Part shown: positions 1 through 64,000 of the stretch, piece after piece
Position numbering within the stretch: the stretch's first letter is position 1
How the letters are laid out: the number at the start of each line of letters is the position of its first letter
NCBI GenBank assembly: GCA_963751275.1
Contig: CAVVTZ010000012.1
Coordinates: 32,001 to 96,000, forward strand
DNA length: 64,000 bases
DNA from: an uncultured Gemmatimonadaceae bacterium
Lineage (GTDB): Bacteria > Gemmatimonadota > Gemmatimonadetes > Gemmatimonadales > Gemmatimonadaceae
Reading direction: 5' to 3'
Translations under genes and position numbers: made by a program
The notes under the pieces: generated by a model
Database searches by the model: none
Told to the model about the DNA's origin: nothing
The model's input: only the letters and a program-made list of their open reading frames with translations

Positions 1-619
1 CGCCGACATGACCTGGTTCATCGCCAACGGCTTCGTGAGCGCGCTCCTCGCCGGCAACGCGGTGGGCGTGCACGACATCGAAGCATCCATCTTCTCTACG
101 ACGCTCGGCATGACTTCCGGCGGCGAGGCCACCAGCGGCGGTCACGGCCTGCACATGCGCGCCATCAACCAGGTGCGCGCCGCGGGCTCCATCGAGGAAG
201 CGGTGAAGCGCGGGATCGTGAAGGACGGCATCATGCACGCCTGCGTGACCCACAAGGTGCCGTACGTCCTCGCGGGATCGATCCGCGACGACGGCCCGCT
301 CCCCGGCGTGTACGCCGACATGGGCGCCGCGCAGGATGCGATGAAGGTGCACACGGTGAAGGCCACGATGGCGATCCTCGTCGCCACGGCGCTCCACGCG
401 ATCGCCACCGGCAACATGCTCCCCGCCTTCGTCACCGAACCCGACGGCTCGCTCCGCGAACTCACGACGATCTGCGTCGATTCCTCGGAGTTCGTCGTCA
501 GCAAGCTCAAGGATCGGGGCACGCACCAGGCCTTCGGCGTGGTCACGAACGCGCAGGACTTCATGCACATCCTGCGCCTCTACGTGGAGCGCGAGCTGGG
601 CGCCGGAGCCGCGAAGTGA
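1..619 (+). CDS. TIGR00300-like (LOR/SDH conserved domain; ornithine cyclodeaminase-like) protein, 5'-truncated by window edge
   Basis: Motifs LLAGNAVGVHDIE, GIMHACV, YVLAGSIRDDGPLP and LHAIATGNMLP are typical of this family; the frame is open from the window start. Confidence 0.75.
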   Translation, partial: ADMTWFIANGFVSALLAGNAVGVHDIEASIFSTTLGMTSGGEATSGGHGLHMRAINQVRAAGSIEEAVKRGIVKDGIMHACVTHKVPYVLAGSIRDDGPLPGVYADMGAAQDAMKVHTVKATMAILVATALHAIATGNMLPAFVTEPDGSLRELTTICVDSSEFVVSKLKDRGTHQAFGVVTNAQDFMHILRLYVERELGAGAAK

Positions 620-1005
620 GCGGCACCGGGCGCGAGCGCTTCCTGCGCGCGATCGCGGAGCATCTGCCCGACGCGCGGATCGACGAGATCCGGCTCTTCG
701 CGCCGCTCAAGCAGGGTGGCGTCGAGAGCGGCGTCGCGGTGATCACGGTCGCGCTGCCTAGCGCCGCCGACGCGAAGCCGCGCTACACGATCTACCGCGC
801 GCAATACCGCCTCACGCTCAAGGGCGCCGAGCGCGGCAAGTGGGACATGTCGCTCACCGAGGATGCCGATGCACCGGGCGGCACGGTGGACGACGTCGTA
901 CGCGGCGTGCTGCGCCGCTCCGCCGACGAATCGGAGCCCGAGCGCCTCTCCGGCGACGCGCTGCACGCCGCACTCCTGGACGGCACATGGACCGGCGCGG
1001 TCTGA
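616..1005 (+). CDS. Hypothetical protein
   Basis: GTGA overlap with the upstream stop; GC3-rich codon usage; overlaps the start of the next gene. Confidence 0.7.
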   Translation: MSGTGRERFLRAIAEHLPDARIDEIRLFAPLKQGGVESGVAVITVALPSAADAKPRYTIYRAQYRLTLKGAERGKWDMSLTEDADAPGGTVDDVVRGVLRRSADESEPERLSGDALHAALLDGTWTGAV

Positions 1006-1439
1006 TCGACGAGTTCACGGGCTACCTGCGCGCGCACAATCTGCCCGTGACGCCGCAGCGCGTGGCCGTCGCCGAGGTGCTGCTCCTCCGCGACCGCCAC
1101 TTCAGCGCGGACGAGATCGCGCGGGAGCTCGCGCGCGACGGCGTGAAGATCGGCACGGCCACGATCTACCGCACGATCGAGGTGCTGGTGAAGAGCGGCC
1201 TCGTCGTGGAGCGCGACTTCGGCGAGGGCTTCCGCCGCTTCGAGAGCGCGCGCGACATGCCCCAGCACGAGCACGTCCTCTGCACGGTGTGCGGCCGCGT
1301 CGTGGAGTTCCAGGATGAGCGCCTCGACCGCATGACCACGCTCATCGCCGAGTCGAAAGGCTACGCGCGCCAGCGCCACCGCCTCGTGATCTACGGCGTG
1401 TGCGAGCCCTGCCGCTCGGGCCGCGCGGGGCGCACATGA
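987..1439 (+). CDS. Fur-family transcriptional regulator
   Basis: TPQR, HFSADEI, ATIYRTI, HEHVLCTVCG and GVCEPC motifs; ATG at 987. Confidence 0.92.
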   Translation: MDRRGLIDEFTGYLRAHNLPVTPQRVAVAEVLLLRDRHFSADEIARELARDGVKIGTATIYRTIEVLVKSGLVVERDFGEGFRRFESARDMPQHEHVLCTVCGRVVEFQDERLDRMTTLIAESKGYARQRHRLVIYGVCEPCRSGRAGRT

Positions 1440-2165
1440 GCGGCGCGTCCACCTTCGGCGTCTTCGTGGCGTTCAGCGCCGGCGTGCTGAGCTTCCTCTC
1501 GCCGTGCGTGCTCCCGCTCATCCCGAGCTACATCACATTCATCACCGGCATGAGCCTCGACGAAGTGCAGCAGCACCGCCGCACCGCGGTCATCCACTCG
1601 CTGCTCTTCATCACGGGATTCACGATCATCTTCCTCCTGCTCGGCGCGTCGGCCAGCGCACTCGGCCAGGTCGCCTTCCAGGCGCGCAACTGGGTCGCGC
1701 GCGTGGGCGGCGTGCTGATCATCATCTTCGGTCTCTACCTGCTCGGCGTGTTCGACATCACGCTCTTCAGCCGCGAACGCCGCCTGCACCTCGCGAGCAA
1801 GCCGGTGGGCCTGCTCGGCACCGTGCTCGTGGGCATGGCCTTCGGCGCCGGCTGGACGCCCTGCATCGGTCCCGATCCTTGGCGCGATCCTCACGTACAC
1901 CGCGAGCACCGCGAGCCTGTCGAAGGGACTCGGCCTACTCTTCGCCTACTCGATGGGACTCGCCGTCCCCTTCCTGGTCGCCGCCGTCGCCGTGGACCAG
2001 TTCATCGACTGGTTCGCGCGGTACAAGGGCATGATGATCTGGGCGAACCGCATCGGCGGCGTGATCCTCATCGTGATCGGCGCGCTGCTGGTGACCAATT
2101 ATTTCACGGTGCTGGCGAGCTACCTGCAGGCGCTCACCCCTGATTGGCTGCGGACGCGCATCTAA
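1436..2165 (+). CDS. ccdA: Cytochrome c biogenesis protein CcdA (DsbD transmembrane domain); frameshift near 1870
   Basis: AGVLSFLSPCVLPLIP and GWTPCIGP motifs; continues in another frame (YSMGLAVPF). Confidence 0.9.
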
Positions 2166-2167
2166 CT

Positions 2168-2258
2168 GCAGGCGTTGGTCGAAAGGCAGTCGTTGGTCGT
2201 ACGCGTTTAGAACCGCTAAACGCGTACGACTAACGACTGCCCTTCGACCAACGCCTGC
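2168..2258. repeat. Long palindrome (43-bp arms, 5-nt loop, 2 mismatches) between convergent genes
   Basis: 2168-2210 gcaggcgttggtcg...cgcgtttag pairs with 2216-2258; contains GTCGTTG-type heptamers. Confidence 0.95.
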
Positions 2259-3992
2259 CTAATACCCCACCGCCCCTCCACTCGTCCTCCGGTCCACCAC
2301 GCCCACCCATCCCTCCTTCGTTCGTCCGATCGCGAACACTCGTCCGATGAACGGGTCGCCGCCGAAGTCGGCGACGAGCACGCGGTGCCCCATCGCCGTG
2401 AGCGAATCGACCACCGGCTGCGTCAGCGCGCCCGCCTCGTACCGGATGGTGTCCGGCCGCGCCTGTTCGTGGATCCGAGGCGCGTTCACCGCGTCCACCA
2501 GCGGCAGGCCGTAGTCGATCACCCCGATCAGCACCTGCAGCACCGACGTGATGATGCGCGGCCCGCCGCGCGCGCCGAGGATCAGCGTCACCCGGTTCGC
2601 CGAATCGAGCACGATGGTCGGTGCCATCGCGCTCAGCATCCGCTTGTGCGGCGCGATCGCGTTCCGCTCGCCCTGCACCAATCCGTACATGTTCGCTTCG
2701 CCCGGCCGCGCCGTGAAATCATCCATCTCGTCGTTCAGGAAGAACCCCGCGGCGGCGACGTACACGCCCGATCCGTACAGATCGTTGAGCGTGGTCGTGG
2801 TAGCGACCGCGTTCCCCTTCGCGTCCACGACGGAGTAGTGCGTCGTGTTGACGCCCTCGGGAGCGCGTCCCGCGCCGGCCGGCGACTGCCGCTCGGCATC
2901 GGCCGTGGGCGTCGCGCTGTCCTTGGAGATCGCCGCGGCGAGGCTCCGTCCGTACGCCTTGCTCACCAGCTGCGCGATCGGCAACGGCGCGAAATCCGGA
3001 TCGCCGAGCAGCGCGTTGCGGTCCACGAACGCGCGCCGCAGCGACTCGGCCAGCAAATGGGTCTCCATCGTGCCGCGCACGGGCGGCAGCGGGCCGAACG
3101 TCTCCAGGATGTTCAACGCCTCGATCGTGGTCACGCCGCCGGAGGAGGGCGGCGGCATCGAGATGAGGGTGTACCCGCGATACGTGCCGACGATCGGATC
3201 GCGCCATGCCGGGTGGTACCCTTTGAGATCGGCGAGCGTGATGATGCCGCCGTCCCTCTTCTGTTCATCGGCGATCGCCTTCGCGACCTCGCCGTCGTAG
3301 AAACCGCGCGCGCCGTGCGCCGCGATCGCCTTGAGCGTGCGCGCCAGCGCGGGCTGCACGAGTCTCCGGCCCGCCACGAGCGGCTTGCCGCCGGGCATCA
3401 GCAGCTTCGCGCCGTCGTACCGGGAGATGAGCCCCCCCAAGTGTTCGATCGAGTTCGCGAACGCCGTGTCCACGACGAAGCCCTTCTCGGCGAGCCGGAT
3501 CGCCGGCGCCATCACGCGCGCGAGCGGCAATCGCCCGAACTCCGCGTGCGCCGTCGTGAGGCCCGCGACCGAGCCCGGCACCCCGGATGCGCGCGGCCCG
3601 ATGATGCTCGCCTTGTTCGCGCCGCTCGCGCTGTCCATGTACATCTCGCGCGTCGCGGCGCTCGGCGCCATCTCGCGGTAGTCGAGCGCCGCGGTGCGGC
3701 CGTCGGCCATGCGGATCACCATGAATCCGCCGCCGCCAATGTTGCCAGCCTCGGGATAGGTGACCGCGAGGGCGAATCCCACCGCCACCGCCGCATCGAC
3801 CGCATTCCCGCCCGCCTTCAGGATCTCGACGCCCGCGGCCGAGGCGAACTCGCTATTGGACGCGATCATCGCGTGCACGCCGCCCACGGCCTCGCCCGCG
3901 GTGGCGCGCGGCCCCGGCGCCTGCGCGGCCGCGGTCGAGATCACGAGTGCAACAGCGACGGATCCGATGATTGTGCGAAGCAATGAACGCAT
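2259..3992 (-). CDS. ggt: Gamma-glutamyltransferase
   Basis: Signal peptide; GGNAVDAAVA, DYREMAP, autocleavage motif TTHYSVVD, NDEMDDF. Confidence 0.95.
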   Translation of the reverse strand: MRSLLRTIIGSVAVALVISTAAAQAPGPRATAGEAVGGVHAMIASNSEFASAAGVEILKAGGNAVDAAVAVGFALAVTYPEAGNIGGGGFMVIRMADGRTAALDYREMAPSAATREMYMDSASGANKASIIGPRASGVPGSVAGLTTAHAEFGRLPLARVMAPAIRLAEKGFVVDTAFANSIEHLGGLISRYDGAKLLMPGGKPLVAGRRLVQPALARTLKAIAAHGARGFYDGEVAKAIADEQKRDGGIITLADLKGYHPAWRDPIVGTYRGYTLISMPPPSSGGVTTIEALNILETFGPLPPVRGTMETHLLAESLRRAFVDRNALLGDPDFAPLPIAQLVSKAYGRSLAAAISKDSATPTADAERQSPAGAGRAPEGVNTTHYSVVDAKGNAVATTTTLNDLYGSGVYVAAAGFFLNDEMDDFTARPGEANMYGLVQGERNAIAPHKRMLSAMAPTIVLDSANRVTLILGARGGPRIITSVLQVLIGVIDYGLPLVDAVNAPRIHEQARPDTIRYEAGALTQPVVDSLTAMGHRVLVADFGGDPFIGRVFAIGRTKEGWVGVVDRRTSGGAVGY

Positions 3993-4099
3993 TCGGCATC
4001 TCCCGGTTCTCTTGCGACGACCGCGCGACGACGGGTAACTTAGCCCGCGTGCCGGGGCGTTGCCACGCGCCGCGCGCTCTCCTCTTTTGACGAGCCGAC

Positions 4100-5029
4100 T
4101 TGCCTCCGTCGCCCGAAGATCCCCGCCTCACCGAGCGCCGCAATCCGCGCACCACGCGCATCGATCTCGCGGCGCCCTCGGAGATCGTGGACCTCATGCT
4201 CGCCGAGGACCGCACCGTCGCCGACGCGGTCGCTTCCCAGAAGACGCAGATCGCGCGCGCGATCGAACTCGCCGAGGCGTCCTTCCGCGCCGGCGGGCGC
4301 CTGATCTACGTGGGCGCCGGCACCTCGGGCCGGCTCGGCGTGCTCGACGCGAGCGAGTGCCCGCCCACCTTCGGCACCGGTCCAACGATGGTGATCGGCG
4401 TGATCGCGGGCGGCCTCGACGCGCTCACGCACTCGCAGGAAGGCGCCGAGGACGTCGCCGCCGACGGCGCGGCGGCGATGAGCAAGCTCCAAGTGAGCGC
4501 CAAGGATCTGGTCGTGGGCATCGCCGCCTCGGGCGCCACGCCCTACGTGCGCGGCGCACTCGAGCGCGCAATGGAACTCGGCGCGCACACCGCGATCCTC
4601 GCGTGCTCCGCACCGCCGGCCGATCTCGCGAAGAAGGTGACCGTCGCGATCGTTCCGCTCACCGGGCCCGAGGTCATCACCGGTTCCACGCGCCTCAAGG
4701 CCGGCACCGCCACCAAGATGGTGCTCAACATGATCTCCACCGGCGCGCTCGTGCGCATCGGAAAGACCTATGAGAATCTCATGGTCGATCTGCGCCCGAT
4801 GAGCGCCAAGCTCGTGGACCGCGGGGAGCGCATCGTGATGGAGTTGTGCGGCGTGGACCGCGCCGCGGCGAAGCAGGTGATCGCGGCCGCCGGCGGCAGC
4901 GTGAAGACGGCGATCGTGATGCAGAAGCTCTCGCTCTCGCGCGCCGCTGCCGAGGAGAAGCTGCGCGCCGCCGGCGGCGTCATCCGCCGCGCGATGGAAT
5001 CCGCGCCCCCGCCATCCAAGCGCGGGTGA
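4100..5029 (+). CDS. murQ: N-acetylmuramic acid 6-phosphate etherase
   Basis: TERRNPRT, YVGAGTSGRLGVLDASECPPTF, GSTRLKAGTATKMVLN. Confidence 0.95.
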   Translation: MPPSPEDPRLTERRNPRTTRIDLAAPSEIVDLMLAEDRTVADAVASQKTQIARAIELAEASFRAGGRLIYVGAGTSGRLGVLDASECPPTFGTGPTMVIGVIAGGLDALTHSQEGAEDVAADGAAAMSKLQVSAKDLVVGIAASGATPYVRGALERAMELGAHTAILACSAPPADLAKKVTVAIVPLTGPEVITGSTRLKAGTATKMVLNMISTGALVRIGKTYENLMVDLRPMSAKLVDRGERIVMELCGVDRAAAKQVIAAAGGSVKTAIVMQKLSLSRAAAEEKLRAAGGVIRRAMESAPPPSKRG

Positions 5030-6165
5030 CGCCCGGCGACTCGGTCATCATCGGCTTGATGTCCGGCACCTCGGCGGACGGCATCACCGCGGCCGCCGTG
5101 CGCTTCATCGACAGCGGCACCCCCGCTCCTGATCTCGAGCTGCTCGCGAGCGTCACGCGCGAATATTCCGCAGCGCAGCGGGGCCGCCTCCTGCGCGCCG
5201 GCCTCGAGCAGCCTCCCGAGGCGATCACGCGGCTCGATTTCGAACTCGGCGAATGGCTCGCCGACGCCGCGCGCGCCGCGATCACCGCCGCACGGCTGCG
5301 TCCCGGCGACGTGCGCGCCATCGCCTCCCACGGTCACACCGTGTGGCACGCCGGCGCGCACGGCACCTGGCAGATCGGTCAGGCCGCGGTGATCGCCGAG
5401 CGCACGGGACTCGACGTGATCAGCGATTTCCGCGTGCGCGACGCCGCCGCGGGCGGGCAGGGCGCGCCGCTCGTCGCGATCGCGGATGCGCTGCTCTTCG
5501 CCTCGCCCGATCACGCGCGCGCGCTCCAGAACCTCGGCGGCATCGCGAACGTGAGCGTCGTGCCGCCGCGCGGGAGCGCCGAGCCGGTGCTCGCTTTCGA
5601 CACGGGACCCGGCTGCGGCGTGATCGACGGCGTCGTGCGCCGCCTCGTGCCGTCGCTCACCTTCGACGTGGACGGCGCCCTCGCCGCGCGCGGCACGGTC
5701 ATTCCGGCGCCGGTGGATGCCGCACTCGCCGATCCCTACTTCGCCGCGCCCCCGCCGAAGTCCACCGGCCGCGAGAAGTTCAGCGTCGAGTACATCGCGA
5801 ATGTCATCGCGCGCTGCCAGGCGGCCGATCGCAACGCCCGCCCGGAGGACATTGTCGCGAGCGCGGTGTCGCTCACGGCGCGCAGCATTGCACTCGCGTA
5901 CCAGCGTTTCGTTCCGCCCGCGCTCGCCGACGTCCTGCTCTCCGGCGGCGGCGCGAGGAACCCCACGCTCGTGCGCGCCATTCGCGAAGCGCTCGCCCCG
6001 CGCACCGTGCGCCTGTTCAGCGAGGAATTCTTCGACGACGATGCGAAGGAGGCCGTCGCCTTCGCGTTCTTGGGATGGCTGCATCTCGGGGGACGCCCGG
6101 GGAATGTGCCCTCAGCGACCGGAGCGACCGGTCCGCGTGTTCTGGGGAAGTTCACGCCGCGGTGA
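5026..6165 (+). CDS. anmK: Anhydro-N-acetylmuramic acid kinase
   Basis: GLMSGTSADG, GGQGAPLV, NLGGIAN, FDTGPG, KSTGREKF, KEAVAFA; GTGA overlap with murQ. Confidence 0.95.
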   Translation: MTPGDSVIIGLMSGTSADGITAAAVRFIDSGTPAPDLELLASVTREYSAAQRGRLLRAGLEQPPEAITRLDFELGEWLADAARAAITAARLRPGDVRAIASHGHTVWHAGAHGTWQIGQAAVIAERTGLDVISDFRVRDAAAGGQGAPLVAIADALLFASPDHARALQNLGGIANVSVVPPRGSAEPVLAFDTGPGCGVIDGVVRRLVPSLTFDVDGALAARGTVIPAPVDAALADPYFAAPPPKSTGREKFSVEYIANVIARCQAADRNARPEDIVASAVSLTARSIALAYQRFVPPALADVLLSGGGARNPTLVRAIREALAPRTVRLFSEEFFDDDAKEAVAFAFLGWLHLGGRPGNVPSATGATGPRVLGKFTPR

Positions 6166-6319
6166 AGGGCTCCAACAACACTGCTTTGACAGGATGACAG
6201 GATTTTCAGGATGCACGGGATGACTGCCCTGCGCCTCACGCGCAGGGCAGTCATCCCGTGCATCCTGAAAATCCTGTCGTCCTGTCAAAGCAGTGTTGTT
6301 GGGGCCCTTCACCGCGGCG
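6155..6319. repeat. 80-bp-arm palindrome (CTGCTTTGACAGGAT family) overlapping both flanking stop codons
   Basis: 6155-6234 pairs with 6240-6319; the two mismatches are T:G; 9-bp GGAT periodicity. Confidence 0.95.
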
Positions 6320-7743
6320 CGATGAGCCCCGCGATCCTATCCGCCGGCACCGCGTACACGATACGCCCCGCCGCTTCGCGCGCGCCGCCGTACACGACGC
6401 CGATCACGCGGCCATCCGGGGCGAACACGGGACTCCCGCTCGAACCCTCGCCCGCGTACGCATCCACCTGCAGCACGTCGTCCAGGTGCTTGCTCACGGT
6501 GCCCGCCACGAGCGTGGAGCGCGCGATGATCTTCGTGCCGCTCCCTTCCATTGGCGTCTCGGTGCCCAGCGGATAGCCGATGATGGCCACCTGCGCGCCC
6601 ACGGGAATGTCCGCGGTGCTGTGCGCGATGCCGCCGACCACCGGATACGTTCCCGGCGCGTCGATCTGCAGCAGCGCGAGGTCCGCGTCGGTGCTCGAAC
6701 GCACCACGTGCGCGGGGAGCCATGTCTTCGTGTCGCTGAAGATGAGCAGCACCTGCCGCGGCGTGTGGCCGTTGCTGTCGCTCACCAGGTGCCGGTTGGT
6801 GATGACGTAGCCCGCGGCATTCACGCCGAAGCCGGTGCCGCTGAAGCTGTGCCCATCGGGCCACTGCACCGCCACGAGCGCCACCGCCGGCCCGCTCTGC
6901 TGGGCGATCGCGGGATAGCTGATCGCCGCCGAGAGGATGTCGTGGCGCTTCGTCTCGCTGCGCGACAGCTGGCTCGCGATCGCCTTCGCATCCGAGCCGC
7001 GACCGGCGAGCTTCAGCGCGGATTGCAAGCGGTCGATCTCCAGGCGCGACGCGCTGAGCGCCGAATCGATCCCCGCCATCTGGCTGCTCATCGTGAGCAC
7101 GCGGTCGGCGAGTACGTTCTGCAGGCTGTCGTTCTCGGCGCGCTTGGCGGCGAGCTCCGCGTCCAGGCGGTCGGCCTCCCGGCGTCCCACCCAATACGCG
7201 GCGATGAGCGCGATCACCACGAGCGCGAGCGCGCCCATCGCCCACCGCCGCAGTTGGCGCGTGTGCGCGCGCACGGCCACCGCGATCCGCTCCGTGGTAG
7301 AGCCCGCGGCGCTCTTGGGCGCACCCGCCCCCACCGGCCCCGTCTTCTCGAGCCGGAGCCCGCGCAGCGCCGGGCTCGTCGAACCGAGCGCCTGCTTCGG
7401 GAACTCCGTGGTGTCGCGCACCATGTAGGGCGGCGCCAGCAGCCGCACCGCCACCTGCGGACCGTGCGCGCCGAAGGTCAGCACGTCGCCGTCGCGCAGC
7501 ACCCAGTTCCCCGGGATGCGCGCGCCGTTCACGAAGGTGCCGTTCGTGCTCTGCGTGTCGCGCAGCACGTACTCGGCGTTGACGACCTCGATCTCGGCGT
7601 GGCGCGCCGAGACGTCGAGGTCGAGCTGGGCATCGAAGCGGAAATCGCAGAGCGGGTTGCGGCCCAGCGGGATCGAGCGACTTCGCGAACTGCTCGCGCT
7701 GGCCGGCGCGCGCGCCGCGCAGCACCCGCAGCTCGAGCGTCAC
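6309..7743 (-). CDS. FHA domain + TM + coiled coil + trypsin-like serine protease; frameshift near 7675
   Basis: FHA motifs GR...VSARHA...STNGTFVNG; protease motifs GTGF, TNRHLV, DLALL, GSSGSPV. Confidence 0.85.
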
Positions 7744-8970
7744 GGCGTCTTCGTGCGCGCCGCGGTGTCGGTGGTGTCCCCGGCTGGCGGCGCGGTCACC
7801 GGCGCCGCGGCCGCGTGCGGTCCCGTGCCGCGCAGCTGCCGCGCGAGCAGGAACAATCCGAGCAGCGCCAGTGTCGCGGCGAGCGCCGTGATCACCGCGC
7901 GCCGCGTGTCCATCGCGCCACTCGACGTCTGGATCGGACGCTCCGCCGTCACGCTCTGCGCGGCGTTGGTCGCCGAGTTCGGCAGCGGCGCCGGCGACGC
8001 GCGGCGGAACGTGGGCGCCGTGGGCGCCTCTTCGCGCGGTATGCCGCCCTGCGGGGTGGCTCCCGGCAGCGCGTACACCGCGTGCCCGACTTTGTCCGAG
8101 GAGCCCGATGCCTGCAGCCCGGATCCTTCCACCTTCGCGACGATCGCCGGTGATGTTGTCCGGGCCGCCATTCTCGTTCGCGCGGTCGATCAACTGGCGG
8201 CACGCCTCCACGAGATCCTCCGTGCCGGTCACGACCTCCGCGATCTCCTCCTTCTTCACCAGCCCCGAGAGGCCGTCGGTGCACAGCACGATGATGTCGC
8301 CCTGGCGCAGCTGCTGGTGCGTGAGGTCGATGCGCACGGTGGGCTCGGGACCGAGCGCCTGCAGGATGATGTTCCGGCGCTCGCTGCGCTCGGCTTCCTC
8401 CTGCGTCAGCTCCCCGGCTTCCACCAGCCGCTGCATGAGCGACTGGTCCTTCGTGATCTGCATCGCCTCGCCATTGCGGATGACGTACGCGCGGCTGTCG
8501 CCCACCTGCGCGAGGTACAGCGTGTCGCCGAGCAGCCCGGCAACGGTGGCCGTCGTACCAAGGCCGCGGTGCTCGGGGTGCTCCAGCGCATACGCGAAGA
8601 TCTTGGAGTTCGCCGCCTCGGTGGCCGCCTTGAGCGCGCTCGCGAACGTCTGCGCGTCCTTCTTCTCGCCGTGCATCCAGCGGTCGCGCATCTCCTCGTA
8701 CACGGTGTTGATCGCGAGGTCGCTCGCGATCTCGCCGGCCGCCGCGCCGCCCAGCCCATCGGCGACCATGAAGAGCGTGCCGCGCCCGCCCACGTGGTGC
8801 GTGCGCACCTCCGGCTGCAGCGAGGCGTTCTCGGACGAGAGGTCGGCAACGAGGAAGGAATCCTCGTTGTGGTCGCGCACGCGCCCGACATCGGTGCGGC
8901 CGAAGACGTGTACGATCACGTCCATCGGCGCCCCCTCGGACGCGCGGCCGGGATTAGAAGGCTCGCTCAC
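7740..8970 (-). CDS. PP2C (Stp1/PrpC) Ser/Thr phosphatase with C-terminal TM; frameshift near 8150
   Basis: GRVRDHNED, VADGLGG, VGDSRAY, LCTDGL, GGPDNIT; tail continues in another frame. Confidence 0.9.
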
Positions 8971-8995
8971 GCCAACAACCTACGCAAAAGTGCGC

Positions 8996-10746
8996 TCACT
9001 TGCACGTCAGATCGTACAGGGACGAGATCCCGCTGGCATCGGGGTGCCGTTTGTCCTTCCGGATGCGATCGAGGATGTCGCAGGCGCGCGTCTTCGCGGC
9101 GGAGTCGTCGCGCTTGTCGGCGCGCTGCAGCAATGCCTCGCTCATGTGATACCAGGCGGTGACGCTGTCCTGCTTCGTGGCGAGATACGGCATGGCCTTC
9201 CGCAGGAGCGCCATCGCCATGTCGGGGTGCTCGTTCACGATCATCTGCGCAGCGCGCTGCACCTCGGCGTTCGCGCGCACCGCGTCGTTCCCGCCCGATC
9301 CCGGCACCCAGTTGTTCGCCGTGGTGTCCGCCGGCGCCGGCGGCGAGGTGGGAGGCGCAGCGGGCGGCGCACTGGTCGGCGCACTGGGCGGGCTCGGGCG
9401 CGCCAATGGTGCGGGCGGGCGAACCGCGACGCGAACCGTCTCGACCTTCACTGGCGGGACCGCCGTCTTGGTGTCCGCCAGCGGCGGCGTCGTGTCGCGA
9501 TGCGCCGTGCTGTCCATCGCTTTCTGGAAATTCTCCGTCGGGGTTCCCGTGCCCGTCAGCGCCGCCTTCTGTCCGCCGCGCGTGATGACCGCGCCCCAAT
9601 GACCACCGCCGCAACCACCGGGCCTCCGATCAGCAGCCCCAGGATCTTGGCCCTTGACTGCGTCACCGCCGTCGAGGGCCGCGTCGCCGGCGCCAATGCG
9701 CGGGTCGCTCCCGCCAATGGCCGCGTCTCGCCGGTCCCGACGCGCGTCGCGGGCACCGCGCCGATCACCTTCGTCGCGCCGTCCACATCGCCTTCGATCG
9801 GCGCCATGCCCTCCACCGCTCCCGCGAACGCCGCCGCGAACTCGCCCGAACTCGCCGGCCGCCCCGACGACTCGCGATTCAGCCCGCGCTCCATCACCGC
9901 CTCGAGCGCCGGCGGCCACGCCACCCCCGGCCGCGTCTCCGCCAGCGTGCGCGGGCGGTCGGTGAGCCGCCGGATCATCGTCTCCTGCGCCGAGCCCTCG
10001 GCGTACGGCAGCTTGCCGGTGAGGATGTGGAAGGCGACGAGCGCCAGCGCGAACGTATCGCTGCGCGCATCCACGGCGTCGCCCGCGAGCTGCTCGGGCG
10101 ACATGTATTCCGGCGTGCCCACCACGAGCCCCGTCTTCGTCACCTTCTGTCCCGTGCCGTGCGCCGACTTCGCGATCCCGAAATCGACGACCTTCACCAG
10201 ATCGGTGCCGTCGCGGTTGCGGGCGATCATGATGTTGTCGGGCTTGAGATCGCGGTGGATGATCCCGCGCTCGTGCGCCGCGTCCAGCGCGCTGGCCGTC
10301 TGCTTGATGATCAATGCCGCGCGCGCCGGCGGGAGTGTGCCGCTCTGCTCGACGATCGACGTGAGCGGCGATCCTTCGACGTACTCCATCGCGAGATAGA
10401 TCAGCCCGTCGCTCGTCTCGCCGAAGTCATAGATCGCCGCGACGTTCGGATGCGTGATCCGGCTCGCGTTCGCGGCCTCGCGGTTGAAGCGGCTGATCGC
10501 GTCGGCATCCTGCATCATGCCGGGCGTCATCACCTTGATCGCGCTCGGCCGCCCCATCTTCACGTGCTCGGCGAGGAAGACCTGCCCCATCCCGCCCTCG
10601 CCGAGCTTCTTGATGATGTGATAGCGGTCGGCGATCACCGCGCCGATGAGCGCGGCGCCCGGCGGCACGCGCAGCGTCGTGCCGTCCTTCGGGCAGAACT
10701 TGATCTCGGCGTCGTATTCTGAGCCGCACTGCGGACAGATCCGCAC
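8996..10746 (-). CDS. Hanks-type Ser/Thr kinase with N-terminal zinc ribbon, TM and extracytoplasmic helical domain; frameshift near 9593
   Basis: CPQC..FCPKDG, LGEGGMG, HRDLKPDN, DFGIAK, GTPEYMSPE; GTG start at 10746. Confidence 0.92.
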
Positions 10747-10751
10747 TGCGC

Positions 10752-11858
10752 TCAAATGCGCTCCACGCGCATCACCTGATCGCCGGCGAGCAGCCGCGCC
10801 CCGGGGCGGAGGAGACGCTCGCCGCGCGCTGCGACCGCCACGCCGTTGCGGCTGCCGAGGTCCTCGATGGTGAACGCGCCGTCGGCCGCGCGGATCTCCG
10901 CGTGGCGCGCGCTCATCGTCTGGTCGTGCGCGAAGGTCCAGTCGCCCGTGTCGCGGCCGAGCGTGACCGTACCGCGGTCGGCGAGGTGGTACACGTTGCG
11001 CACCGATCCGTCGGAACGCAGCTGGAGCAGCTGGCCGGCCTCGCCGGCCGGGACGAGCGATCCAATGCGCCGCGTGCCCTGCGCGTCGGTGCCGGCGTCG
11101 CCGCGCGCCGGGGCGCGGCGGAACTGGATGAGCTGCGAGCCGATGAGCAGCACGTCCTCGTCCTGCAGCGCGTAAGGCTCGTCGATGAAGAGCCACGTGT
11201 GATTCGCGGAATCCAGATCGCGCACGTAGAGCGCGCCGTCGCGCAGGCTGAACTCGGCGTGGCGCGGAGAGAGATACTCGTCGCCGGGGAAGGCAATGTC
11301 GCACTCGCCGCGGCCCACCGTCATCGTCGCACGGTCGAGCTCCACGACCTGTTTCGGTTCACCGGCTTCGTCGAGCACCAGCAGGCGCGCCGTGATGTCG
11401 CGCCGCTTCGCCGAGAAGACGAGCGTCTTCTTGGGCGTGCCGGGCTTCTTCTCGGGCTGCGCCACCGGCGTGCCGCACGACGCGCAGAATGCGTCGAACT
11501 CGGGGCGGATCGTGTTGCCGCAGGTGGGGCAGGCGGCCGCGGGCGTGAGCGTGGCATCCGTGCGGCGGCCGCAGTGCGGGCAGAAGGGCAGCCCGCTCTC
11601 GATCACATTCGAGCACCAGCCGCAGGTGATCACGGCGCCGGGCGCGTTGTGACGGGTCGGGTTGACGATCGAGATCGCGGGCTGCGCGCCGGTCTGCCGG
11701 CGGACGCTCGGACTCGGACGGCGGTGCGCGGGGATGCGCGGACCGCGCTCGGCCGAAACAGCGCTTGGCGCCGGTGCGTTGGCGAGCGGCTTGCCGCAGT
11801 CGACGCAGAAGCGCGCGTCGTATGCGTTCGTCTGGCCACAGAAACCACAGGGATTCAA
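10752..11858 (-). CDS. Double-zinc-ribbon + tandem FHA domain protein
   Basis: Six CxxC motifs forming three ribbons; two FHA motifs (GR..SPRHA..SANHT and GR..SARHA..SRNG). Confidence 0.88.
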   Translation of the reverse strand: MNPCGFCGQTNAYDARFCVDCGKPLANAPAPSAVSAERGPRIPAHRRPSPSVRRQTGAQPAISIVNPTRHNAPGAVITCGWCSNVIESGLPFCPHCGRRTDATLTPAAACPTCGNTIRPEFDAFCASCGTPVAQPEKKPGTPKKTLVFSAKRRDITARLLVLDEAGEPKQVVELDRATMTVGRGECDIAFPGDEYLSPRHAEFSLRDGALYVRDLDSANHTWLFIDEPYALQDEDVLLIGSQLIQFRRAPARGDAGTDAQGTRRIGSLVPAGEAGQLLQLRSDGSVRNVYHLADRGTVTLGRDTGDWTFAHDQTMSARHAEIRAADGAFTIEDLGSRNGVAVAARGERLLRPGARLLAGDQVMRVERI

Positions 11859-11999
11859 GCGGATGCCTCGAGGGGTGACCGAATAAGACGCCTAAGGATG
11901 CGGCGAGGTCAACAGTATCGTCAACCAACCGTAAGACGGAAAATGACTTATATCACATCCGCCTCCCCCGCGGTCATGCCCGGTGCTAGTTTCCCCGCC

Positions 12000-13934
12000 A
12001 TGCGATTCCTGAATCCTGTCGCGGCCGTCGGGGCCGCGTGCCTCCTGGGCGCTTGTGCGAGCGCTGGAAAGCCTGCCGTGGAGGCGCCCGGCGGGGGACG
12101 GGCCCCGGTGGCCGGCGCGGCCAACGGTGCGGCCAAGGGAGCGGCACCCGCATTGCCGCCCATTCCCGAAGTGGACGGCAAGCTCGTGTTGAAGGTGGTG
12201 TATCCCACCCCCGAGCACGTCATCGAGTCGCGCGATTCGAACTTCGTGATGGGCTCGGTGGGGAACGGCCATGCGACGCTCACGATCAACGGCACGCCGG
12301 TGCCGGTCGCTCCGAACGGCGCGTTCCTCGCATTCCTGCCATTGCCGCCGCGCGAGACGTCGCGGTACGATCTGGTCGCGAGCGTGGGCGCGGACACGGC
12401 GAGCCTCGCCTATGCGGTGAAGCTGCCGCCGCCCGCGGTGCATTTCGAACCGGTGGGCCCGCTGACGTACGACAGCGCGAGCGTGATTCCCGCGCCCACC
12501 GCGCGCCTCGCGCTCCGCGACGACGGAATGGTGCGCGTCTCGATCCGCGCGCCGTCGAACGCCGCGGTCGTTTGGCGCGGCGATGCCGGTGCGGTCGCGC
12601 CGCTGGTGAACGGCACGGCACCGGTCGGCGCGCGGCTGTTCGGCACCGCGGGCCCTGCGGCGCCCACCTGGCGCGTGCCCGGCGATCCCGAGCAGTTCGC
12701 GATCGATCTGCCGGCGAAGATGCTGCGGGCGCGCACCGAACTCCTGGTCCTGCGCGGTGACGACACCGTGCACGTGCTCCTCGGGAGCGTGGCGCCCGCG
12801 CCGGCGCCGGGCACGCTCGTGGTGCTCGGCGCCGACACGTCGAGCGTGAGCGACACCGACCGCACCGTGATCGGACGGCCGTTGCCGGCGGGGACGTACA
12901 AATGGTTCCTCTTCCCGGGCACCGTGGTGCCGGTCACCGGGTGGAACGGCGACTTCGCGCGGATCCGCCTCGATGCATCGCTGGAGATCTGGGTGAGCGC
13001 CTCGGAGGCGCGGCTCCTGCCGCCGGGCTCCCCCGCGCCGCACCGGGTGACGGGCCAGGCGCGTCTCGTGCCGGCGCCCGGATGGGTGGACTTCGTGGTG
13101 CCCACCGGCGCGCGGCCGGCCTTCTTCGTGGAAGAAAGCGCCCGCGAGCTGACCCTCACGCTCTACGACACGCAGCTCAGCACCGATCTCATCCATTACG
13201 GCGAGAACGATTCGCTCGTGCGTATCGCGCAGTGGACGCCGGACGCGAGCGACCGCGGCCACTTCACGCTGCGGCTCGCGTCGGCGCCGTATGGATACCT
13301 CGTGATGTGGGACAAGGACCGGAACTCGGTCGTGCTGCGCGTGCGGCGGCCGCCGGTGGTGGATCCGGCCGCGCCGCTGAGGGGCATGGTGATCGCGGTG
13401 GATCCGGGCCACCCGCCCATCGGCGCGACGGGCCCCACTGGCCTCTATGAGCCGGTGCCCACGCTGGCGATCGGCTTCGAAGTGAAACGGCTCCTCGAAG
13501 CGGACGGCGCCACGGTGTTCATGACGCGCACGACCGCGGATCCGGTCGCGCTCAACGACCGGCCGATGATGATCCGCCGGTCGAACGCCAACGCGGCGGT
13601 CTCGATCCACTTGAATGCGCTGCCCGACGGCGTGAATCCGTTCATCTCGAACGGCACCGGCGCGTATTATTTCTGGCCGCAGTCGATCCCGCTCGCGCGC
13701 GATCTGCAGGTGGGCATGGTGAACCGGCTGGGACTCAAGAACCTCGGCATCAACTATGACAACCTCGCGCTCGCGCGCCCGACGTGGATGCCGAGCGTGC
13801 TGTGCGAGGGCGCGTTCCTCATGTTGCCCGATCAGGAGTGGGCGCTGCGCACGCCGGAATTCCAGACGGCCTACGCGCGCGGCGTGGTGGATGGCCTGGA
13901 GCAGTACTTCCGCTCGCTCGCGACCGCGAAATGA
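12000..13934 (+). CDS. Lipoprotein N-acetylmuramoyl-L-alanine amidase (Amidase_3)
   Basis: Lipobox LGAC; C-terminal VDPGH...E...VSIHLNA...SVLCEG. Confidence 0.88.
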   Translation: MRFLNPVAAVGAACLLGACASAGKPAVEAPGGGRAPVAGAANGAAKGAAPALPPIPEVDGKLVLKVVYPTPEHVIESRDSNFVMGSVGNGHATLTINGTPVPVAPNGAFLAFLPLPPRETSRYDLVASVGADTASLAYAVKLPPPAVHFEPVGPLTYDSASVIPAPTARLALRDDGMVRVSIRAPSNAAVVWRGDAGAVAPLVNGTAPVGARLFGTAGPAAPTWRVPGDPEQFAIDLPAKMLRARTELLVLRGDDTVHVLLGSVAPAPAPGTLVVLGADTSSVSDTDRTVIGRPLPAGTYKWFLFPGTVVPVTGWNGDFARIRLDASLEIWVSASEARLLPPGSPAPHRVTGQARLVPAPGWVDFVVPTGARPAFFVEESARELTLTLYDTQLSTDLIHYGENDSLVRIAQWTPDASDRGHFTLRLASAPYGYLVMWDKDRNSVVLRVRRPPVVDPAAPLRGMVIAVDPGHPPIGATGPTGLYEPVPTLAIGFEVKRLLEADGATVFMTRTTADPVALNDRPMMIRRSNANAAVSIHLNALPDGVNPFISNGTGAYYFWPQSIPLARDLQVGMVNRLGLKNLGINYDNLALARPTWMPSVLCEGAFLMLPDQEWALRTPEFQTAYARGVVDGLEQYFRSLATAK

Positions 13935-16825
13935 AGGTGGGAAGGGCGCCCGTCGCGGCGCTGTGTCTCGCCATGCTCCTCATGGCGGCGGTGGCGCACG
14001 CCGCCGCGCAGGCCGTGCCGCCCAACGGCGACTGGCGCACGATCACCACCGCGCATTTCCGCGTGCATTTCCTTCCGCCGGTGGAGAGCGCCGCGCGGCG
14101 CGCTGCCGCGCAGGCGGAGATCGCGTACGCGAAGCTCGCGGCGCACCTGCACCGGCCGCGCGGCGTCGTGGATCTCGTGATCGCCGACAACGTCGACTTC
14201 TCGAACGGCTTCACGACCGTCTTCCCGACCAACCGCATCACGATCTACGCGCTGCCCGGACTCGACGATCCATCGCTCGAGTTCTACGACAGCTGGTTCG
14301 AGCAGATCACGACGCACGAGCTGACGCACGCCTTCCAGCTCGACCGCACGGCGGGATGGTGGGCGGTGGGGCAGGACATCCTGGGCCGCGCGCCGCTCCT
14401 CTTCCCGAACACCTACGAGCCGGCATGGATGACGGAGGGGCTGGCCGTGTACTACGAGAGCGCGCTCACCAATGCCGGCCGCGTGAACGGCACGATCTCG
14501 TCCATGGTCGTGCGTTCCACCGCGCAGAAGAACGCATTGCCGTACTGGGACACGTGGAGCCTCGCGACCACGATCTACCCGTATGGGGACATCCCGTACG
14601 ACTACGGCTCGGAGTTCCTCGACTATCTCGCCGCGAAACACGGCGAGCCGGCACTGGGTGATTTCGTCGAGCGCGCGAGCCGGCGTCCCATTCCCTTCAC
14701 CTACAACGGCGCGGCGAACGGTGCGTTCGGCATTTCGTACGCCGACGCGTGGAAGCAGTGGCGCGATTCTCTGGCTGAATCGGTGCGCGGACTCCCGCCC
14801 GCCGCTTCGCCCATGGCCGGGTGGCACGACCTCACGCGCGCGGGATTCTACGCGCTGCGCCCGCGCTGGGCGGACGACGGGTCGCTCCTGTATCTCGGCA
14901 ACCTCGGCAAGAGCTTCACCGCGGCGTACGCGCTCGACACCACCGGCGCGCGCCGCAGCGAGGGGCGCCGCAACAGCGGCGACACGCAGGTGCCGCTCTC
15001 GAACGGGGGGATCCTCTACGCGCAGCTCGAGTACACCGATCCCTACCACGTGCGCTCCGATCTGTACGAGCAACTCGGCGGCCGGAAGACCAAGCTCACG
15101 CACGGCGCGCGCCTCGCGCAGCCCGACGCGCGGGGCGATGGTGCCATCATTGCCGTGCAGTACGCGACGGCGACCACCACGCTCGTGCGCGTGAGCGCCG
15201 ACGGCCGCGCCATCACGCCGCTCACCGGCGCCGCGGCGGACACCGAATGGGCCGAGCCGCGCTGGTCGCCAAGCGGCGCGCTCATCGCGGCCACGCGGTG
15301 GACGCGCGGCGCCTATGCGGATGTCGTGGTGATGGACACCACGGGACACATCGTGCGCGTCTTCTCGCACGACCGCGCCTTCGACGCGTCGCCGTCATGG
15401 AGCCCAGATGGGCGCGCGGTGCTGTTCACGTCGAACCGCACGGGCACGCAGGATGTGTACGTCGCGCTCGTGGAAGGGAGCGCGCCGCCGCGCCGCGTGG
15501 GGAACGCGAGCAGCGGGATGTTCTATCCGTCGCTCTCGGCCGATGGCCGAACGATCGCGGCGGTTCGCTATGACGCCGATGGCGATCACGTCGGCATCGC
15601 GCCCTTCGACACCACCGGCGCCGCGCCCGCCCCGCTCGACAGCAGCTTCCTTGCGCCGCCGTACGCCGCGGCGGTGAGCGACAGCTCGGCGTCCACGCCG
15701 TATTCGCCCTTCCCGGCGCTCTGGCCGCACTATTGGCTGCCCGCGATCGGCTTCAACACGCTCAACGGCGTCACCTTTGGCGCGTACACCGGCGGCAGCG
15801 ATGTCATCGGCCGCCATATCTACTATGTGCAGGCGCTGTTCGATCCCTGGCACTACCAGAACGTGTTCGACGCCGCGTACGCCTACGCCGGACTCGGCCA
15901 GCCGGTCATGACGCTCGAGGCGACACAGTATTGGGACCAGTTCAACGATCCCATCGGTCCATCGGGCGGGGAGCTCTTCCGGCGCACGCGGGTGCTGAAT
16001 CTCGCGGCGACGGTGCGGCGGCTGCGGGTGTATTCCACCGCGTTCGCCACGCTCTCCGCGGGGATCATGCAGAAGCACTACACGACCACGCCCGACTCAT
16101 TGCTCCCGCTGCTCCCGCCGTATTACTCGAGCGATCCGAATTTCTGGACCCTCGGCGCGAGCGCCGGCTACTCCAACGCGGCGACGCCGGCGACCGGCGT
16201 GTCGCCCGAGGATGGGATCAGTACCGTGGTCGCCTCGACCTTCCGGTGGCTGGACGGCGAGAGCGCACTCTGGTCGGAGAGCCTGCAGGGTTCGCTCAGC
16301 GGCTATCTCGCGCTCGGGCGCGGGAGCTTCGCGCATCCGGTGCTGCGCGCGCGGGTGGCGGTGGGCGCGACCGCGGGGAGCAATCCCAATCTGTTCGATC
16401 TGGGCGGTGTGAGCGGCGGCGGGGTGCTGCTCCTGCCCGGTGTGACGCTCGGTTCGCCGCGTTTCTTCCCCGTGCGCGGCTTCACCGCCGGCGTGGAATC
16501 GGGGGAGCGGATCGCGACGGGCACCGTCGAGCTCGTGCTGCCGCTCGCGGGCATTCACCATGGTTTCGGATTCTTCCCGATCTTCCTGGACCGGAGCAGC
16601 GTGACGCTCTTCAGCGACGCCGGCAGCACCTGGGCGCCCGGCGATCCCGGCGGCGCCAGCGCGCGACCCATCGCGTCGGCCGGTGCCGAGGTGACGATCT
16701 TCGTGGGCGTGCCGTATGATGCGGCCTACGCGCTCCGATTCGGTGTGGCGGCCCCCATCGAGAACAAGAGCGGACTCGCCACGCCCGCCGTGACGTTCTA
16801 CTTCACGCTTGGGATGGGCATTTGA
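13931..16825 (+). CDS. Secreted fusion: gluzincin-like metallopeptidase + TolB/PD40 beta-propeller + Omp85-like barrel
   Basis: Signal peptide; HELTH and EGLA motifs; PRWSPSG and PSWSPDG repeats; VRGF motif and an aromatic alternating C-terminus. Confidence 0.75.
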   Translation: MKVGRAPVAALCLAMLLMAAVAHAAAQAVPPNGDWRTITTAHFRVHFLPPVESAARRAAAQAEIAYAKLAAHLHRPRGVVDLVIADNVDFSNGFTTVFPTNRITIYALPGLDDPSLEFYDSWFEQITTHELTHAFQLDRTAGWWAVGQDILGRAPLLFPNTYEPAWMTEGLAVYYESALTNAGRVNGTISSMVVRSTAQKNALPYWDTWSLATTIYPYGDIPYDYGSEFLDYLAAKHGEPALGDFVERASRRPIPFTYNGAANGAFGISYADAWKQWRDSLAESVRGLPPAASPMAGWHDLTRAGFYALRPRWADDGSLLYLGNLGKSFTAAYALDTTGARRSEGRRNSGDTQVPLSNGGILYAQLEYTDPYHVRSDLYEQLGGRKTKLTHGARLAQPDARGDGAIIAVQYATATTTLVRVSADGRAITPLTGAAADTEWAEPRWSPSGALIAATRWTRGAYADVVVMDTTGHIVRVFSHDRAFDASPSWSPDGRAVLFTSNRTGTQDVYVALVEGSAPPRRVGNASSGMFYPSLSADGRTIAAVRYDADGDHVGIAPFDTTGAAPAPLDSSFLAPPYAAAVSDSSASTPYSPFPALWPHYWLPAIGFNTLNGVTFGAYTGGSDVIGRHIYYVQALFDPWHYQNVFDAAYAYAGLGQPVMTLEATQYWDQFNDPIGPSGGELFRRTRVLNLAATVRRLRVYSTAFATLSAGIMQKHYTTTPDSLLPLLPPYYSSDPNFWTLGASAGYSNAATPATGVSPEDGISTVVASTFRWLDGESALWSESLQGSLSGYLALGRGSFAHPVLRARVAVGATAGSNPNLFDLGGVSGGGVLLLPGVTLGSPRFFPVRGFTAGVESGERIATGTVELVLPLAGIHHGFGFFPIFLDRSSVTLFSDAGSTWAPGDPGGASARPIASAGAEVTIFVGVPYDAAYALRFGVAAPIENKSGLATPAVTFYFTLGMGI

Positions 16826-16839
16826 GCGGGTTCGCGCAC

Positions 16840-16958
16840 GAACAAACTGCTTTGACAGGATGACAGGATAACAGCTGATGAACAGGATGACGGCATCGGC
16901 GATGCCGTCATCCTGTTCATCAGCTGTTATCCTGTCATCCTGTCAAAGCAGTTTGTTC
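16840..16958. repeat. Perfect 59-bp-arm palindrome with 1-nt spacer (CTGCTTTGACAGGAT family)
   Basis: 16840-16898 is the exact reverse complement of 16900-16958. Confidence 0.97.
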
Positions 16959-17024
16959 TGAACCTGACCCGCCCAAGGATTTGACGTGTTTCCAAGCAAG
17001 CCAGCCCCGCGAACCAGTGGTTTT

Positions 17025-17092
17025 TGACCGAAAGGTCGGTCATGATTTCGTCGCTTCTCGGTACGAATATCTTTCATCGTTACATGTGTAAC
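17025..17092. promoter_or_regulatory. Candidate operator palindromes in the low-GC nrdJ upstream region
   Basis: TGACCGA-aagg-TCGGTCA (17025-17042) and GTTACA-tg-TGTAAC (17079-17092). Confidence 0.35.
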
Positions 17093-17373
17093 CTATTGTA
17101 ACCTTGTCATTTGTCCGGTAGTCGTTATTATGCGTTCCTCCGGCTTCGGCCGGGCTTTTCTGCGGCGCGCGCACCGAAGGGTGTACGGCGCCGCGGTGTC
17201 GTTCGAGGGTCTCCGGATCGGCAGTTTCCGCGGTAACGCGTTGCTGTCAAGTTGTTTACCGCCGTATTTGCGCGGATACACGAGCCGCTGTCAGCAGGAA
17301 TGCGGTTGTGCATCGCGCGTTGCCGTTCTAAGTCTCAAGTAGCATTCGCGTCATCTTCAAGGAGCGCTCCGAC

Positions 17374-19871
17374 ATGTCCCTGCCCGCCAAGCCCCCCGCC
17401 ATTCCCGCCTCGCTCAGCGACAACGCCCGGATCGTGCTCGAGAAGCGCTATCTGGTGAAGAACGAGAAGGGGAAGCCCGTCGAGACGCCTGAATCACTCT
17501 TCTGGCGTGTGGCGACCGTGGTCGCGGAGGCGGACGGCGAAGTACGGGGCCAGCGAGGGGGCGGTGGAGACCGTCGCCGAGGAATTCTACGCGCTCATGA
17601 CGCAGCGGCGCTTCGAGCCGAACTCGCCCACGCTCATGAACGCGGGCCGTCCGCTCGGACAGCTCTCGGCGTGCTTCGTGCTGCCCGTGGAGGATGCGCT
17701 GTCGAATGGCAGCACCGGCATCTACGACACGCTGCGCTCGATGGCGCTCATCCATCAGTCGGGCGGCGGCACGGGGTTCTCTTTTTCGCGTCTGCGCCCC
17801 AAGGGTTCCATGGTGCGCTCGACCACCGGCGTCGCGTCGGGGCCGATCTCCTTCATGAAGCTCTATGACGCGAGCACGGATGCGGTGAAGCAGGGCGGCA
17901 CGCGCCGCGGCGCGAACATGGGCATCCTGCGCGTGGATCATCCGGACATCCTGGACTTCATCACCTGCAAGGAAGACCTCACGCAGATCGTGAACTTCAA
18001 CATCTCGGTGGCGGTCACCGACATGTTCATGAAGGCGGTGCAGGTCGGGCGCGGAGTACGATCTCGTGGATCCGGTCAGCGAAGAAAGTGACGGGCACAG
18101 CTCGACGCGCGCACGGTCTGGAACAAAATGATCGACGGCGCGTGGCGCACCGGCGAGCCGGGCTGCTTCTTCATCGACGAAGCGAACCGCTACAACCCGG
18201 TGCCGCACCTCGGCACGTACGAGGCGACGAACCCGTGCGGCGAGCAGCCGCTGCTCGCGTACGATGTGTGCAATCTCGGCTCGGTGAACGTCGGGTACTA
18301 CGTGAAGGATGGCGCGCTGGATTGGGACGCGTTCCGCCGCGACATCCAGCTGTCCACGCACTTCCTCGACAACATCATCGACGTCAACAAGTATCCGCTC
18401 CCCGAGATCGACGATCTCTCCAAGCGGATCCGCCGCATCGGCCTGGGCCTCATGGGCTTCGCCGACCTGCTCGTGCGCCTCGGCATCCCGTACGATTCCG
18501 AGGAGGGCGTGGAGCTCGGCCGGAAGGTCATGGAGTTCCTCGACGTCGAGAGGAAGAAGGAGAGCGAGCGGCTCGCGAAGGAGCGCGGCGCCTTCCCCGA
18601 GTGGGAGCGCTCGATCTGGGGTCCCGATGAGACGTGCGCGCGCGACGCGATCGGGCAAGCGCATCCGCCCGATGCAGATGCTGCGCAACTGCAACGTGAC
18701 CACGATCGCGCCCACGGGCACGATCTCGATCATCGCCGGCTGCTCGTCGGGCCTCGAGCCGCTGTTCGCGGTGGCCTTCATGCGCAACCAGGCCGGCGCG
18801 ATGATGCCGGATGTGAACGAGGACTTCGTGGCGATCGCGAAGCGCGAGGGCTGGTTCAGCGACGCGCTCATGGTGAAGATCGCCAAGGAAGGGCACGTCG
18901 CGTTCGCCGAAGTGCCGGAGCACTGGCAGACGGTGTTCGTCACGGCGAACCAGATCGCGCCCGAGTGGCACATGCCGATGCAGGCGGCCTTCCAGAAGCA
19001 CTGCGACTCCGCGATCTCCAAGACGACGAACTTCGCGCACACGGCCACGGTGGATGACGTGCGCAAGATCTACGAGATGGCGTACGCGCTGAAGGCGAAG
19101 GGCGTCACGGTGTACCGCGACGGCTCGCGCGACAACCAGGTGCTGAGCACGGGCGCCACGGAGACGGCGAAGGCGGTGCGCGAAGGCGGCACGGACTCCA
19201 AGCGTGAGATCGGCGAGCTGGCCGGCGAACTCGCGGAGAAGAACGCGGACATCGAGCGTCTCAAGAAGGCGCTCTACGACGCGGAGGCGGAGAACCTCCA
19301 GCGCCGCGCCAAGCGCTCGCGTCCGGACAAGCTCCGCTCGACGTCGATCCGGAAGGAGACGCCGCTCGGCATCATGTTCGTGCACATCACCGAGGACGAC
19401 CGCGGGCAGCCCTTCGAGGTGTTCGTGACGCTCGGCAAGGCGGGCGGCAGCGCGATGGCCGACGCCGAAGCGGTGGGCCGCCTGATCTCGCTCGCGCTGC
19501 GCTCGGGGATCCCGCTGCCGGAGATCCACCGCCAGCTGCGCGGCATCAGTTCGGACCGCGCAGTGGGCTTGGGCCCGAACAAGGTGCTCTCGATGCCCGA
19601 CGCGATCGGCCTGGCGCTCGAGGAATGGTGGCGCGACAAGCAGGGCGTGCAGCAGGAGCTGCTCGCCGACGCGTCATCCAAGCCCGCCGGCACCGCCCCC
19701 GCGCGCGAGCAGGTCACCGCGAGCACACCGGGCGGCCCGCAGTCGCAACTGGCCTTCGACAAGCCGACGTCCGAGACCTTCATGGGCACGTGCCCCGACT
19801 GCGGCTCGCAGCTCGAGTACGCCGAGGGCTGCGTGAAATGCCACGTCTGCGGCTTCTCCGAATGCGGATGA
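17374..19871 (+). CDS. nrdJ: Class II (B12-dependent) ribonucleotide reductase with C-terminal TSCPD/zinc ribbon; about five frameshifts (~17533, 18045-18100, ~18655)
   Basis: [63 protein letters not shown]. Confidence 0.93.
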
Positions 19872-19957
19872 GTCCGTAGCGGGTCGCACGATCATCGAGC
19901 GGGCCAGGTGCAATGCACTTGGCCCGCTCTTTCATCAGAGCAGGGGAGTAGGAACAG

Positions 19958-20166
19958 CAACGGCTTCCACGCGGATCGCGCGGAATCCGCGGATGACGCG
20001 GACGGATGGCTCCGCGGGGCGGACGAGGCCGACGTGCGAGAATCACGCTGTTGTATTTGTTGTTAACAACAAGAATGCGATATCGAAGAACGCCCGATGG
20101 GCATTCCGTCCCGCGGAGCGAGCCGCGCAATCCGCGCAGTCCGCGTGATCCGCGTGGAAGCCGTTG
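19958..20166. repeat. Imperfect ~210-bp palindrome with 9-bp CGCGGAT periodicity and an AT-rich central palindrome, upstream of the GxxExxY gene
   Basis: caacggcttccacgcggatc ... gatccgcgtggaagccgttg; centre TTGTTGTTAACAACAA (20057-20072). Confidence 0.9.
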
Positions 20167-20250
20167 TCCTTGTCGTGTTGGTGGGGAATTCCAATGATTC
20201 AGGCGATCGGTCGATGATACGTCCTTGATTGCGCCATCCGATCATACAGA

Positions 20251-20664
20251 ATGCCAAGTGCCGATCTAGTCGAGGGGCCGCTCACGGGAAGCGTGATCGG
20301 GGCGTTCTACGAGGTGCACCGAACTCTCGGATTCGGATTCCTGGAGCAGATCTACGCGGAAGCGCTGACTCGGGAACTGATCGCGCGCGGGCATCGCGTC
20401 AGCCGCGAAGTCGGGGTGCCGGTCAAGTATAAGGGGGAGCAGTTGGCGCTCCAGCGCCTCGACATGGTCGTCGATGAGAAAGTCGTCGTCGAGGTCAAGG
20501 CCACGGAGGTGATGCACGCTCGCGCCGAAAGGCAGCTGCTCAACTACCTGCGAGCGAGCGACCTCGAGGTAGGGCTCCTGCTCCACTTCGGGCCGAAGGC
20601 GGTCTTTCGCCGGCTCGTATCGACTCACTCCCGGCGAGGTGCGCGCGGGGCCCATGACGCGTAA
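20251..20664 (+). CDS. GxxExxY protein (PD-(D/E)XK-like nuclease fold)
   Basis: LGFGFLEQIY, RLDMVVDEKVVVEVKA, QLLNYL, GLLLHFG. Confidence 0.92.
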   Translation: MPSADLVEGPLTGSVIGAFYEVHRTLGFGFLEQIYAEALTRELIARGHRVSREVGVPVKYKGEQLALQRLDMVVDEKVVVEVKATEVMHARAERQLLNYLRASDLEVGLLLHFGPKAVFRRLVSTHSRRGARGAHDA

Positions 20665-20710
20665 ATTGGGGGCGGTTCTCGTGGCGGTATCGACTTTGAA
20701 TGGAGGTCCT

Positions 20711-21403
20711 ATGCGCATTCTGAGATGGGCAGCGATCGCGGGAGTCGTCGCGGCGGCGGGGTTCGCGGCGCCGGCGCGCGCGCAGAACAGCTTCGAGGGC
20801 GTCATCGACTTCAAGTTCGAGGGGCACGACTCGATGGGGATGGTGCAGACATCGAAGGGGAACATGGTGCGCATCGACATCGCCGGCGGGCCTCGCGGCG
20901 AGGTGTCGATGGTCATGGATACCAAGGCCAACACCATGACCATGATCATGTACTCGCGGAAGATGTACATGGTGAATCCGCTGCCCTCGCTCGACTCCGC
21001 GCTCGCGAACGACAAGCGGAAGACGACGATCACCAAGACCGGCCAGACCGAGACCGTGGCCGGCGTGAGCTGCGAGATCTACAAGGGCACCACCACGAAC
21101 GAGGACGGCAAGGTGGAGGAGGGGCAGGCCTGTCTCGCGAAAGGCGTCGGCTTCGTGTTCTTCTCCACGATGAACCGCGGGCGCGGCGGGCCGCAGGGCT
21201 CCGCTGCCGAGGTCTTCAAGGAACTCGCGGCGCAGGACCTCCACGTCGTCAAGGCGTGGACGATGAAGGACGGCCAGATGGTCCCCGTTATCGAGGCGAT
21301 CAAGATCGAGCGGAAGTCGGTGCCGAATTCCACCTTCGAGGTACCGGCCGACTTCATGAAGATGCAGATGCCCATGGGCATGGGCGGGGCGCCGAGGCCC
21401 TGA
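20711..21403 (+). CDS. Secreted DUF4412-like protein
   Basis: RBS GGAGG; signal peptide; FEGVI...KTGQTETVAGVSCEIY...FEVPADF. Confidence 0.7.
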   Translation: MRILRWAAIAGVVAAAGFAAPARAQNSFEGVIDFKFEGHDSMGMVQTSKGNMVRIDIAGGPRGEVSMVMDTKANTMTMIMYSRKMYMVNPLPSLDSALANDKRKTTITKTGQTETVAGVSCEIYKGTTTNEDGKVEEGQACLAKGVGFVFFSTMNRGRGGPQGSAAEVFKELAAQDLHVVKAWTMKDGQMVPVIEAIKIERKSVPNSTFEVPADFMKMQMPMGMGGAPRP

Positions 21404-21410
21404 GTCGCAC

Positions 21411-21457
21411 ACGTTCGCCGTTAGCCGTTAAGAGTTCCAACGGCTAACGGCGAACGT
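21411..21457. repeat. 19-bp-arm palindrome of GCCGTTA heptamers between convergent genes (possible terminator)
   Basis: acgttcgccgttagccgtt - 9 nt - aacggctaacggcgaacgt. Confidence 0.85.
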
Positions 21458-21464
21458 TTGTCGT

Positions 21465-21935
21465 TCAGTTGATCAGCGGGATCTCCTGCGCCACCGCGAG
21501 CGCCACCATCAGGTCCATGCGGTGTTCGATCTGGTAGTATCGCGCGACCATCCGCGGCGGGAGCACCTTCGCGAACTTCGGGAGATACGACGCGCGGATC
21601 TGCTGCTCCTGCACGCGCGTGTTCAACCAGAGCTTGGTCAGATTCGCCACCTGCTTGTCGGTCACCGTGTCCGTCTGGTTGATCAGCTGGTGGAGCTCGT
21701 TCCACTCCTGCGTGCGCACCTTCGCGATCGCCGCGCGCTCCGCGTCATACACGGGCCAGAACTTCGTCGCCTGGTCGGCCGTGAGGTTCATGTTCGCCGC
21801 GACGGTCTGCTTGCGCGTATCCGCGGCGGCGGTGCGCGCCGAGTCCAGCTGTGCCTTCGTGATGTCCTGCGCCTTCGCCGTGCCGGCCGCCGCGATGACC
21901 GCCGCCGCGACGAGGATCGTGAGCTTCTTGATCAT
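21465..21935 (-). CDS. Secreted helical protein (Spy/CpxP-like), paralog of 22022-22525
   Basis: Signal peptide; RKQTVAANMNLTADQATKFWPVYD shared with its neighbour. Confidence 0.75.
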   Translation of the reverse strand: MIKKLTILVAAAVIAAAGTAKAQDITKAQLDSARTAAADTRKQTVAANMNLTADQATKFWPVYDAERAAIAKVRTQEWNELHQLINQTDTVTDKQVANLTKLWLNTRVQEQQIRASYLPKFAKVLPPRMVARYYQIEHRMDLMVALAVAQEIPLIN

Positions 21936-22021
21936 GGTACGCCTCACACTGAATGGGGGTGGAAAGTGAACGGGGGCGCGCGCGAGGAGCCACGCACCCT
22001 CGCCGGATCGCCGGTCGCGAG

Positions 22022-22525
22022 CTACTTCACCAGCGGGATCGCCTTGGAGCGCTCGTAGCCGAGCATCAGGTCGAGCTTGTTCTCGATCTGATAGAAGCGC
22101 GCGACCTTGGTGTACGGGACCGCCGCCGCGAACTTGGGCAGGTACGACGTCTTGAGGTCCATCTGCGCCTGGCGCGACGCCATCCAGGTCGCCATCAGGC
22201 TCTTGGCCACCGAGTCGTTCATCGTCGTGTAATTGTGCGCGTACTGCTGCACGGTCGTCCACTCGCCATTCTGCGCGGTCATCATCTCGGCGCGGTACGC
22301 GTCGTACACGGGCCAGAACCGCGTCGCCTCGTCGGCGGTGAGGTTCATGTTCTCGGCCACGGTCTGCTTGCGGGCAGCGGCGACCGCCAGACGCAGCGTG
22401 TCGATCGCGGCGGCGACCTGTGCCTGCGTCGGCTTCGCCGGAGCGGCGGGAGCGGGGGCGGCCTGCGCCGACGCGGCGGCAGCGGCGATCATGAGCGCGA
22501 GCGCGCTCGCGGTACGACGGATCAT
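22022..22525 (-). CDS. Secreted helical protein (Spy/CpxP-like), paralog of 21465-21935
   Basis: Signal peptide; RKQTVAENMNLTADEATRFWPVYD, ARFYQIE. Confidence 0.75.
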   Translation of the reverse strand: MIRRTASALALMIAAAAASAQAAPAPAAPAKPTQAQVAAAIDTLRLAVAAARKQTVAENMNLTADEATRFWPVYDAYRAEMMTAQNGEWTTVQQYAHNYTTMNDSVAKSLMATWMASRQAQMDLKTSYLPKFAAAVPYTKVARFYQIENKLDLMLGYERSKAIPLVK

Positions 22526-22622
22526 GTGCGAATCCTCTCAGGTGGTGGAAGTGCGTCCGCCGCGCGCGAGCGTGACTGCTTCGAACGAGCGCGCGACAGC
22601 CATTAAAGGTACCTTACCTTCC

Positions 22623-24236
22623 ATGCGAGGTGCAACCCGAATCGAGCGCGGCGCGATGGTGATCGCCATCGCCGTGGCTGCCACATGCCGCCTCGCGGGG
22701 CAGGGCAGTGCTCCAAGCTCCGTTGCGGGCCGGGATCCGCTGATCATCCGCGGGATCCAGATCGAGACCCACCGCATCTTCGACTCCGCGGAAGCCACGA
22801 GCGGCGTATACGAGGCGATGAACACGCTCCACCGCACCACCCGCCCGTACGTCATCGAGCACCAGCTCCTGTTCAAGGTCGGCGAGCGCTGGGATAGCGC
22901 CCGCGTCCGCGAGACGGCGCGCAACCTCCGCGCCCTTGGCCTCTTCCGCGTCGTGACGATCGACAGCGTTCCCACAGACTCCGGCCTCATCGCGCGGGTC
23001 AGCACCCAGGACGCGTGGACCTTCGGCATCGTCTTCACGATCAAGGCGAGCGGCTCGCAGATCGGCTATGCCATCGGGTTCAACGACCGCAACGTGCTGG
23101 GCAGCGGCACGCAGTTCCAGATGCAGTATGGCAAGAACCCGGACCGCGACTCCGTCATGTTCGGACTCTCGCGCGAGTTCCTGTTCGGCACGCCGTACGA
23201 CTTCGCGGCGAATTACAACAAACTCTCCGACGGCAAGACCGGCTGGCTGAATTTCGGGCGGCCATTCCGCACGCTCGAGTCCGCGTATGGCTGGACGCTC
23301 GGATCGGAGCTGTACAACGGGCGCATCCTGCTCTTCTACGGCGGCGACACTGTCGCCCAGGACACGATGCGCCGCGCCTTCCAGCTGCTCTCCATCAATC
23401 CGGCGATCTCGCTCCATTCGTCGAACGATGGGTATCTGCGTCTCGGTCTCTACGCGCAGATCGAGCGGAACGATTTCCAGCAGTATTCGCTGCCGTCGGA
23501 CCAGATCCCGCGCACGATATCCGGCGCCTTCGGCCCGTACCTGTCGTTCAGCCGGCCGTCCTACACACACCTCCGTTACTACCAGGCCGGCGGGCGGCGC
23601 GAGGACCTGCAACTGGGCTTCACCGGCACGTTCGGCGTCGGATTCGCCCCGGGACAATGGGGCTATGGGCAGAACGGCCTCTCGCCGACGCTGCGGGCGA
23701 CGTTCTACCAGCGGGCCGGCGCGGTGATCCTCGAGGAATCGCTCACGGTGACGTCGCTGTATTCCAAGAGCGGTCTCGACTCGGGCACGGCGTACGGCTC
23801 GCTCACCGCGTTGTGGCAGCCGACCGAGACCCAGCTGCTCATCGGTTACGTGGGCGGTGGCGCCCAGAAGAACGGCTATCCCGGCGAGAATTGGGACCTC
23901 GGCTTTGGCTACGCGGTGCGCGCGTATCCGCAGCACTCGTTCACGGGGAACCGCGTGTACATGATGGACGCCGAATACCGGTGGTTCTTCGCGCCGGATG
24001 TCTTCCGTCTCCTCGCGCTGGGAGTGGGCGCCTTCGTGGACCACGCCGGCGCGTGGTATTCGGGTTCATCCATGAGCTCCGGCACCGATGCCGGCATCGG
24101 CCTGCGGTTGGCGTCGATCACCGGCAATCCCGGCTACGTCATGCGTGCCGACGCCGCCTACCGCTGGCCGACCGACGCACTTCCGGGCGGATGGGTGTTC
24201 ACATTTGGAAAGGGATTCGTTTGGCAGGTATTTTGA
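22623..24236 (+). CDS. POTRA + Omp85/BamA-like outer membrane protein
   Basis: POTRA-like TTRPYVIEHQLLFKVGE..ETARNLRALGLF; DRNVLGSG; VRAY; terminal Phe. Confidence 0.75.
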   Translation: MRGATRIERGAMVIAIAVAATCRLAGQGSAPSSVAGRDPLIIRGIQIETHRIFDSAEATSGVYEAMNTLHRTTRPYVIEHQLLFKVGERWDSARVRETARNLRALGLFRVVTIDSVPTDSGLIARVSTQDAWTFGIVFTIKASGSQIGYAIGFNDRNVLGSGTQFQMQYGKNPDRDSVMFGLSREFLFGTPYDFAANYNKLSDGKTGWLNFGRPFRTLESAYGWTLGSELYNGRILLFYGGDTVAQDTMRRAFQLLSINPAISLHSSNDGYLRLGLYAQIERNDFQQYSLPSDQIPRTISGAFGPYLSFSRPSYTHLRYYQAGGRREDLQLGFTGTFGVGFAPGQWGYGQNGLSPTLRATFYQRAGAVILEESLTVTSLYSKSGLDSGTAYGSLTALWQPTETQLLIGYVGGGAQKNGYPGENWDLGFGYAVRAYPQHSFTGNRVYMMDAEYRWFFAPDVFRLLALGVGAFVDHAGAWYSGSSMSSGTDAGIGLRLASITGNPGYVMRADAAYRWPTDALPGGWVFTFGKGFVWQVF

Positions 24237-24280
24237 GCGCGCGCGCTCTCACGCGCGTACGGCCGTCGCCGTGTCGTTCT

Positions 24281-24366
24281 ATCATGTCCATCATGTCAAT
24301 CCTGTCCAGGCAGTTCAGTTCTTGGAACCACACTGCTTTGGACAGGATTTACATGATGGACATGAT
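24281..24366. repeat. 28-bp-arm palindrome, GACAGGAT family in back-to-back orientation
   Basis: 24281-24308 pairs with 24339-24366 (1 mismatch); ctgctttggacaggat lies at the inner end. Confidence 0.9.
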
Positions 24367-24390
24367 TGGAACTACATCGCGTCCACGCTC

Positions 24391-26717
24391 CTACTGCGCA
24401 CCGCCGGGTTTCACGAGGGCCACGTAGGCGTTCACCAGGTCGCGGTCGTCGGGGTGCTTCTGGAGCGCGAAGGCGAGCACGTCCTTCGCTTCCTTCTTGC
24501 GGCCGAGCTGTTCGAGGCCGAGTGCATACACCAGCGCATAGCGCGCCGATTCGGGGGAGAGGCTCGCCGCCGCGGCGAGATGGCCGATCGCATCGGTCAT
24601 CCGCTTCTCCCGCACGTACGTGAGGCCGAGCGCGTACTCGAGCTCCGCGCCTTGTCCCTTGGGCGCGTGCGCCAGTCCCTCGTTCAGGATCCGCTCCGCC
24701 GATGCGTCGTCACCCTGCTGCCGCGCGAGATCGGCGAGATTCACGTACGTCGCGATGCAGCGATGGGTTCAGCTTGAGCGCCGCCTCATATTCGAGCGCG
24801 GCAGAATCGAGATGCCCCGTCTCGGCGAAGTAGGCGCCGAGGTTCAGGCGCGCCTCGGCGCGGTCGGCATTGACGCGCTGCTCCTCACGATATTCGGCGA
24901 TCGCCGCGTCGAAGGCGGCGCGGTCTTCGGGCGTCATCGACGCGGGCGGCGCACTGGCGAGCGCGCGCGCGGCATCCACGCGCACGAGGCGTGACGAGTC
25001 GGTGAGCATCGGCAGGAGCATCGGTCCGCGCTGTTCGGGTGGGGCGCCGGCGGTGGCGTTGGCCGCCGCGTCGCGCACGAGGGGGTCCGCATCGGAGAGC
25101 GAGCGCTGCACCTGCGCCAGCATGTTGGGCGATGGATAGCGCCCGAGCAGATCGATCGCCGTGGCGCGGACGATCGCGGGCCTCGCGGTGTCCTGCGCGA
25201 GCGCGACGAGCGCTTGCGCCGCGCCGCGCGCCCCGCGCCGTCCCGAGATCGATCGCGGCGCCGTAGGGCGGCTCGCCGGCGCGCTTGGTCCACCACTTGG
25301 CGGACGCGCTCGCCGCCCACTGGTCGGTCTCCTTCGTGTGGCAGCCGGTGCACGCGTTGGGCGTGCCGAGCGCGACCGACACGTCGGGGCGGGGGATGCG
25401 AATGCTGTGATCGTGCCGCGCGTGCACCACCATGTAGTCGCGCGTGGGCATGTGGCAGTTCACGCAGCTGGCGCCGGGCGAGCCGGTCTTGTGATGCGTG
25501 TGCGATCCCGCCGCGAAGACCTGCGGGGTGTGGCAGCGCGCGCACACGTCGTCCAGCGGCGGCGCGATCGTCGCGCGGTGCGGATCGTGGCAGTCGGTGC
25601 ACGTCACGCCGTGGTGGTACATGCGGCTCTGGCGGAAGGAGCCGTACTCGTAGACCTCGTCGCGGATCTGTCCGTCGGCGAAGTACTCCTGCTCGGTGAG
25701 CAGCGATGGACGATGCGTGTCGGTGAGGGGGCGGCCCGGTGTGTAATGCTCCGCCAGCACTGAGCGTCGCGCATGGCAGCGCGCGCACATCTCGACTTCC
25801 GCGTGCGACGTGCGCGGCGTGCTGCGATGCGGGAGGCCCGTCGCCGTGTCCACGATCCACGCGGCCGGCACCGAGTCGCGGAGCTGCACCATGAGTCCAT
25901 CGTCGGCGCCGCTCTTCGCCGACTTGCCGGCCGCCTTCGCCCACGCGACGTGCGCGGCGCCCGGGCCGTGGCACGCTTCGCACGACACGTCCACTTCGGA
26001 GAACGTCGTGTGGTACGTGTTCGCCGCCGCATCGTACCCCTTCACGACGTTCGTCGAGTGGCACTCGGCGCACATGAAGTTCCAGTTCTGGTACGCACCG
26101 GTCCAGTGCAGCACATCGTCGTGCGGCACCGCTTCCTTCGGATAGAGATGGAACCAGCGCTGGCCGCCCTCGCTCGCGGGGCGCGTGTCCCACACGACGT
26201 TCAGCGCCTGGTAGCGGCCGCCGGGGAACGCGATGAGATACTGTTGCAGCGGGAAGACGCCGAAGGTGTACGCGATCTGGTAGTCGGTGAGCTTCCCGTC
26301 GGGGCCGTCGGTGCGCACGAAGAACTTGCCGTCGTGCGTGGAGAACGTGCTCGTGACGCCGAAGTGCGTGAAGGTCGTGCCGTGGAAATCGCCCAGCACG
26401 GTGGCGGCGGTGGCCGGTTGCATCGCGAGATCGTGGTGCGATCCCTTCCAGAGCGAATCCTCGCGCGCATGGCAGCCCGCGCAGGCGGCGCGCCCGACGA
26501 AGGCGGGTTCGGGCGCCGCGGCGGACTTCGTGCTCCAGAGCGGATGCGATGCGTACTTCCAGATCGCGGCGCCGCCCAGCAGCACGACCACGGCGGCGAC
26601 CACCGCGATCATCGTGCGCCGCTTGCCCGCGTCGCCGGCGCGCTTGGCGGCGGTCTGCTTCATCTTGGCGGCCGGCGCGTCGCCCGGCCCGGGCTTCTTC
26701 TTCCGTGAGCGCGTCAC
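24391..26717 (-). CDS. Membrane-anchored octaheme c-type cytochrome with HEAT and TPR repeats; frameshifts ~25235 and ~24765
   Basis: Eight CxxCH motifs (CAGCH, CAECH, CEACH, CARCH, CTDCH, CARCH, CVNCH, CTGCH); DADPLVRDAAA HEAT repeat; TPR tail. Confidence 0.88.
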
Positions 26718-27469
26718 TTGTGTGTGAAGACGAGGGTGATCCCCAGCGCGTTGGTGTACGCCGGTGCCGAATTCCAATTCACGCTGTGCCCGAAATAAAC
26801 CTCGGTGCTGAAATGCTCGGCCACCGGCATCTGTACTCCGGCCTCGGTCTTCTCGCCGGACCAGGTGCCGCTCTGGAGCGAGTAGTACCACTCGGCATTG
26901 GCGTAGGGCGTGAGCTCATAGTGTCGGAATTCCAGGTTGTACTCCGCGTAAACGCGGTTCCGGTAGCGGGTCGACCAATCGCCGTTGGTCCAGCGCCAGT
27001 CGAAGCCGTTGCGATCGGACGCCACGAACCCGCCGTACTTACGGATCACCGAGAACTCCGCGAGCAGCCGGTTCTGCACGGAATATCCGGAGTCCGAATT
27101 CACGGTCTCTGAATATCGATAGCCGATCCGCACGAATCCGGGCTTGTACCGGTCCTCGACCAGCGTCGCTGCGCCGATCGCCTCGGCGACCTTGGGCTGG
27201 CGTTGGAATAAGTCGACGTTCAGTCCGTACTGCTGGTTGTCCGAATAGCCGTTCGCGCCGAAGGCCCCGAGTGCCTGGAGCATGAACCGGGAGTGATCGG
27301 AGATGCGGTCGAAGTAGTCGGCCTCCGGCCACCACTGGTCGATGGTGCTCGGAGTGGTCGCCTGCGCGCGCGATGCGACGTTCGCGGTCGCGAGTGCGAG
27401 CGGGACGATGAGGAAATGCCGGCGACGGAGCACGCGCGGAATGTAGCGGCGGGTCAGCGTCGCTGCCAT
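26714..27469 (-). CDS. Outer membrane beta-barrel protein (DUF2490-like)
   Basis: Signal peptide; amphipathic strands; RYRNR and PYANAEWYY motifs. Confidence 0.65.
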   Translation of the reverse strand: MAATLTRRYIPRVLRRRHFLIVPLALATANVASRAQATTPSTIDQWWPEADYFDRISDHSRFMLQALGAFGANGYSDNQQYGLNVDLFQRQPKVAEAIGAATLVEDRYKPGFVRIGYRYSETVNSDSGYSVQNRLLAEFSVIRKYGGFVASDRNGFDWRWTNGDWSTRYRNRVYAEYNLEFRHYELTPYANAEWYYSLQSGTWSGEKTEAGVQMPVAEHFSTEVYFGHSVNWNSAPAYTNALGITLVFTHK

Positions 27470-27482
27470 CGACCGCCAATGC

Positions 27483-27516
27483 GAGAGCGGCTCCGCGGAA
27501 TCGCGGAGCCGCTCTC
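27483..27516. terminator. 15-bp perfect GC hairpin downstream of a minus-strand gene
   Basis: gagagcggctccgcg-gaat-cgcggagccgctctc; no clear U tract. Confidence 0.5.
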
Positions 27517-27524
27517 AGCGTGCG

Positions 27525-29762
27525 CTATGGCCGTCGTCCGCCGCCGCCGCCGCTGCGCGGCGGCGCCTTCGCCGACGAACTCTTCGGCGCCGAGCCGCCC
27601 GAACGGGCCTTGTCGTAGCTCTGCGTCTTCTGCTGCCCGTGGTTGCGGTTCTGCTGCGTGCGATTCACATCCGAAGGCACGCTCGGCTTCGCGGTGGGCT
27701 GCGGGGTCGGACGCGATCCGCCCGATGGTTGCGTGGTGGGGCGCGATCCGCCGGTCGGTTGCGTCGATGGACGCGATCCGGTCGTCGGCGCGCCGCTGTT
27801 CTGCCATTTGCCGCCCGAGTTCTGCTGCCACTGGCTCCCGTTCTGCCGGTAGACATTCCCGTCCTTGCCGGCGACGACGTTGTTCGGCTTCCCGGCGGCG
27901 GGCTTGCCGGCCGGCATTGTGCTGGGGTTTGCCGGTGCGACACGCCCCGCATTGGCCGGCTGGCGATACATGTTGTTGCCATAGCCGGGATACCCACCGG
28001 CCGGCGGACGATATCCGGGCGGCGGCGGACGGTAACCGGGCGGCGGCGGGCGGTAGCCGGGATAACCGCCATAGGGCGGACGATAGTATGGCGGCGGGTA
28101 AGGCGGCCGGCCGTAGGGTCCGTACCATCCGCCATAGCGCGGGCCGCCGACCACGATGCCCACATGCATGAACGGCGTGCTGTACCCGAAGCCCACGGTG
28201 AAGCCGGTCCACGGATTGTAGCGCACCGCCACCCCGTACGTGACCGGCCGCGGGTAATAGACGTACGGGGTATAGTACGGCGGGTAATAGAAGCCGGTGC
28301 CGTACACGATCGTGCCGTAGTACGGATACGCGCCGATGTAGCCCGGGGTGTAGCCCACATACACGATGGTCGGCGTGGCCTGGTAGACCTGGACGTACTT
28401 CACATTGTAGACCGGTGAGCTCGGCGGGATGGTCTCGACCGCTTTCGGCACGGAGTCGCTCACCGTCCACGGGCCCAAGGGACCGATCGACGCGAACCAT
28501 ACGGCGTTGTCGCACGCGTAGTACAGTCGAACCGATCTTGAGCACCTGCGTCTGCGTGTTCGTGGCGTACATCACGCTCGTGCCGGGGATCGCCTCGAAT
28601 TTTGGGTCGCCATCGTAGGCGACCGTGAGTTTCGCGGTGGCGCGGTCGATCGCGGCGGTCTGCGGGATCTGCGCGTCGAGGAGCGCGTCGCTCGCCTGCT
28701 CGGTGCCGGGCACGGACGCGAGAACATCGCCTTGCGACGACGCCGGCGGGATCTTGGCGAATTCGGCGGGCAGGGAATCGGGGCGCACGAACGTCCACGG
28801 ACCGCTGAACGACGCCGCGCGGAACCAGCGGCCGGACAGCAGCACGTACGTCTGCTGGTCGGTGAGATTCTTGAGCACGTTGCGGTCGGTATTGCTCACG
28901 TAGAGGAGATCGGCGCCGCTGACCGGCGCCCACTTCGGTTCGCCCTGGAAGACGATGAGCTCGGTGGGCGAGGTGGCGACGATGATCCGGGGCGGGGCGC
29001 CCGGCGGCGCGCTGTCGCGCTGCAGCGAATCGGGAACGAGCGCCTTCACGGCGGGCGGCGGCGTCTGATGTTGGTCCACGGGCCCAACGCCGCGGACGCC
29101 GAGTACCAGAGCGGGCCGCCGTTGAGGAAGAACGTGTTGGTGATCGTATCGCGCACCACCATCATCGGCGTGTTCACCACGCGTTGGAACTGCGTGCCGC
29201 GCATCCCCTGCAGGATCGGATCGCCGGCGTAGAGCAACAGTGCCGCCGGCACGTTCGAGAAGAGAATGACCGGCGGCGTGGTGTTGAGACTGTCGGCCGA
29301 GCGCTGCTGGGCCGCGGCGTCGGCCAGGCTGGCCTGGAACCGGTCGAGCGCGATCGTGAACGTCCACGAGCCGACGAGCGGATTCACCAGCGTGCGGAAC
29401 TGCGCCTGCTTCTCGGTCGTGATCCCCGGGAAGCGGACATTCGCCACCACGACCTGGTCGATCAGCACGGTGCGCGAGTCGCGGTCCGTTTGCGCGCGCG
29501 AGCTGAACCAGACGACCCCGAAGATGGGCGTCGTCTCGCCCTTCTTGATCACGGCCACCGCCGAGCGCGCGGAGAGCGAAATGCCGTTGAGCGACTCCGG
29601 CTGCGGCTGGTAGATGATGATCTTCGCCGAGTCGGTGTCGAGCTCGCGGGGCCAGCCGATGTCGTACGTCTGCGCGGAGGCGGCGGGCGCGACCGCGGCG
29701 GCGAGGCCGAGTGCGAAGGCGAGCGCGGCCAAGCGCCAGCGGGGATCGGTCAGCATCAGCAT
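27525..29762 (-). CDS. Large secreted hypothetical protein with Tyr/Pro/Gly-rich low-complexity tail; frameshifts ~29065 and ~28525
   Basis: Signal peptide then WPRELD..IYQPQ; LYVSNT..LLSGRWFR; IPPSSPVYNVKYV; PPPPGYR repeats. Confidence 0.75.
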
Positions 29763-29937
29763 GCGCTGCTTCTCCGGTCACATGAAGGGAGTGTCTCGAG
29801 CCGGCGCGGCCGGCATGGAAAGCTACTTCGCTGTATACCTCGCGCAACGCGCGCAGTGCCCTTGTGTGACGGGAGATTCCCCCTTCCCGCGTGCGCGGAG
29901 CCGCCATAGTCTTGGCGCAACACCAACGGGCCGGGAT

Positions 29938-31323
29938 ATGTCTCACTCGTCGCGACTCTCGCTCGCTCTCGTCGTCGCCGCGGCGGCCACTGGCGCGGCC
30001 GGGACGCTTGCCGCGCAGGACACGCAGTACTGGGCCGATGCCTATGGCACGCAGTCGCGACTGCTCGGCGGCATCGCGATCGGCAACGACGCCGACATCA
30101 GCGCCGTGTACTACAATCCCGGCGCGATCGCGCTGGCCGACAGCCTGCAGTTCCTGATCTCGCTGAACGCGCTGCGCTTCTCGGATCTCTCGTACTCGGT
30201 GCCGACGGTGTCGAGCACCATCCCGAGCAGCACTGGCTGGAGCGCGCTCTCGAACATGTTCGCCGGCACGATCCCCATTGGCGGCAAGGACTCGCATTCG
30301 CGCATGGCCTTCTCGCTGCTCACGCGGCAGGCGTTCAATTTCGGCGCGCAGATCCGGGACATCCCGCTCGACAGCTTCATCCCGACCCCACCGCCGGCGC
30401 CGACGACATCGATCGGCAACGCGCTCGCGAGTCAGAGCCTCACTGAGACGTGGGGCGGCGCGACGTACTCGAGCGCGCCGAACAAGCACTGGGGCTACGG
30501 CGCGAGTCTGTTCGTCGCGATCCGCAGCCAGAGCTTCTCGCAGTCGGTGAGTGGACAGGTGGTGAACGGCACAGGGCAGACGGCGCTCGCCGTGAAGGAA
30601 TACGATTTCTCGTACTACAACTGGGCCCTCCTGGCGAAGTTCGGCGTGCAATACAAGGGCGAGAACTGGTCGGCCGGGTTGACCGTGACGACGCCGCGGC
30701 TCGATCTCTTCGGCGGCGCCGACGTCGGCGCCACCCGGTCGTACATCGACGAGGGCGTCAACGGTCCGCCCAGCTCGCAGATCGCCACGAACTACCAGCC
30801 GAACCTCGGATCGACCTACCATTCGCCCACCTCGGTGGGCCTCGGATTCGGCCGCTGGTGGAAGGACACGGAGGTCAGCGTCGCGCTCGAGTGGTTCGCC
30901 GCGGTGCCGAAGTTCACGATCATTCCCGCGCAGCCGTTCCTCCCGCAACAGGGCAGTGATTCGGCGATCGACATGGCGCTCACGGCCCAATACCGGTCGC
31001 TGATCGACTGGGGCGTGGGCCTGCAGCATCGCTTCAACGAGCACTGGAACGCCTACGCGGCCTTCCGTACCGACCTCACCTCGATCCCCACGGGCGTGCG
31101 GTCGGTGGGCACACTGGTGAACTGGAACCTGTACCACGCCAACGTGGGCGTGCAGGCGTCCCTCGGGCGGGCGTCGGTGATCCTGGGACTCGATACCGCG
31201 TGGGGGTCCGAGGATGGCGTGAACGCGATCGGCGCCCCCGCTCCGGGGCTGCCGGCCCTGCCCACGGTGAACGAATCGTTCCTGAACATTACCGGTGCGC
31301 TCGGCTTCAAACTCACGTATTAG
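29938..31323 (+). CDS. FadL/OmpP1-like outer membrane transporter
   Basis: Signal peptide; GGIAIGNDADISAVYYNPGAI hatch motif; terminal Tyr. Confidence 0.75.
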   Translation: MSHSSRLSLALVVAAAATGAAGTLAAQDTQYWADAYGTQSRLLGGIAIGNDADISAVYYNPGAIALADSLQFLISLNALRFSDLSYSVPTVSSTIPSSTGWSALSNMFAGTIPIGGKDSHSRMAFSLLTRQAFNFGAQIRDIPLDSFIPTPPPAPTTSIGNALASQSLTETWGGATYSSAPNKHWGYGASLFVAIRSQSFSQSVSGQVVNGTGQTALAVKEYDFSYYNWALLAKFGVQYKGENWSAGLTVTTPRLDLFGGADVGATRSYIDEGVNGPPSSQIATNYQPNLGSTYHSPTSVGLGFGRWWKDTEVSVALEWFAAVPKFTIIPAQPFLPQQGSDSAIDMALTAQYRSLIDWGVGLQHRFNEHWNAYAAFRTDLTSIPTGVRSVGTLVNWNLYHANVGVQASLGRASVILGLDTAWGSEDGVNAIGAPAPGLPALPTVNESFLNITGALGFKLTY

Positions 31324-31414
31324 AATCGTAACGCCGGACGCGGGCCGCTCGTCGAGTACTGAAGGGGGAAACCCCCGTTCCGCATAGGCGGAACGCACTC
31401 GCACGCGGCCACGC

Positions 31415-33337
31415 ATGACTCGCACGTCCACACCGGCGGCTCCCGTTCCGCCGTCAGTCGTCATCCTCGGTTCGGACGCGCTGCTCACGGCGCTGCCGGC
31501 CACGCCGACGCAGCTCGCCAACGCGTGCTACGCCGCGGGGTACGAGGGCGTGTTCCCCGCCAGCTGGGGGGACGAGCTGGTGGCCGCCGGCTGCCTGAAG
31601 AACCTCGAGACGCGCGTCGGGCCGGCCATTCTGTGCTCGTGCCCGCTGGTGTCGGAGCAGCTGCGCGGCGTGGCGCCATTGCAGCGCTTCCAGCTGCATC
31701 TCATCTCGCCACCGGTGGCCGCCGCGCGGTATCTGCGCGCGCTCTGCGACGACGCGCCGCTGCGCATCACCTACGTGGGCGACTGCCCGGGCGCGGAGAA
31801 CGAAGCGATCGACGAGCGGGTGTCGCCGGCCGAGTTCCTGCGGCGGCTCTCGGAGCGCGGCATCACGCCGGTATCGCAGCGCCCCGATCTCGGCGCGAAC
31901 GTCCCGCGGGACCGGCGCCGCTTCTACTCGCTGCCCGGCGGCGCGCCCACGCCCGAATGGCTGTCGGCCGACTGGCCCAAGCGGATCCTCGTGGACAGCA
32001 ATGCGGGCGACGCGCTCGCGGATCTCGCGCACCATGCGCTCGCGCGCGAGAGCACGCTGATCGATTTCGCGCCGCAGCTCGGTTGCGCGTGCAGCGGCTC
32101 CGTTGGCGGGATCGCGCCGAACGAGGCGCGCAAGTCCGTGGCCGCGCTGGAGCCGCAGCGCGCGCGGCAGGAGGTGCTCGATCCCGATCTCCGGATCGCC
32201 GTGGAAGCGTTGGTGCCGATGGGCGCCGGCGGAGAGGAGGTCACGTGGGACGATTTTCTCGCTTCGCTGCCGGGCGCGCTCGCGGCGGATGGCGCGCCGG
32301 CCAATGCCGCGGCGCATCCGGGTGCGACCGCGCCGCCGCCGCAGCGGCGCTCGCGCGAGGGGAGCGTGCTGCCCCGTGCGTATGCGACGCCGCGCGTGAC
32401 GCGCCGCCGCACCGGCGCCTCGGAGGCCGTACCGGCCGCCGGTGCGCCCGCGCCCACGCCCGACACTCCACCGCCCGTCACGCGGCCGACGCCCGCGCCG
32501 AGGGCGAGCACGGCGCTGGCCGCCGCAGGCGCGCGCAGCACCCAGCCGGTGCCGCGGCGCTCGCAGCTCGTGGAGGGCGCGAGCGGCCCGCGCTATCCGG
32601 TCGCGCCGCGGCCCGCGCTCACGCCGGCCGACCGCTGGCTGCTGATCGCGACCGTGCTCGGTGCGAGCGCGCTGAGTGCATCGGTAGCGAGCTATCTCAC
32701 CGTGCGCGCGCTCGCGGGTCGGCCGGCGCCAGTCAGCGCGTCGGGAACGGTTGCCGTGACGCCCGCCGAGCGGCCGCTCGAGGCGGCGGCCGTGGCAAAG
32801 GACAGCCAGGCGGCGCTCATCGCGCACGCTGACACAGCCGCGCCGCCGCTCGCAATGCACCCGACGCCGGCGCCGCTCGGCGACCAGCGCACGCTCGCGA
32901 TCGCGCCGCCAACGGCGACTCCGGCGCCATCCGCGCTCGTCGCGGCGCCGGCGCCGCGCGGCCGGCCGGTGACCAAGCCCGCACCGTCCAAACCGCTGCA
33001 CCGCGCCACGCCGGCGCCGGCGAAGGCGCGCGAGGCCGCGCCGCCGCCGGTGAACGCGCGCACCGCGACGGCGCCGCTCGTGCTCCAAGCGGCGCCCGCG
33101 CCTGCTTCCGTGCCGGCCGCGCCGCCGCCGGCGCCGGTGGTGACGAAGGTCGACAGTGCGGCGCCCGCCGCGGTTCCCGCGCCCGCTCCGGCCGCCGTCG
33201 CGCCGGCCGCCGCGCCGCCGGTGGATGTCGCCGCCGAATTGAAGGCGATCCGCGAGGAGCTCAACGCGCGCAAGCGGCGCGTGGATTCCCTCACCAAGTC
33301 GCTGGACTCGCTGAAGACCGCGTCGCCGCCGCGCTGA
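31415..33337 (+). CDS. Degenerate [FeFe]-hydrogenase large-subunit C-terminal-like domain + Pro/Ala linker + TM + coiled coil
   Basis: SWGDELVA, ILCSCP, ISPPVAAARYLR, ITYVGDCP, IDERVSPAEF and LGCAC align by eye with Fe_hyd_lg_C blocks. Confidence 0.6.
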   Translation: MTRTSTPAAPVPPSVVILGSDALLTALPATPTQLANACYAAGYEGVFPASWGDELVAAGCLKNLETRVGPAILCSCPLVSEQLRGVAPLQRFQLHLISPPVAAARYLRALCDDAPLRITYVGDCPGAENEAIDERVSPAEFLRRLSERGITPVSQRPDLGANVPRDRRRFYSLPGGAPTPEWLSADWPKRILVDSNAGDALADLAHHALARESTLIDFAPQLGCACSGSVGGIAPNEARKSVAALEPQRARQEVLDPDLRIAVEALVPMGAGGEEVTWDDFLASLPGALAADGAPANAAAHPGATAPPPQRRSREGSVLPRAYATPRVTRRRTGASEAVPAAGAPAPTPDTPPPVTRPTPAPRASTALAAAGARSTQPVPRRSQLVEGASGPRYPVAPRPALTPADRWLLIATVLGASALSASVASYLTVRALAGRPAPVSASGTVAVTPAERPLEAAAVAKDSQAALIAHADTAAPPLAMHPTPAPLGDQRTLAIAPPTATPAPSALVAAPAPRGRPVTKPAPSKPLHRATPAPAKAREAAPPPVNARTATAPLVLQAAPAPASVPAAPPPAPVVTKVDSAAPAAVPAPAPAAVAPAAAPPVDVAAELKAIREELNARKRRVDSLTKSLDSLKTASPPR

Positions 33338-33344
33338 TCCCCGC

Positions 33345-33839
33345 ATGCTGACGGTGCTGCTCACGATGTGGATCGCCGTCGCGGCGCCGCCTGCGACGGA
33401 CTCGGTGGGCGTGAACCCGTTCCTGTGGTACGCGCCCGCGGCGCGCACCGCGCACCTGCGGGTCTCCGCCGGGCTCGATGGCAACAATGGCGGAATGAAC
33501 TTCAACGGCGCTTCGAAGGGCGGCGCCACCATCACGATCCCCGCGGGCTGGAGAGTGCGCCTGTCGTTCGTCAACCGCGATGCGGTGCCGCATTCCGCGA
33601 TCATCATCGCGGACCGCCCGCCGGTGCCGGCGATCCCCGAGACGCCGGCGTTCGGCGGCGCCTACACCACCGGGCTCACCGCCGGTCTGTCCACCGACCA
33701 GACCGACGAGCTGAACTTCACGGCGTCGCCGGCGGGACAGTACATTCTCGTGTGCGGCGTGCCCGGCCACGGCGCGAGCGGCATGTGGATCCGGTTCGTC
33801 GTGTCGCCCAATGCGGGGACGCCGGCCTACACCCAGTGA
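33345..33839 (+). CDS. Sulfocyanin-like blue copper protein
   Basis: MNFNG..TIPAGWRV..PHS..CGVPGHGASGMW gives the type-1 Cu ligands H, C, H, M. Confidence 0.85.
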   Translation: MLTVLLTMWIAVAAPPATDSVGVNPFLWYAPAARTAHLRVSAGLDGNNGGMNFNGASKGGATITIPAGWRVRLSFVNRDAVPHSAIIIADRPPVPAIPETPAFGGAYTTGLTAGLSTDQTDELNFTASPAGQYILVCGVPGHGASGMWIRFVVSPNAGTPAYTQ

Positions 33840-35107
33840 TGGATCCCTCAATGCTGAGCGCGGAACAGATCCAGGTCCTGATCTCGTACATCGGGGTCAT
33901 CGTGCAGCTCGTGGGCTCGGTGCTCCTCGTGGTGTTCTTCTTCCTGCTGCGCCGCAACATGTCGCGGAAGGCGTACTTCGGCATGTGGGCGTGGGCGTGG
34001 CTCTTCGTGACGCTCGCGATCCTGATGCTCGTGTACCGCTACCGGGCGATGCCGAATTTCAATGCCGCCGGCGGCGACTCGGCGCTGAGCGTGCAGCTGC
34101 TCTACATGCTGTACATGTTCCTCAAGCTGCTCTACCTCGAGTGCCTCGTGGCCGGCACGGTGATGTACGCGACGGGGCTGCGCGTGCGGCGCTACTTCAC
34201 GATCACGGTCATCGGCGCGGTGGCGTACTCGATCATCGCCGTGCTCATCGGGCAGAACCTGAACGCGATCGTCGTGTGGCAGACGCCGGTGGCGGTGGCG
34301 GGCTATACCTACTGCGCGTACACGCTGCTGCGCCTCTCGCCGTCGCGGCGCAGCCTGGGCAGCGAGACGACCGGCACGATCTTCGGCCTCGCGGGCGCGG
34401 TATGGGCGCTGTACGCGGGCGCCTTCGGGCTGAACCTGGTGGGCGATCCGGCGAGCAACCCGCTGATCGAGGTGGTGCGGCACAATTCGTACGTGGACAT
34501 CCTTGTCCAGGTGCTCCTCGGGTTCGGCATGGTGGTGATGCTGCTCGAGGATGCGAAGCGCGAAGTGGACGATGCGCACGCCGAGCTCGAGGTGGCGCAC
34601 AATCACCTGCGGCGCGAGGCGCTGCTCGATCCGCTCACCGAGGCGCTCAACCGACGCGCGTTCAGCGAGGGCGTCGGCCTCGAGTCGGCGAAGGCGGCGT
34701 TCGGCGCGGTCGCCATGCTCGACATGGACAATCTCAAGGTGATCAACGACTCCCACGGCCACGCCGCAGGCGACGCGCTGCTGCGCTATCTGGTGCGCGT
34801 GTTGCGCGGAACGGTGCGCCCGTCGGATCGCGTGTACCGGTGGGGCGGGGACGAGTTCCTCGTGGTGCTGCCCGGCGCGACGCTCGAGGACGCGGAGTAC
34901 CGGCTCGGCCACGCGCTAACGACCGCGATGCCGCTGATGCTGCCGGGGATCACCGAGCCGCTGGCGCTCTTGGTGAGCGTGGGCTGCGCGCCATTCGCGG
35001 GAGCCGAGGAGTTGATCGTGGCGATCGAGGCGGCGGATCAAGCGATGTACGCGCAGAAGGCGCGCCGGAAATCGCGCGGGTCGGCCGCCGCGCAGTCGGT
35101 GGCGTGA
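33839..35107 (+). CDS. Multi-TM diguanylate cyclase
   Basis: About seven hydrophobic helices; DPLT..NRR, DMDNLK.IND.HGH..GD, GGDEF; TGATG coupling with the upstream gene. Confidence 0.9.
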   Translation: MDPSMLSAEQIQVLISYIGVIVQLVGSVLLVVFFFLLRRNMSRKAYFGMWAWAWLFVTLAILMLVYRYRAMPNFNAAGGDSALSVQLLYMLYMFLKLLYLECLVAGTVMYATGLRVRRYFTITVIGAVAYSIIAVLIGQNLNAIVVWQTPVAVAGYTYCAYTLLRLSPSRRSLGSETTGTIFGLAGAVWALYAGAFGLNLVGDPASNPLIEVVRHNSYVDILVQVLLGFGMVVMLLEDAKREVDDAHAELEVAHNHLRREALLDPLTEALNRRAFSEGVGLESAKAAFGAVAMLDMDNLKVINDSHGHAAGDALLRYLVRVLRGTVRPSDRVYRWGGDEFLVVLPGATLEDAEYRLGHALTTAMPLMLPGITEPLALLVSVGCAPFAGAEELIVAIEAADQAMYAQKARRKSRGSAAAQSVA

Positions 35108-35111
35108 CGCG

Positions 35112-35498
35112 ATGAGGCTGCGCGACAAGGCGGAGATCATCATCGCCTGCGCGCTGCTGCCTCCCGCGCTCGAGGTGATCCCGGCGGCGCGGATCGCGGC
35201 GTGGCTGCGGCGCCTGCGTCCGCGCCGCGACCGGTCGATCTCGGGGGAGCGATACGCGTCGGCGGTGGACCGTGTGCTGGATCGCGGGGCGCTGGTGTGG
35301 CGGAACACATGCCTGCGGCGCGCGGTGGTGCTCACGGCATTGTTGCGCCGGGCGGGACGTGATGCCGAGGTCGTGATCGGCGTGCGGCGGAGTTCCGACG
35401 GAAGGGTCGAGGCGCACGCGTGGCTGCGGTGCGATGGCGTGGAACCGTACCTCGAACCGCAGGATATCGAGTCATTCGTCCGGCTCACGCCTGCTTAG
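35112..35498 (+). CDS. Lasso peptide B2-like (transglutaminase-like) protein
   Basis: TCLRRA, VVIGVRR and AHAWL motifs. Confidence 0.8.
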   Translation: MRLRDKAEIIIACALLPPALEVIPAARIAAWLRRLRPRRDRSISGERYASAVDRVLDRGALVWRNTCLRRAVVLTALLRRAGRDAEVVIGVRRSSDGRVEAHAWLRCDGVEPYLEPQDIESFVRLTPA

Positions 35499-35520
35499 AC
35501 ACGAACTCCGCACGTCGAAA

Positions 35521-35640
35521 CCCGAACGCCTCACGCGGTGCAGTCCGTTCGGCGCACGCCTCACGCCTCACGGCATTCGGGGTGCGCCTCACGCCACCGA
35601 ATCAGTTCGGCGCACGCCTCACGCCTCACGGCGTTCGGGT
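35521..35640. repeat. One-armed array of CGCCTCA-heptamer / ACGGCGTTCGGG units
   Basis: Two copies of gttcggcgcacgcctcacgcctcacggc.ttcggg; same family as 48143 and 57297. Confidence 0.85.
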
Positions 35641-35655
35641 TGTGTAGGATGCAGA

Positions 35656-35690
35656 ACCGCCCGCGGCGCGTGATTCGCGCCGCGGGCGGT
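35656..35690. terminator. 15-bp GC hairpin between convergent genes
   Basis: accgcccgcggcgcg-tgatt-cgcgccgcgggcggt. Confidence 0.6.
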
Positions 35691-35706
35691 CGTTCGTGCA
35701 AGGAGC

Positions 35707-36573
35707 TTAGTGGCAGTTGGAGACGTTGTGCGTGTCGAGGTCCAGATCGCACGTGACCCCTCCGTCCAGCAGCGTCGCGATGTTCGTGCCGTTGAAGGTC
35801 ACCACGAGGCGGCGCGTGTCGGTCTGGTCATAGGTGCCCGCCACGAAGTGCGTGGACTCATTGATCGTGATCGAGCCGGAGAGCGGGTACGGGTGCTGCG
35901 AGCGCGGCATTTGGAAGGTCACCGCCGCCACGGTGTCGTAGCCGGTCTGCGTAAGGATGCGCTCCGCGCCGTTCGACGGGGTGTACGTCGCGACATGGTG
36001 CTGCGCGGCGGCGCCGGTCCAGATATGCTGCGGGCCGTTGACGGGCGTCGCGGCGACGCCGGCCGGGACGCGCAGCACGGCCATCGTCGCGGCGCTCGAG
36101 TCATCCACGGCCACGTCGCGGTTGGCGCGCGCCGAGGAGTTCACGGTGCCGTCGGCGGTCCACTTGAGATTCACCGAGTCCGTTGGCGACGGGTTGTTCC
36201 ACCACAGGTCGTAGTTGGTGCCGGTCCAGAAGCGGATCGAGCGCGTGACGGTCAGGTCCACGCCCGAATCGAGCACGGCCACGCAGTTGTACCAGCCGCT
36301 GCCATCGGGGCCGCTGCAGTTCACGGTCGTCGGCGCGACGACCGCCGCCGAGGCGTTGCCGATATCGGTCGCGGCGCCGAAGGCGCTCTCATTCGAATTC
36401 AACTCGGCGATCGTCATGGCGGCGCCTTCACCGGCCCCTTGGCGCGCGCCGTCGGCGACTTCCGCCGAGCTCGGCGCGCCGGACGACGACGTCGTATTGT
36501 CGCTCGAACAGGCGGCGAGGCCGAAGAGCACGGCCGCGGCGCCCACGCTGTACGACAGGATCTTGCGGTTCAT
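35707..36573 (-). CDS. Hypothetical lipoprotein
   Basis: MNRKILSYSVGAAAVLFGLAAC lipobox; GAGG RBS. Confidence 0.8.
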   Translation of the reverse strand: MNRKILSYSVGAAAVLFGLAACSSDNTTSSSGAPSSAEVADGARQGAGEGAAMTIAELNSNESAFGAATDIGNASAAVVAPTTVNCSGPDGSGWYNCVAVLDSGVDLTVTRSIRFWTGTNYDLWWNNPSPTDSVNLKWTADGTVNSSARANRDVAVDDSSAATMAVLRVPAGVAATPVNGPQHIWTGAAAQHHVATYTPSNGAERILTQTGYDTVAAVTFQMPRSQHPYPLSGSITINESTHFVAGTYDQTDTRRLVVTFNGTNIATLLDGGVTCDLDLDTHNVSNCH

Positions 36574-36734
36574 ATCAAGGCCTCTGGAAATAAGGTGAAC
36601 GGGTGCGGTCTCCCTGCTCACCGTGTCAGACGAGCGGCCGCCGCCGACGTTAAGAGGCGATCCGCGGCCCCGCGCTTGCCCGCGCCGCGGCCACAACGTA
36701 CATCTCGCGTCACCCATTCTCCGATAGCGGATCA

Positions 36735-38177
36735 GTGACCCAGCGCACATCCGCGGGCGCCCAGGCGCCCGCCCGTTCCCGCACGAAGATCGTCTGCACG
36801 CTCGGACCCGCCTCCTCCTCCCCGGAGGTGCTGCGCTCACTCATGGAAGCCGGGCTCAACGTCGCGCGCATCAACTTCTCGCACGGCTCCCACGAGGAAC
36901 ACGCCGGCACGATCGCGACGGTGCGGCGGATCGCGCGCGAATGCGGCGTCCCGTCGCGATCCTGGGCGACCTGCAGGGTCCGCGGATCCGCGTCGGCGAT
37001 CTCGAGAAGCCGTTGCAGCTCGACGAGGGTGAGCAGGTGGTGCTCGCGCCGGAGGAGAGCGCCATCCCCGGCGAGATCCCGGTCACCTACGACGGCCTCG
37101 CGCGCGACGTCAAGCTCGGCAGCCGCATCCTGATGGACGACGGCCTGATCGAGCTCACCGTGACCGAGGTGCGCGCGCATGCCGTGGGCGCGCGCGTCGT
37201 GCACGGCGGCACGCTCCGCGAGCACAAGGGGATGAACCTCCCGGGCGTCGTGGTGAGTGCCCCGTCGCTCACCGACAAGGACCGCGCCGACATCGCCTTC
37301 GCCGTCGCGCAGGACCTCGACTATCTCGCGCTGAGCTTCGTGCGCAAGGCGGATGACATCCGGGCGCTGCGCGCGCTCGTGCCCAAGGGCCTCCTGCTGG
37401 TCGCGAAGATCGAGAAGGACACGGCGCTCGCGGACATCGTGCCCATCGTGGAGACGGCCGACGCGGTGATGGTCGCGCGCGGCGACCTCGGCGTCGAACT
37501 GCCCTTCGAGGAAGTGCCGATCGCGCAGAAACGGATCATCGCCGTCGCCAACCAGATCGGCCGGCCGGTGATCACGGCGACGCAGATGCTCGAGTCGATG
37601 GTGACGAACCCGCGCCCGACGCGCGCCGAAGCGAGCGATGTCGCCAACGCGATCCTCGACGGCACGGACGCGGTGATGCTGAGCGCCGAGACGGCCGCGG
37701 GGGCGTACCCGCGCCTCTCCGTGGAGGCGATGTCGCGGATCATCCAGGAGATCGAGCGTCACCCGGCGCCGCACCATGCGCGCCGCGCGCGGGACTCGGG
37801 CGGCGACGCGCCGGCGCGCACGGAGGATGCGATCGCCGCGGCGACCTCGGCCGCCGCGCACTCGCTGCACGCGCCGCTCGTGATCGTGTTCACCAAAGGC
37901 GGATCGAGCGCGCGGGTCGTGGCGTCGCACCGGCCGGATGTGCCCATCCTCGCGGTCACCGACCTGGAGCGCACGTACCGGCAGCTCTCGCTCGTGTGGG
38001 GCGTGCAGCCGGAGCTCGTGACCCACGCCGACAATTACGACCGAGATGTTCGCGCGCGCCCGCGAGGTGATCGAGCGCACGGGCATCGCGAAGCCCGGCG
38101 ACCGCGTGCTCGTCACCGCCGGCGTGCCCTTCGACGTGCCCGGCTCCACCAATCTCCTCAAGGTGGAAGTGTTGTGA
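36735..38177 (+). CDS. pyk: Pyruvate kinase; frameshifts ~36945 and ~38040
   Basis: [49 protein letters not shown]. Confidence 0.95.
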
Positions 38178-38954
38178 AGCTGACGTTCCTCGGCACCGGG
38201 ACGAGCTACGGCGTTCCGCAGATCGGTTGTCACTGCGCCGTCTGCACGAGCACCGACCCTCGCGACCGGCGCACGCGGAGCGGCGCGGTGGTGGAGACCG
38301 ATGCGGGGAAGCGGATCCTGATCGACACGCCCCCGAGCTGCGCCTGCAGCTCACCGGCGCGGGGATCGACGACGTGGACGCGGTGCTCTACACGCACGAG
38401 CACGCCGATCACACGCACGGCATCGATGATCTGCGCGCGATCTCGCAGCGCGCGGCGCGCGCCGATCCCGGTGTACGGACCGGGCCCCACGATGGAGAGT
38501 CTCGCGAAGCGCTTCCCGTACATCTTCGATGCGCTGATCCGGCCCGCGCCCGGCACGAACAAGCCCGAAGGGACGTTCCATGTGCTCGACCGCCGGCGTG
38601 AGCGAGCGGATCGGCGGCGTGGACGTGATGCCGGTGGCGGTGCCGCACGGCCCGATGCAGGTGCTCGGCTACCGCATTGGCGCGCTCGGGTACATCACGG
38701 ATGCGAAGGAACTGCCGGCACCGGCGCTCGAGCTGTTCCGCGGCGTGCGCGTGCTGGTGCTCGACGCGCTGTTCCGGCACGCGCACCCGACGCACCTGTC
38801 GATCGACGAGGCGGTGGCGACAGCGCGCCGCACGGCGCGCCAGCGGACGTTCCTGACGCACCTGACGCACGAGAACGGCCATGCGGATCTCGTGCGCGAG
38901 CTGCCGCCCGACGTGCAGCCAGCGTACGACGGACTCGTCATCACCATAGATTGA
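38174..38954 (+). CDS. MBL-fold metallohydrolase (PhnP/YycJ-like); several frameshifts
   Basis: [49 protein letters not shown]. Confidence 0.88.
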
Positions 38955-38977
38955 ATCGGGCCTCGTCACTGAGGGAC

Positions 38978-39096
38978 TCGAAACCCGAAATCCGTGATTC
39001 GTCCCCCGAACTCCGTCAATGACGAGTGGTTCGTCGTGCTCGAACCACTCGTCATTGACGGAGTTCGGGGGACGTATCACGCGCTTCGAGGTTCGA
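38978..39096. repeat. Palindrome of the CCCCGAACTCCG family
   Basis: Core 38993-39081 has ~41-bp arms (1 mismatch) and a 7-nt loop; the outer extension is imperfect. Confidence 0.92.
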
Positions 39097-39140
39097 ATGA
39101 CGCAGTTCCCGTTTCTGAATACCTTCGACTGGAGTTCGAT

Positions 39141-39809
39141 ATGAAGCCATATTTGCTTGGCCTCGCCGCCGCAATGCTCGGGGTCGCCGCCTGTAGCAAG
39201 GGCGCGGACAAGTCCGCCGCCACGACCATCGATTCCGCCAAGCTGGCCGTGAATGACAGTGCGGCCGCACCCGCCGTTGCCGCCGCGCCGGCCGCCGTGC
39301 CGGGTGCCAAGGGTGCGAATCTCAAGCTCCACCTGCCGGCGATCGCGCAGCTCAGCATGGCCAAGGCACCGCCCAATGCGAAGCGCGGGAAGGGGATCGG
39401 TCACGCCCCGCTCTGGATGAAGACCGAGCGCAACCCCAAGGACGACGACAACATCTGGACCGACAAGATCGACATGGCGGGCGACGGCGTCGCGGAGGAC
39501 GCGGATCTGGTCGTGAGCGACGACACGCACACCGCCTACGCGTACGCCAAGGAGACCGTGCAGTGCAAGGACGGCACGGTGGTGGAAGGGGCCGAACTGA
39601 TGGCGGTGTACCGGGCCAACAATACCTGGAAGCAGCCGGCCGGGTCGGGCTGGTATGCCACCGCGCTGACGCCGGGCCAGTGCGGCGCGACGCAGCCATC
39701 GATCTGGGGCGCGCGCTTCGACGCTTCTGGCAAGATCACCGCGGAAGGCTTCGCGACGATCGAGACGCCGTCCGGTGATCTCGTGATCCTCGCGACGCCG
39801 GCGAAATAG
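39141..39809 (+). CDS. Hypothetical lipoprotein
   Basis: GGAG RBS; MKPYLLGLAAAMLGVAAC lipobox. Confidence 0.8.
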   Translation: MKPYLLGLAAAMLGVAACSKGADKSAATTIDSAKLAVNDSAAAPAVAAAPAAVPGAKGANLKLHLPAIAQLSMAKAPPNAKRGKGIGHAPLWMKTERNPKDDDNIWTDKIDMAGDGVAEDADLVVSDDTHTAYAYAKETVQCKDGTVVEGAELMAVYRANNTWKQPAGSGWYATALTPGQCGATQPSIWGARFDASGKITAEGFATIETPSGDLVILATPAK

Positions 39810-39848
39810 GTCCACGTTCCCGGTCACGGGTGACGCGAGCGGCGCCAC

Positions 39849-41331
39849 GTGACCGGGAAGTTCCCTGACGCGCCCTGGCCGCGCGCGCGTTATCTTCCGG
39901 CCGTGCTGATTCCCGCCTCTCGCGGCCCGCTCCGGCGGCGCATCATTCCGCTTTCCGTCGCGCTCGTCGTGCTGGCCGTCGCCGGCTGCCCGAACACGAG
40001 CGAGCATCAGGTTCCCACACCGGCGCCGGTTGACACGTCACGTGCGCCTGTCGCCCCCGTAGATACGGCGCCGTCGCCGAAGCCGGAGCCGCCCCCACCG
40101 CCGCCGCCGCCGCCACCTCCGTCACCCGCGCCGGTGGTGGTCGCGGCGGCGCCGAAGCCGACACCCAAGCCGAAACCCAAGCCGAAGCCCAAGCCCAAGC
40201 CGCCGGCTACGCATCCCGCGGCGACGGTGGCGGTCGTGACGCCCAGGCCGGCGCCGGTCACCGCCCCGAAGACGACGCCGCCGAAGGGTAAGCGCTCGGG
40301 CACGGCGACACGGCCCAAGCCCAAAGCGAAGCCCACGCCGAAGCCGGTCGTGCCCGCCGGACCGACGGCGGCGGAACTCGCCGCCCGCGATTCCATCGCG
40401 CGCGCGTGGTACGCGGATTCGCTGGCGCGCGCGGCCGCGTGCCGCGATTCCGTGGCGCGCGCGGCCTTCGTGCGCGATTCCCTCGCGCGCGTCGCGTTCG
40501 TCCGGGATTCGCTCCAGCGAGTGGCGTGGGTGCGCGATTCGATCGCGCGCGTCGCCGCGCTCGAGGATTCCCTCGCGCGCGCAGCGGCGGCGACGAAGGC
40601 CGCCGAGGAGGATTCTGCCTACGGCCCCGACGGCGCGATGCCGCGCATCCAGGATGATCCGTACATCACGAAGCCGACGGCGACCGTTCAGCTCACGTTC
40701 GTGAAGCAGGTCTACAACAACTACGACCAGATCCAGTTCAGCTACGCGCGCCCCTTCATGCACAAGCAGGCGTCGTGGCAGATCGACGTCCCCTTCCAGC
40801 ACTGGGACAGCGTGGGCGCCTCGAAGATCGTGAACGGCCCGGCGAACCTCACGTTCACCGTCAACAAGACGATCAGCGAGTCCAAGTGGCGCCAGATCGG
40901 CCAGCATCAGCCTCTCGCCGAACATCGGCAGCATCGTTCCGTATGAGATCGGCAACGACCAGTGGGTCGCGCTATTCCAATATTCGATCAGCCACTGGTT
41001 CGCGGACAATCGGGTGCAGCTGCGATTGATGCCCACTGGCGATACGGCTTTGCCGTGGACACCCTGTATCGGAACAGCAGAAGAACGTGATCGTGCCGCG
41101 CGTGGTAGTGAGCGGGCGGATCACGTCCAAGGTGTGGGGGACGCTCGACTGGCGCCCCCGCTTCGACATCACGCGCGATCAGTACTACGCGACGCTCATG
41201 GCGCTCGTCTCGCGCCCGCTGCCGTGGTGGACCTCGGTGCCCAGCTGGGCTATGAGTTCCCGCTCGACAGCCTCGCGAAGCGACGCGTGGAACTCCAGAA
41301 GGTGTACTTCACGGTCTCCAAGACCTTCTGA
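39849..41331 (+). CDS. Probable lipoprotein: Pro/Lys-rich stalk, 10-aa DS[LIV]AR repeats, C-terminal beta-barrel-like domain; several frameshifts after ~40900
   Basis: VAGC lipobox; PKPKPK; seven DSxxR repeats; ends VYFTVSKTF. Start codon uncertain. Confidence 0.6.
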
Positions 41332-41335
41332 TCCC

Positions 41336-41989
41336 ATGAACGCGCCGGCCGGCCTCATCGTGGCGGTGGAAGTCGGCGCGGTGATCACATCGGCGCTCTC
41401 GGGGATGATCACGGCGTTCCAGAAGCGGCTCGACATCGTCGGCGTCGCGTCGCTCGCGCTCGTGGCGGCCTTCGGCGGCGGCACGGTGCGCGACCTGCTC
41501 ATCGACCGGCGGCCGTTCTTCTGGGACGCGCGCTGGGAGTACGTGCCGATCATCATCGGGATGACCATCGCGTTCGTCTATAGCGCGCGCTTCCACCGTG
41601 TGGCGCGCGCGCTGCACGAGCGCGCGGTGTTCATCGATGCGCTGGGACTCGCGCTCTTCTCGCTCACGGGATTGGCGTTCGCCCTCGACGCGCATCTCTC
41701 GCCCTTCGTGGCGGTGTTGATCGGCGTGCTCACCGGCACCGGCGGCGGCGTGATGCGCGACGTGCTGGTGAACGAGCTGCCGTTGATCTTCCGCCCGGGC
41801 GGGCGGCTCTACGCGCTGGCCAGCGCTGTGGGCTGCGGCGTGGCCGTCGCGGCGGGATGGGCGGGGCTCAGCGCGTTCGGCGCGGCCGTGATCGGATTCC
41901 TCACGATCGTGGGGCTCCGCATGGCCTCCGTGCGCTACGGTGTGCACGCGCCCGACCCGCTCTGGATGCGCGAGCCGGGCGATCGCTGA
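41336..41989 (+). CDS. Trimeric intracellular cation channel family (UPF0126) protein
   Basis: Duplicated motif: GGGTVRDLL and GGGVMRDVL. Confidence 0.9.
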   Translation: MNAPAGLIVAVEVGAVITSALSGMITAFQKRLDIVGVASLALVAAFGGGTVRDLLIDRRPFFWDARWEYVPIIIGMTIAFVYSARFHRVARALHERAVFIDALGLALFSLTGLAFALDAHLSPFVAVLIGVLTGTGGGVMRDVLVNELPLIFRPGGRLYALASAVGCGVAVAAGWAGLSAFGAAVIGFLTIVGLRMASVRYGVHAPDPLWMREPGDR

Positions 41990-41996
41990 CGCGGCG

Positions 41997-42911
41997 CTAG
42001 AACGCCGCCGAGAGGTAGAACATCACACCCTGGATGTTGTAATTGATGTCCAGGTTGCCTCCATCCCGCAGATCCTTGTTGATGTTCAGGTCGATGTAGT
42101 GGTAGCCCGCGCCCAGGCCATAGTTGTGCAGCGGGAACCACTCGATCGCCAGCTTGTCATCGGTGACGTGCCCGCCGTAGCTCGCTATGTCGTTGATGTA
42201 GAGATACTCCAGCTGGCCGCGGAAGAAGAATCGCGGCGCGAATTCCCAATCGCCGTAGAGGCCGAGCATCGGTGCCGGCGCGGTAATGCTGCCGCTGTGC
42301 TGCACGTTCGCGCCCTCTCCGCCGCCCAGATTCGCGCTGAGCTTCAGTCCGGCGCTGAGCACCAGGCCGTCGATGCCGAGGCCGCCGCCCAGCTCCCACC
42401 GCTCCTTCCGCACGAAGTAGTACCGGTAGGTGAACCCGTAGTACTGGATGCCGCTGTTCGCGTGGACCGACGCGCCGGCGTGGTAGGTGGTGTCGCCGAA
42501 GGTGATGCTGTCGCTGATCGTCTTGTCGGCGCTGCGCTGGAAGCCGAAGTAGCCGAGCGTGATCAGCTGCTTCTTGCCGAGGCGCATCGCCGCGACCACT
42601 TCGAAGTTCTGCGTCTGGCGCTTGAGGCCGAGCCGGTTCTCGAGACCGACGTCGTCGCCGGGCAAGGTCGGCGACGAGAGCTGCACACTGGACGACACGC
42701 TCGGCAGGAACCCGCCCAGACTGATGGTGAAGTGCGCCGGCACGAGGCCGTACCGCTTCACCGTGTCGGTCAAGAAACCGAGCGGCTTCTTGCTGGGGGT
42801 CGTGTCGGGCGCCGCCTGCGCGGCGGCCGCAGCCGTAAGGATGACTGAGGCGAGAGCGGCGGCGAGTGCGAGGAGCGGCCGGCGGGGACGGATCAGCATG
42901 GAGATTCTCAT
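41997..42911 (-). CDS. Outer membrane beta-barrel protein
   Basis: Signal peptide; alternating strands; terminal YLSAAF. Confidence 0.75.
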   Translation of the reverse strand: MRISMLIRPRRPLLALAAALASVILTAAAAAQAAPDTTPSKKPLGFLTDTVKRYGLVPAHFTISLGGFLPSVSSSVQLSSPTLPGDDVGLENRLGLKRQTQNFEVVAAMRLGKKQLITLGYFGFQRSADKTISDSITFGDTTYHAGASVHANSGIQYYGFTYRYYFVRKERWELGGGLGIDGLVLSAGLKLSANLGGGEGANVQHSGSITAPAPMLGLYGDWEFAPRFFFRGQLEYLYINDIASYGGHVTDDKLAIEWFPLHNYGLGAGYHYIDLNINKDLRDGGNLDINYNIQGVMFYLSAAF

Positions 42912-43029
42912 GGTTCGGGTGCAGTCCGGCGCCCGGCAGTCTCGACGGGGCGAGGTTCGGGGTGCAATCTACCACCTTACGGGACACTGTTACAGTTGTC
43001 AGAGTGCCACCAAACGCTAGAGGTCGACG

Positions 43030-44198
43030 ATGCGAAGCGCAGTCGGGGGAATCCTGAGGACGTCGGTGCGCGCCGTGGGTGGCGCCGCGGCGGCGCTGTC
43101 GCTCTGCGGATGCCCCAAGGTGCCCACCAATACGGCCAGCATGCAGCTAGCATCGAACGTGGATGTCACGGCGGACCAGCTGCAGCTCCAGACCTACGCG
43201 ATGGGGCACCGGGTGACCGGGGAGGTCGTGACGGCGGCCGACAGCATCGCGAACGCGACCACCGACGCGCTCGTTCGGCGCCGGGCGATCCGATGGAAGC
43301 TCAACGCGACGCCCCTCGTGCAGGAGGCGGCGCTCCGCACCGATCCGTTGGTCGCGGTCGTGGATCTCGCCGCGTTCACCCAGCAGCAGACCGCCTACTT
43401 CACCACCGGCGATGGCCGGGACGCGTTCGGCGCGCTCCAACCCGTGGCGGTGCATGCCTCCGAGTCGATGCAGCGGCAATTGCTCGGTCTGATGCAGCGC
43501 AGCACGAAGACCGGCGAGCTCACGCCACAAGCCACGGAGCGGCTCGCCGCGTGGACGGGCCAGCACCCGATCACCGGGCCGGACATGCAGCGCGAGTCGG
43601 TGCTGGGCGCGGACTGGCAGGCGCTGGGGGCGACTGACCAGAGCATCGCGGGCACGGTCGCGAACATGGACCGCGTCCTGCGCGGCCTCACCCTGCGCCT
43701 GGGCTACCTGAACGAGACGCTGTCCATGCAGCTCCGATGGAACGCGCAGCTGCTCACCGACGAGATGATGAATTCCCCGCGCGCCGACTCGATGCTGCGT
43801 CCCGGCACGAGCACGATCCGCGCGCTGGGTGATCTCGCGGTGGGCGCGCCGATCTCATCGCGCACGAGCGCGCGGCCCTGCTCGCCGGCGTGGACCGCGA
43901 GCGCATGCTGGCCCTCGCGGACGTCGACCGCCAGCGCATCGAGACGCTGCACGCGCTCACCGGCGAGCGGCTCGCGGTCACGGCGACGCTCGACAGCGAG
44001 CGCGTCGCCGTGATGGTGGCCCTCACGAAGGAACGGATCGCGGCGCTCCACGATGTGGACAGCATCGCGCAGCGGCAGATCGCGCACACCGAGGCGATGT
44101 TCACGCGGCTGCTCTGGGAAGGGGTGCTCGGTGCGCTCATCGTGGTGGCGGCGATCACGTTGGGCCGGCTCTTCGTGGCGAGGCAGCGCACGGTGTAG
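43030..44198 (+). CDS. Hypothetical helical lipoprotein with C-terminal TM; frameshift ~43850
   Basis: LCGC lipobox; repeated ER-containing helices; TM near the C-terminus. Confidence 0.65.
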
Positions 44199-44286
44199 GC
44201 ATTCCGCCCTTGCCCCGGCGGCGGGGCGCGGCGACTTTCGAACGCCGGCGCGTGCCGGCGCGAACGACGGCTCGAGAGGAGGCTCC

Positions 44287-45691
44287 ATGAAGTCAGCGGC
44301 CGCGGCCACGCCCTTCGGCGACGCCGTGAGGGTATCCGGCGAGACGATCACGATCGCCGACGAGCGCGCGCTGCAGGGCCCGGCGATGGACGCGCTCGTG
44401 CGGGACGCCGTGTTCGGCGGCACGGTGGAGCGGGAACAGGCGCGCTGGCTGATCTGGGAGCTCGCGCAGGCGGTGGGGGCGCGGCCCGCGTCGATCCACG
44501 AGCTGTACCGAGCGCGCGGGCGCGGCGAGACGAAGGGCTTCACGGTGCCCGCGATCAACGTGCGCGGCGCGGCGTACGAAACGGCGCGCGCCATCTTCCG
44601 CACCGCCGTGAAGATGAACGCGGGCGCCTTCATCCTCGAGATCGCGCGGTCGGAGATCGCGTACACGGAACAGCGTCCCGCCGAGTACGTCGCGGTGATG
44701 CTCGCCGCCGCGATGCGCGAGGGGTTCCGCGGCCCCGTGTTCATCCAGGGCGATCACTTCCAGGTCAACGCCAAGAAGTTCGCCGCGGACGCGGCCGGCG
44801 AAGTGAACTCGGTGAAGCAGCTCGCCGCCGAGGCGGTCGCGGCGGGCTTCTTCAACATCGACGTGGACACATCCACGCTGGTGAACATCGACCTCAAGAC
44901 GCTCGACGAACAGCAGCGGCTCGAACTACGAGACGGCCGCGGACATCGCCGCGTACGTGCGGAGCCTCGAGCCCGCCGGCGTCACGATCTCGCTGGGCGC
45001 CGAGATCGGCGAAGTGGGGACGCAGAACAGCACCGTCGCCGAGGAGCGCGCGTTCATGGATGGCTACCGGCGCACGATGAAGGCGCCGGGGCACGCGGCG
45101 CTGGCGCCGCTCTCGAAGATCTCGGTGCAGACCGGCACGTCGCACGGCGGCATCGTGCTGCCCGACGGGACGATCAAGGATGTGAAGCTGGATCTCAAGG
45201 CGCTGGAGGAGCTCTCGAAGGTCGCGCGCGATGAGTACGGCATGGCCGGCGCGGTGCAGCACGGCGCGAGCACGCTGCCCGACACCGCGTTCGACCACTT
45301 CCCGCGCATCGAGACGGCGGAGATCCATCTCGCCACGAACTTCCAGAACATCCTGTACGACCACCTGCCCACCGCGCTGCGCGCCCGGATCTACCGGTGG
45401 CTGGACGAGAACGCGAAGGACGAGCGCAAACCCACGGACACGGACGACCAGTTCTACTACAAGACGCGCAAGAAGGCGCTCGGTCCGTTCAAGGCGGAGC
45501 TATGGGAATTGCCGGAGGAGACCCGGGCGGAGTTGGCGAAGACGTACGACCGGACGTTCGGATTCCTCTTCGAACAATTGAAGGTGGGCGGCACGGCCGC
45601 CATCGTTGCGAAGACGGTGACGGCGCCGCGGATGCACCACAGCGTGCCCGCGGGCGCGATCGCCCCCGATGATCCTGACGCCGGCGAGTAG
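44287..45691 (+). CDS. Class II fructose-bisphosphate aldolase family protein; frameshift ~44922
   Basis: VPAIN, FIQGDH, EIGEVG, GTSHGG, VQHGAS, EIHLAT. Confidence 0.88.
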
Positions 45692-45715
45692 GCCGGCCCC
45701 GACTGGAGATGGCCC

Positions 45716-46165
45716 ATGATGCGTGACGACGATTTCGACGACGAGCCGCGGGTGGTCGTGGTGAAGCCGCGCGGGGGGATCGCGCCCTTCCTCGCGGGAC
45801 TGGCGGTGGGTGCGGGGATCGCGCTGCTGCTCGCGCCGCAGTCCGGCGTCGAGACGCGCAAGATGATCCGCCGGCGTGCGCGCCGCGTCGCCGACAAGAT
45901 GGCGGACACCGCCGGTGATGTCGCGGACAACGTACGCGACTCGGTGGACCACGCGAAGCGCCGCGTGGAGGAGGGGATCGAGAACGCGCGCGATCTCGTG
46001 GACCGCGAGAAGCGGCACGTGAAGCAGGCCATGCGCGAGGGCCGCGGCGCGGCGCGCGCGGCGCGCGAGGAGCTGGAAGCGCGGCTCGCCGAGAGCCGGG
46101 CCGGTGCGCGGCGCACCACCGCGACCGCCGGCGACGAGCTGGACGACGACGACGCGGGCGTCTGA
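45716..46165 (+). CDS. YtxH domain protein
   Basis: FLAGLAVGAGIALLLAPQSGVETR. Confidence 0.9.
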   Translation: MMRDDDFDDEPRVVVVKPRGGIAPFLAGLAVGAGIALLLAPQSGVETRKMIRRRARRVADKMADTAGDVADNVRDSVDHAKRRVEEGIENARDLVDREKRHVKQAMREGRGAARAAREELEARLAESRAGARRTTATAGDELDDDDAGV

Positions 46166-46195
46166 CGCGGCCGCGCCGCGCGCGGGAGTGACGCG

Positions 46196-47110
46196 ATGCC
46201 GCTAGCGCGCGCGCCGCTGCCCGTGCGGGCGTGGCGCACCGTGAAGGATTACGCCATCCGCGTCTGGGAGAACGCCGGCGATGACGACATCTTCTTCCTG
46301 ACGAGCGCCGTCGCCTTCAATATCCTGCTCGCGGTGGTGCCGTTCCTGCTCTTGCTCCTGGCGGGCCTCGGCTACTGGCTCAATCACTCGGTACTGCAGT
46401 CGCGCGCCGACGTCTGGGACTTCCTGCACGCGCTCCTCCCGCCGCACGTCGAGACCCCGACGTCCCCGTACCACGTGGTGATCAACGAGATCGTCCGCAC
46501 GCGCAAGTCGCTCGGCGTGATCGGATCGGTCGCGTTCATCTATCTCACGACGCGGCTCTTCGCGACGCTGCGCTCGGCGCTCGCCAGCGTGTTCGATGTG
46601 CGCGAGGGGAAGGGGATCATCCAGGGGAAGTTGTACGACACCGTGGTGACGATCATCGCGACGATCCTGCTCATGGGCTACACCGGCATGGCCACCTATA
46701 TCAAACTCGCGACGTCGCGCGGCATTTCGGCGCTCGCGGCGATCGGCGTCCGTCACGAGATGATGGGGCGCGTCGAGTACGCGGTGGCGGCGTCGCTCGG
46801 CACGCTGTCGATCGCGATCATGTTCTTCTGCCTCTACAAGTTCCTGCCGAACCGGCCGATCCGGTGGCAGCCCGCGGCCCTGAGCGCGCTCGTGACCACC
46901 GTGCTCCTGCAGGTCGCCAAGATCGTGTTCGACATCTTCATGCGGTCGTTCAATCCCGGTTCGCTCTACGCGGGCACGATGTACGCGATCGTGCTCATCG
47001 TGTTCTGGACCTACTACGCGGCGCTCATCTTCCTCATCGGCGGCGAGGTGGGGCAGGTGTACGACCTGCGCCGCGCAATGCGGCAGCAGCGCGAGACCTT
47101 CGAGGACTGA
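46196..47110 (+). CDS. YihY/virulence factor BrkB family membrane protein
   Basis: SAVAFNILLAVVPF; LYKFLPN; LYAG..WTYYAALIFLIGGE. Confidence 0.88.
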   Translation: MPLARAPLPVRAWRTVKDYAIRVWENAGDDDIFFLTSAVAFNILLAVVPFLLLLLAGLGYWLNHSVLQSRADVWDFLHALLPPHVETPTSPYHVVINEIVRTRKSLGVIGSVAFIYLTTRLFATLRSALASVFDVREGKGIIQGKLYDTVVTIIATILLMGYTGMATYIKLATSRGISALAAIGVRHEMMGRVEYAVAASLGTLSIAIMFFCLYKFLPNRPIRWQPAALSALVTTVLLQVAKIVFDIFMRSFNPGSLYAGTMYAIVLIVFWTYYAALIFLIGGEVGQVYDLRRAMRQQRETFED

Positions 47111-47113
47111 GCC

Positions 47114-48142
47114 ATGGCGATCGATCTGCGCAGCGATACCGTCACCCGGCCCACCGCGGCGATGCGGAAGGCGATGGCGGACGCCGACGTCGGCGATGAT
47201 GTGCTCGATGGCGACCCGACGACGAAGCGCCTCGAAGCGCGCGTCGCCGAGCTGCTCGGCAAGGAGGCCGCGCTGTTCTTCCCGAGCGGGACGATGGCGA
47301 ACCAGACCGCGGTCTGGCTGCTGTCGCGCCCGGGGACGGAGATCCTCCTCGATGCCGGCGCGCACATCGTGCACTACGAGTACGCGGGCGCGGCGGCGCT
47401 CTCCGGCGCGCAGCTGCGGCTCGTGACGCCGGCGGGAGCGATCATGACCGCGGACGACTTGGAGGCGGCGTTCCGCATTCCCTCGCCGCACGTGCCGCTG
47501 CCCAGTCTCGTGTGCGCCGAGAACACGCACAACGGCGCCGGCGGGATGATCACGCCATTGCCGGTGCTGCGCGCGATCGCCACGGTGGCGCGCGAGCGCG
47601 GCGTGCCGGTGCATCTCGATGGCGCGCGACTGTGGAACGCGAGCGCCGCGAGCGGCACGCCGCTCAAGGATTTCGCGGCGTGCGCCGACACGGTGATGGT
47701 CTCCTTCTCGAAGGGGCTCGGCTGTCCGGTGGGCGCCGTACTGGCGGGACCGAAAGCCGTGATGGCCGAGGGCTGGAGCGCGCGCAAGCGGTTCGGCGGC
47801 GGCATGCGGCAGAGTGGCGTGCTCACGGCGGCGGCGGTGTATGCGCTGGATCATCATCTCGACCGGCTCACCGAGGACCATGCGCGCGCGAAGGCGTACG
47901 CGGAGCGGGTGGACGGCGCCGGCGGCGCGACGGTGGTGCCGCCCGACACGAACATCGTGATGCTCGACTTGCCGGAGCACCTGGACGCGGCGCACATCGT
48001 GACCGCGGCGGCGGCGAAAGGGGTGAAAGTGGTGCCATGGTCGAAATCACGCATTCGCGCGGTGTTTCACCTCGACATCGATGACGCCGCGACCGAGGAG
48101 GCGGGGAACACGATCGCGGCGATCCTCGAGAGGGCGTCCTAG
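47114..48142 (+). CDS. ltaE: Low-specificity L-threonine aldolase
   Basis: DLRSDTVT, PSGTMANQ, ENTHN, HLDGAR, SFSKGLG, GGGMRQ. Confidence 0.92.
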   Translation: MAIDLRSDTVTRPTAAMRKAMADADVGDDVLDGDPTTKRLEARVAELLGKEAALFFPSGTMANQTAVWLLSRPGTEILLDAGAHIVHYEYAGAAALSGAQLRLVTPAGAIMTADDLEAAFRIPSPHVPLPSLVCAENTHNGAGGMITPLPVLRAIATVARERGVPVHLDGARLWNASAASGTPLKDFAACADTVMVSFSKGLGCPVGAVLAGPKAVMAEGWSARKRFGGGMRQSGVLTAAAVYALDHHLDRLTEDHARAKAYAERVDGAGGATVVPPDTNIVMLDLPEHLDAAHIVTAAAAKGVKVVPWSKSRIRAVFHLDIDDAATEEAGNTIAAILERAS

Positions 48143-48410
48143 GGGCGTGAGGTGCACCCCACACGCCGTGAGGCGCACCCCCAACACCGTGAGGCGTGAG
48201 GCGCACCCCACACGCCGTGAGGCGTGAGGCGTGCGACGGACGAGCCGGGCGGCTGCGGCATGACGCCTCACGGCTCACGGTGTTCGGGTCGCGCCTCGCG
48301 CAGTTCAGTCTGTTCGTCGCACGCCTCACGCCTCACGGCGTTCGGGGTGCGCCTCACGCATCACAGTTAGTTCGTCGCACGCCTCACGCCTCACGGCGTT
48401 CGGGTCGCCA
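48143..48410. repeat. Composite palindromic array of GTGAGGC/GCCTCAC heptamers and 21-bp units
   Basis: Left half carries gtgaggcg units; right half carries cgcctcacgcctcacggcgttcggg units. Confidence 0.9.
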
Positions 48411-48439
48411 TTGAGCCCGCCCGCGAGTAGATTGCAGTC

Positions 48440-48535
48440 GCTCCAGGTCCCGGAGGGCGCCAGTGCGTCAACCCCGCCAGGACCGAGAGGTAGCAACGGT
48501 ACACGTTGCGAACGTCGCTTCGGACGGCCTGGAGC
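48440..48535 (+). ncRNA. ffs: Small bacterial SRP RNA (4.5S)
   Basis: Terminal stem GCTCCAGG/CCTGGAGC; domain IV CAGG-ACC-GAGA-GGT-AGCA; usual position upstream of dnaX; TAGATT -10-like box at 48428. Confidence 0.88.
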
Positions 48536-48642
48536 ACTGCGCGGGGATCCGAGGGCCGCAAGTGGCGGCCGCGGTCCCGCGCGGGAACTGCACGCGAGAG
48601 AGCCTGGCGCCGCGCGCGCCGGGCTCTAGTTTTTCGAGGACC

Positions 48643-50343
48643 ATGTACCTCTCCCTCGCCCGAAAATACCGCCCGCGGCGTTTCGCCGATGTCGCAGTGC
48701 AATCGCATGTCGCGAACACGCTCAAGGGCGCGATCGCGCGCGGGCGCGTCGCGCACGGGTATCTCCTGTGCGGGCCGCGTGGAGTGGGGAAGACGACGCT
48801 CGCGCGCGTGCTCGCGATGGCGCTCAACTGCGAGCGCCGCGCCGCCGACGGCGAGCCGTGCGGCGAGTGCGAATCGTGCAAGCGGATCTGGGCCGGGTCC
48901 ACCGCGCTCGACGTCGTCGAGATCGACGCCGCGTCGAATCGCGGCGTGGATGACGCGCGCGAGTTGCGCGAGCGCGCCATGTATGCGCCCAACAGCGACA
49001 CCGGCTACAAGGTCTACATCGTGGACGAAGCGCACATGCTCACGCGCGAGGCGTGGAACACGCTCCTCAAGATCCTCGAGGAGCCGCCGCCGCGCGTCGT
49101 GTTCGTCTTCGCCACGACCGAGCCGCAGAAGATCGCCCAGGCCGCCGCCCCGGTGCTGAGCCGCCTGCAGCGCTTCGACTTCAAGCGGATCGGCCCGGCC
49201 GACGTGCGCACCCGTCTCGCGACGGTGCTCCAGGAAGAGCACGTGAAGGCCGAGCCCGAGGCGCTGGTGATGCTCTCACGCGCGGCCGACGGTTCGATGC
49301 GCGACGCGCTCTCGCTCGCCGACCAGGCGCTCTCGCTGGGCGACGGCACGCTCACCGCCGCGCGCGTGCGCGAGGCGCTGGGGCTCGTGGCCGAGGACGA
49401 GTACCTCGCGGTGCTCGACATCATTCTCGAGCGCCGCGCCGGCGACATCTTCCCCGCCGTCGCGCGCCTCGTGGACCAGGGTGTGGACCTGCCGGGATTC
49501 CTGACGGGATTCGCGGATCTGCTGCGTTCGCTCCTCACGATCCAACTCGGAGGAAAGGGCGACGACCTTTCGGAGTCGCTGAAGGCGGGCCTCGGCGCAC
49601 GGCGCGCGGCGCTCGGCAACGGCGATGTGCTGCGTATGCTCACGGCGCTCACCGAACTCGAACCGCGGTTCCGACGGTCGGGGCAGCAGCAAATCCTGCT
49701 CGAGACGATGCTTGTCCGGTTCGCGCTCCTGGATCACACGGTTGACATTGAGGAACTGCTGGGCGCCATGGGGTCGCGGAGCGGCGGAGGGGCTGCGCCG
49801 GGCCCAAGCACACCCGTCGCTCGGGACTCGGGACTCGGGACTCGCCGCGGGACGCGGGAAGCGAGTGCCGCTCCCGTCAGTTCATCGCCTCCCGCGGCGC
49901 GTCCCGAGTCCCGAGTCCCGAGCAATGAATCAAGCTCGGGCCCGACTCAGCTCATCAGTCTCGAGTCACTCGCGGGATCCTGGCAGCGAGTCGTGAGTGC
50001 CGTCAGCGCAGCAGGCAGAAGCATGCTCAGCGGCGCTCTCGCGCACTCGCGGCCCGTCGGCGTATCCGGGAACGGCGAAATCACATTGGAGTTGACCCCG
50101 GATGGCGCCATGTACGAGCAGCCGCTCTCGAGCGGTTCCTCGGATGTGCTCGCCGCCGTCGCCACGTTGTTCAGCGGCGGCTCGAAGCTCAGCGTCCGTG
50201 TCGCCACGGCGGGCACGGCCGACGCCGCGCCGAAGCGGATCACGGCCGAGAGCGTCAAGGCCGAGCGTCTCGCGACGATCCGGAAGAAGGATCCGGCCTT
50301 GGACGCCGCAGTAGATTCCCTGGATCTGGAACTGCTCGACTAG
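48643..50343 (+). CDS. dnaX: DNA polymerase III subunit gamma/tau
   Basis: LARKYRP, GPRGVGKTT, EIDAASNRGVDD, DEAHML, LEEPP. Confidence 0.96.
   Translation: MYLSLARKYRPRRFADVAVQSHVANTLKGAIARGRVAHGYLLCGPRGVGKTTLARVLAMALNCERRAADGEPCGECESCKRIWAGSTALDVVEIDAASNRGVDDARELRERAMYAPNSDTGYKVYIVDEAHMLTREAWNTLLKILEEPPPRVVFVFATTEPQKIAQAAAPVLSRLQRFDFKRIGPADVRTRLATVLQEEHVKAEPEALVMLSRAADGSMRDALSLADQALSLGDGTLTAARVREALGLVAEDEYLAVLDIILERRAGDIFPAVARLVDQGVDLPGFLTGFADLLRSLLTIQLGGKGDDLSESLKAGLGARRAALGNGDVLRMLTALTELEPRFRRSGQQQILLETMLVRFALLDHTVDIEELLGAMGSRSGGGAAPGPSTPVARDSGLGTRRGTREASAAPVSSSPPAARPESRVPSNESSSGPTQLISLESLAGSWQRVVSAVSAAGRSMLSGALAHSRPVGVSGNGEITLELTPDGAMYEQPLSSGSSDVLAAVATLFSGGSKLSVRVATAGTADAAPKRITAESVKAERLATIRKKDPALDAAVDSLDLELLD
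49819..49923. repeat. 105-bp in-frame palindrome of GGACTCG heptamers inside the dnaX linker
   Basis: 49819-49852 pairs with 49890-49923 (34 bp, 1 mismatch). Confidence 0.92.
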
Positions 50344-50367
50344 CTCGTCTCTCTTTCCGCTCCGCCC

Positions 50368-50685
50368 ATGGCTGATTTCATGAAGCTCCTCCAGCAAGCC
50401 CAGCAAATGCAGGGGAAGCTGGCCGAGATGCAGAACGAACTCGAGAAGCGCACGGTGTCCGCCGCGAGCGGCGGGGGCATGGTCACGGCCACCGCCGACG
50501 GCAAGGGGCAGATCCGCGCGATCAAGATCGATCCGTCGGTCGTGAACGCGGCGGACGTCGAGATGCTCGAGGACCTGGTGCTCGCCGCGCTCACGGAGGT
50601 GCAGAAGAAGGCGGCCGCGGCCGCCGCCGAAGAGATGCAGAAGGCCACCGGCGGCCTGTCGCTCCCCTTCAAGCTCCCGCTCTAG
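50368..50685 (+). CDS. ybaB: YbaB/EbfC nucleoid-associated protein
   Basis: QAQQMQ, SGGGMV, EMLEDLV; lies between dnaX and recR. Confidence 0.93.
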   Translation: MADFMKLLQQAQQMQGKLAEMQNELEKRTVSAASGGGMVTATADGKGQIRAIKIDPSVVNAADVEMLEDLVLAALTEVQKKAAAAAAEEMQKATGGLSLPFKLPL

Positions 50686-50692
50686 GGCGGCG

Positions 50693-51280
50693 ATGTCGGC
50701 GATCGAGGATCTCGCCGCCGAGCTCGCGAAGCTGCCCGGGATCGGGCGGAAGACCGCGCTGCGGCTCACGTACTACCTCCTGAAGCAGCCGCCGGCGCAG
50801 AGCCGCCGGCTTGCGGAGGCGCTCGGCCTGCTCGTGGAGCGCGTGCGCCGCTGCTCGGTGTGCGCGAACCTCACCGAGGCGGATCCCTGCGCGATCTGCA
50901 CCGACCCGCGCCGCGACCGCGCGATCCTCTGCGTGGTGGAGGAGAGCGCGGACATTGGCGCCATCGAGCGGGCGGGGGAATTCCGCGGCGTCTACCACGT
51001 GCTGGGCGGACGGCTGAGCCCGCTGGACGGCGTGGGCCCCGAGGACCTGACCGTCACGCAGCTGGTGGAGCGGGTCTCGCGCGGCGCCGTGAAAGAGGTC
51101 ATCGTTGCGACGAACCCGAGCCTCGAAGGAGAGGCCACCGCGTTGTACCTTCAGCGCCAACTGGCGGGGCAAGTTCCGGTGGTGTCGCGCATCGCGCGAG
51201 GGTTACCCGTGGGAGGCGACCTGGAATACGCTGATGGGGTCACGATCGCGCAGGCTCTCAGTGCGCGGAGAGCGATGTGA
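50693..51280 (+). CDS. recR: Recombination mediator RecR
   Basis: LPGIGRKTALR, C4 zinc finger, ATNPSLEGEAT, GGDLEYAD. Confidence 0.96.
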   Translation: MSAIEDLAAELAKLPGIGRKTALRLTYYLLKQPPAQSRRLAEALGLLVERVRRCSVCANLTEADPCAICTDPRRDRAILCVVEESADIGAIERAGEFRGVYHVLGGRLSPLDGVGPEDLTVTQLVERVSRGAVKEVIVATNPSLEGEATALYLQRQLAGQVPVVSRIARGLPVGGDLEYADGVTIAQALSARRAM

Positions 51281-51301
51281 GGCACCGCACGGGATAGTAG
51301 C

Positions 51302-51471
51302 GACCCGAACGCCGTACTTGGTCACCCGAACTCCGCCATTGGCCACTGAGGAGTGGTACGAGCGACGGCGTTGCTGGGATGGTGTCACCGCAACGCCAAG
51401 TACGCCCAAGTCGTGACTACACCTCATTGGCCAATGGCGGAGTTCGGGGGACCAAGTACGGAGTTCGGGTC
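51302..51471. repeat. Palindrome with 50-bp arms, sibling of 60772-60931
   Basis: 51302-51351 pairs with 51422-51471 (3 mismatches). Confidence 0.92.
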
Positions 51472-51541
51472 CTGAGTGGCTTCAGCGTGTAGATAATCGT
51501 CCTGTGTAGGCGGTATTCCCCCCTCGAGGAACCCGGATTAG

Positions 51542-52027
51542 ATGCCCGTCGGTGCTGCCAGTTGGTCCTTCACCGAAGACGATTACGGCGCGATCCTGCG
51601 CTCCCTCCAGCAGTTCCTCTACGACAGCAACGCGCGCAGCGCGCTGCTCGTGGATCGCTCGGGGCAGCTCGTCGCGACCGTCGGGGAGCAGCCGCATTTC
51701 GACCCGACGGCCTTCGCCACGCTCACGGCCGCCGATTTCAGCGCCAACGACCAGCTCGCCCGCCTCATCGGCGAGACCGAGTTCAGCTCCCTCTTCCACC
51801 AGGGCGAGCAGGAGTCGATGTACCTCGTCGACATCGCCCGCCGCGTGATCCTCGTGATCCTGTTCGACAATCGCACCACGCTCGGCCTCGTCCGCCTGAA
51901 GGTGAAGACCACGGTGGAGGAGCTCGCGCGGCTGTTCACGGTCATGTTCGAGCGCGGGCGCGACGGGGCGAGTTCGCCCAACATCCTGGCGGGCGCCGAG
52001 GATGAGATCGACCGGCTGTTCCAATAG
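51542..52027 (+). CDS. mglB: Roadblock/LC7 protein MglB
   Basis: [35 protein letters not shown]; upstream of mglA. Confidence 0.9.
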
Positions 52028-52041
52028 GAGACGGAACAGCC

Positions 52042-52719
52042 ATGTCGATGATCAACTACGCCAGCCGCGAGATCAATTGTAAGATCGTGTATTACGGACC
52101 CGGGCTGGGTGGCAAGACGACGAATCTCGAGCATGTGTACGGCCGCGTGAAGCCCGACACCCGCGGCAAGCTCATCTCGCTGGCCACGGAAACGGAACGC
52201 ACGCTGTTCTTCGATTTCCTCCCGGTGGACCTGGGCACGATCCGCGGCTTCAAGACGCGCTTCCACCTGTACACCGTGCCCGGCCAGGTCTATTACAACG
52301 CGAGCCGCAAGCTCATCCTCAAGGGCGTGGACGGCATCGTCTTCGTGGCCGATTCGCAGATCGAGCGGATGGAGGCCAATCTCGAGGCGATGCAGAACCT
52401 GTACGACAACATGCTGGAGTACGGCTACGACCTCACCGGCATGCCCTTCGTGATGCAGTACAACAAGCGCGACCTCCCGAACGCGGCCACCGTGGCGGAG
52501 CTGCAGGAACGGCTCAACCCGGGGTTCGAGGTGCGCGACGTCACCCGCCAGCGGGTGACCCCCGACCCCTACCACGCCGGCGAGAACCTGGTGGAGCAGA
52601 TCCCGACAGGCGAATGGGTGGAACACGCGCCATATTTCGAGGCAGTGGCGGTGACGGGAGAGGGCGTCTTCGACACCTTGAAGGCCGTCAGCAAATTGGT
52701 ACTCAAGACCCTCGCGTAG
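52042..52719 (+). CDS. mglA: MglA small GTPase
   Basis: [38 protein letters not shown]. Confidence 0.94.
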
Positions 52720-52735
52720 TTCCGGAGGCGCGCGC

Positions 52736-53431
52736 GTGAATCTGCCGAACACGCTGACCGTCAGCCGCATCGTCGCGGCGCCGGTGGTCGCCTGGCTTCC
52801 CTTCATCGCCTCCTGGCAGGCGCGGTTCGGCGCGTTCGTGCTCTTCCTTCTCATCGCGATCACCGACTACTACGACGGCAAGCTCGCGCGCGAGACCGGC
52901 CAGATCACGGACCTCGGCAAAATGCTGGACCCCCTCGCCGACAAGCTGCTCGTCTTCGCGACCTTCATCCCAATGTTCGTGCTCGTGGGATCGGGAAATT
53001 CGCTCTCCCTCCGTGCGCCGTACGCGCTCCCCTTCGATCTCACAATGCAGGGACCGTTCCCGTACCTCACGCCGTTCGGGATGATCGGGCTCCCGTGGTG
53101 GATCCTCGCGATCGTGCTGGGCCGCGAGGTGACGATGACGGTATTCCGCTGGTGGGCGCGGCGCCGCGGCGTCGTGATCGCGGCGAGCGGATCGGCGAAA
53201 TGGAAGACCGGACTGCAGCTCGCGTGGGTGGGCGCGTCGCTCTTCTGGTTCGCTGCCGCCACGGCGGCCGCGGAATATCGCTGGACCGGCGCGGCCTGGA
53301 ACGCTGCCGCGATGTTCATCGGCATTTCCAATGTGCTCTCGATGACCGGGGCCGTGGGGCTCACGATCTGGTCGCTCGTGCAGTACGCACGCCGCCATCG
53401 CGGGCTCATCGCCGGCGCGGTCGCGACCTAG
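52736..53431 (+). CDS. pgsA: CDP-alcohol phosphatidyltransferase (PgsA-like)
   Basis: NLPNTLT; DYYDGKLAR...GKMLDPLADK. Confidence 0.88.
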   Translation: MNLPNTLTVSRIVAAPVVAWLPFIASWQARFGAFVLFLLIAITDYYDGKLARETGQITDLGKMLDPLADKLLVFATFIPMFVLVGSGNSLSLRAPYALPFDLTMQGPFPYLTPFGMIGLPWWILAIVLGREVTMTVFRWWARRRGVVIAASGSAKWKTGLQLAWVGASLFWFAAATAAAEYRWTGAAWNAAAMFIGISNVLSMTGAVGLTIWSLVQYARRHRGLIAGAVAT

Positions 53432-53437
53432 CGCACG

Positions 53438-54310
53438 GTGGCTGAGTTCGGCGTCCAGCCGCCCGGCTACCGGCTGCCGCCGGAGACCCACGTCGGGCGC
53501 GTGCGGCTGCAGGTCGGCGACCTCGACCGCTCGCTCGCGTATTACGTCGGCCTGCTCGGTTTCAAAGTGCTGGAGCGCGCGCCGGGACGCGCCGAGTTGG
53601 GCGTGGACACCCCGCTCATCGAGCTGCACGAACTCAAGGGCGCGCGCCGCGTGCCCCGCCGCGGGCGCCACGGCCTCTTCCACTTCGCCATCCTGCTGCC
53701 CGACCGCGCGTCGCTTGGCCGGATCCTGGCGCGGCTCGAGTCGGCGGGGATCCAGGTCGGCTCGGCGGACCACGCGGTGAGCGAGGCGCTGTACCTCACC
53801 GATCCCGACGGGCTCGGCATCGAGATCTACGTCGACCGTCCGCGCGCCGAGTGGCAGCGCCGCGGCGCGGAACTGCACATGGTCACCGAGCCACTCGACA
53901 TCGATTCGCTCATGCGGGCGGCGGGGAGCGAGCCGTGGAGCGGAATGCCCAAGGGCACCGTGATCGGCCACGCGCACCTGCACGTGGAGCAGCTCGAGAG
54001 CGCGCTCGCGTTCTATCACAATGCGCTGGGCCTCGATCTCATCGTGTGGAGTTATCCGGGCGCGATCTTCCTCTCGGCGGGTGGGTATCACCACCACCTT
54101 GGCGCGAACACGTGGGCGGGGGCGGGCGCGACTTCGCCGGCGGGGGATGAGGCGCAGCTGCTGGACTGGGAATTACTGCTGCCGGGGTCGCTGAACGACG
54201 TTTCGGCGAGCTTGGAGAGTGCGGGGCACAAGATCGAGCGATTGCCCGCCGGTGGGGTTCGAGTCAAGGATCCATCGGGGACGCACGTCAGGATCGTTTC
54301 AAAGGGCTAA
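53438..54310 (+). CDS. VOC family protein (catechol 2,3-dioxygenase CatE-like)
   Basis: GLFHFAILLP, DHAVSEALYLTDPDG, GHAHL, GGYHHHLG. Confidence 0.88.
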   Translation: MAEFGVQPPGYRLPPETHVGRVRLQVGDLDRSLAYYVGLLGFKVLERAPGRAELGVDTPLIELHELKGARRVPRRGRHGLFHFAILLPDRASLGRILARLESAGIQVGSADHAVSEALYLTDPDGLGIEIYVDRPRAEWQRRGAELHMVTEPLDIDSLMRAAGSEPWSGMPKGTVIGHAHLHVEQLESALAFYHNALGLDLIVWSYPGAIFLSAGGYHHHLGANTWAGAGATSPAGDEAQLLDWELLLPGSLNDVSASLESAGHKIERLPAGGVRVKDPSGTHVRIVSKG

Positions 54311-54370
54311 CGGCAGACGTCGACTGGCGACTGACGATTGACGCCTGCAACAACTATTCCGGTACCGGTT

Positions 54371-55333
54371 ATGCGCGCTGGGATCATTGTGGGGCTGACG
54401 ATTATTTCGGCCGGCTCCGTCTCAGGGCAGGCGGCGATCGCGTGTGTGCAGAAGGCGACGGCGCCAGCGGGTGGAGATACGGCGGTGAAGGTGGCGGCGC
54501 TGATGGCGTCGGGGCATGCGTTGGTCGCGAAGAGGGAATTCGCCGTCGCGGCGGACTCGTTCAAGAAGGCGAGCGAGCTCGATCCGAAGAGCGCCGAGGC
54601 GTTCCTCTGGTACGGGAATGCGCTCGGGCAGGCGGCGGCGACCGCGTCGTCGTTCAAGCAGGCGTTCATGGCGCCCAAGATGAAACATGCGTGGGAGCGC
54701 GCGGTGCAGCTCGACAGCTGCAACGTGGCGGCGCGCGAGAGCCTCGTGCAGTTCTACGAGCAGGCGCCGGGGATCATGGGCGGCAGCATGGACAAAGCGC
54801 GCGCGGAATTGGCGGAGATCAAGGCGATCGATCCGTACCGCGGTGAGATCCAGACCGGCAATCTCGCGCAGCGCGAGAAGGACCTCGCCGGCGCCGCGGC
54901 GGCGTACGAATCCGCATCGAAGATGCCGGGCGATTCCACCGGGCGCGCGTGGGGGAGCTGGGTGTTCGTGCTGGAAGAACAGGCGAATTTCACGGCGGCG
55001 TTCGCGGCCGTCGATGCGCGATTGGCGAAGCAGCCCGGCGATCTCGTTGCGCTCACGTTGCTCGGCCGCGGCGCCGCAATGTCGGGGCAGCGGCTGCCCG
55101 AGGGGCTCGCCGCGCTGCGAACGGTGATGGCCGATTCCGCGGAGGCGGCGTCGCCGCGGAATGGATTCCGGATCTCGGCGGCGGGGCTGCACTACCGAAT
55201 GGCGATGATCCTCGCCCTCCAAGCCGATAGCGCGGCGGCGCTGGCTGAATACAGGCAAGCGGCAGCGCTCGCGCCGAAGGACAAGAGTATCAACGAAGCG
55301 GCGGAGAAGTTCGAGAAGGCTGCGAAACACTAA
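54371..55333 (+). CDS. Secreted TPR-repeat protein
   Basis: Signal-like N-terminus; TPR helices; APGIMGGSMDKA motif. Confidence 0.8.
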   Translation: MRAGIIVGLTIISAGSVSGQAAIACVQKATAPAGGDTAVKVAALMASGHALVAKREFAVAADSFKKASELDPKSAEAFLWYGNALGQAAATASSFKQAFMAPKMKHAWERAVQLDSCNVAARESLVQFYEQAPGIMGGSMDKARAELAEIKAIDPYRGEIQTGNLAQREKDLAGAAAAYESASKMPGDSTGRAWGSWVFVLEEQANFTAAFAAVDARLAKQPGDLVALTLLGRGAAMSGQRLPEGLAALRTVMADSAEAASPRNGFRISAAGLHYRMAMILALQADSAAALAEYRQAAALAPKDKSINEAAEKFEKAAKH

Positions 55334-55335
55334 GA

Positions 55336-56385
55336 ATGACGATCGCTGGCCTCGGTGCTCATGTTTCGGCGCTCGTTATTTGCTGCGCAGTTCTTTCGGC
55401 GAACGCAACGGTTGCAGATGCGCAGCTCAGCGGTAGAGTGGTGAGCGGCGATTCCCCTGTGAACGAAGCTCAGGTGGAGCTCTGGTCCGCGACCACCCGC
55501 ATCGCGCAGCGGGTGAGCGGACCCGACGGCACCTTTCGCTTCAGCGAAACGGAGCGCGGGTCGGCGATCGCAATCTTGACGCGCCGCATCGGGTTCGTGC
55601 CTCAACGCGTCCGGCTCGACGCCACGACCGGAGAAGTCGAGATCCATCTAACGGTGCTCATGACTGTTCTGCCGCAGGTACAAGTGAGCGGGAGCGTCAT
55701 CGCATGCCCGAACTCTCCTTCGAGCAATGCGCGGGCGATATGGGAGAAGCTGCGGTCGAGGTATGCCGACGGCACGGGCCTCGCGCGCGGCTCGGAATAC
55801 CTTGCTTGGAGCGGCGTAGTGAGCCGCGGGCACTTCGGTGAGATCGACCTCGGGCACCTCAAGCCAGGATCCCGAGCAATGAGTGCGACCGGTATCGCTA
55901 TGACGCAGAAGTTGATCGAGCAGCTCGGCTATGTCTGGCCCGCGCACACCATTGGCTCCGGCGAGGACTACGGGATCTGGCAATATCCGCCGCTCGAGGC
56001 GGACTACTCACAGCATTTCGTGGAGTCGTCGTTCGGGGCTCGACACTCGCTAAGTCTGCTCAAGGACGAGGGCGCCGGGAGCACCATCGCATTCTGCCCG
56101 GCGGATCGAAAGAAGAGTGGCCTCGAGGGTACGCTAAGCATTGACGCGGACGGAGATCCAGTGCGAGCGCAGTGGCGCTACTGGAATCCCACGCGCCAAG
56201 CGGAAGAGTCAGGAGGTGAAGTCAGCTTCGCACCGCGCGATCCCAGAAGTGCGGCACCGGTCCTGCTAGCAGCCAATGGCATGTTCTGGCGCCGGCTCAG
56301 ATCGGGAGACTATTGGGAGCGCTGGCAGGAATATTCAGGCTGGACGATCCAACGAGGCGACTCGCTTCTCGAGCAGAAGCGTTAG
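55336..56385 (+). CDS. Secreted protein with N-terminal carboxypeptidase-regulatory-like domain
   Basis: LSGRVV..PVNEAQV..DGTFRF..RRIGF; visibly more A/T at third codon positions than neighbours. Confidence 0.75.
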   Translation: MTIAGLGAHVSALVICCAVLSANATVADAQLSGRVVSGDSPVNEAQVELWSATTRIAQRVSGPDGTFRFSETERGSAIAILTRRIGFVPQRVRLDATTGEVEIHLTVLMTVLPQVQVSGSVIACPNSPSSNARAIWEKLRSRYADGTGLARGSEYLAWSGVVSRGHFGEIDLGHLKPGSRAMSATGIAMTQKLIEQLGYVWPAHTIGSGEDYGIWQYPPLEADYSQHFVESSFGARHSLSLLKDEGAGSTIAFCPADRKKSGLEGTLSIDADGDPVRAQWRYWNPTRQAEESGGEVSFAPRDPRSAAPVLLAANGMFWRRLRSGDYWERWQEYSGWTIQRGDSLLEQKR

Positions 56386-56440
56386 GGGAGCACCCGCCGT
56401 TGCACGCGACAGTCGCCAGTCGACAGTCGACGTCTGCCTT

Positions 56441-56815
56441 TCAGTCGCCGGTCGGGACGATCTCCTTTCCTTCCACCATGAGCATGACCGTCCGCTGCGG
56501 CGCGCGGGTCCGGTGCGTCACGCCTCTCGGGATCACGAATCCTTGCTGCGGCATGAGTTCCACCGTGCGCCCCTCGAGATCGATGATGAGCTTCCCTTCC
56601 ACCACGTAGAAGAATTCGTCGAGGTCGTCGTGCTGGTGCCAATGGTATTCGCCCTGCACGATCCCCACGCGCACCACCGAATCGTTCACGGCGCAGAGGG
56701 TCTGATTGAACCACGGATGCGTGACCGTCGCGGCGACCTTCTTCAGGTCGATCACCTCGAGCGGGCCGTGGGCGATGTCGAGGCGCGTCTCGTACGGGAA
56801 GTCCGGCTTACCCAT
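56441..56815 (-). CDS. Cupin domain protein
   Basis: GEYHWHQHDDLDEFFYV; IPRGVTH. Confidence 0.9.
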   Translation of the reverse strand: MGKPDFPYETRLDIAHGPLEVIDLKKVAATVTHPWFNQTLCAVNDSVVRVGIVQGEYHWHQHDDLDEFFYVVEGKLIIDLEGRTVELMPQQGFVIPRGVTHRTRAPQRTVMLMVEGKEIVPTGD

Positions 56816-57239
56816 TCTTGAGTCCCTCTTTGGTGAAGAGCGGGCCGATGGCGCTCCCTTCGGCGACCGCCTTGAGCCGGTAGAGCAGCGCGCCCCACGC
56901 CGAATTGCAGGAGACGAAGTACGGCGTCGCCTCGCGCCAGCCTTCGTGGATGAATCGCACCTCGGTCTTGTCGCCGCGCGTGGCCAGGTGGAACACGATG
57001 CGCGTGGCCGCCCATTCCTTTCCGGTCTCGCAGAGCCACGACGCGGTGGCCGGCGGCACGAAGGTCAGCGAGCGGAGACGGTAGACGCTCGCGCGATTGA
57101 AGAAGGCGAGCTCGACGCCGGCATCCATGGGCTGCGCGTCCTCCGCCCACCACTTGGCGAGGCCCTCGACGGTGGAGACGAGCGGGTAGATCACACGCGG
57201 CGCGGCGGAGATCTCAATGCTGTGGAGTAATTCGGGCAT
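56808..57239 (-). CDS. SRPBCC (Aha1-like) domain protein
   Basis: HSIEI..GLAKWW..EW..TRIVF..FIHEGW..WGALLYRLK. Confidence 0.85.
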   Translation of the reverse strand: MPELLHSIEISAAPRVIYPLVSTVEGLAKWWAEDAQPMDAGVELAFFNRASVYRLRSLTFVPPATASWLCETGKEWAATRIVFHLATRGDKTEVRFIHEGWREATPYFVSCNSAWGALLYRLKAVAEGSAIGPLFTKEGLKNG

Positions 57240-57296
57240 CTGACGCCCCCCGTTGGACTGCAATGAACCCTATGTGCGAATGGCGTGGGTGGCAAC

Positions 57297-57738
57297 CCGA
57301 ACGGCGTGAGGCGCGACCCGAACGCCGTGAGGCGCGACCCGAATGCCGTGAGGCGTGAGGCGTACGTCGAACTGATCTTGGGGCGTGCGACGCACCCCGA
57401 ACGCCGTGAGACGCGACCCGAAAACCGTGAGGCGTGAGGCGTACGTCGAACTGATCTTGGGGCGTGCGACGCACCCCGAACACCGTGAGACGCGACCCGA
57501 ACGCCGTGATTCGTACCCCGAACGCCTCGAGGCGTGAGTGCCCTCACGGCGTTCGGGGTGCGTCTCACGCCCCAAGATCAGTTCGACGTACGCCTCACGC
57601 CTCACGGTGTTCGGGGTGCGTCTCACGGGGTTCGGGTCGCGTCTCACGGTGTTCGGGGTGCGCCGCACGCCCCAAAGTCAGTTCGACGTACGCCTCACGC
57701 CTCACGGCGTTCGGGGTACGAACAACGGCGTTCGGGGT
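57297..57738. repeat. ~440-bp composite palindrome of 7-, 21- and 79-bp nested units
   Basis: CCCGAACGCCGTGAGGCGCGA units; GAACTGATCTTGGGG at 57369 and 57448; orientation flips near 57540. Confidence 0.95.
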
Positions 57739-57772
57739 TCCACTGCCGCCCTTCCGGCGTGAGATTCCACCC

Positions 57773-59024
57773 GTGCAAATAGAGTTGCTCACGATCGGCG
57801 ACGAACTGTTGCTGGGTTTCACCATCGACACGAACGCCGCGCACATCGCGCGCGCGCTCGCGGCGCTTGGCATTTCTATCGTCCGCCGCGGCACCGTGGG
57901 CGATGATGCCGAAGCGATCGCGACCGCCGTAAAGGAGGCTCTCGACCGCACCGGCGCCGTGATCACCACCGGCGGACTCGGCCCCACCGCCGATGATCGC
58001 ACGCGCAATGTGATCGCGGGCGTCTTCGGCCGCAAGCTCGTGAAGGACGACGCCGTGCTCGCCGCGGTCGAGGCGCGCTTCGGCAAGCTCGGCTCGAAGA
58101 TGCCCGCGAGCAATGTCAGCCAGGCGATGATCCCCGAGGGCGCGCGGATCCTCGTGAACCGCCACGGCACCGCGCCGGGATTGTGGCTCACGGATGATCG
58201 CGGACGCTGGTGCGCGATGCTCCCCGGTGTCCCCCGCGAGATGCGCGGCATGCTCAAGGAAGAATTGATTCCGGTCATCGCCGGGATGGTGGGCGCCGAT
58301 CCGCCGGTCGTGATGTCGCGCACGGTGCGCACCACCGGCATCGGCGAGTCCGCGCTCGCTGAGCTGCTCGGCGAGCTCGGGAAGGGAGTCGATGGGCTGC
58401 CGCTCGCCTTCCTGCCCGCGTGGCCGGGGGTGGACCTCCGGCTCACGAGCGTCGGCCGCCGGGCGCCGGTCGCTGAGGCCGGCTTGACCGCCGCCGCGTC
58501 GAAACTTCGCGCGGCCGCGGCTCGCTATGTGTATGGCGTGGACGACACCGATCTCGCCGCGGTCGTGCTCCAAATGTGCCGCGAGCGCAAACTGCAGATC
58601 GCAGTGGCGGAGAGCTGCACCGGCGGACTCATCGGCGGCCGGCTCACCGCGATCCCGGGCTCGAGCGAGGTGTTCGTGGGCGGGGTGATCTCGTACTCGG
58701 ATGTCGTGAAGCAGGAGAAGCTTGGCGTGCGCGTCGATACGCTGCGCGCGCACGGGGCGGTGAGCGAGCCGGTGGCGCGCGGAGATGGCCGAGGGAGCGT
58801 GCCGTGAATTCGGAGTGGAAGTCGGCATTGCCGTCACCGGCATCGCGGGCCCCACAGGCGGCACGCCGGAGAAACCTGAAGGAACGGTGTGGCTCGCCGT
58901 GCGCGTGAATGGCGCGATGCAGACGAGCAGCCGCCGTTTCGTCGGCGACCGCGAGGAAGTGCGTCAGCGCGCGGCCCAGGCCTCGCTCGATATGGTGCGG
59001 CGCGCGCTGTCGCCGCAGATTTAA
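57773..59024 (+). CDS. cinA: Competence/damage-inducible protein A (CinA/PncC); frameshift ~58782
   Basis: IGDELLLG..DTN, TGGLGPTADD, LPGVPREM, AESCTGG, TGIAGP. Confidence 0.94.
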
Positions 59025-59053
59025 CGGAGTCCTCTTTCTCCACTGTGAATCGC

Positions 59054-59623
59054 ATGTCCAAGAAACACCGCAACCCCGATCCCGAATCCGAAGCTCCGGT
59101 CGCCAATGTCTACCCCGCCGCGCCGCAAGCGGATGGTGTGGACGACGTGCCGGCACCCAGCGCCGAGCGTCTAAGCCCCACCGCTACCGTCGAATCTGCC
59201 GTTGACGACAAATACATCCGCCTCGCCGCCGAATACGAGAATTACCGCAAGCGCACCGCCAAGGAGCGCATGGAGATGTCCGCGCGCGCGCAGGGCGATC
59301 TGATCAAGCGGCTGATCGATCCGCTCGACGATCTCGCGCGCGTCATCGCGCAGGGGCCCGGCGCGCGCGACGCGAAAACGGTGCTCGATGCCGTCGAGGT
59401 GCTGGACAAGAAGATGATGAAGGCGCTCGCCGATGCCGGACTCGAAGTGCTCAATCCGATGGGCGAGCCGTTCGATCCCGAGAAGCACGAAGCGGTGTCC
59501 ACCGCGCCCGCGGCGAGCGCGGAGGAGGACCATCTCGTCGCGCAGGTCTTCCAGCCCGGGTACGTGTTCCACGGCCAGCTGCTGCGCCCAGCGCGCGTGG
59601 TCGTGAAGCAATGGAACGGCTGA
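59054..59623 (+). CDS. grpE: Nucleotide exchange factor GrpE
   Basis: [31 protein letters not shown]. Confidence 0.93.
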
Positions 59624-59633
59624 GCGCGTAGCG

Positions 59634-60761
59634 ATGGCACAGGGCAAGGACTACTACGCGGTGCTGGGCGTGCCCGCCACCGCCCCCGCCGACGAGATCA
59701 AGAAGCAGTACCGCCGCCTGGCGAAGAAGCATCATCCCGACGCCAACAAGAGCGATCCCAAGGCCGCGGAGAAGTTCAAGGAGATCTCCGAGGCGTACGG
59801 CGTCCTCGGCGACGCGAAGAAGCGCGCGCAATACGACGAGATGCGCCGCCTCGGCGCGTTCGACGGCTTCGGCTCGGGCGGGCGCGGCGGCCGGCCGGGC
59901 GGGGGCGGCGGCCCGCGGCCGCAACCGGGCCCCACCACGTTCGACGACGTGGACATCGGCGGCTTCGGCGGGCTCGGCGACCTCTTCAGCTCGATGTTCG
60001 GCGGCGGGAGCCGCGGCGGCGCGCGCGCGCGCGGGCCCGAGCGCGGGCAGAGCGTGGAGGTGAACGTCGAGATCCCCTTCCGCACGGCGGCACTCGGCGG
60101 ATCGGTGCCGATCTCGCTCGAGATGAACGAGGAATGCGAGACCTGCCACGGCAGCGGCGCGGCGCCCGGCGCGAAGATGAGCACGTGCCCCGAGTGCAGC
60201 GGCCGCGGCACGATCTCCTTCGGTCAGGGCGGCTTCGCCGTGAACCGGCCATGCCCGCGCTGCCTGGGACGCGGTCAGGTGCCGAGCCAGGCATGCCCGA
60301 CGTGCGGCGGCAGTGGCGAGGTGCGCGCGAAGAAGACGATCAAGGTGAACGTGCCCGCCGGCGCCGACAGCGGGATGAAGATCAAGCTCTCGGGGCAGGG
60401 CGGTCGCGGGAACGCGGGCGGGCCGGCGGGGGACATGTTCATCACACTCACCGTGCTGCCCGATCGGTTCTACAAGCGCGAGGGGTTGGACTTGATCGCG
60501 ACCGTGCCGCTGAACATCGCGCAGGCGACGCTGGGCTCCAAAGTGAGCGTGAAGACGCTGCACGCGAAGAAAGTGACGATCAAGATCCCGCCGGGCACGC
60601 CCGCCGGGAAACGGTTCCGCGTAAGAGGGCAGGGGATCGAGCACAACGGGGCGATGGGGGATCTCATCGTGGAAGTCACGATCGTCGTGCCGGAAAAGCT
60701 CTCGCCGGAACAGGAGAAGCTCATGCAAGAGTTCGCCGCCGCGGGTGGGATGAAATACTGA
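59634..60761 (+). CDS. dnaJ: Chaperone DnaJ
   Basis: J domain with HPD; G/F-rich region; four CxxCxGxG repeats. Confidence 0.96.
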
Positions 60762-60771
60762 GGGCGGGCGC

Positions 60772-60931
60772 AGCACCCTGAACGCCGTACTTGGTCCCCC
60801 GAACTCCGCCATTGGCAACTGAGACGTAGTCACGGCTCGGGCGTTGCTGGGACCAGATCCGCCCTAGCCGTGACTACGCCTCAGTTGCCAATGGCGGAGT
60901 TCGGGGGACCAAGTACGGAGTTCGGGGTGCT
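60772..60931. repeat. Palindrome with 72-bp arms, sibling of 51302-51471
   Basis: 60772-60843 pairs with 60860-60931 (4 mismatches). Confidence 0.93.
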
Positions 60932-60964
60932 TCTAACGGCGGATCGCGGCTGTAGATTGGGAGT

Positions 60965-61990
60965 ATGGATAGGGCCTCCCGTCACACCGCCGAGCGCCGC
61001 ATTCCCAACGCGGCTGCCCGCGTGCTCGTCCTGAAGGACTCGCATGCGCGGAATCCCGGTGTGCCGTTGGACCTCGACATCATTCGCGGCATTCGCGTGA
61101 ACAAGAGCGCCGTCGAGCGCCGCGCGGCAACGATCCCAACGCGCCGCACCGTGAAGAAGGACTGGCAGGCCGCGTGGCTGCTGCGCGCGATCACGCTCAT
61201 CGATCTCACCACGCTCGCGGGCGACGACACGCCGAGCAACGTGCGCCGCCTCTGCGCCAAAGCCCGCGAGCCCGTGCGCGATGACATCCTGAATGCGCTC
61301 GGCGCGATGCACCTCGGCATCACCGTCGCGGCCGTGTGCGTGTATCACGAACTCGTGGGCGTCGCGGTCGCCGCGCTCGCGGGGAGCGACATTCCCGTCG
61401 CGGCGGTGTCGGCGGGATTTCCGGCCGGATTGAGTCCCTTCGCGACGCGCCTCGCCGAGATCAAGGCGAGCGTCGCGGCGGGCGCGCAGGAGATCGACAT
61501 CGTGATCACGCGCGCGCACGTGCTCACCGGCGACTGGAATTCCCTCTACGACGAAGTGCGCGCCTTCCGCGATGCCTGCGGCGACGCGCATCTCAAGGCG
61601 ATCCTCGCCACCGGCGAGCTCGCGACGCTCACGAACGTCGCGCGCGCGAGCCGCGTCGCGATGATGGCGGGCGCCGATTTCATCAAGACGAGCACCGGCA
61701 AGGAGAGCGTGAACGCGACGCTCCCCTTCGGCGTCGTCATGGCGCGGCAGATCCGTGAATACCATGAATCGACCGGCGTCGCGGTGGGCTTCAAGCCGGC
61801 GGGCGGCATCCGCACGGCAAAGAATGCTGTCGACTGGATGATCCTCATGAAGGAAGAACTCGGCGACGAATGGCTGCGGCCGAAGCTGTTCCGGCTCGGC
61901 GCGAGCTCGCTGCTCACCGACATCGAACGCCAGCTCGAGCACGCGTCCACGGGGCGCTACGCCGCCGCGTACCGCATGCCCATGGTCTGA
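60965..61990 (+). CDS. deoC: Deoxyribose-phosphate aldolase (long type)
   Basis: IDLTTL, AVCVY, GFPAG, EIDIV, DFIKTSTGK, GFKPAGG, RLGASSL. Start codon uncertain. Confidence 0.93.
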   Translation: MDRASRHTAERRIPNAAARVLVLKDSHARNPGVPLDLDIIRGIRVNKSAVERRAATIPTRRTVKKDWQAAWLLRAITLIDLTTLAGDDTPSNVRRLCAKAREPVRDDILNALGAMHLGITVAAVCVYHELVGVAVAALAGSDIPVAAVSAGFPAGLSPFATRLAEIKASVAAGAQEIDIVITRAHVLTGDWNSLYDEVRAFRDACGDAHLKAILATGELATLTNVARASRVAMMAGADFIKTSTGKESVNATLPFGVVMARQIREYHESTGVAVGFKPAGGIRTAKNAVDWMILMKEELGDEWLRPKLFRLGASSLLTDIERQLEHASTGRYAAAYRMPMV

Positions 61991-62018
61991 GCGTGCCACT
62001 TCACGGGAGAACGCGCGT

Positions 62019-64000
62019 ATGAGCGTCGCCGAGATCTTCGAGACAATGACGTATGGCCCCGCGCCGGAGAGCGCGAAGCCGGCACTCGACTGGATCGCGG
62101 AGCACGGCGGCACTTTCGGGCATTTCATCGGCGGCAAGTTCGTGAAGGGAAAGACGCTCTTCGAGACAATGAACCCCGCCACCGGCAAATCGCTCGCGCG
62201 CGTGTCGCAGGGCTCCAAGAACGACGTGAATGCCGCGGTGAAGGCGGCGCGCGCGGCGCAGCCGGCGTGGGCCAAGCTGCCCGGGCACGAGCGCGCGCGG
62301 CACCTGTACGCGCTCGCGCGCGCGGTGCAGAAGAATGCCAGGCTGCTCGCGGTGCTCGAGAGCCTCGACAATGGCAAGCCGATCCGCGAGACGCGCGATC
62401 TCGATATCCCGCTCGTCGCGCGCCATTTCTATCATCACGCCGGCTGGGCGCAGCTGATGGAGACCGAGTTCGCGGGCTACGGCGCGATCGGGGTGGTGGG
62501 GCAGATCATCCCGTGGAACTTCCCGCTGCTCATGCTGGCGTGGAAGGTCGCGCCGGCGCTCGCGGCGGGGAACACATCGGTGCTCAAGCCCGCGGAGTTC
62601 ACGCCGCTCAGCGCGCTCTGCTTCGCCGAGCTGGCCGCGCGCGCGGGATTGCCGCCGGGCGTCTTGAATATCGTGACGGGCGACGGCGAGACCGGCGCCG
62701 CTCTCGTCGATCATGCGGACGTGGACAAGATCGCCTTCACCGGATCCACTGATGTGGGCCGCGTGATCCGCCGCGCGACGGCGGGCTCGGGCAAGAAGCT
62801 CTCGCTCGAGCTCGGCGGGAAGAGCCCCTTCATCGTGTTCGAGGACGCCGATCTCGACAGCGTCGTCGAAGGCGTCGTGGACGCGATCTGGTTCAACCAG
62901 GGGCAGGTCTGCTGCGCCGGCTCGCGGCTGCTGGTGCAGGAGGGGATCGCCGAGCGCCTCACCGACAAGCTGCGCGCGCGCATGGAGAAGCTGCGCGTCG
63001 GCTCGCCGCTGGACAAAGCCGTGGACATGGGCGCGATCGTCGCGCCGGTGCAGCTCGAGCGGATCCGCACGCTGGTGGCGAAGGGAGTCGAGGAAGGCGC
63101 CGAGATGTGGCAGCCGAGCTGGGCCGTGCCCAAGGAGGGCTGCTTCTACCCGCCGACCTTGTTCACCGAGGTGGCGCCGAGCAGCACGATCGCGCAGGTG
63201 GAGATCTTCGGCCCCGTGCTCGTGAGCATGACCTTCCGCACGCCGGAAGAGGCCGTGGCCCTCGCGAACAACACGCCCTTCGGCCTCGCGTCGAGCGTGT
63301 GGACGGAGAACATCAATCTCGCGCTCGACATCGCGCCGAAGATCAAGGCGGGGGTGGTGTGGGTCAACTGCACGAATCTGTTCGATGCTTCTGCCGGCTT
63401 TGGCGGGTATCGCGAATCCGGTTTTGGCCGGGAGGGCGGGCGCGAGGGGATGTGGGAATACGTAAAGGCACAACGGCAGGATGTCGGCCGTCGGCTGTCG
63501 CCTGCGAAACGCACGGTGCCGGCAGCCGACAGCCGACAGCCCGCTGTGGACCGCACTCCCAAGTTGTACATCGGCGGGAAACAGGCGCGCCCGGACTCCG
63601 GATACTCCCGGCCCGTGAAGGGCGCGGGCGGTCGCGTGATCGGCGAAGTGGGCGAGGGAAACAGAAAGGACATCCGCAACGCCGTCGAAGCGGCGCACGC
63701 GGCGGGTGGCGCATGGGCCCGGAGCACCGGGCATGCGCGCGCGCAGATCCTGTACTACATCGCGGAGAATCTGTCGGCGCGCAGTGCCGAGTTCGCGGCG
63801 CGGATCGAGTCGATGACGGGGAAGGGCGGGGGCAGCGCCGAGGTGGAGGCGAGCATCTCGCGGCTGTTCACCTACGCAGCGTGGGCGGACAAGTGGGATG
63901 GCGCCGTGCACTCCGTGCCGATCCGTGGCGTGGCGATGGCGATGAACGAGCCGATCGGCGTGATCGGCGTCGCGGCGCCGGAGCTTCACCCACTCCTGGG
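62019..64000 (+). CDS. Tandem-domain aldehyde dehydrogenase (ALDH16-like), 3'-truncated; absent from the ORF track
   Basis: Read from DNA: MSVAEIFETMTYGPAPES, IIPWNFP, FTGST, LELGGKSP, NQGQVCCAG, EIFGP, then a second domain from DRTPKLYIGG. Confidence 0.93.
   Translation, partial: MSVAEIFETMTYGPAPESAKPALDWIAEHGGTFGHFIGGKFVKGKTLFETMNPATGKSLARVSQGSKNDVNAAVKAARAAQPAWAKLPGHERARHLYALARAVQKNARLLAVLESLDNGKPIRETRDLDIPLVARHFYHHAGWAQLMETEFAGYGAIGVVGQIIPWNFPLLMLAWKVAPALAAGNTSVLKPAEFTPLSALCFAELAARAGLPPGVLNIVTGDGETGAALVDHADVDKIAFTGSTDVGRVIRRATAGSGKKLSLELGGKSPFIVFEDADLDSVVEGVVDAIWFNQGQVCCAGSRLLVQEGIAERLTDKLRARMEKLRVGSPLDKAVDMGAIVAPVQLERIRTLVAKGVEEGAEMWQPSWAVPKEGCFYPPTLFTEVAPSSTIAQVEIFGPVLVSMTFRTPEEAVALANNTPFGLASSVWTENINLALDIAPKIKAGVVWVNCTNLFDASAGFGGYRESGFGREGGREGMWEYVKAQRQDVGRRLSPAKRTVPAADSRQPAVDRTPKLYIGGKQARPDSGYSRPVKGAGGRVIGEVGEGNRKDIRNAVEAAHAAGGAWARSTGHARAQILYYIAENLSARSAEFAARIESMTGKGGGSAEVEASISRLFTYAAWADKWDGAVHSVPIRGVAMAMNEPIGVIGVAAPELHPLL
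63476..63544. repeat. 69-bp in-frame palindrome of GCCGACA heptamers in the ALDH inter-domain linker
   Basis: 63476-63500 pairs with 63520-63544 (21/25). Confidence 0.75.

What the first reader, a model, noticed from the sequence alone, without database searches (positions are those of the whole stretch)
2168..63544. A dense, sequence-diverse superfamily of long palindromes built on 7-bp and 9-bp periods: candidate undescribed mobile system
Seen: about 15 elements in 64 kb (2168, 6155, 16840, 19958, 21411, 24281, 35521, 38978, 48143, 49819, 51302, 54312/56399, 57297, 60772, 63476). They share architecture rather than sequence. One class uses tandem heptamers that each hold a CG (GGACTCG, GCCGACA, CAGTCGA, GCCGTTA, CGCCTCA, GTCGTTG) or 21-mers. 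The other uses nonamers ending in GGAT. Several arms are 40-80 bp, well beyond what a terminator needs. Known: REP/REPIN elements are spread by RAYT Y1 transposases, and Rickettsia palindromic elements insert in frame into genes. Inference: this is an analogous system in which periodicity or structure is what gets recognised. No RAYT lies in the window; the only nuclease-like gene is GxxExxY.
Basis: partly seen in the sequence, partly recalled or inferred. Interest (0 to 1): 0.85.

Follow-up and report, generated by a model that had tools for sequence, protein, structure and literature searches.

The report
Swappable repeat-armed palindromes with cognate genes
Hundreds of hairpin-forming repeats just after gene ends in this bacterium are gene-less copies of two small cassettes, one carrying a four-helix-bundle gene and one a tiny nuclease gene, and close relatives carry different hairpins at the same spots, which points to a mobile-DNA system with no known transposase.

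Summary
The palindromes are real: 12 long inverted-repeat clusters in the window, 381 in the genome, none in two shuffles. They share sequence, not only architecture: about 20 families of up to 41 copies. Ten 7/21-bp families match the arms around a four-helix-bundle gene (PF05635, Avd/S23p-like); 8/9-bp families go with GxxExxY PD-(D/E)XK genes. The pairing holds broadly: 54 of 76 four-helix genes (53 with period 7) and 59 of 74 GxxExxY genes (53 with period 8-9) have arms; controls 0 of 140 and 0 of 75. Species 92-93% identical hold a different palindrome at about half of orthologous sites, and one site is filled in two species and empty here. No RAYT or reverse transcriptase was found. The cassette genes are under purifying selection. 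It is built like an ORF-bearing 23S rRNA intervening sequence and behaves like RAYT/REPIN, but is neither. Mobilisation by the cassette proteins is inferred, not shown. The scan noted this cassette type before in other genomes.

The parts
2168..2258 (.). Closed palindrome, 43-nt arms, heptamer-type family 16 (my numbering), between the stop codons of two convergent genes; no gene-bearing cassette confidently matched to this family
6152..6322 (.). Closed palindrome, 83-nt arms, 8/9-bp family 3 (arms like those of the GxxExxY cassette at G000:C7:952020-952538); G176 and G177 carry a four-helix-class family-9 palindrome at this site
16840..16958 (.). Closed palindrome, perfect 58-nt arms, family 3
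19958..20166 (.). Nonamer palindrome with 121-nt spacer and a central T/G-rich mini-palindrome, family 4; lies 5' of the GxxExxY gene and does not enclose it
20251..20664 (+). GxxExxY gene (TIGR04256, PF13366 PD-(D/E)XK), 137 aa; one-sided arrangement, same site in G174, G176, G177
21408..21460 (.). Short GCCGTTA heptamer palindrome between convergent stop codons; single copy in the genome
24281..24366 (.). Nonamer palindrome, family 2, arms pointing outward; same arm type as around the GxxExxY gene at G000:C7:943262; G176 has only a 38-nt gap here
35521..35640 (.). Run of CGCCTCA heptamer/28-mer units of family-5 type, not called a closed palindrome; relatives hold other, longer arrays here
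38978..39096 (.). Closed palindrome, family 12 (21-mer group related to families 1 and 5)
48145..48404 (.). Compound family-5 palindrome upstream of the SRP RNA gene; arms match the four-helix cassette at G000:C9:571057
49819..49923 (+). GGGACTC heptamer palindrome, family 8, read in frame in the DnaX linker (residues about 393-427); frame kept in G174, G176, G177
51302..51471 (.). Family-1 palindrome between recR and mglB; arms match the four-helix cassette at G000:C9:573418-574101; three relatives each carry a different palindrome here and G175 none
54309..54351 (+). Single heptamer arm (like the arms of the cassette at G000:C9:147210-147726), starting at the stop codon of the upstream gene
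54485..56385 (+). Two host-type genes (TPR protein; carboxypeptidase-regulatory-like domain protein) lying between the arms at 54309 and 56399; capture or chance not resolved
56399..56441 (-). Single heptamer arm, inverted partner of 54309
57282..57736 (.). Expanded family-5 palindrome (129-nt best arm); the gap is 533 nt here and 253, 252, 134 nt in relatives
60772..60931 (.). Family-1 palindrome whose inner part matches the inner flanks of the family-1 four-helix cassette; other families at this site in relatives
63476..63544 (+). Weak GCCGACA palindrome read in frame between the two domains of the aldehyde dehydrogenase-like ORF starting at 62019

Best explanation
The palindromes are the empty, non-autonomous forms of two cassette classes. 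Class 1 has inverted arms of 7-bp (or 21-bp) units around a four-helix-bundle gene (PF05635). Class 2 has inverted arms of 8/9-bp units around, or just before, a GxxExxY nuclease gene. A genome holds about ten gene-bearing cassettes and about 360 empties in about 20 families. SHOWN: the class pairing; arms and gene changing site together; filled and empty alleles; exchange of the occupant at fixed sites next to stop codons; concerted change of the two arms; purifying selection on both genes; no detectable RAYT or reverse transcriptase. INFERRED: the cassette protein binds its own repeat arms and leads to a break at an existing hairpin. GxxExxY would cut directly as a small Hjc/Cas4-like nuclease. 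The four-helix pentamer would act as the specificity factor for a host enzyme, or by unknown chemistry. The break is repaired by copying from another element or cassette (replacement, homing-like) or from the opposite arm (symmetrisation). Deletion of the loop gives empties. Selection tolerates the elements after stop codons and in protein linkers.
For: Pairing: 6 of 6 four-helix genes of G000 have arms. 26 of 32 in the bacterial family, 54 of 76 across GTDB (53 with period 7), controls 19 of 662 own genes and 0 of 140 flank pairs. GxxExxY: 20 of 31 in the phylum and 59 of 74 in metagenomes (53 with period 8-9), control 0 of 75. Protein follows arms, not site: same arm family at different sites 57-83% identical (6 hand-picked pairs), different family at the same site 50-65% (8 pairs) (quick tree). 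Filled in G174 and G176, empty with a 24-nt loop at G000:C11:13802-13827. Orientation and arm family differ between species at G000:C9:147k. Orthologous sites, G177 against G174: 17 same, 16 different palindrome, 2 none, of 35 anchored (8 of 43 not anchored). Against G176: 11, 20, 3 of 34. dN/dS 0.05-0.24 in 16 of 16 pairs. Invariant E, D, ExK and Q positions in 24 GxxExxY proteins; best fold hits are Cas4 and Hjc. Three relatives lacking both genes show no periodic intergenic palindrome in 100 kb each. Y1_Tnp 0 of 6, RVT_1 0 of 5 genomes.
Against: No movement or cleavage was observed. There are no identical copies: 2 of 364 have a copy at least 95% identical, 10 at least 90%, unlike a fresh transposon burst. 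I saw no target-site duplication by eye and no end motif common to all families. PF05635 has no known catalytic activity. The fold hits for GxxExxY are weak (best E 4.6e-3). G023 (3 PF05635 matches) and G088 (1) had 0 palindromes in 100 kb, so the gene is not sufficient. Families 10, 12 and 16 have no confidently matched cassette. Truly pristine empty sites were hardly found. G-T pairs exceed A-C pairs on the mRNA strand (224 to 173, p 0.012), which fits RNA-level selection. All six genomes are 63-89% complete, and I did not screen for DDE, IS110 or tyrosine recombinases.
Confidence: 0.58

Rival explanations
1. The hairpins are kept by the host as RNA structures at 3' ends (terminator, RNase III site, barrier between convergent transcripts). 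Ordinary RecA-dependent gene conversion and template switching spread and swap them. The two genes are repeat-binding regulators or passengers, not mobilisers.
For: Sites are conserved. Elements occupy 101 of 289 convergent gaps against 154 of 1977 tandem gaps, median 12.5 nt from the stop codon. Small G-U excess on the mRNA strand. No identical copies. RNase III excises the Coxiella IVS (PMC4990558 passages).
Against: Unrelated families with no shared arm sequence replace each other cleanly, including across classes. Related genomes lacking both genes manage without such hairpins. It does not explain why period 7 goes with one gene and period 8/9 with the other across many phyla with more than 50 different units. 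The GxxExxY catalytic residues are invariant.
Confidence: 0.25
2. The elements move through RNA. The read-through transcript folds, the Avd-like pentamer binds it, and a reverse transcriptase copies it back, as in DGR retrohoming.
For: PF05635 resembles the DGR accessory protein Avd (PMC10053308 passages). Every copy differs from every other. The layout matches rRNA intervening sequences.
Against: No RVT_1 match in 5 of 5 genomes, including single-contig G177. It does not cover the GxxExxY class.
Confidence: 0.08
3. They are ordinary REP/REPIN elements or MITEs moved by a RAYT or other transposase elsewhere in the genome.
For: Same population pattern: inverted doublets, one cognate gene per family, family switches at orthologous genes (PMC3116915 and PMC3686654 passages). 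The genomes are incomplete.
Against: Y1_Tnp 0 of 6 genomes. GTAG at 4.9% and CGTC at 6.5% of 728 ends (random 1.9% and 10.6%). The genes inside the arms are not HUH transposases.
Confidence: 0.05
4. Long-read fold-back or assembly artefacts.
For: The assembly has single-base indels (nrdJ split).
Against: Imperfect arms, family structure, position after stop codons, presence at the same sites in three other assemblies, in-frame conservation and presence in short-read contigs.
Confidence: 0.01

Closest known systems
ORF-bearing intervening sequence (IVS) of 23S rRNA, e.g. Coxiella burnetii (PMC4990558; passages read)
   Same: Terminal inverted repeats (28-bp stem), tandem heptamers, a four-helix-bundle S23p ORF in the loop (PF05635; structure 2gsc, E 2e-36), similar size (about 430-700 nt), and it replaces a small hairpin loop. 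Origin and mobility are stated to be unclear.
   Different: Here the elements lie after protein-gene stop codons and in linkers, not in rRNA. The 23S gene is 2987 nt with no ORF insert. There are hundreds of gene-less copies in about 20 families, a second class with GxxExxY, and exchange between species.
REPIN/RAYT systems (PMC3116915, PMC3686654; passages read)
   Same: Hundreds of intergenic inverted doublets per genome; each family sits beside its own near single-copy gene; new elements land in or next to old ones; different repeat classes flank genes at the same locus in related strains.
   Different: No Y1/HUH transposase, no GTAG/CGTC tag, arms are tandem 7- or 8/9-mers rather than short self-palindromes, and the gene-bearing cassette itself changes site.
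Orphan heptamer repeats: GGGAATC of Xanthomonas (PMC4692102, passages) and TAACTGA of Beggiatoaceae, Cyanobacteria and Bacteroidetes (PMC4679880, abstract and passages)
   Same: Intergenic 7-bp tandem units; 70-75 inverted pairs in Xanthomonas; GGGAATC-like units occur in family 11 here and in four-helix cassette arms. MacGregor states that no transfer mechanism is evident.
   Different: The passages I searched did not link them to a four-helix-bundle gene. I could not test the link in those organisms (one search found no such pattern in 301 sampled genomes).
Rickettsia palindromic elements (recalled, no paper read)
   Same: Palindromes inserted in frame in protein linkers.
   Different: In-gene copies are a minority: 16 of 381 clusters overlap called genes, some of them unrelated coding repeats. 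The units are periodic and tied to cognate genes.
DGR accessory protein Avd (PMC10053308, passages)
   Same: Homologous four-helix-bundle family.
   Different: No reverse transcriptase was found in the genomes; TR/VR pairs were not looked for.

Membership tests
REP/REPIN-RAYT | Y1 (HUH) RAYT transposase flanked by the repeats | tested here: not met
   PF01797 in 0 of 6 same-genus genomes, 63-89% complete
REP/REPIN-RAYT | GTAG or CGTC tetranucleotide at the repeat end | tested here: not met
   4.9% and 6.5% of 728 ends; random 1.9% and 10.6%
REP/REPIN-RAYT | High-copy, extragenic inverted doublets, each family tied to its own gene | tested here: met
   365 of 381 intergenic; families; cognate cassettes for families 0, 1, 5, 6, 7, 8, 9, 13, 14, 17 and 2, 3
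ORF-bearing 23S rRNA IVS | Located inside the 23S rRNA gene | tested here: not met
   23S of G000 is 2987 nt with no inverted-repeat cluster
ORF-bearing 23S rRNA IVS | Terminal inverted repeats with heptamers around an S23p/PF05635 ORF | tested here: met
   Filled cassettes elsewhere in the genome; the window copies are empty
ORF-bearing 23S rRNA IVS | Excised from RNA by RNase III | not testable with these tools
   No RNA holder listed
MITE / IS-derived element | Target-site duplication and near-identical copies | tested here: not met
   2 of 364 copies at least 95% identical; no duplication seen by eye in allele pairs, where pristine empty sites were scarce
MITE / IS-derived element | Autonomous DDE or other transposase with the same ends | not tested
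   Only Y1_Tnp and RVT_1 were searched; long-range arm pairs enclosed no gene I recognised as a transposase
Diversity-generating retroelement | Reverse transcriptase beside Avd | tested here: not met
   PF00078 in 0 of 5 genomes
PD-(D/E)XK nuclease (GxxExxY protein) | Catalytic E..D..ExK motif and fold | tested here: met
   PF13366 E 1.5e-34; invariant E22, D62, E72, K74, Q86; model pLDDT 96, weak hits to Cas4, Hjc, AdnA; activity not tested
Rfam RNA family | Match at gathering score | tested here: not met
   Only SRP RNA in the window; sub-threshold miRNA hairpin hits

The most novel reading that the evidence does not exclude
A widespread class of mobile element with no transposase or reverse transcriptase. 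Two unrelated small proteins, the Avd-like four-helix pentamer and the GxxExxY nuclease, each read their own repeat period and drive cut-and-copy replacement of hairpins at fixed genomic docking sites. rRNA intervening sequences would be copies that landed in an rRNA helix, and the orphan bacterial heptamer repeats would be its empty progeny.
Probability: 0.4. Interest if true: 0.92.

Novelty: new variant of a known kind. Interest (0 to 1): 0.74.

Why it matters
It gives a testable function to two abundant uncharacterised families (PF05635 and GxxExxY). It offers an origin for ORF-bearing rRNA intervening sequences and for unexplained heptamer repeats. This genus is an unusually good test bed: 80-120 elements per Mb, about 20 families with matched genes, and alleles that differ between close species, so cognate and non-cognate protein-arm pairs can be tested directly. 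A 120-residue protein that directs replacement at hairpins would also be of interest as a tool.

Tried and rejected
RAYT and reverse transcriptase (G175 not searched): none found. Rfam: nothing relevant. A terminal motif common to all families (I had guessed an AAC-containing one): not seen in the family consensuses. Arm-to-arm identity against best other copy was uninformative (0.91 against 0.90); the column test replaced it. Gene fragments in empty loops: none deeper than 60 nt in six cassettes. The heptamer-unit consensus is weak (4.9 and 4.6 bits against 4.2 and 3.7); the five shuffles were identical because of a seed reset, so count them as one. The careful tree did not finish; one search is a quick tree without bootstrap. 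Sequencing runs: no RNA holder listed and shares of 0.07-0.11. The contigs laid are about 90% relatives, uninformative on within-species polymorphism. Link to Xanthomonas GGGAATC pairs: 0 of 301 sampled genomes held my pattern, and the sample may hold no Xanthomonas. Literature: ten searches found no paper on intergenic repeat-armed four-helix or GxxExxY cassettes. Subscription journals are mostly absent from the library, most hits were seen as listings only, and no supplements were read. Earlier-findings look-ups returned nothing. No complex prediction was run.
Full report
OBSERVATION. The window is G000:C12:32001-96000 of a 3.1-Mb, 68% G+C genome, 83% complete. Earlier notes on the same genome call it Gemmatimonadota; I did not check this. 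My scan found 12 long inverted-repeat clusters in the window and 381 in the genome, 365 outside called genes. Two 6-mer shuffles of a 439-kb contig gave 0 and 0 against 24. Gene calls come from my own hexamer caller and are approximate. All 16 coordinates are real. Three are single arms or open arrays, one is a weak palindrome, and two lie in frame inside proteins.

FAMILIES. Clustering put 364 elements in 20 families of 3-41 copies, with 17 singletons (numbering mine). Most have period 7 or 21. Families 2, 3 and 4 have period 8/9, and families 0 and 10 show little short period. Copies are never identical: 2 of 364 have a partner at least 95% identical, 10 at least 90%, 141 at least 80%. Deviations from the family consensus are shared by the two arms of one element far more often than by arms of different elements: 0.09-0.86 against null means of 0.02-0.13 in 15 families, above the null maximum in 14. 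Selecting elements by arm match inflates this somewhat. Elements sit in 101 of 289 convergent, 154 of 1977 tandem and 44 of 289 divergent gaps. 265 of 356 stop-side ends lie within 30 nt of the stop codon, against 19 of 242 start-side ends near a start. Adjacent stops are more often TAA: 79 of 262 against 94 of 634 for other genes followed by a gap of 80 nt or more. The stop codon itself differs between alleles at some sites.

COGNATE GENES. The genome has six TIGR02436/PF05635 four-helix-bundle matches, one of them interrupted by a stop, plus a seventh broken copy, and three GxxExxY genes. All six four-helix genes lie between inverted arms belonging to families 0, 1, 5, 6, 9 and 17; relatives add 7, 8, 13 and 14. 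One GxxExxY gene is enclosed by family-3 arms. One is enclosed by family-2 arms by eye only (it missed the ungapped score). The window's own copy follows a closed family-4 palindrome with no downstream arm, an arrangement seen at two sites in the genus. The pairing is general. Four-helix genes have arms in 26 of 32 untruncated loci from this bacterial family and 54 of 76 GTDB loci from many phyla, 53 with period 7 (4 of 80 dropped as truncated). GxxExxY genes have arms in 20 of 31 phylum loci (19 of 30 without unpublished G057) and 59 of 74 metagenome loci, 53 with period 8 or 9 (6 of 80 dropped). Controls gave 19 of 662, 0 of 140 and 0 of 75. These loci are the best hits of capped scans, not random samples. 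Both genes are under purifying selection (dN/dS 0.05-0.24, 16 of 16 pairs). GxxExxY keeps the PD-(D/E)XK residues, and its model resembles, weakly, Cas4 and the junction resolvase Hjc (best E 4.6e-3). The four-helix profile matches 2gsc, a pentamer homologous to Avd according to PMC4990558 and PMC10053308 (passages).

BEHAVIOUR BETWEEN SPECIES. G174, G176 and G177 are 92-93% identical to each other and 85% to G000, and carry 81-96 elements per Mb in about 520-530 kb each. Of 43 G177 elements, 35 could be anchored in G174: 17 same, 5 same family but different sequence, 11 another palindrome, 2 none. In G176, 34 were anchored: 11, 7, 13, 3. The classes are automatic. Many 'other' cases are related 21-mer families and a few are labelling misses. 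By eye, 6 of the 24 printed pairs are unrelated families and 3 of these cross between the 7/21-bp and 8/9-bp classes. Most 'none' cases are decayed remnants or mis-anchors. In the window, sites 6155, 51302, 54312, 57297 and 60772 change occupant. At G000:C11:13802-13827 family-7 arms close on a 24-nt loop, while G174 and G176 hold a four-helix gene between the same arm type. At another site G174 has a heptamer cassette where G000 has an empty nonamer palindrome. At G000:C9:147k the cassette differs in arm family and orientation among four species. Proteins group by arm family more than by site, so arms and gene travel together. Family-1 empties keep 10-22 nt of the cassette's inner flanks (17 of 38 left, 8 of 38 right), as internal deletions would; four of the other five cassettes tested showed little of this. 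Three relatives lacking both genes had 1, 1 and 0 inverted repeats per 100 kb, none a periodic intergenic element. Gene-bearing genomes had 4, 3, 7, 0 and 0. The sample is small and the genes are not sufficient.

MECHANISM. No Y1 transposase (0 of 6 genomes) or reverse transcriptase (0 of 5) was found; other transposase families were not screened. My best reading (0.58) is protein-guided breakage at an existing hairpin, followed by copying from another element (replacement) or from the other arm (symmetrisation), with loop deletion producing empties. The steps from binding onward are inference. The main rival (0.25) is host selection for 3' RNA hairpins spread by ordinary gene conversion. It is helped by site conservation and a small G-U excess (224 to 173), and hurt by clean swaps between unrelated families and the strict period-gene pairing.

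COMPARISON AND NOVELTY. The filled heptamer cassette has the layout of the Coxiella 23S IVS: a 28-bp stem, tandem heptamers and an S23p ORF, replacing a tetraloop, with origin unclear (PMC4990558, passages). It fails the rRNA-location test. The population behaves like REPIN/RAYT (PMC3116915, PMC3686654, passages) but fails the transposase and tag tests. Ten literature searches found no description of the intergenic system. Eight earlier scan notes report the same cassette types in other genomes; they gave me the IVS paper, which I then read in passages. What this genome adds, tested here, is the load, the family-to-gene matching, the cassette changing site with its arms, and replacement at fixed sites. 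Verdict: real, a new variant of a known kind, interest 0.74; if the proteins prove to be the mobilisers, a new class (0.4, interest 0.92).

Noticed in passing
window 51280-51542: In most other genera the recR-mglB gap holds a conserved ORF of about 90 codons; in this genus it is absent and a palindrome occupies the gap (one row is unpublished G156).
   Followed up: no
window 6152-6322: Both convergent genes end in the same three codons' worth of complementary sequence, so the palindrome extends into the gene ends; in G176 both ends carry the same change.
   Followed up: partly
window 17414-19871: The B12-dependent ribonucleotide reductase gene is split by single-base indels that short-read contigs of relatives lack, probably assembly errors.
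   Followed up: partly
G000:C2:108342-108679 and C7:978918-979255: Family 10: 16 long (about 330 nt), weakly periodic palindromes with the only near-identical pair (97-98%); no cognate gene found.
   Followed up: no
G000:C10:80765-82407: Inverted heptamer arms (42 nt) around 1.56 kb in which my caller found no good gene.
   Followed up: no
G000:C9:404107, C9:407583, C12:18472: Further heptamer palindromes (family 11) read in frame inside long genes.
   Followed up: no
G000:C14:57888-59080, C7:690733-692289, C2:81368-83693: Arm pairs enclosing single host genes, like window 54309-56441; composite capture or chance pairing of half elements.
   Followed up: no
window 33851-35498: A lasso peptide B2-family gene (NF033537, 35112-35498) follows a membrane-protein gene; no precursor was looked for.
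   Followed up: no
window 40386-40582: A 30-bp tandem repeat of about 6.7 copies and a proline/lysine-rich repeat inside or next to the ORF at 40134-40946; coding repeats, not part of this system.
   Followed up: no
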